From: Saccostrea cucullata
Taxonomy: Eukaryota
Assembly (NCBI RefSeq): GCF_032062105.1
Contig: NW_026935811.1
Span: 1 to 64,000 of the forward strand
Direction of reading: 5' to 3'
Length of the DNA stretch: 64,000 bases
Below the pieces are notes generated by a model that saw nothing but the letters and a program-made list of their open reading frames with translations, was not told the origin of the DNA and searched no databases. The position numbers were made by a program, and so were the translations under genes. Shown here one piece after another: positions 1 to 64,000 of the stretch (the stretch's first letter is position 1; the number at the start of each line of letters is the position of its first letter).

Positions 1-874
1 CCACTAATCGTCTTTTAATCTGAATTTCCTCTGTTTTCACTCATGAAACGATATTATGACTTTCCGCTGGTTTATAGTGCATTTTTTTAAATTACATGAT
101 CAGACAGATATCAGTCACATTCACACATGTTAAATTCAAAGAATCAATTGGTATTAATATTTGTGTAATGCTCCTGTCGTATATTAGACAAAGCTAGTGT
201 ATACTCAACGGCTGACAAAATGAACTTTTACCCAAGGTAACATGCTGATCTTTTCTTCATTGATTGCTGTAACTAATTTTTGTTTTTAATTAAGTTAAAG
301 ATAAACTTACGTTAGATTTATTTATGTAGCAATAGTTTTTACCCTTTAATAATTTTATATAAAAATAATTTAATAGAAATAACACATTCAATTTTTTTAA
401 TACAAGTTAAGTCAATTTTAATTATATGTTAAATGTTAGAAATTGCTCTTAAGTACTGAAATAATAATAATATTTTTTATCTTTTCAATTAAAATCAATC
501 AGATGTATGAATTTCATCATAAATGTTTGTGAATATATATATATACATATGTACACGTTGTTATTATCAAATATTATCATTTCCATAAATGTAAACAATT
601 GGAAGAAAAAAAAATGACAGTGATGTTTTACTTTTCCTAACTTTATATTAAAAGTGAACAATGAATAAAATTTTAATCTTAGTATGTCCCTGATTTAATG
701 TATACGAAATTTCAGTTGATGTGAAAAAAATGTACAAATTTGAGGGTGCGTACCCTGAAGTTCATATTGAATTTTATTATGCGGGCTTGCTAATTTTCAG
801 CAGGGCTGACAGACTTTATGAGTAGTCAGCCCTGCTGGTCCACCTGAATTTTTTCCGAGTTTCGTACACTGGCC

Positions 875-1646
875 AGGATACTTGGACACAAATTTGAAGT
901 TAATATTTTCTCCATAATATCACGAATTATATATTCTAATAGCATTTCACACAAAAATTTATTAAAAATCTTATTTCATTTAAAAGTTATTAAAACTTCA
1001 AATTTTTTGGCGGGTTTGATTGACTAATCCTGGCACTTTCACATATTTAACTTTATTCTTAATCCTTCAGAAAATTGGCAATCTTGTTGTGTATTAATGA
1101 GAAATATTAAAACTTTAATCCAGAAAAATAATTTTATTCAGAATAGAAATGTTAGAAAACAAAACACCTTCACAAGTATCGTCATTTCGAACTAAGTCGT
1201 GTGTGCAAATCGATCACACTCGTGTTATGTACACAGTTTTTGTAAACAAGGCACAAACTCTGTTTTTATTTATGTTAAGATTTCACCGGGTGCGTTCTGA
1301 ATCGTCACAGTCTGCTTACCACAACTGCATGGACTGAGAATATATTGTGTGATTGTTTTGCTTTTGAACATGTCTACTCTGAATTTTCTGAATTATAGTA
1401 TCAATATTTTGCATTCATACACAACACAGTTGCCACTTTTCCTAAGTATTAAGAGTAAAACTAAAATTTGTGAAAGTGTAAGGATGTGTCAATCAAACCC
1501 GCCAAAAAAATTAAAGTTTTAATAACTTTAAAATGAAATAATATTTTTAAGTAATTTTTGTGTGAAATGCTATTAAAATATATACTTTGTAATATTATAG
1601 AGAAAAACACAGAAAATATTAACTTCAAATCTGTGTCGAAGTACCT
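875..1646 (+). mobile_element. Non-autonomous foldback DNA transposon, Kolobok-like, copy 1
   Basis: About 200-bp imperfect TIRs; right end GTACCT|TTAA; left end degenerate; homologous in inverted orientation to 3190-3956. Confidence 0.75.
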
Positions 1647-3189
1647 TTAAGCTGAAAATAACTACCAAATTCATCAAAACAAATATTTCTGAGGTTGTAT
1701 ATGCCTTTTCTCCCAAAAAATAATCCACAATATTTGATACGGTTTGACAGTTGGGACGAACGCCGTTAATTGTAACTTCAAAAATATACCTGAAACGTTG
1801 ATCCGCCACTTCAAACGCCAAGTCGCACGAGACATCTAGACTGTGACGTCACACGAGAGCTCATCAGGGTTTATGGAAACAGCTGAGTGTCTAGTTGAAA
1901 CCATGAAGTTAGAATAATCTAACTGTGTCTCGGTACAGGCCCTCACCACACTTAAAATACATCCCATATGCTTGCAATATAGCAAATCGGAGCGGATCCG
2001 CTCCGAAATGATTTTAAAGAATATAAAAGGATTTTCACTAGAAATAACTACCAAATTAATCAATACAAACCTTTTTGAGATTGTATATGCCTTTCATCCC
2101 AAAAAATAATCCATATAAAGACGAAAATCCAATAAATTTTCTCAACATTTTTCTCTCGCTTCAAATTTAGCTGCCATGTTTTCAATCGGAATTCTCTGAA
2201 TTGTTCATAGTAAATGCACTGAGTACAACTTTTCTATGAGTTATTGCCCGTGTTTCTTTTGCTACAATATGAATACATGGAACGAATTCTATCGTTAAAC
2301 TGGGTCCGTAGGACAATATTATTTTAACGATAGAATGTTCTATCTAGAAACCATAGACCTATGGCAATTTTTGTCAAAAAACATTGCAGATTTATTTTGT
2401 GTTTCTTTTAAAGATTTCGACAAACTGAAAGCCTTTTATTCTTTACATTATTATTTGCCGAAAGGGTATTGGGTAGCAAAGGAATTCTGGGAAGGTTTCA
2501 CAGAAAAATTTGCTTGACCTATGTACAGATTTCATTCAGAATTTCCTCTTTTCCTACACTTTAGTCTATTGAGCTCGCTATAAAAATGAAAATTTAACAT
2601 TTTTTTTCAAGGTTTTGCTTATCCGTTGAAATTTACATGCTTACATTCAGAAGTCTCAGGATTGTCTGTAGCTAATGCAATGAGTTAGAGTTATCAGCCA
2701 TTTTTCCTCGCTACATTGCCAATACATGGAACAAATTCTATCGTTATTCTATCTGTAGGACTATATCATTTTAACAATGAATAGAATGTTCCATCAGGTA
2801 TCCCCAAGCTCTGACTGCCATCACCTAATGCATGTTAAGCTGAGAAAAGCTATCTGAAATATTGTAAATGTTTTTTCCATCGCTAAAGTCTTACAAATGA
2901 CCAAACCTCAAACATAGTTTTTAACACCAATTTGTAGCAATTACAAATAAAAAAACAACAACAAAGTTATCATGCTTAAATCACACCAAGGCATTCAAAA
3001 AGATATGAAATAGACAGCACTTGATACAATCATGATCATGATGATTACTGCTTAGTAATTATACTTGGTAATTTTATGTAGGAGAATATTTTTTATGAAT
3101 CTTAGCTATTGCTTATAATATTGTAATTTTGACTCAGATGACACAAAGGTGTAGCTTTAAATAATTTTTCCAGTAAGTGTTCATTTTAA

Positions 3190-3956
3190 AGGTACTTGGA
3201 CACAGGTTTGGAGGTAATTTTTTCTGTATAATATTACGACTTATATATTTTAATAGCAATTCACACAAATATTAATTAAAAATCTTATTTCATTTAAAAG
3301 TTATTAAAACTTTAAATTTTTTGGTGGGTTTGATTGACACATCCTTGCACTTTCACAAATTTTAAGTTTACTCTTAAAACTTAGGGAAAGTGGCAAACTT
3401 GTTGTGTATAAATGAAAAATATTAATACTATAATCCAGAAAAATCAGATTAGACATGTTCGAAAGCAAAACAAACACACAATATATTCTCAGTCCGTGCA
3501 GTTGCGGTGAGCAGACTTTGACAATTGAACGCACCCGGTGTATCGTAAACAATCAACAATAACAGAGCTCTTGCCCTGTTTACAAAAACTGTGTACATAA
3601 CACGAGTGTGATCGATTTGCACACAAGACTTAGTTCGGAATGACGGTACTTGTGATGGAATTTTGCTTTGTAACATTTCTACTCTGAAAAAAGTTATTTT
3701 TCTGGATTAAAGTCTTAATATTTCTCATTAAATCACAAAAAGGTTGCCACTCTACCGAAGGATTAAGAATAAAGTTAAAATTTGTGAAAGTGCAAGGATG
3801 TGTCAATCAAACCCGCCAAGAAATTTGAAGTTTAACTTTTAATAACTTTTAAATGAAATAAGATTTTTAATTAATTTTTGTGCGAAATGCTTTTAAAATA
3901 TATAATTTGTGATATTATACAGAAAATATTAACTTCAAATCTGTGTCCAAGTACCT
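3190..3956 (-). mobile_element. Non-autonomous foldback DNA transposon, Kolobok-like, copy 2
   Basis: TTAA|AGGTACTTGGACACAG ... CTGTGTCCAAGTACCT|TTAA: TTAA target duplication with RR...YY termini and long TIRs. Confidence 0.8.
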
Positions 3957-4056
3957 TTAATTCACAAGTTTGCTATTTTAAAACCTGATTTAAAACTAAT
4001 TTTCCAAAGTCAGACTAACTTGTATTTTTCAGTTTATTTTGTTTTTATTTTTTCAG

Positions 4057-7000
4057 TGCGTGTTTGTGAGCCTGGTACATTTGGATGGCATTGTAAGTTT
4101 GACTGTCGTTGTGCGGAGGGCAGCTGTGACCCAGTCACTGGGGCCTGTCCCTCAGGATGTAAACAGAACCGCTACGGCCCCGGATGTCAGCTCTGTAAGT
4201 AAAAGACAATAGTGGTCCCAGTGCAAAAACAGTCATGAAAAAAAGTACCATCCACCCCCCTTTCCCCATTAAAAATAAATAGATATTCCATTGGAAATTG
4301 TTAGCATATTGAACATTCAAAATCATAGTTGCTTAGCATGTATAGGCATGTGGTGTATTTTTTATGATAATAAGAAAAAGAATTTCAAGATGTCATAGAT
4401 ATGATACACATTGGAAGTGAATACAGATATTATTTTTTGTTTTTATAACAGTTACAACCAATGTAAATCTGAAAGTTGCTGTTCTCATGTAATTTTGCGA
4501 GTAACTAAAAATAAAAACAAAATTTTGAACTTAAGTATCTTAAGTATTTCAGCAGAAAGTTGAAACATTTATTCTAAATTGGTAGGTTTTGAATTTGAGA
4601 CAAAAATAAGGGAAATTGAAATATATATTTCATTTGATACCTGATTTGGTTTTGCCAGTATCGGTGTTCCGTTACTCGTCGGAGGCTCATGGATATCAGG
4701 GGAACACAGACAGAACTGGTGATGGAGAGAAATGTGTTCCATGGAACAACACCATATTTATCAAAATGTATGGATTGAAATCATCAGATTTTCCCGATCA
4801 GGCAATCCCTGGTGCCGTTTGTCGAAATCCACTGAACTTCAAAATAAGAAGTGAGGCATTGGAAGGCAAAGGACCATGGTGCTTCACCAACTTCATGGAA
4901 AAAAATGAATATTTCGGGTCATGTAATATTCCATTAAGAGGTAAGTTTAGGCTAGGGAGTCATGTAATATTCCAATGGGAGGTTTTAATAGGCATATGAT
5001 ATTTTACTTTAAAGACAAAAACCATTTGATTGTCTTACATGCAATTCCATGAGATTAACCAAAGTTTATTTGCCATATGAAATTTTTAACCATATGATAT
5101 TCTTCTTATACATACAGTGCATATAATGAAGATAATGTATAAGTCACTCAGATTGCAGAAATAGGTTAAATCATTGTAATAATTGTTAAAAGTTTACTTC
5201 AGGAGCGGAGCTTCAGGGAGATGTTTACTGGTATGTATGTAATGTCTTGTTGTAGGTTGTGATTCTGGAAGGTTTGGTGAGATGTGCGAGTTTGAGTGTC
5301 ATTGTAAGAATGAGGACTCGTGTACTCGTCTAGGGACATGTCCATTGGGATGTCATCCTGGTTGGCTCAATACAACCTGTCAAACACGTAAGTGACACTG
5401 ACTCAATACAATCCGTCAAACACATAAGTCTCACTGATTCAATGCAATCTGTCAAACACATAAGTCACACTGATTCAATATAACCTGTCAAACATATATG
5501 TCACACACACTCAATACAATCTGTCAAACACGTAAATCACACTGATTTAATACAACCTGTCAAACACGTAAGTCACACAGACTCAATACCACTTGTCAAA
5601 CACACAAGTCTCACTGATTAAATGCAATCTGTCAAACATGTAAGTCATACTGATTCAATATATATAACCTGTCAAACATGTATGTCACACACACTCAATG
5701 CAGTCTGTCAAACACGAAAGTCAGACAGACTCAATACAACCTGTCAAATACCCAAGTCACACTAAATCAACACAACCTGTCAAACACGCAAGTCACACTT
5801 ATTCAATACAACCTGTCAAACATGTAAGTCACACTGACTCAATACAACCTGTCAAACAAGTAAGTCACACTGACTCAATAATACCTGTCAAACTGAAGTC
5901 ACACTGACTCGATACAACCTGTCAAACATGTAAGTAACACTGACTCAATACAACCTGTCAAACATGTAAGTCACACTGACTCAATACAACCTGTCAAACA
6001 TGTAAGTCACACTGACTCAATACAACCTGTCAAATACGCAAGTCACACTGATTCAATACAACCTGTGAAACAGGTAAGTCACAAAGTCCTGGTATTTGCA
6101 AATGTCTTCCGTATTGACACCCCAAAATTCAGTTTTATCAGTGCTGAAAATTTTTTTCTATAAAGATCAATGTTATACATGATAATAATGTACAGTAATT
6201 CAAATTTCTTGTTCTCAAATGCATGTTAAAGATGTTCATCAATTTATATTTGTAACATGTTTGTCATTTATGTACATCTTGTAACACAACAGCTTGTGAG
6301 CCCGGTAACTTTGGAGATGGTTGTGTGTCCAGGTGTGGAAACTGTAAATCGGGACCGTGTGATTTTGAGTCGGGGGAATGTGATGGAGGGTGTTCAGCAG
6401 GCTGGAAAGGGAAACTGTGTAAAACTGGTAAGTGGGGGGTTTAATGAGGTACAGAGAGGGGGAAACTGTGTAAAACTGGTAAGTGGGGGATTTAATGAGG
6501 TACAGGGAAGGGGATACTGTGTAAAACTGGTAAGTGAGGGATGTAATGAGGTATAGAGAAGGGGAAACTGTGTAAAACTGGTAAGTGGGGGATTTAATGA
6601 GGTACAGAGAGGGGGAAACTATGTAAAACTGGTAAGATTAAATAAGGTACAGAGAAGGGGAAACTGTGTAAAACTGGTAAGTGGGGGATTTAATGAGGTA
6701 CAGAGAGGGGGAAACTATGTAAAACTGGTAAGATTAAATGAGGTACAGAGAAGGGGAAACTGTGTAAAACTGGTAAGTGGGGGATTTAATGAGGTACAGG
6801 GAAGGGGAAACTGTAAAACTGGTAAGTGAGGGATGTAATGAGGTATAGAGAAGGGGAAACTGTGTAAAACTGGTAAGTGGGGGATTTAATGAGGTAAAGA
6901 GAAGGGGAAACTGTGTAAAACTGGTAAGTTGGGGATTTAATGAGGTACAGAGAAGGGGAAACTGTATAAAACTGGTTAGTGAGAGATTTAATGAGGTACA

Positions 7001-10000
7001 GAGAAGGGGAAACTGTATAAAACTGGTTAGTGGGAGAATTAATGAGGTACAGAGAAGGGGAAACTGTGTAAAACGGGTTAGTGGGAGATTTAATGAGGTA
7101 CAGAGAAGGGGAAACTGTTTAAAACGGGTTAGTGGGAGATTTAATGAGGTACAGAGAAGGGGAAACTGTGTAAAACGGGTTAGTGGGAGATTTAATGAGT
7201 TACAGAGAAGGGGAAACTGTGTAAAACGGGTTAGTGGGAGATTTAATGAGGTACAGGGAATGGAAACTGTGTAAAACTGGTAAGTGGGGATTTAATGAGG
7301 TACAGGGAAGGGAAACTGTGTAAAAATGGTAAGTGGGGGATTTAATGAGGTACAGAAAAGGAGAAACTATGTAAAACTGGTAAGTGGGGGATTTAATGAG
7401 GTACAGAGAAGGGGAAACTGTATAAAACTGGTAAGTGGGGGATCTAATGAGGTACAGGTAAGGGGAACAAATGCAGATCTAATGAGAAATTGTTTGTGGG
7501 TTTGTTGTTTATGTACAGTTTATTATGTAGGCTGTGCTGATGGAGGGTTTGTGTGAATTGTCTTTGTTTTATGTACGGTTTGTTTTGTAGGCTGTTCTGA
7601 TGGGGAGTATGGGGAGGATTGTTTGGAGACTTGTGGGGCGTGTCGCAGACCTCCATGTGACATCCGTACTGGTCAGTGTGCAGGGGGATGTCAGGACGGG
7701 TACACAGGAATTCTCTGTAAAACAGGTCAGTATAATATTATACTGTTATTGTCACATCACAATGGGGTTTTTTTTTATGAAAGATAAATCCTATATTTAA
7801 CATGACATTTACAACAGAATGTGAAGCTGGATATTTTGGGACCAACTGTAGTAGGACATGTGGCCATTGTTTGACAGGAAGCTGCCATTTTGTGACAGGG
7901 GTGTGTTCAGCTGGATGTAAGCCGGGGTGGCAGGGGATCCAATGTCTGGAAGGTAAGGATCCAGTTGTTTTGATGGTGTTTGGGGTAGGATTCAGTGTCT
8001 CATTAGACAGCAGAGCAATTCTTAGATTTTATTTTTCAATTTAATTCAAATAATTACATATCAGTATTCATTGAATTTCTCTTAATTTTGTCTGTCTTAA
8101 TTCCATTGTCTGTCTTAATTCCATTAAAAGCCAAATAGATTTTTTTTGTAATCAAAGCTTAAGTAATTTACTTCATTAATTTATAACCCTTAAGGCTTGA
8201 ATTTAAATTTTTTCTTACATTTATAATTGAAATTTTTGCCGTTTCACTTCCTGAACCTCTAGAAGACCATATTCCATTAAGATGTGACTATTTCAATTTG
8301 TTTATTTGGCAGCGTGTGATGATTTCAAGTTTGGTGAGAACTGCTCCAATAATTGTGGGTCGTGTCTCGGTATGACCCCCTGTGATAAGGAGACCGGGCT
8401 TTGTACTGGGGGGTGTGAGGACGGATTTACTGGGGACCTGTGTATGGGTGAGTAGCTTTGGTGTAAAAATAAAGCATTAAAAGAATTATGAACTGTATAA
8501 AATTCTAACTTAACCGACATTACCTCAGTGTTTGATTGATATACAATCATGACAGACTAAGATAATGAATTTACCAATCCTATCTGAATTTGAAGATTTG
8601 GTTCCAGTGGAGTTATCAGACAATACATCGACGGGGAGTGTTATTGGAGGCATTGTGGCAGTACTGGTTATTATAGCCATCATTGTAATTGTCGTCATTG
8701 TCATCAGGTAGGTTTTATCCTTTGAAGTTGATGTTAAATACATTGGCAAGATGAATTACCTTTGACGATTTTACAAATCTTGTAGGGAATATTACTTCCT
8801 TCACTAGGAATTTCACTTGAGGATACTAGTATAGGGCCTGCTGTTCCCACAAAGTTTCATACTCTTAGGGATTTTATACTATTTTAAAATTTAAAGTTCA
8901 GCAGTTAAGATTTAAAGATTGAAAGAACTATATGCGGTATATTGCATATATTTGCCCCCACAAAAGTCAAATTTTGAAAACTTCCTGAAATGTGCTGAAT
9001 TCAATAAATTGTATGTGAAATATAAATTAACAGAAAATATTTTAGTGTCAAAGCAGTGTATTTACAATTTTTGTTTTATGACGTCACAAACTAGTCTGAT
9101 TTTATATCCTTTTTCAGAAAGAGGACAAAATGGACAAAATTTCAACAATTTTAGCTTCAAAATTTATAGAGCGCAAGTTTTTTTCAGGAACAATATTGAC
9201 ATTTTTAATTGTTATTATCATTCTACACATCATATCAAAATATTGGTCCTGAACACACATGCGCTCGGTGACTTTTACTCAAAATATCGACGAAATATGT
9301 ACATTTTTCTGTAAAATTCATAAAAAACTGAAATTTACGTCATGTTTGTGACGTCATTACGTACATATGGCGTCATTACTTATGAAAATATTCAGTGCAT
9401 TGAAGTCAGCTTATACTTCCCTGCTTAAGAACTTAATTAAATATATTTCCATCGAAGTTTGATTTGGGGGGCAAATACTGGTTATTACCGAATAAAGTTC
9501 TTTACATCGTTTACATACATATACATGTATCTTTCATGGTATTTATAGCATGATTACATTATTTTACAGACGTAGAAAGTTACAGACGCTAACATTTGGT
9601 AAAAAAGGACAGGATGAAGAAAAACGGCCTGTAGAACTGACTCAAAGTAAAGAAACGGATCAGCTAATAGCTAATGGTAGGCAGTAAACCTGTATTACTG
9701 TGAAATCACTAATTTTCATGGGGGGGTAATTTTCATAGTTTTCAAGGTATGAAGAGACCCACGAATTTATATCCACCACTGAAATGCAACTTTTGACATA
9801 CAGTCAAACCTGTTTTAAGAGGCCACTCGTGGGAGAATGACAAATTGGCCACATAAGACAGGTGGCCACTTATTCCAGGTTTCAAACCAATGAATTAAAA
9901 AAATTGCGATCACAGTTGTGTATTTATTTTCACATGTATCCAAATCCAATTTCAACACATTTAAAAACTTGGGAAATTTTAAGTCAAATTAAATCCATTT

Positions 10001-13000
10001 TCTTACATTTTATTTTACATGAATTTCTGTGAGAAATCTGTTATTGTTTTTTTTTTGTGTGTTGGTAATTTAATTTTGCAGCCACAAGAAAATCATGAAA
10101 TGTTCTAACAACTTATTAGCGTTTCCCTGATGCTGTGTAAAGCTTTTTAGTTTTTCTAGATATATATTTATTTATATAACATAAAGACTGTCCGCTATGA
10201 CTTGATAACCTCAGGCGAAATTAATTGTAATTGAGTTCATGAAAATATTCAACAACTTACTTTCGTATATTAAGAGCACCAAAAAACATCTGTTAACAAT
10301 AAATCATTTAATCATATTAATTAAATCATTAAATCCTGACAGAATTCAAATTACACCTGCAATTATTGGTCATTAACTCATTATCAGCTGTTCATGTTTG
10401 GCTTCGTATGAGGATACGAGGTCACGTGTCAGACGGAAGTCATGTGACAAAACGGACAAAATGGCCGCTGAAAACAGGCATGTTGAGCGCATGGGACCTA
10501 AAAACACTGGCCACTGGCCGCGTTAGACAGGTGGCCGCTTAAATGAGTTAAAATATAGTGAAAAATTGAACGTGCGGGATTGAAACTGGCCACTCATGGG
10601 GAGTGCTTTATAAGTTTAGCGGCGTAACATTGTGGGGCTCCTTAATCTGAATGTTGAACGAAAGACAACAGGATATAATTTGTTTTTAATATTTTATTAG
10701 ATTTTATTCAATAAACATACAAAAATACTCTTCTTCAGCTCTGCGGTCCTCACCTGAAATAAAGACAAACCAACCACCCTTTCCAACAAATGTTAATATA
10801 AAAACCACCCTTTAGCAAACCCTTTAACAAATGCAAATAGACCTAATGCCTTTAGGTCTTGAGTTGAATCAAGCTTAAACTAGTGATATCTTCACTTATA
10901 GTGAGTACAAATATAAAATTTTAGGTTATAGCAAACAACTAATTGTATAGGGACAAAAAGTTTATGCTGATATCTCAATACAATGCGTTTAGCATTTGTT
11001 AACATTCAAAGGATGTAGCAAACAACTAATTGTATAGGGACAAAAAGTTATGCTAACATCTCAACAAAACTCAATACAATGCACCATGCATTTGTTAGTT
11101 TGTTGTAAATAATAATGTCAGGAGTTATAAATATCAAGTTCAGGTCACTTCTTGTGCCTTAGTAAATACTACTCAACAATAAACAATAACGAGTCCAGAT
11201 CACTACTTGTGTCTGAATAAGATAAATGAATAAAGCAATCAAATGTTGCTAACAAATTCAGGTTAATAATTACCCATCATGTCAATTTGTTTCTCTGTCT
11301 AAAACAGAACCCTTTGTGATGGGGAGACTGCCTTATTCAGAGTTGGTCCGTCAGGTAGACCTTTCCGTGGGTGAGACCGCAGGCGTCTGACCTTTAGACG
11401 CTGGGAGCTCGTATATAAAGCCTTTACAAGCTTTATGACGTCAACCACTCAAAGCATGAGATTTGGCGCCATAACGTCAAATAGCTGGAAAACTTCGGAC
11501 GCACTTAACTATTATACTTATCCGAGGTGTTCCGAATGCACTTTATAGATTTTGCCACTAAGTTAAAAAGCAGAGTGTAATTATAAGGTTTTACCCTAAT
11601 TATCAATGAATGGATTTATTAATTATACAAATTATCAAAGGTAAGCACATTTAGTACTCTATAAAAGCATTTATAGACCAGTAAATGGTTTATTTACATT
11701 CCGTATTCCTCAAAACATGGAGGAAATTCGGTACATGGTGAACAATTTGCACCCAGATCATAATAAATTCCAAATAACATTAATCAATAATAACAGATAA
11801 ACAAGAATAAATGTCAATTCATATCATTCATTCAATCATTCATCGAATCATTATTTTAATGATTCATATCACAAGAAACATTTTGTTTACTTATTCATAA
11901 CCATAGTGGAGAATGCCAAATTCGTAACATTACTACTAAACAGTTATTCAACCATGAAATAAAATCCCAATGAACTAATAAATTTTCCTCAAACCTCAAA
12001 AATTTGACCCTCGAAAATATGTGATTTCACAGTAATATTGCTCTCTAAATGTAGTCTTCAGGTCTCTCAGCTAGAAAAAAAAGTGACACACTTTATCATT
12101 TGAATAAAGGAGAAACTGAGAGGCCTGCCTATTTATCAGTCAGTTAATTACGTATTAATTTTATTTCCCAGAATCCTCTATGTCTGATCCTCATGATGAC
12201 ACAGATCCCAACCTGAATGAGCCAATATACGCCAACGTTAACACCAAGAAGCAGAGCAGTCCTATCAAAGTGGCCGACTTGTTTGATTACATCCGAGAAA
12301 ACAAGAAAAACGAGTGTGAGGGATTCAAAAAAGAGTTCAATGTAAGACGGAGATTAAAGTTTGATACCTTAAAGAAAATATGTTAAAACTTCAATGTATT
12401 GGAAAAAAAGTAATCCACAAATATTTGGCCTCAAAAATTATGGTTCCACAATATTACATGTACCAAATGTAGACATATTTCTGTTAAGATGAAAAGTCCT
12501 TCCTTTTGGCAACTTTGCCACAAATCTTATAAACAAGCTTTTTGATAAAGGATGTTATAAAGCTATTGACTTTTATTACATCAGGAACTCCCCCATGGGT
12601 TAATGGCACTCTGTGATGAAGCTAAGAAATCCGAAAACAAACCTAAAAATAGATACGGAAACATCACAGCCTGTAAGTAGGAATTATTGTCTATCTATAT
12701 GTGTGTGTTCTAAAATCCTCATGTCATGATAAATTGTTATGTAATCTATTGTGATGTTAAAGATGACCACTCCCGTGTTGTGTTGGATCAACTCCTTAAT
12801 TTCAATGGTATACATGTACATCTATTGTAATGTTACAGACGACCACTCCCGTGTTGTTTTGGATCCACTCCTTAATTGTAATGTAATACATGTAATCTAT
12901 TGTAATGTTACAGATGACCACTCCCGTGTTGTATTGGATCCACTCCTCAATGACCCTAACTCAGATTACATCAATGCCAACTTCATAGATGTAAGTCAAA

Positions 13001-36300: not shown

Positions 36301-39300
36301 GACCATAGCCGTTAGGGAATGTAATGACGTATTCTTCATCATGATCGATCACAGACACCACTCCCTGCCCGATCATGTGAACACCTATTGACAACCCCAG
36401 GAACTTTGACTTGGTCCAAATATAGCCATCTAATGTTATTCTTTTAGACTTGTGTTCTGCATAAAATGCTGATACTGGAAATAAAAATCATATTAAAATG
36501 AAAAATTGTACTTTTGATCATTTGATGATCTCCATATTTTCTCCCTTTTTTACATAATTTTTTTAACAGAAACAGACAGTTCCATGTTCTATATAGATCT
36601 GTCAGCTTCTGTAAAGAATTAACTTACAATCTCAACAAAACTTACAAAGGGGGGAGGAAAGATAAACAAGTAAAACCTCATCAAACCTTTCTAGAGGGGG
36701 ATGATAAAAAATTTCATGAACAACTTAATACTTGGAGGGTGACGAGACACCTGTTCTGCTACAAAGGCCAGGTTGTTATTGGTAAGTACTGAATTAAAAC
36801 TTACTAGGGGGGTGATGAGACACCTGCTCTGCTACAAAGGCCAGGTTGTTATTCGTGGCTTCTTCACAAGGCCCATCTACTGCTTTCTCCTGCAAATCAA
36901 GAAAGCAAGATGTTTTTATGTTAAAATGTTCTGTTCTTGAATTGAATTGAAGCATGTTGCTTGAAAGTGTCACGTTTACTTTGAAATTCAATGCCAAGGA
37001 TGCATACATGAGATTTATTTAAAAAATCCTTGAATTACTTTACAATATAATCCTGGCAATTTCATAGAGGAAATTTCTTCTTCATGATATTTAATATGTA
37101 CACAGTGTTTTGGTTAGAATTTATTTAAACGTGATAATGAGTCATTAGATATTGTACAGTGTTTACCCCTTCTGACTCCATTCCTGGGATTTTCCAGTGA
37201 CATTTGAACGTTTCCCCGAGGATTGGGTTGTAAGCTTTTTTGGCGATGTCGCTATTTCTGGCGGCGTGGAACGCTGACAGATACCACCTGACCAGCTGTA
37301 TCATTCTGTCCTGAGGCGTCTTCATGTCTACAATTCTAATAAACGATAATAACATTAAGCACTAATTATACATGTAAAGTTCTAATTTGATTTAAATAAA
37401 CTCATGAATCATACTAATAACCCATAAAAAATGAAAACAAATCACCAGTTCACAATTTTCTTCAAATTCCCAAAGCAAGGCTAGAATAAATAAAATAAAA
37501 ACTATCAATATATTCAAAATTAAAAAATTATTTACTTGACAAACAGGTCTGGGTGAGCGAAGAAGTCAGCGTACATCTCGAGTAGGGATCGTCTCTCCAG
37601 TATAAACGTGGGTAGGACGACCTTTGTCAGGTCCATCCCGATCCTGACCTGGGACAACAGGTGAGCTATTATACTCCCATGTTTCTCTAACGAGCCCACT
37701 GGTAATTTAAAGAAAAGAACTGCCTTAAACCTTTTTTTCAACTTTTTAAGCTATTTTTGTGAAATCAATATCATCATCCAGAGTTTGAGGGAAATGAGAA
37801 AAATTAGAAACAATTTAAATCAAAATCTTCAATCTTGAATGCATAAAATAAGATCCAACTCAAGAAGCAATACACACAGGCACTTGATGCTACATATTTG
37901 TCTATATACAAGGTAAATAGTTTTTTATATACACAACATAATGATTTGAAATGATTATGTTCTTCAGTATTGATGTACAGATTTATCTGAGGTTCAATGA
38001 GTTAATAAAGGTTTTACTCACAATCCTCTTTATCCTGTTCATCATAGAGTTCTGAAAAAAAACATGAAAAAAATAAAATACATGTAGGAATTTGTACATA
38101 TGTAACTAATATGAATAATGATACTGAGAGAGCATATTGAAAGTTTTTTGTTTAAATCAAAAAAATTAAAGAATCAAAATAACTGTGCTATCTTTGCTCC
38201 TACCCACTGCTTTACTTACTGTGCTACTCACCATCGTAATAATCATCCTCTGCTATGATCACCTGCTGACACTCCCCCCCGCCCCCTCCTCACTGATTTA
38301 GTTACTATGCTACTTACCATCGTAATAATCGTCCTCTGCTGTGATCACCTGCTGACAGTCCCTCCCGCCCCCATCATCTGTCTCCACTCCCTCTGAGTCC
38401 TCACACTCCCTGAATTCTGTAGCATTTTCTGACTTGTCCTCTGCATGTTGTCGACTGTAGTAATGTAATTAATACATGTATTACAAAACAAAGTGTGAGA
38501 TTCAAAAATACTTTGTTATATAAATATGTTAATAATACTGTATGTAGTCTTCATTCCATGATGGTAAAATTTCCCAATTTCTTAAAATGTACCAATCGCA
38601 AAGGTTTTAATATCACGCTGAACGAACTTACATTTAATATGCATTTAAACATTTTTAAAACCAATGATACCTTTCACAATGGGTTTAATATCAATAAAAA
38701 ATCCCGTCTATATCGCAAACACAGTTTAATGTAAACCTATTGTGATTATTTGCCAATCTACAGTACTTCATTTCTATTAATTTGCTTTTTTAGATATGTT
38801 AATGTATCACTAAATATTACATGTATTACAAAACAAAGTGTGAGATTCAAAAATACTTTGTTATATAAATATGTTAATAAATGTCTTTCCTATTATGCTA
38901 TTACAATGATGGTAAAACCCAATTTCTTAAAATGTACCAATCGCAAATGTTTTAATATCAAGGTCGACGAACTTACATTTAATATGCATTTAAACATTTT
39001 TAAAACCAATGATACCTTTCACAATGGGTTTAATATCAAGAAAAAATAACGAATCGCAAACACAGTTTAATTAAACCTATTGTGATTATTTGCCAATCTA
39101 CAGTACTTCATTTCTATTAATTTGCTTTTTTAGATATGTAAATGTATCACTAAATATTATCACTTTAAGTTGAGAAACAAAACCAACAGAATAATATAAA
39201 TGAGATATTTTCTTTGATATGAACAGCATTAAAATGATATTTTCTTAACTCTCAATACTTACAGAGGACTGGAAGACGCGTGTTTGAATTCTTCAGCTTC

Positions 39301-42300
39301 AAAAAATTCTTCATCCTCGCTACTTGAGTATGAGGTTTATTAACACGTGGAGAATATAGGGGAAGTAACACCGGAGGATTTTCTGCTTACTGTACACAAG
39401 TTTTTCAAAAATTATAGTGACTAAGACACACCTACTTAAGTGTCAATCATATGTCAAATACTCAGCGTTTTCCCTTTATTTCAAAGTAAAGGGCTAGATA
39501 TCATTTGCAACAGGCTAGGGGGCTGAAGGTTTATGAACAAAATCCCTGAAGGACCTTACAACAAATTTTATTTCAAAGGGGTACTTTGTCAATTGAAGCG
39601 GTCAATTTGGCTGGTAGTGGGTTCTTAGGGAAACCACTGAATACTAATCAGACACACCCACTTAGGTGTCAATCAATAGTTTAAAATCACAAACCCTCTT
39701 AACTTCTACTGACATTCATTGACTATTTATTTTTAAGATGATGGTAGAAACTTGCCTCATCTCATTGGCCCATCTTCGTTTGTTTACTTAATCATTTCAC
39801 TTTTAAAAATACATTTAAAGTAAATTATTGGAACACAACAAAATAAAAGCATACATTTGTAGAGATATATATAACTGTGCCTGGAGTAATACTTAGTGTT
39901 TTTTAATGTTGCACAAGCCTAGAAGAGACATCTTGCAAGCTTTTATACAAAAGCATAACAAAGTATATGAAGCCCTATATAAATCTTGCAGTTGATGATT
40001 TTTTTTAAGCACAATATTATGTTACATTTAGCTATTAGTTACAAAAAAGGGTTCTCAAGTGTGTGATTTGTATAATTGATTGCATCTGTTATGATACAGT
40101 TAACAAACTTCAATACATGTACAACAATATAAAATGCCAAACAAAGATCCAAGTAATTCTGGAAAATAAACATTCCTCATTAAATATTAGGGGTACATGT
40201 TTTAACATATTAGTAAATAAGTAAGACAAAGCTTTCACTGTATAAAAAGATAACAGAAAATCTAATGCTAATGGAAGCACCTTACAAAACCAAGAATAAA
40301 CTAAATAAACCATAATTCTAAAACTCAGGAGCCAAACAAGCTCTCATGCAGTCTACAGAACAGTTGCTAAGCAACAAGAGACAACTGGAGCATGCAGATG
40401 ACATTGTTTGACCTTGGCCTACCGACTGAGATGGGTGTGTCCAAACATGGTGGGGTTACCATGACAACATCAGGCACACGGAGCTCTGTGGGTCGCCTGT
40501 TCGGACCTGAAAATTTCTTCTTCATTTCTTATTCTGTCAGTTATCAGTTAACATATATATCATCTGAGGATATTTTTTGGGGACTGATGTTTGACTTTTA
40601 TTGTACTGCTACAGTTTTCAAACTAGACTGTGATTGTTCTCATAAAAAAACATCCCTCAAAATACTGTATAAGCAGAACTTTTAGTGAAGATTTAATTTT
40701 GGCATTATAAGTGATGGTGCTTCATGAGATTGCTAAAATTGAATATATCACTAAAAATTAATTGAAAATGTGTTTTACTTGTAATAGCTTCTTAAGTGAG
40801 CATTTAAAACCCAGTCAAATTACTTCTCAAAAAAAATTTACTACAGCTGTACCAATTTTTAAGGACAAATCACTAAACTTAGGTCTTGCTAAAATTTCCA
40901 CTTATACAGTACTTCATGCCTTCTGAAATTAACCACTATTCTCTCTAATTAATTAAATCTTACATTACTCGGATTCCTGAATGAAGTACATCATACCTTC
41001 AAGCTAAATTCAGGGTTTTCTTTCAATAAAATCTCTATTTAAACAAAAAATTAATAAAAAAGTTATAAGATCTATGGAGAAAAGACATAGTTGTAGATCT
41101 AACTATCAATGAGAGAGACTAATCTGCCCACCATTGTGACTTTAAGCACTGAGACCAGGATATATCTACCCACTCCCCTGACTCCTGTGCGTTTCTGCCT
41201 TAATTACCTGAGTTGACTCCTGTAGCACCAAAATGATTGAAGTCTGCCCCTGTCGTGAGGATCGCTTCGTGTACAGAACCGTTCATAACCGGCCCATTCA
41301 GACTCTCCTGAAAACAGCAAGGAAATACCTGATCAAATTCAAAGTTAATGAAAATATCTTTAGTCAAACAAATCCTGAGCTGCTACTAGTATGACAGTAA
41401 CCGAATTTTATGAATTTTGCATACCGGTAGTAAGGATAGTGTGAAAGTAACATAATTTTATGAATTTTGCACAATAAGGGTGAGATTTATAGTTTGGTTA
41501 GCTTTCCATTAATCAGAATGAGTAGCTTTCTGTACCTTAGATATCTGCAGCATGACGATGGAATGTTTAATAGCCTCTATCATAGCCTGCAAAGATAAAT
41601 TTCAATAGATACATAAATTTCTTATACATATTTTCTAGTCTGAGGCAGTTACACTTTCCTTCACTGAAGAAAATAGATATTTGTTCAAAGCATTTAATAA
41701 ATAAAGTAATAGTTCCAGATGATTCCTCTGTTACAAGTTTTGGAATACCGTACCACAGCAGTAATTTTTACCTCAGGATTTAATTTTGGCATTATTCTCG
41801 AGGGTGCTGACAACGCTAAAATTTAATATTGCTGAAAAAAAAATAATTCAACTACGGACACAACAATCTCATTACTCACTCAACAATCTCATTTGTAAAA
41901 TCGTCTTTACTTATTCAGCATTTTAAAATCGCTAAAATTACTTATCGCTAAAATTACAATTCTATTATTTTAGGTAGAAATCGCGTAAATTTAGCAATTT
42001 GTCCTTAAAAAATTTCCATTTGTACGGTAAAAATCTAAAAACAGTTTTCAGTAAATTTGCTTTCAGCAGTGACTTTGATCACGACCTGAACCTGGTTCAT
42101 GATTTGGAGGCGGCCAAATCCTCACACGCCTCAATTCTTGTCTCCAGGGCCTGAAAATAAACAAAATCTGACTCATGTTTTAATGTCACTTGATATACAA
42201 TCTCATGATTGACTTGTAAAACAAGTAGGAAATATTTTGTTGAATGTAAATGATACACATGAGCATGTTTCATGAGAATTTCACTTGAAAATAAGATTTG

Positions 42301-45300
42301 CTTGAAATTTAATTTTATATCATTATTTCACTTGCCTGTGTATTTCTGATGTGTGTAATTATAATAACCTGAACCTGGTCTAACATGATTTGGAGGTAGG
42401 CGTATTTTACCTTGCCCACATCCTCGGCAGTCAGTATTTTACCTTGAACTGCCACACTGAGAATCAAAATAAAAGTAAAGGCTGTACATTTTAATGGTGT
42501 CACTTGATTCAGCTGTCATCTCATTTGATAGAAAACAATACAGAGTATTTTGTTGAATGTCTCATCTGATATACTTCCAAATGTGTCTTGCATGAAATTT
42601 AATTTTATGAAGAAAAATGTGTATTTTGACCATACTATGTGTATGTATAATTAGTAACTGTCTTTCAGTATTTTACCTTGCCCACACTGGAATGTCTTAG
42701 TATGGTATTCTCCAGAGCATTGACCCACTTTTCTCTTTCCTCTGCATCACGAGCTAAAAGTACAACAATCAAAATATTCAAAAAACCTGTGACCTGCAAA
42801 TCAATAACAAAGCTGACCAGTTTTAAGCAAGATGTAAATTAAATCTGATCTTGTAGGAGAAAACAAAAGAAACCTTGAAAATGGAAGGTCTTCTGATCAA
42901 CAGTAATGGTGAATGTACTGTCGTCTTCATCATCAATCCCAATTATAGCTCCCTGAAATGACAAGTAAACATTCAACCTTTGTATCTGATGATCAATTTA
43001 TCTGCTTGGGCAATTTTTTCTTTCCGATTATTCCAGAAAACTCTACATGAAATGACTTTAACATACCTATGATAAAAATTTCTGTGATTTTTTTCAATTG
43101 TACTCACCACCAGCCTGACACAACCCCTCCTTGTGCCTCTCATCATCTTTTCTTTTGACTTCAATGAAACCATATATTCAAAATTAGTACATAATAATAT
43201 TGTAATGAAATATTTATAGCATGAATATATTGTAATGGTGGGGCATGAAGAGCCAGTGAAGCTAGTGGCACTGCAAGTCTTATGGTAATGCCTGGGAGAA
43301 AAGGAAGTTTAAATTTATTTACACATTGATCTCATCTTATTTGCAAGATCATAATTCAGTTTCAAAGGCATTTCGTTGATTTGTTACATGGAATAATGGC
43401 TAAGACTAAAAAAAAACACAGAGTGCCACTGCCAAGTTGTGCTTCATTGATAATTATTTTTTGTTGATATTTTCAAATCAATGAAAAAACAATATTAATT
43501 TTTTCAGAGAACAATTAAGGTTAAAAGCCTCTTTTGAAAATGTAATTTTACAACTAAGCTTTTAAGCATAGAATTTAATTTGGGATCAAAAGCCTCATAT
43601 TTAAAATTTTTTTTTTAAATATAAGCTCAGGGTTCTCCATAAGCTGTTTTACTATGTTGCTCCAGACACAGTAAAATTTTCTCTGACACAGTAACGATTC
43701 AGATTTTATGCGTGTGACACAGTAAAAATTTTGCCGACACAGTAAAATCTGTGATAATTAGAAAATCTAAACATGTAAAGTTCTCTAACTAAATCTTTAA
43801 TCAAACACTTCTATCGTCTTTCAATTCTAAACGGTGGAGCACTTAATTACAAGGGCTTTACCTTGCTAATCAATTATCTCCTAAACCCTTGCCGGACTTA
43901 ACGCACCAGGGAACACAGACAAATAATCTGTTTTCACACTTTCATAATGGTTAATTGGTAGTTGCAAAAAATACACTGTATTATTTTTGAAAAAAAATAT
44001 TTAAATATGTCTTTTCTATAGAGCCATGGCTCTAGAATTATGTTACATGTACATGTAGCAATGGCAGACAAACATAACATCGTACCGAAGTCATTTCATT
44101 GATGTAAATAAATTGCTTTAAATTTTCAACATGTTCAAGGAACTCTTAAAAGTATTTTACCATTCTGAAGTTCGGTAATTCCAGTCTTCGCCAAATCTTT
44201 TTTTCAGCACATGCCCTTCGGGCAGGTGTGATCACTAATTACGCTAGCCCGAAGAAACATGCCCAAAATTTAAGCAAGTTATATTATTCTTATTTGCCTT
44301 TTCATGCAAATTTATTGTCTCGCCATTTGTTTTCAACCTGGACACTTTTTGTGTCTCAGACCTTTGCAGAAGAGTTCCTTGGAAATTGCGGTAAAATAAA
44401 CTGTCAGTAAAATTTTATTTTGTACTTCACTTTAAATGGAAAATCAAAGACTTTAAAGTACAATTGATGTTATTAGTCATATTTAATTTGATTATATCGA
44501 GGCTTATGCCTTAGAATTTACATGCCCTTCGGGCTTGTACCGGTAGTTGTGCAATTTCCACATGCCCGCTTCCAATTTTACCAGGTCCCGGGCATCGGAC
44601 TCCCGGGATTTGTCGAAGACTGTAATTCGATCAAGACAACAGACAAGTTATCACGGCAAATTTACTCTCAAAAATATTAAGTACAAGTAGTTCAACAGTA
44701 TTTACCAGAATTCCCTCTGCTTTTCTGAACATGTCTTTTTACTTTTATCAATATGTAAAACCATACCATTTGTGTAACGGATTATCAATTTTTGAAAAGT
44801 GTGTACATGTATTCTTTTGTAATTATAATGAATAGTGATTCAGTTGCGAATTTAACTGCGAAAATATCGCGAAATTTTAGTGTTTCGCGTAAACTCTGCA
44901 ACACAGTAACATTTCAAATGATGAAGAACCCTGTAAGCTCACAATAGCTAGAATGTTAGAATGATAAATGTCTTACGGACCAGGTTTAATGGTTTTGTTC
45001 CGTGTATTCGCAATGTAGAAAAAGAAACACGGGGGATAACTCGTACTCAGTGCATTTACTACGAACAATCCAGAGAGTTCCGAATGCAAGCATGGTGTGT
45101 AAAGTTGAAGCGAGAAGAAAAGTTGAGAAAATTCTTTAAATTTCCGTCTAATTGGATTACATTTTAGGTTTAAAGGCAAACATAACATCAAAAAGGTTTG
45201 TTATAATTAATTTGGAAGTTATTTCCACTGCAACTCCCTTTGTACGTATGTTGTATTCTTCAAATTCATTTTGGAGCGATTCCGCATGCATTTGCTACAT

Positions 45301-45686
45301 TGGGAGTATATGGGTGGTATTCTAACTGAAACTTTTGTGAGGGCTTGTCTCGAGAAGACAGATTATTCTACCTAAGCTCTGCCTCACAAGATCTCATATA
45401 TAGTGAAGTCGCCTTTGGCGACACTATTATTTGGAGTATTTCTCTTTGGACCAGTAAAGTAAAGTTGCTCCTCTATAAATGCTACAAAATATTTTGCTTC
45501 AAATAAATGCTTTGCTGTTTATTTTGATATGCACTGTGACTGACACATGAGTTTGATGGATTTCTGCTTTTGACTTACGGTAAAATACGACAGAAGGCCA
45601 GCAGTCTCGTCCAGAACGAACCATCTATACTGCCATCCTTTCATCACATTTGTCCATTTACTCAGGGGCCCTTCTACGACAGCCAT
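30378..45686 (-). CDS. OSBPL9: Oxysterol-binding protein-related protein 9 (PH, FFAT-like motif, ORD); about 21 exons, three of which look damaged in this assembly
   Basis: N-terminus [26 protein letters not shown]...[52 protein letters not shown] is near-identical to vertebrate ORP9; also [32 protein letters not shown] and the EQVSHHPP fingerprint. Exons: 45686-45579, 43158-43108, 42952-42874, 42753-42677, ~42456-42369, 42150-~42062, 41586-41536, 41307-41208, 40506-40423, ~39389-39263, 38454-38318, 38051-38022, 37698-37536, 37335-37167, 36889-36805, 36474-36300, 32952-32856, 32713-32591, 32232-32141, 31460-31325, 30482-30378 (TAG). Confidence 0.93.
30793..30952. repeat. 160-bp near-perfect palindrome (hairpin element 1)
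   Basis: Arms pair around AAAGCCC-TTC-GGGCTTT. Confidence 0.9.
32252..32400. mobile_element. Short TA-TSD MITE
   Basis: TACTGTGAAATC ... GATTTTACAGTA, same family as the element at 9696-12034. Confidence 0.75.
33361..36109. mobile_element. 2.75-kb non-coding TIR element with 8 internal copies of a 16-bp motif
   Basis: CGGGTGAAACACAATATAGGG / CCCTTTATTGTGTTTCACCCG termini; motif TGTAGTGTCCGTAACC in both orientations. Confidence 0.75.
38474..39160. repeat. About 345-bp intronic tandem duplication (2 copies)
   Basis: ACATGTATTACAAAACAAAGTGTGAGATTC at 38474 and 38819, with high identity through both units. Confidence 0.9.
40663..40911. mobile_element. TA-TSD MITE
   Basis: TACTGTATAAG ... CTTATACAGTA. 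Confidence 0.7.
41746..42029. mobile_element. TA-TSD MITE (about 282-bp insertion)
   Basis: TACCGTAC ... GTACGGTA termini; internal TTAATTTTGGCATTAT / CGCTAAAATT motifs shared with 40663-40911. Confidence 0.65.
43628..44933. mobile_element. TIR element with 6-bp TSD, containing a second 6-bp-TSD element (44182-44622)
   Basis: TAAGCT|CAGGGTTCT...AGAACCCTG|TAAGCT; inner TAATTC|CAGTCTTCG...CGAAGACTG|TAATTC; subterminal ACACAGTAA repeats. Confidence 0.85.
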
Positions 45687-46058
45687 GTCTCAAATCTGAC
45701 ACTACACTCACTGCAGTCGCAGCAGTGACAGTCGTAAGAAAGTACCGGAAGTGGGCAGGTGTCGGTGAAAGGAAAAATAACTCGTACAATAAACAAGTCG
45801 AATGAAATGATAAATGAAAATTTGATCATTGCATAGTTTTCAAATGATGAATATCCATTAATTGTTTTAAAATAATACCTTTACAAAAATATTTTGAAAT
45901 TTATTAAAATCAAAACACAGATATAGCAAATATTTTAAAGTACAACTTATCTAGCACCTGCAGAAAACCTTAACCAATCAAATGGTTTGTGTCCGGAAGG
46001 CAGAATTTTTGAAATACCAAAATGTTGATATTATTGCGATAGTGACAAAGAAGAAGAA
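45687..46058. promoter_or_regulatory. Compact bidirectional promoter between OSBPL9 and DEPDC1
   Basis: Divergent ATGs are 372 bp apart; ETS-like ACCGGAAGTG at 45744 and CCGGAAG at 45993, CCAAT at 45974, TTTGAA at 46008. Confidence 0.65.
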
Positions 46059-49000
46059 ATGGCCCAGCCTGGAAACGGTCGAGAAAACCCTATCACAGGG
46101 CCTTATAGGGCGACCAAACTGGTATTGTTTAGATTTCAATGTTCTTCATGTTTGTTTCTTTATGTGACAGAGGTGGCATGTGTTTTCTGCTTACTGCTTT
46201 GTTTACATTAGCCTATTTGTAAGTCTGCAGAAAGACAGTATGACATGAAGTGTATAATCTCAAATATCACTGTAGAGAGTTGCAATAAAAGTAAACTGAA
46301 AGTATTATTTAACATGTTTGATACTAATTATCATTTTGTCAAAAAAATAAACAGACGTATACAACATAAAAGGCACCCTTTCTAAAATACCAATTTAATT
46401 AAAAGTTGAGATGTGTTTCCTGATGATTATCATAATTATGAAATGTTAAAATTATTTTAGTGGAATGAAGTGATCTGTGCATTTCGACAAGGCGTTCCTG
46501 CAGGTCGACATCGTCGATACATGAAGACTTACGAAAAGTGTTTCACTGCAACAGAAGCTGTAGACTGGTTGCATAATTATCTGAAGTCAAATTGCAACTT
46601 CGCATCAGAGGTGACAAGGTAAAGTTTCTGGTAGCATAGAATCTACTCTCTCAAAACCTACATTGTCTCTGACATTGACAAGAAGAATTTCTGTAATCCA
46701 ATGTGTGCAAGCAAAGTTCTTGAAATTATTTTTCAAGTTTCAGAAACTTGTACTGACACTTCTACTTTTATTTTTGGTCCAATCCAAATTATATACATAT
46801 TAATTCTCAACTGAATTCCACATGTTCAGGTTTCATCTCACTAATTTATTCAAGCATTTAACATATCCTTTGAATATACTTCTTTCATTTGGTCACATTC
46901 TCTTTGTGCCCAATCGTCTCTCCTGAATACCTCTCTATAAACATCTAATTTCCTCCTCCTCTCTCATTCCATCTCTAACCTCCATAAAAAGTCATTATTG
47001 TCTAAGTCTGCTGAATGTTTTTCTTCTTCCCTTTCCTTTGATGTCTCACTGTTGCCCGATAAAAGAAAACTTTTGATATTGTTATTTAGTTTATAGATTA
47101 CTAATCCTGATTTTTCTATCAGGGGCCAGACACTACAGCTTCTTCAGAAACTGCACCGAGCACGTGTCATCGAGGACGTGAGAGGGGTGAAACACAACCA
47201 ACAGGACATCTCTGATAACGGCCGGCTACTCAGGTGAGTTTACACTCAACAGCTGCCTCCACTGACATCAATCCTGTTTTGATTCTTCTCCCCCATAAAT
47301 TATACACATTAACTCAGATTGAATGAATATAAACCCCATCCCACCCCACTGATTCCTTTATCATAAATGATAAAAAAAACAGCTATCAGTTTAAGTTTAA
47401 TGTTTTTAGATGTAAAGTTCCCTCCCCTGCCAAGATCATCAGAACACCCTTAAGGATCAGGAATGACATCATCAACACAACAGCAGCACCCTCTGTAGGA
47501 CCAATCAAATTAGATCTGGACCTCCAGTTAGAGACACGCCCAGATATCCCAGAATGCCATATTGTGGCCAAAGAACTGTCTGCCACTGAAACGGAGAACA
47601 TCTGGAAAAACGTGACGTTAGACAAGTATGTGAAGTAAAAATAATTATCTAATCACTGGAGTCAGTCATTCAGATTGATTTTTTTGTTTCAATATATACA
47701 CATGATACATTGTATTCAATCAAAATAATCCACATGTTTTATGGGATCATCTACTAAAATTGGTCAAATTAATTTCATTGTCTGATTGAGAAATGACAGA
47801 AGGAGATCTACTTAATAATTAGTGTGATGATATATATTTATTTATATAGCTTGAACAATGATATAAGTCTAAGAAAACGCACACGTTACCAGTGAACTGA
47901 TTAGATTGGATAACTAACTGTGTTAAATGTTTGACAGATTACAGCAGGTGCTACACATGGAGAATCTAGAGGACATTCTGGATAGCAGTCTAGTGGTGGG
48001 GAAGAACATCCTCCATAACTGTGTGTACATCAATAAAAGTGGAATAGTCACCAACATTCCTCAGAAAGGTAAACCATCCCATCTATCTAAATTAAGTCCA
48101 TCATCACACTCACCCAACTGTGTACATCAATAAATTAGAATACTCACGAGCCTCCTATCCCCATCCCCCCCCCCCCCCACACACACACACACACCCACAC
48201 ACATATTCTATGTGAATGTTGATGATGAATTACTAAGGGGACTGTTGATCCACAGTTTTTCCATGTATTTCAATAGTATAATTATAAAATCAAACCATTT
48301 TATTTCCTGAGTGATGTTGGAGTAAAATCCTCACATATTTAGGAATTAACAGTAGTGAAGAGTGACAATATTGCATATTATATGTTACCTGAAATTGTAA
48401 GATGTAAGTGTCGTTTTTTTCTTTAATTAAATGTACACTATCTACATTTCTATCTATTACAACAGATCAGCTACCACACTGGGCCCTGTCTGCTATGAAG
48501 TGTCTGGCTCACTGTAAGTTGACTATATATCTGATTTCATTTCATTCATTTAATATACATTTGTCTGTGTACTAGTAGTATTACACAGTCAAGCTATATA
48601 ACAGGCATGGCTGTCTCTGCTGTCAAAGCTTGTGGGAAGGTGCAATTTCCAATTTAACTGAAAAATCTTACCTGGAGAAGAATTGCATGAATAATGCATA
48701 TCAAGATTCATGCTATAAACAGATAAAGTTTCCTCAAGATTCTGCATTTAAACCTTTTTTTTTTTAACATTGAAAAAAATTTATATAAATATGTGATCAG
48801 ATCAAACTATGTCTGAATATTGTAATGTTGCGAGTGTTTGTTGTTATTTTAAGGGCCACAAAAAGTGGACGACCTTCCTAGTTACCCCGGCTTTGAGCGT
48901 GATGTTTTCCGAGTGGTTAAGGAGTACTTCTGTGGCCTTGACGAACCTCTGATGACCTTTGAAATGTATGAGGTCGTCTTAAATGTTTTCAGTGAGTATC

Positions 49001-52000
49001 ACTATTCATTTTTAAATACTCTGATATTCTGTAATCAAGACAAAGTTGCTTTTGAAATAAACATACAGGATTATTTTACATAATTATCTTGCAGAATAAT
49101 GTGTTAATCTGATTGGTTTAGAGCATATCTAGGGCAAAGAGACAATTTTTTTGTCTTCCTCATGTGCAAGGTGACAACTGTGCTTTGTGCCCCTTCAGAT
49201 GACATTGAAATACAGCAAGCAAGCACGGTTACAACTGTGTTGTCTCCCTTTAGAAGAAAATAAATGTGGGAGAAAACATATATCTGCAATTGTTAAAACC
49301 AATTTTTAAAACATTTTTTAATTTCTGTTGTAGTTGTAGCTGATGGCTCGTACCAGCTTCTTCCAGCCACCCCAACATCCCCTGATGCTATGACCTCATT
49401 TGAGTCGGTAGAAAACCTGCTGCTGGATCTTACAAACACCAGATCTGGGTCGTGTAGTGGCCCCCCAGAAATGGACCACACCCCTCTCTGTAGAAAGAGG
49501 AGTGCCCCCTCCCTAGACCTTTCCCCTATCCACCCCATCCCTGACCATGAGAAAGTTACGAACTATGAGACAGCGTTTGGTCCAGATAACAGGACTGTGA
49601 CTCGTGTTTATTACAGAAACGGTGTAGCCATGGACTACAGTAACTGTGAGGAGACGGAAGTGTTTGGTCCTATTGAGACTCACTTTGAAAGTTCCGAGCC
49701 TCTACAAGTGCCAAAGTTCACCGAATGTCAGACGTACGACGTCAACTACGCTCGAATCCGCCCCGTCACTCGGAGAAAAAGTGATAGCAGAAAAACTGGT
49801 GAAAAGAAAAGTGAAGCCTACAGGAGGCGGAGTTATGGCCCCTCATCTGTTGGGTTAGTGTCCTCGCCGAGCTGTGGTGACTGCACGGTCCAGCAGTCAT
49901 CTAGGTCATACAATGGATATATCTCTAGTCGATCTTCTTCTCAAGGAGAGGAAGGCGGAGACAATGTACCAACAAGAACGGGATTCCCCCGATCTAAATC
50001 CAGTATCTCGCTCCACGCCTGTGCTCACCAGGATCTCCAGTCTCAACTGTTGGCAGAGTGCCAGCTACAGAGACAGCAGCAAAAAGTTTTTGAGAGTTGT
50101 GAGTCACTTCCTGGACGAAGTCTGAGTTTATCGGACCTGATGCATGCTGGGACGCTTCTGAAATCAAAATTAAAAAAGTCAAACACAGCCACTGGTAGGT
50201 GATTAAAATTGATTTTCCTGTGCATAATATATAACATTGAAAAAGAAAGAGAAATTTTCAGCTTTTTAAATTGTAGGCAAATGAATGACATCAGAATTAT
50301 GATGATCTTCATACGTGTATCTGTTATGGTTATGTTTTTATTAATGCTTCAGTACCTCAACAAAAAAAGTACTGGACAGTATTTTTTGTCATTATTATTT
50401 GATCACTGCAAAAATAGGTACATGTATTAATTTTGGCACTTCTTTTTAATCCCAAACTTCAAAACCAAATACCAAGCTATAAGCAGTGAATTTTTTGAGA
50501 GTCGATTTGCTATAGATGATGTACATGTATATATTGTACAATGAAGATTGACATTACGATGTTTTCATACAGATCTGTGTGAGGGGGATCGAGAGGAGCG
50601 GATTAAAGACGCCTTACAGTACGTCTGTCTGTTACTGCCCCCTGCCAACAGACGGAAGCTCCACCTACTCCTCAAACTGATGAGTCGGATGTCTGATAAC
50701 CCAAAAATAGAACTAGACGTCTGCCAAACCACTAGGGCTCTGGTAGGTGAAGATTGTACAGCAGTGCGTGGTAATACTATTATTACAGTGAATGTGTTAT
50801 GATATTAATCTTCTGGTCCATTGAAAATTACATGTAATGGCATTTGCAAAAAGTTACTGTAAACCAATTACTGTAAAACAACTTTTATTCGCGACTACTT
50901 TATTACGCGATTTACCACGGATAAACTAGTTCGCGACGATTTATTTTCGCGAACAAGCGTTTTTGGATCTGTTGTTAATAGACACATTCACACTAAGGAC
51001 CGGTTCGCGGCGAGAAATATTCGCGATGACGAGGCTCTCGCGAACTTCGCGAAAATTTCTCGCACGCGAATAAAAGTTGGTTTACAGTATTATACGCGTC
51101 ATTTTTTATTCGCGATTGACCGCTAGAGAACTAATCCGCGACGATTAATATCCACGAACGAGTGGTCACATTTTTTTTATTTCCACGAGTATTTTTGAAT
51201 TAAATTGAAATTTTATATTAGCCCATAAACTAGGTAAAATGGTAGCGTGAGGTCTGCTTACGCATTTTTCAAGACATTCTGTGCAATGCGTCCATTTAAT
51301 ATCTTATATCCGCCCCTAAAGTGGGTAAAATGTCTACCATGAGTATACTCAATATACACATTTTCAAAACGCTCAGATGAAAATCGGGGAAAAAAATATA
51401 GGAGATTAAAATTGATTTAAAACTCTCAATTGTTTAAGTGCCTCATACTAATTGGGTAATCGACGCTTTCCAAGATCTACATAGCCAAGGGGCAATTATT
51501 ATAAATGTTGGGACAGAGCAGGACTGGGCCATAATTAGCCGTAATTAACCAGGCTACCACGGATCTCGACTCGTCTGTAACAATAAATGAACAATAATAA
51601 CACAAGCTGAAATGATTATTGACATTTAAATCATTTTTAGATTTGCCATTCGTTTTTATTTTTTCTGAATGTTTGAAATTAAATCTCAACTGACTTCATG
51701 TACAATAACAGTAGAGTACTTCCGTGATTAATTATTGAACCGTCGGAATCGGTATTGAAAAAAAGGGAAATAACTCTAAATAATACATAATATAAGAATA
51801 TAATGAACAACTGGTTCGCGACGATAAATATCCGCGAGCAGAAGATACTTGCGGATATTTATCGCACGCGTATAATACTTGGTTTACAGTAAATACATGT
51901 ATTCATACAGAATTGACAACGGATGATGAAACTTGATCCATGTGCATCCTTGTATTTTCAAAGCTACTTAATGTACAGTTATTTTTTCTTCATTGTACAT

Positions 52001-53690
52001 TAAGAAATAAATAAGTTGATTAAAAAAAATCTGTTTTATTCCTATCCAGGTATTGGAGACCTTTGCTTCCTGTATACTGAGTTGCCATGACGACTCTGAC
52101 CGTGAGGACTCGCTGGTGATGCAGATTGTATCCTTCCTGTCAGATCACTACAATCACATCCTATCTGTTCCAGAGGATCTGACCACGGTCGTACAGGAAA
52201 GACTCAGCGCCAGCACCAAGACTCAGGTAAATAAAACAAAGACCCAGGTACAGTAAACATATTATAGGGATCACTTTGTCTGTCTGTCTGTCCCTGAGGA
52301 TCTGACCACGGTCGTACAGGAGAGACTCAACGCCAGCACAAAGACCCAGGTACTGTAAAACAAATACCCAAGTCCAGTAAATAAAACAAAGACCCAGAAA
52401 CTTTTCTGCAGGTGATGTCTTTTGTACAGGTGTATCTGTTATTTTCTGCAGGTGATGTATTTTGTACAGGTGTATCTGTTATTTTCTGCAGGTGATGTAT
52501 TTTGTACAGGTGTATCTGTTATTTTCTGCAGGTGATGTATTTTGTACAGGTGTATCTGTTATTTTCTGCAGGTGATGTATTTTGTACAGGTGTATCTTTT
52601 ATTTTCTGCAGGTGATGTATTCCTCTGATACCGTGGGTTTGACCTACTGTCACCAGGTGTCAAAGTCTGAGTACGAGACTCAGCGTCTCAGTAACTCACA
52701 ACGAGCCCTCCGAGATCTCCTGGACGAGATCATCAGCGATAGAACCATGTCCTACAAGGACAAGAAAAAGAGACTCAAAATTGTAAGTCTGTAAATCGGT
52801 CAATTATAGGTCTGTCAATGTAAAAATTAGTAACTCTCTTATGTTGTTGTACAAAAATCATGTAAATAGAGAACTAACATGACTAAAAACTTTTAAGACT
52901 AGAATCAAAGTTGTAAAAGCCATAAACATGATAAAAACATAACAGATTGTAAATCATAAGATGTATGTAAAAATGAGGTTGGAAATATCATGATTTTAAG
53001 AAATATTAACCATGTTGAGGTTCAGCTTAAAAAGCACTCAAAAAATTCAATCTAGTAAACTTAAAAAGACAAAACTTGTATTTTAGACTGTAATATGGAC
53101 TTCCATAATACAAATCCCTTAACACACATGTACCCAAAGAAGAACACGTTTTACAAATATTTTGTCCTTGGTAAAAATTCTATAAAGAATTTAGTGAATC
53201 AGGGAGCAAGGATAATCAGATACTAAGAATATTTACACTGAGAGGGTGTCAGTACTCAAAGCTCATTCAAACTACAGTTGTGTGCCAAAAGTGAAGATAA
53301 TTTTATTTTTTAATGTAATGTACAATGCAGGGATGTTGTTTCCAAAGCGCAGTGTTGAGTTTTAGACACATTGGAACATCTTTTGCTTGATAATTTAAAA
53401 GAACTACAAAAACAATTGAGCAAAGTGTTTATCCAATCTTTCAAATACATAATTGTTAGTTACATCTGTATATTTGTTTGTTTTTTTAGTTCCAGAAAAC
53501 TTACCCTGACATATACGCTGAGAGGTTTCCACCCCACAATTCAAAACCAGCTGTTTCACTGAATCAGAAACCAGGAAACACCAAACCGGTGACATCACAG
53601 GACCCCAAGGCGGCGCTACCACCTAAACCTAAACTCAAACAACCATTACTAGTGAAACCACTGCTTAAACTGAAGGGGCTTAGAATCTGA
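46059..53690 (+). CDS. DEPDC1: DEP domain-containing protein 1 (DEP plus RhoGAP-like); 12 exons, complete
   Basis: GPYRATKL-WNEVI...CFTATEAVDW...; LPHWALSAMKCLAHWP; YPGFERDVFRVV; LLLPPANRRKLHLLLKLM; FQKTYPDIYAERFP. Exons: 46059-46121, 46461-46618, 47123-47233, 47410-47625, 47938-48068, 48466-48513, 48854-48991, 49334-50194, 50573-50742, 52050-52226, 52612-52782, 53490-53690 (TGA). DEPDC1A versus 1B cannot be resolved. Confidence 0.92.
50855..51891. mobile_element. Nested TA-TSD MITEs (inner 50871-51087 sits in the left TIR of the outer)
   Basis: Outer CTGTAAACCAAT[TA]TTATACGCG ... CGCGTATAATACTTGGTTTACAG; inner CTGTAAAACAACTTTTATTCGCG ... CGCGAATAAAAGTTGGTTTACAG. Confidence 0.8.
52402..52620 (+). 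repeat. 40-bp tandem array of splice acceptor plus exon start (6 acceptors)
   Basis: Unit TTTTCTGCAG|GTGATGTATTTTGTACAGGTGTATCTGTTA; the last copy is the real DEPDC1 acceptor at 52611/52612. Confidence 0.95.
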
Positions 53691-54573
53691 TTAATTACCA
53701 CCCAAACTTTCAAACAGTAAACCTAATATGATTGGATATTACCAAACCTGTTATATAGTAAACCTGATATGATTGGTTACCCTGTCAAATTGAAATGTAC
53801 AATTACAATACAGCAGATCTAAACTGTTATTACCATTACCTATAACAAAACCATCGCTACTGCTGAAATCACTTATTTTCATAGACTCTGTACCTCAATG
53901 TAGAAAAAAGCCCTTTGTCTTTGCTATCCCATAAAAAGTAGAATTTTTGGAAGCAAACTGATAATTTTGTGGTGGAGAAGTCATTCAAGAAAGTGTATGA
54001 AACACTGATTTATTTTGATTTGCCAACGCAAAATTCCCTGAAGTTTTCTGCTCTAAGATCATTAATGAATTACATGTATGTCATTTTTGAAAAACAAATT
54101 TCTTGACAGAGAACTGCCATTTGATGGTATCCATTATAATTTTGGCAGACTGTAGAAGCACTGCTTACAATTCCTGTTTTTGTACCATCAGCCTTCACCA
54201 ACTGAGATTTTTAATGTATACTTACACTGATTTTATACATATTATTGTACATGTATGTGTAAAATTGTTTTTAGATTTTCTGTACATACAAATACTGCTA
54301 TTCCTGTCCACTGTTAGTGTTGTATTTATTTTTAATCTTTTTTTTGTACCTTTATTTATTTAACTTACTGGTTGGTAAATGAACCTTTCCAAAACACCTT
54401 TGAGGTGACAAAACTTCCAAATATTAATTCCAAGCCTGTCTGTTTTGCATTTGTAATCATTTATGCTGTGTATATTTTTTAACATGGCAATAAAATATTT
54501 TTGTAGTAATGCCGGTATATCAAATTTTAAAGAATACAATATTCTATGACATGGTGTCATAAAATAGGGTCTT

Positions 54574-55151
54574 TTTATGCCCCACTTTGAAGAAGGGAGG
54601 GCATATTGCTTTGCTGCTGTCCGTCGGTCCACTTAGTTTCGTTCATTTTCTTCGCAACCGTTGCACATACTGAGATGAAACTTTGTATACAGATATATCA
54701 CATGAATATCTAGGTCAAGTTTTGTTTTGGGTACGATCCCACCATTTTTGACAGAGTTATGCCCCTTGGACTTAGAAAAATTTCAATTATTTGCAGTTTC
54801 CTTTCATTTTCTTCGCAATGGTTGTACATACTGAAATTAAATTTGGTATACAGAGATATCACATTAGTATCTAGGACAAATTCTGTTTGGGGTAAGAACG
54901 CGCCATTTTTGACAGAGTTATGCCCCTTGGACTTAAGAAAAATTCCAATTATTTGCAGTTTCCCTTCATTTTCTTTGCAACCGTAGCACATACTCAGATG
55001 AAATTTAGTATACAGATTTTTCAGATGAATATCCAAGTCAAGTTCTGTTTTGGGTACAAATGCACCATTTTTGACAGAGTTATGCCCCTTGGACTTTGAA
55101 AAGTTCCAATTTGGGGGAGGGGGGCATAAGTGTTTTACAAACATCTCTTGT
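54574..55151 (+). mobile_element. HINE-type element with three ~162-bp internal repeats
   Basis: TTATGCCCC / GGGGCATAA subterminal IR, short GTCC run, 3' TGTTT-TAC-AAACA hairpin then TCTTGTT. Confidence 0.8.
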
Positions 55152-56490
55152 TTGAATGTGTATTATTTTTTTTTAGAAGTAAAAAAAGATATAACCACTG
55201 TCAGTTATGCCCCCTTTTTCTAATGAGGTCTTATTTCAAATTTTTCAATTTCTAGAATCACTATAATTCTGGTTTTAACAGTTGTCTACAAAGTTTATTT
55301 TTTGTTGGAAGTAAATAAGGGTACATAAAATTTCTCATTGTACATGCTGTATAAATCTAATGTATATAGATACAGCGCCCTAGTAATTTACATGAGGGCC
55401 CCTGTAATATACTAATTTTTAACTCCATATCATCAGATCTACAACTATTGCTATCATTTTATACTGTGTAATATACCTCACTAATGCAGCTTGTGATTGT
55501 AACCTCCATAAAAGTTTAACTTTTGGATATCTTCTGTTTATGACTTTTTGAAAGTATTTTTATTTTCTATATTATTTTTCTTCAGATGTTCTTCCCTCAT
55601 TGTACACATTCTGTGTGTTCAATGCAAATTAATTAAGCTTTTTAACAAGAAATGTTATTTTCAGCATTATCATTATTGCTTAACATTAATTACTCAGTAT
55701 TTGACCTGTTTGCTGTTACTTGTGTCTCGTAATCATGGCTACTAGTCCTAAATAAACTTCTAAGGTGGGACTATTGTTTGAATGACATCAGAAATAAATA
55801 CACCAAAGGTATTCAATTGTCAGTTTTGTGTGTATTTAAAGCAGAATGCCAAAAAAAAAAAAAATTACAAGAAATGTATGTCAAAACACTGTTGCCCCCA
55901 TATGGCAGCTCATGGCAAGAGTTGCATGCATGAAGTTTCTCTTGAGCAAGTCTAACTCCACTAACAAGGTCGAAATGTCAAAATTGTTGGTATTCAAATA
56001 AAGGTTCTGTCATAAGGAATTCACCTGTTAAATATGAATGCCCTACTAGTACTAAATTTTCAAACTAGGCATGTTCGAATACAGGTGGCCAGATATAGCT
56101 CAATGGGCCTTGAAGAACATTTGAAGAATATTTGTGACTTGTTCTAATTATTCCCCATAATTCAGTTTGATTAAAACAATAATGCATATTGCATGGAACA
56201 AAAAATTCATAAAAGCTTTATAAGTGTCTTTTTATGATCAATGGTTATCACCATGTAGAGATGTAATTTATATTGGTGTGCATGATCTCTGTACAGAAAC
56301 ATTTTAATAAAGAAGACAGCATTAATTTAATAAAAATTATTTTTTAAAGAAGTAAAGCAAAAATATTTATTATATGTACCTTCAAATAATTGTAAATAAT
56401 TAAATATTGTTGTTTATAACCATGATAACATCGATCTTCTGCTAAGAATAATATTACGTACGAGCTATCTAATACCGATACGCCGGGAAA

Positions 56491-59400
56491 ATGGCATCGG
56501 TACCACCACTAGGACAAGTAAGTGTATTTTTTGTTGTTTTCTTACAATATTCTTCCATATGTGTTCACTAACTGCTTCGAAATGATGCAAATGTATTTAG
56601 TGTATAAGATAAAACGATTTTGTGGCGCAAGCCAAGACTACACCATCTGGAGACTAGAGAACGCAACTGGCCGTTCTGTGACTTTTCGACATTTTGCATA
56701 GTAAAACCAACACTCTGGTGCATGCTGCATCATTAATGAAGAATAGATATAGCTTTGTATATTTAATATATAAATTAAAAACAAAATTTCTTTATCAGTT
56801 CAAAGTCCTGGTGAAAAGCACAAACTTACAAGTGTGGTGTGTTCTCGATCGGTGTATCATTGCATTGTATGCCAGCTGTTCACTGTAAAGAGATATATTA
56901 CCGTTTTTCTTGTATTCATCAATATTCTTGAGAAAATATATTTACTCCTTAAATCAGAATAAGCGGTACTTCTTTCAATTGATTCTGATTTCGTACATTA
57001 ATATGCTTCATTGTGTAAATATGGTAAAATTGTAGAGCTACCAGTAATTAATTTATATTATCTCAGAATAATGTAGCTGCAGAACTGTAGCTCTCAGAAA
57101 AAAATATTTTGACAGAACGAAGATCTACTACTTGGACCTGTGTTAAAAAAAATGTCGATAAAGTCATCATGATAAATCTGTATGAAAAATACTACAGTGT
57201 TTAGTAGTTTTATTTTTGTGTCAGTGCATCTGTGGGATGTATTTTTTGTTTTGCTCATTTATTCATTTTTTGAAAGGAAACATTGAGCTATTTCAAATGT
57301 ATTACATGTATAAGTGATATATTTGAATTGTTCTTAGATTGCTGGGAGCCACATTGGTGTATACGAAGCTTACTACAAACAGGTAACATTAATGGCTCTC
57401 ACTACACTTACAGTGGGGGGAGTATTTTTTTTCTATAAAATCCTATTTCTATGTTAAAGAATTTTTATATTTACATGATAAATGTATAGTAATAATAGTA
57501 CAAGCAAAGTCATGTTCAAATAAGGATATTGCATCTATTTTTGAAGACATGTATTTATAAATATAAACAAGTACTTCCTTGTGTGATTTTATAATTGTTG
57601 ATGTCTTATTTTAGTCAATGCTTGAAGTATTTTAATTACTATTTCTAGGCTGATCCAAACAACACGGGGAGTATAGGAGCTCTAGATGCTGCCAGCTTCC
57701 TCAAAAAGTCCTCTCTCCCAGACACTGTACTCTCGAAGGTCAGTACGGTAGAACACAAACTGACCACTGGACCAGGTCATGGATCTTGACAAGAACATGT
57801 ACAATAAAGAATTATATGCCTTATCATGTATATAGCATAGGTAGATAACATTTGTCCAGTTTAGTGTTGTTCCACATTTTACTATAATTCAAAGAAACCT
57901 TAAAACAATGTCATCAGATTGGATTATGGTGAGAGCAATTCAACTTTAACAAAAGTCTTTGACCTTGACCTTCCATTCATGCCCATTTTCTAAAAGAAAT
58001 TGCACAAGAACTTTTCATCAAACTTCTTTTTATCTATTTTTATATATGTGTGATTTCTGACCATATTTGACTAATGGTATTTATAGATATGAGATCTCTG
58101 ACCATATCTGTCTGTTTTTAGATATGGGATCTCTGACCATATCTGTCTGTTTTTAGATATGGGATCTCTATGACCATGTCTGACTATTTAAAGATATAGG
58201 ATCTCTGACCGTGTCTAACTATTTTTAGATATGGGATCTCTCTGACCCCTCAGGAAAGGGATACCTGGAAAAGACAGGGTTTTATGTGGCCCTGAAGTTG
58301 GTAGCCCTGGAGCAGAACAAGATAGAGCTCAGCATATCTAAACTGACGGAAATGACGCCAGCACCAAATCTGGTAGGAGAGCATCGGCAAAGTGTTCAGT
58401 ATTACTGAAAGTTCATTAGTGATATTTAAAAAAAATGTTTGTTTAGCAAAACATTTGAACCTGGAACCATACAAAGATTTTGAATAAAAACATTTCAAGA
58501 CAGTTTATTGCATGTATTTTTATTAATTAGTGGGAAAGAGTCATTCCATATAGTTGCTTTAGTAAATGTACCAGTTCTATGCAGGCATTGATTGTTTCCA
58601 AGAGAATTTATTGTATTTTACTAAGACAGGCATTTGCTTAATTTCAATCCTTTTTGTAGTACTTAGCTCAGTTATTTCAGATTACTGGGTAATTCCTATT
58701 TTCTTTGTACAGGGACCAGTGGAGACCCGTACTGAATCTCCCCTGACCACCACCTCTTCCTCCGTGACAGCTCATGTCTCTAACGTGCCGTGGTGCATCA
58801 CTGTGAGTTCTAATGATGCAAAATATAAAAAGTACAGTAATTAACAGTCAATAATAACTAGGCAATTCCCCCTTGTAAATTTATGCATAGATATACTTCA
58901 TGTGTGTTGTTTTTAGGGAAATAAGTAGGGATGCACGATTTTATCGGTATACCGGTATATCACGATTTTTTGTTCCTTGATACGTATCGTGATACGGAGA
59001 CCTATATACTGGTATTTAGGTACATATTATAAAGTCCATAAATTATTTATTTATTTGTACTATCTCTCAAATTACATTTACAGAAAGTCTAAAAATTGTG
59101 GTAAAAGATGAAAAGAAGGGCATCTTACCATCCAAACATAATTAATTATATGTATATTATTGTTTTACAAACAGCGTGACAGTTTGCTGTATAGGGCATG
59201 CTAAAATTTTATAATTATGCTATTTATCATTTTACTCACCGATTGGATGTTTGATTTCAATGGAATCAATAAGACTTTGCATATGAAACATAGAACCCAG
59301 CAATACCACTGACAATACTGACCAATCGTATTGAATGACATGTTTACTAGCAAGCAGGAAACAACAGTTACACCTGGACAGACAAAACAAGTTTTACAAC

Positions 59401-60403
59401 CTCTAATGATTATATTGATAGCTATATAGTACAACAGTAGCAGAGTAGCCTTACTAATTCTGTTTTTTGAATTTTCATATACATAATTATATAAAACCAT
59501 CCGGTCAAATTGTAACAAATATAATACATGCTTTTTTTGAGGACAAAGAACGGGCTTTGACTGACAACGTGTTGCTGGTGAGTACAATTGCAATGTGATT
59601 GGCCAGTATTCTCAGGACATTGTTGTATTCTGAGTTTCATATGCAAATTAGTATTGATTCCATTGAAAAAAAGCATCCAATCGATGAATAAAATGAAAAT
59701 CAGCACACAAAATTTTAGCACGCCCCATAAAGCAAACTGTCACGCTGTTTGTAAAACAATAATAATTTTATATAATGATTATAACTAAGGGAAAAATTGT
59801 CTATCTAGCATATTTTGAGAAAAATAATGAATTTTCATTTAAAATTATGTAAACATTGCTTGAAAAATATTGTGATATTATCGTGATATTCTGGGAAAAA
59901 ATCTTGATATATCAGGATGCGAAATTTTTGGCGATACCCATCCCTAGAAATAATACATAAAACAAGTTGGAATTTATTTTCTTGAATCAAAATTGAATTG
60001 AATTGGAAGAGGACTATCTTAAGTTTTTAGAACTTGTGTCTAGTCCCTTTGACATGATGTCAATAAAATATGTTTAAAAAATTGAATTAACTGTACTCAC
60101 TACTGTGCCAAAATTATATTATAGTTGTTTTGAATGTGTATCCTATCCTAGGATGGTAATTAGCACTTCAAAGGAAAATTATGAATAAGATAAAAGAAAA
60201 AAAATTGCAAAATACTTTGGTACATGTTTGTAGAATATCTTATTAAAACATTTATGTTATAAAGATCTTGCATGTTTTATTTGTTTGATATAATTGTATA
60301 CATGGTTTATTGTTCATAGGATGCTGAAAAGGCCAAGTATGAACCAGTTTATAAAAGCCTGAACCCAGTGAACAATCTACTGTCTGGTGATAAAGTTAAA
60401 CCA
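56491..60403 (+). CDS. EPS15: EPS15/EPS15L1-family EH-domain protein, first 6 exons; 3'-incomplete
   Basis: MASVPPLGQ-IAGSHIGVYEAYYKQ-ADPNNTGSIGALDAASFLKKSSLPDTVLSK-IWDLSDPSGKGYLEKTGFYVALKLVA (EH1), then W...EKAKYEPVYKSLNPVNNLLSGDKVKP (start of EH2). Exons: 56491-56517, 57338-57382, 57649-57738, 58229-58372, 58713-58802, 60320-60403. Confidence 0.9.
58056..58247 (+). repeat. 35-37-bp tandem array of splice acceptor plus exon start (5 acceptors)
   Basis: Unit TTTTTAG|ATATGGGATCTCTGACCATATCTGTCTG; the last copy is the real EPS15 acceptor at 58228/58229. Confidence 0.93.
58926..59946. mobile_element. hAT-type MITE with a nested foldback element (59156-59763)
   Basis: TIR TAGGGATG / CATCCCTA, TSD GAAATAAG / GAAATAAT; inner element has about 180-bp inverted arms starting ATTATTGTTTTACAAACAGCGTGACAGTTTGC. 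Confidence 0.8.
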
Positions 60404-60720
60404 GTAAGTAAAATCAGTAGAACAGCTGAAGTAAAGTTTGAACCAGTTTATAACAGCTTAGTAAAGTATGAACCAGTTTATAAAAGCCTGAACCCAGTGA
60501 ACAATCTACTGTCTGGTGATAAAGTTAAACCAGTAAGTAAAATCAGTTGAACAGCTGAAGTAATGTTTGAACCAGTTTATAACAGCTTAGTAAAGTATGA
60601 ACCAGTTTATAAAAGTCTGAACCCAATGCACAATCTAATGTCATGTGATGAGGTTAGACCAGTAAGTAAAATGCGGGAACCAGTGTTTAACAGCTAAAAT
60701 AAAGTTTGAACCAGTCTATA
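60335..60720 (+). repeat. 129-bp tandem triplication of most of EPS15 exon 6 plus donor
   Basis: Donors CCA|GTAAGT at 60403, 60532 and 60661. Confidence 0.93.
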
Positions 60721-61195
60721 ACATCTACAGTTCAGAAAAAGAGTTTGAACAAGACTATAACAACTAGAAATGAAGTTCAAACCAAATTAAAATAGCTGGA
60801 ATACATGTAAATCCATAATGGATTCTAATAGACAAGTGTAGTAAAAAAAATCAAGGGCTCAGAAAAACAATTTAGTAATAAAAAAGTATCAATTTACTGA
60901 CTGTTTTCTGTTAATTTTGATGAATATTGTTTTTTTTTAATTACAAATATATACATTTGTGGTATCTTTCCATTATATAAACATACAGAGAGAAAATATC
61001 TTCAATTCTGTATGAAGTTTGTCAGAGGTCAGAGGTCAATACGTGACCTAATCACACGGCGCAATAATATCTACCGGTACATGAATTATAAAATGACCTG
61101 CTCTGCTTGCTTTTCATGTATAAAAATGAATAAAATAAGCAAGTAAAATGATAATATTATTTTATTTTAAATGTAAACAAGTATTTCATACAGTT

Positions 61196-64000: not shown

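What the first reader, a model, noticed from the sequence alone, without database searches (positions are those of the whole stretch)
4918..60720. Window-wide pattern: tandem duplications anchored on splice junctions in all four genes
Seen in sequence: about 17 of roughly 120 junctions are duplicated into the adjacent intron. Donor-type cases are at 4940, 5387, 6427, 19390, 23225, 36805, 38318, 48068 (partial), 52226 and 60403. Acceptor-type cases are at 7591, 12914, 24012, 31460, 32232, 52612 and 58229. Units are unrelated in sequence (29-129 bp), occur on both strands, and range from degenerate pairs to homogeneous 43-copy arrays, which suggests an ongoing process. The four largest non-transposon arrays all straddle an exon/intron boundary. 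Inference: selection explains why copies extend only into the intron, but not why they start at junctions instead of in the much larger intron interiors. That points to a mutational mechanism tied to splice sites (breaks or slippage at spliceosome pause sites, R-loops, or exon-edge nucleosome/methylation boundaries) and to strong discrimination against many perfect decoy sites. I do not know of a description of this at such density, but cannot search the literature.
Basis: partly seen in the sequence, partly recalled or inferred. Interest (0 to 1): 0.9.

Follow-up and report, generated by a model that had tools for sequence, protein, structure and literature searches.

The report
Oyster splice-junction minisatellites ("mirages")
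In this rock oyster, short stretches that straddle exon-intron borders have been copied, up to 43 times, into the neighbouring intron at one junction in seven; this is a known and apparently harmless repeat type (amphioxus "mirages", the human F7 repeat), but it is unusually dense here and why exon edges are favoured is not yet explained.

Summary
Real, not an artefact, and of a known kind. The window is Saccostrea cucullata and holds PTPR-, OSBPL9-, DEPDC1- and EPS15-like genes. 17 of 117 junctions have a junction-spanning copy in the adjacent intron (shuffle null 0/2320). The rate is 6-fold that of intron interiors and about 10-fold that of intron DNA within 150 nt of exons. Copy numbers differ between copies of the gene (54-bp unit: 43 vs 6), and three cases are shared with S. 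echinata. Oyster orthologues show 12-14%, other molluscs 0-8%, but paralogous PTP genes show 1/104 and 0/64, so it depends on gene or region. Donors outnumber acceptors 24:8. Units are not cut at the splice site, and Ostrea arrays often lie beside junctions without crossing them. An exon-edge bias plus selection and survival therefore fits better than breaks at splice sites. These are "mirages" (PMC3087553; F7, PMC1557585). The genome-wide motif test is supportive but noisy. This scan has noted the same thing on at least seven other pieces of this genome.

The parts
4057..26540 (+). PTPR kappa-like gene (EGF, kringle, TM, two PTP domains), 25 exons in the window; 8 of 48 junctions duplicated
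30400..45685 (-). OSBPL9-like gene; 5 of 36 tested junctions duplicated; middle exons unresolved
46059..53690 (+). DEPDC1-like gene (DEP/RhoGAP; name from recall, supported by a DEP/RhoGAP neighbour of Haliotis OSBPL9); 2 of 22 junctions duplicated; junctions from 48068 to 53490 seen in RNA contigs
56491..60403 (+). EPS15-like gene, first six exons (name from my recall of EH-domain sequence, not tested with a database); 2 of 11 junctions duplicated
4918..4983 (+). Degenerate 41-bp pair at donor 4940; related copies at the same donor in S. echinata
5366..6083 (+). 36-bp x 20 array at donor 5387 (22 exon nt per unit); 6, 8 and 19 copies in other contigs, 42-bp x 22 in S. echinata; stop in frame
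6405..7467 (+). 51-bp x 21 array at donor 6427; 37 and 47 copies in other contigs, 12 in S. echinata; a different 44-bp unit from the same donor in O. edulis, displaced 2 kb; stop in frame
7519..7611 (+). 60-bp pair at acceptor 7591
12739..12951 (+). 75-76-bp x 2.8 array at acceptor 12914; 7.7 copies in contig C12614; single copy in S. echinata
19363..21691 (+). 54-bp x 43 array at donor 19390; 39 intact GTAAGT; in frame and stop-free (18 aa per unit, at the PTP D1 Q-loop); 6 copies in C12614, absent in S. echinata and O. edulis; 6-bp direct repeat at the unit ends
23206..23840 (+). 29-bp x 22 array at donor 23225; at least 33 copies in C12614; absent in S. echinata
23929..24032 (+). 25-nt copy of acceptor 24012, 79 nt upstream
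31401..31610 (-). Two degenerate copies of acceptor 31460 (offsets about 65 and 143)
32218..32428 (-). Degenerate copy of acceptor 32232, 184 nt upstream (weak, score 34)
36730..36856 (-). 73-bp pair at donor 36805 (52 exon nt)
38205..38372 (-). 86-bp pair at donor 38318 (55 exon nt)
42402..42686 (-).
48022..48148 (+). 30-nt exon-only copy near donor 48068; does not span the junction
52161..52381 (+). Donor 52226 copied twice over: short 21-22-bp units and a 123-bp unit with 66 exon nt
52402..52621 (+). 40-bp x 5.5 array at acceptor 52612, 98% matches; five decoy acceptors with the same last ten intron bases as the real one
58034..58247 (+). 35-bp x 5.7 array at acceptor 58229
60335..60672 (+). 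129-bp x 2.6 array at donor 60403; first extra unit in frame and stop-free

Best explanation
These are 'mirage' minisatellites: near-neutral tandem duplications. Step 1 (partly shown): a 20-130 bp segment is duplicated by slippage or repair between short direct repeats. Step 2 (inferred): in some genes or regions, such events are several-fold more frequent in exon-containing and exon-adjacent DNA than in intron DNA; the cause is more likely a property of exon-edge chromatin or repair than a lesion at the splice site. Step 3 (inferred): selection removes events wholly inside exons and keeps those that leave the real site outermost. Downstream decoy donors behind a strong donor are best tolerated (first site wins, as shown for F7), upstream decoy acceptors less so. 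Step 4 (shown): pairs grow and shrink as ordinary VNTRs. Step 5 (partly shown): anchored arrays last longer than interior ones, because the exon copy is conserved and intron interiors are replaced quickly.
For: Junction rate 14.5% vs 2.4% interior and about 1% within 150 nt of exons (the near-edge denominator is somewhat overcounted, so about 10-fold rather than 15). Junction position in the unit is compatible with uniform. Near-edge arrays that do not span a junction are in excess in O. edulis. Direct repeats flank the 54- and 51-bp units, and the unduplicated S. echinata site has an imperfect version 54 nt apart. Donor:acceptor 24:8, p 0.007; GTAAGT in 12/21 duplicated vs 23/87 other donors, p 0.01. 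Copy-number differences. Intron alignability between two copies falls from 0.96 (1-50 nt) to 0.0 (>400 nt). Gene dependence: 17/117 vs 1/104, p 1e-4; the orthologue of a clean gene is also clean in O. edulis, 0/64. Literature.
Against: No direct evidence of mutation rate; only standing arrays were seen. Microhomology was examined in two or three arrays only. Outside Saccostrea the excess over near-edge intron is only about 2.5-fold, close to what slower decay of an exon-anchored copy could give. All high-rate genes come from one syntenic locus. The genome-wide motif test is mixed: GGTAAGT triples 2260 vs 204 for the reversed control, but GGTGAGT 969 vs 1442.
Confidence: 0.55

Rival explanations
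1. Survival and selection only: duplications arise evenly, but those anchored on an exon last longer and stay recognisable, while interior ones are deleted or overwritten by transposons.
For: Intron interiors do not align beyond about 150-400 nt from exons. Three arrays are shared with S. echinata and one junction with O. edulis. Excess is only about 2.5-fold in Ostrea and other molluscs.
Against: In Saccostrea the old, alignable intron zone within 150 nt has about 1% positives against 12-14.5% at junctions; a fixed exon copy should halve divergence, not give tenfold. Young, near-perfect arrays absent from the sister species (54-bp, 29-bp, 68-bp) are also at junctions. It does not explain clean genes.
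Confidence: 0.25
2. Splice-site-tied mutagenesis: U1 or spliceosome pausing or R-loops in the germ line cause breaks or slippage at the junction.
For: Donor bias and over-representation of the strong GTAAGT donor; in the Saccostrea window spanning events far outnumber near-edge ones.
Against: Unit boundaries do not coincide with the junction. O. edulis and Haliotis have many near-edge arrays that miss it. Donor bias is also predicted by selection.
Confidence: 0.12
3. Functional or selected elements: arrays tune splicing or supply alternative in-frame donors.
For: The 54-bp and 129-bp units are in frame and stop-free. An intronic VNTR affects ABCA7 splicing in humans (PMC5954066, title and abstract start only).
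Against: Presence, unit and copy number are not conserved between copies or species. Unit lengths are of all three frames (11, 4 and 8 for mod 0, 1, 2). The 36- and 51-bp units carry stops. Amphioxus mirages do not alter mRNA.
Confidence: 0.05
4. Assembly artefact.
For: The assembly is fragmented (23,869 contigs) and holds several near-identical copies of this gene. Raw long reads were not available.
Against: Units are diverged (80-98% matches), differ in number between contigs, and recur in independent assemblies of five other molluscs.
Confidence: 0.01

Closest known systems
Amphioxus 'mirages' (Adh3, globins, TnC, PGBD5; PMC3087553, PMC3902484; original Canestro et al. 2002 not held, known here only through those papers)
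   Same: Tandem copies of an exon-intron boundary, at 5' or 3' sites, units of tens to about 160 bp, many with intact GT/AG, length differences between haplotypes, mechanism stated as unclear.
   Different: Described there gene by gene. Here in a bivalve, with a measured rate (14.5% of junctions), controls, a 3:1 donor bias and a strong gene or region dependence. Somatic instability and splicing silence, reported for amphioxus, were not shown here.
Human F7 intron 7 37-bp VNTR (PMC1557585)
   Same: First unit spans the exon-intron boundary; identical downstream pseudo-donors follow the real donor.
   Different: A single locus with experimental proof that the most upstream site wins. Not tested in oyster; says nothing on acceptor arrays or on origin.
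Minisatellite birth between short direct repeats (Haber and Louis 1998; from memory, not retrieved)
   Same: Short direct repeats flank the 54- and 51-bp units.
   Different: That model predicts no preference for exon edges.
Transposon-internal satellites of oysters (166-bp and 128-162-bp arrays in this window)
   Same: Tandem arrays inside introns.
   Different: One unit found at many loci, no exon sequence, no tie to junctions; masked or counted apart in the controls.

Membership tests
mirage minisatellite | Repeat unit spans a real exon-intron boundary | tested here: met
   17 junctions, exon models from orthologous proteins; DEPDC1 junctions in RNA contigs
mirage minisatellite | Extra copies lie in the adjacent intron; the real site is the outermost copy | tested here: met
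   TRF extents against exons
mirage minisatellite | Both donor and acceptor boundaries can be copied; units are locus-specific | tested here: met
   10 donor and 7 acceptor cases with unrelated units
mirage minisatellite | Copy-number differences between haplotypes | tested here: met
   20 vs 6, 21 vs 47, 43 vs 6, 22 vs >=33, 2.8 vs 7.7, 0 vs 6.6; the other contigs are 95% identical in exons, so they may be paralogues rather than alleles
mirage minisatellite | Decoy sites do not disturb normal splicing | tested here: inconclusive
   RNA contigs of a related organism show the normal joints at 52226-52612; one extra joint from 52346 fits either decoy use or an allele that matches the copy better; only contigs, only the top 15 of 99 joints shown
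mirage minisatellite | Somatic length instability (reported for Adh3) | not testable with these tools
   No raw long reads of one animal
transposon-derived satellite | Same unit dispersed over many loci inside a mobile element | tested here: not met
   Units derive from the host exon; among the fetched loci they recur only at copies or orthologues of the same junction; no genome-wide search per unit was run

The most novel reading that the evidence does not exclude
Oysters have a mutational hotspot for 20-130 bp tandem duplication at exon edges of a subset of genes, possibly those methylated and transcribed in the germ line. That would seed hundreds to thousands of independent minisatellites with perfect decoy splice sites, giving a natural genome-wide test of minisatellite birth and of first-site-wins splicing. 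The methylation link is a lead only: genes with intron CpG o/e >= 0.70 had 0/122 duplicated junctions and those <= 0.63 had 33/275, but all but one of the 33 come from one syntenic locus (1/46 vs 0/122 without it).
Probability: 0.3. Interest if true: 0.7.

Novelty: new member of a known kind. Interest (0 to 1): 0.4.

Why it matters
The structure is known, but its cause is called unclear in the literature and it had been described gene by gene. A genome with many independent, polymorphic cases lets one ask whether exon edges mutate more, and how dozens of perfect decoy sites are ignored, for example 39 in-frame donors at a phosphatase Q-loop that nonsense-mediated decay could not clean up. It also matters in practice: such arrays mislead gene prediction and spliced alignment (my aligner was misled once), and they are ready-made length markers.

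Tried and rejected
Genome-wide acceptor motif test: no excess (TTTGCAG triples 172 vs 129, many from one dispersed repeat; TTTTCAG 495 vs 1367); uninformative. Second donor motif GGTGAGT did not exceed its control (969 vs 1442) and the near-miss GGTAACT gave 828 vs 511, so the 15-fold figure from GGTAAGT alone is not robust; counts are weighted by copy number. An ungapped detector missed degenerate pairs and was replaced. Junction centred in the unit: rejected. GC of the intron flank as driver: not supported. Frame selection on unit length: not evident. Four look-ups of orthologous loci (C. virginica, S. echinata and O. edulis paralogue isoforms, amphioxus OSBPL9) found nothing. The original mirage paper is not held.
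Full report
Source and genes. The window is the first 64 kb of contig C17948 of a 1.17-Gb, 23,869-contig assembly. An exon searched by reference is 100% identical to a Saccostrea cucullata receptor phosphatase. Four genes are present: a PTPR kappa-like gene (+, 4057-26540), OSBPL9-like (-, 45685-30400), DEPDC1-like (+, 46059-53690) and the start of an EPS15-like gene (+, from 56491). I wrote a spliced protein-to-DNA aligner; it reproduced my hand-made PTPR exon list, added one exon (18176-18295) and aligned six annotated orthologues at 100% identity. RNA contigs of a related organism show the DEPDC1 joints from 48068 to 53490.

Observation. For each junction I aligned 80 exon plus 12 intron bases to the next 400 bases of the adjacent intron and required the match to cross the junction. 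17 of 117 junctions score 30 or more; shuffled introns give 0 of 2320. The four big arrays are at donors. With the same detector, intron-interior points are positive at 2.4% (ratio 6.0, p 4e-9). Counting non-transposon TRF arrays on collapsed sequence, 9 of 11 span a junction against 1.9 expected. The transposon mask came only from my own small sample of loci and is incomplete.

Ongoing and real. Other contigs of this assembly carry the PTPR gene at about 95% exon identity; whether they are alleles or paralogues is open. They have the same units at other copy numbers: 36-bp 20 vs 6, 51-bp 21 vs 47 or 37, 54-bp 43 vs 6, 29-bp 22 vs at least 33, 75-bp 2.8 vs 7.7, and a 68-bp x 6.6 donor array that the window lacks. 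S. echinata shares three donor cases and lacks the 54-, 29- and 75-bp ones. O. edulis has a different unit from the donor orthologous to 6427, now about 2 kb from the exon with other repeats in between.

How general. PTPR orthologues: S. echinata 6/50, O. edulis 7/50, Pinctada 3/38, Ylistrum 2/50, Mytilus 0/50, Haliotis 3/46. Seven paralogous PTP loci of this genome give 1/104, and the O. edulis orthologue of one clean gene gives 0/64. The pattern is therefore a property of some genes or regions. Genome-wide, three GGTAAGT spaced 20-50 apart occur 2260 times against 204 for the reversed word, which is itself commoner singly (117,497 vs 159,714). The first 100 rows hold about 22 loci with about 20 unrelated units, which extrapolates to several hundred loci. 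This is the highest count of ten words tested, but GGTGAGT did not beat its control (969 vs 1442) and acceptor words showed no excess. I read this as support for a widespread donor-type class, not as a measured fold.

Mechanism. (a) The 54-bp array begins and ends with the same 6 bases and the 51-bp array with about 8; the unduplicated S. echinata site has an imperfect match 54 nt apart. This fits birth by slippage between short direct repeats (model from memory). (b) The junction lies anywhere inside the unit (mean 0.50, sd 0.215; compatible with uniform), so unit ends are not set by the splice site. (c) O. edulis has 9 arrays within 50 nt of an exon that do not cross it, against 2.7 expected; Haliotis shows several too. 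The favoured zone is the exon edge. (d) Intron interiors are young: alignability between the window and contig C12614 is 0.96, 0.81, 0.19 and 0.0 at 1-50, 51-150, 151-400 and over 400 nt from an exon. Yet against the old zone within 150 nt the junction rate is still about 10-fold higher in both Saccostrea species (15.0 and 10.1 nominal, denominators somewhat overcounted), and about 2.5-fold in Ostrea and other molluscs. (e) Donors outnumber acceptors 24:8 in oysters (p 0.007) and GTAAGT is over-represented among duplicated donors (12/21 vs 23/87, p 0.01); shared ancestral events make these counts not fully independent. This is what selection predicts if the most upstream donor wins, as shown for human F7 (PMC1557585); U1-linked mutagenesis could give the same. 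(f) Genes with high CpG o/e had no cases (0/122 vs 33/275). Oyster methylation is mostly intragenic and goes with high, even expression (PMC3840415). The comparison is confounded with locus and is a lead only.

Consequences for splicing. Use of the next copy would add a stop (36, 51, 123 bp), shift the frame (29, 40, 35 bp) or insert stop-free peptide (54 bp: 18 aa at the D1 Q-loop, 39 intact GTAAGT; 129 bp: 43 aa). The one read look-up gave contigs of a related organism: normal joints are present; a joint from 52346 to the real acceptor has only 37 letters on its short side and may be an allele that fits the copy better than the window's exon; no decoy acceptor joint is among the 15 of 99 shown. 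Silence of decoys is therefore not shown here.

What is known. [quoted passage not shown] I got the term from earlier notes of this scan and checked it in those papers. All structural features of the class that I could test are met. My searches found no paper that quantifies it in molluscs, though the library is incomplete. The scan has noted the same pattern on at least seven other pieces of this genome.

Verdict. Observation confirmed; interpretation partly supported; new member of a known kind, at high local density, with an unexplained exon-edge bias of about 6-10-fold in Saccostrea. Interest 0.4.

Noticed in passing
window:41700-42760 (- strand): The middle exons of OSBPL9 look like a mosaic of local copies: the exon reading [10 protein letters not shown] is preceded by copies of the previous donor, and the next exon ([11 protein letters not shown]) runs into a copy of that exon's end and a stop. 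Possibly a broken allele or an assembly error; no second copy in the assembly.
   Followed up: partly
window:36620-36660 (- strand); L001 OSBPL9 3' part: A second, older degenerate copy of donor 36805 appears to match the unit of a roughly 44-bp array at the orthologous donor in S. echinata (by eye), so this donor may have been duplicated twice.
   Followed up: partly
window:52161-52226 vs 52283-52349: Of four differences in the last 37 nt between the DEPDC1 exon end and its intronic copy, three are synonymous third positions, which suggests the copy keeps an older or another allele's state.
   Followed up: partly
window:38466-39159: A 345-bp AT-rich tandem pair fills most of an OSBPL9 intron and ends about 12-24 nt from an acceptor without crossing it.
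   Followed up: no
G000:C12409:316826-318784 and 413932-414714: Intronless PTP reading frames (876 and 991 aa open), unlike the intron-rich family members; possible retrocopies.
   Followed up: no
G000 contigs C12614, C17671, C21282, C10242, C8487, C15713: At least seven whole or partial copies of this PTPR gene in one assembly; four are nearly identical to each other, which suggests redundant contigs or a recent local expansion.
   Followed up: partly
window:14970-15849, 54635-55111, 61614-62750: Arrays of 166, 162 and 128-146 bp that look like transposon-internal oyster satellites; similar units recur in other fetched loci. Counted apart from the finding.
   Followed up: no
L029 and L031 (Haliotis rufescens): Abalone orthologues are packed with long minisatellites (up to 173 copies), many starting within 130 nt of an exon; PTPR, OSBPL9 and a DEP/RhoGAP gene are syntenic there as in the window.
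   Followed up: partly
window:48991-49340: An RNA contig joins 48991 to about 49337, a few bases upstream of the modelled acceptor 49340: a probable tandem acceptor or species difference.
   Followed up: no
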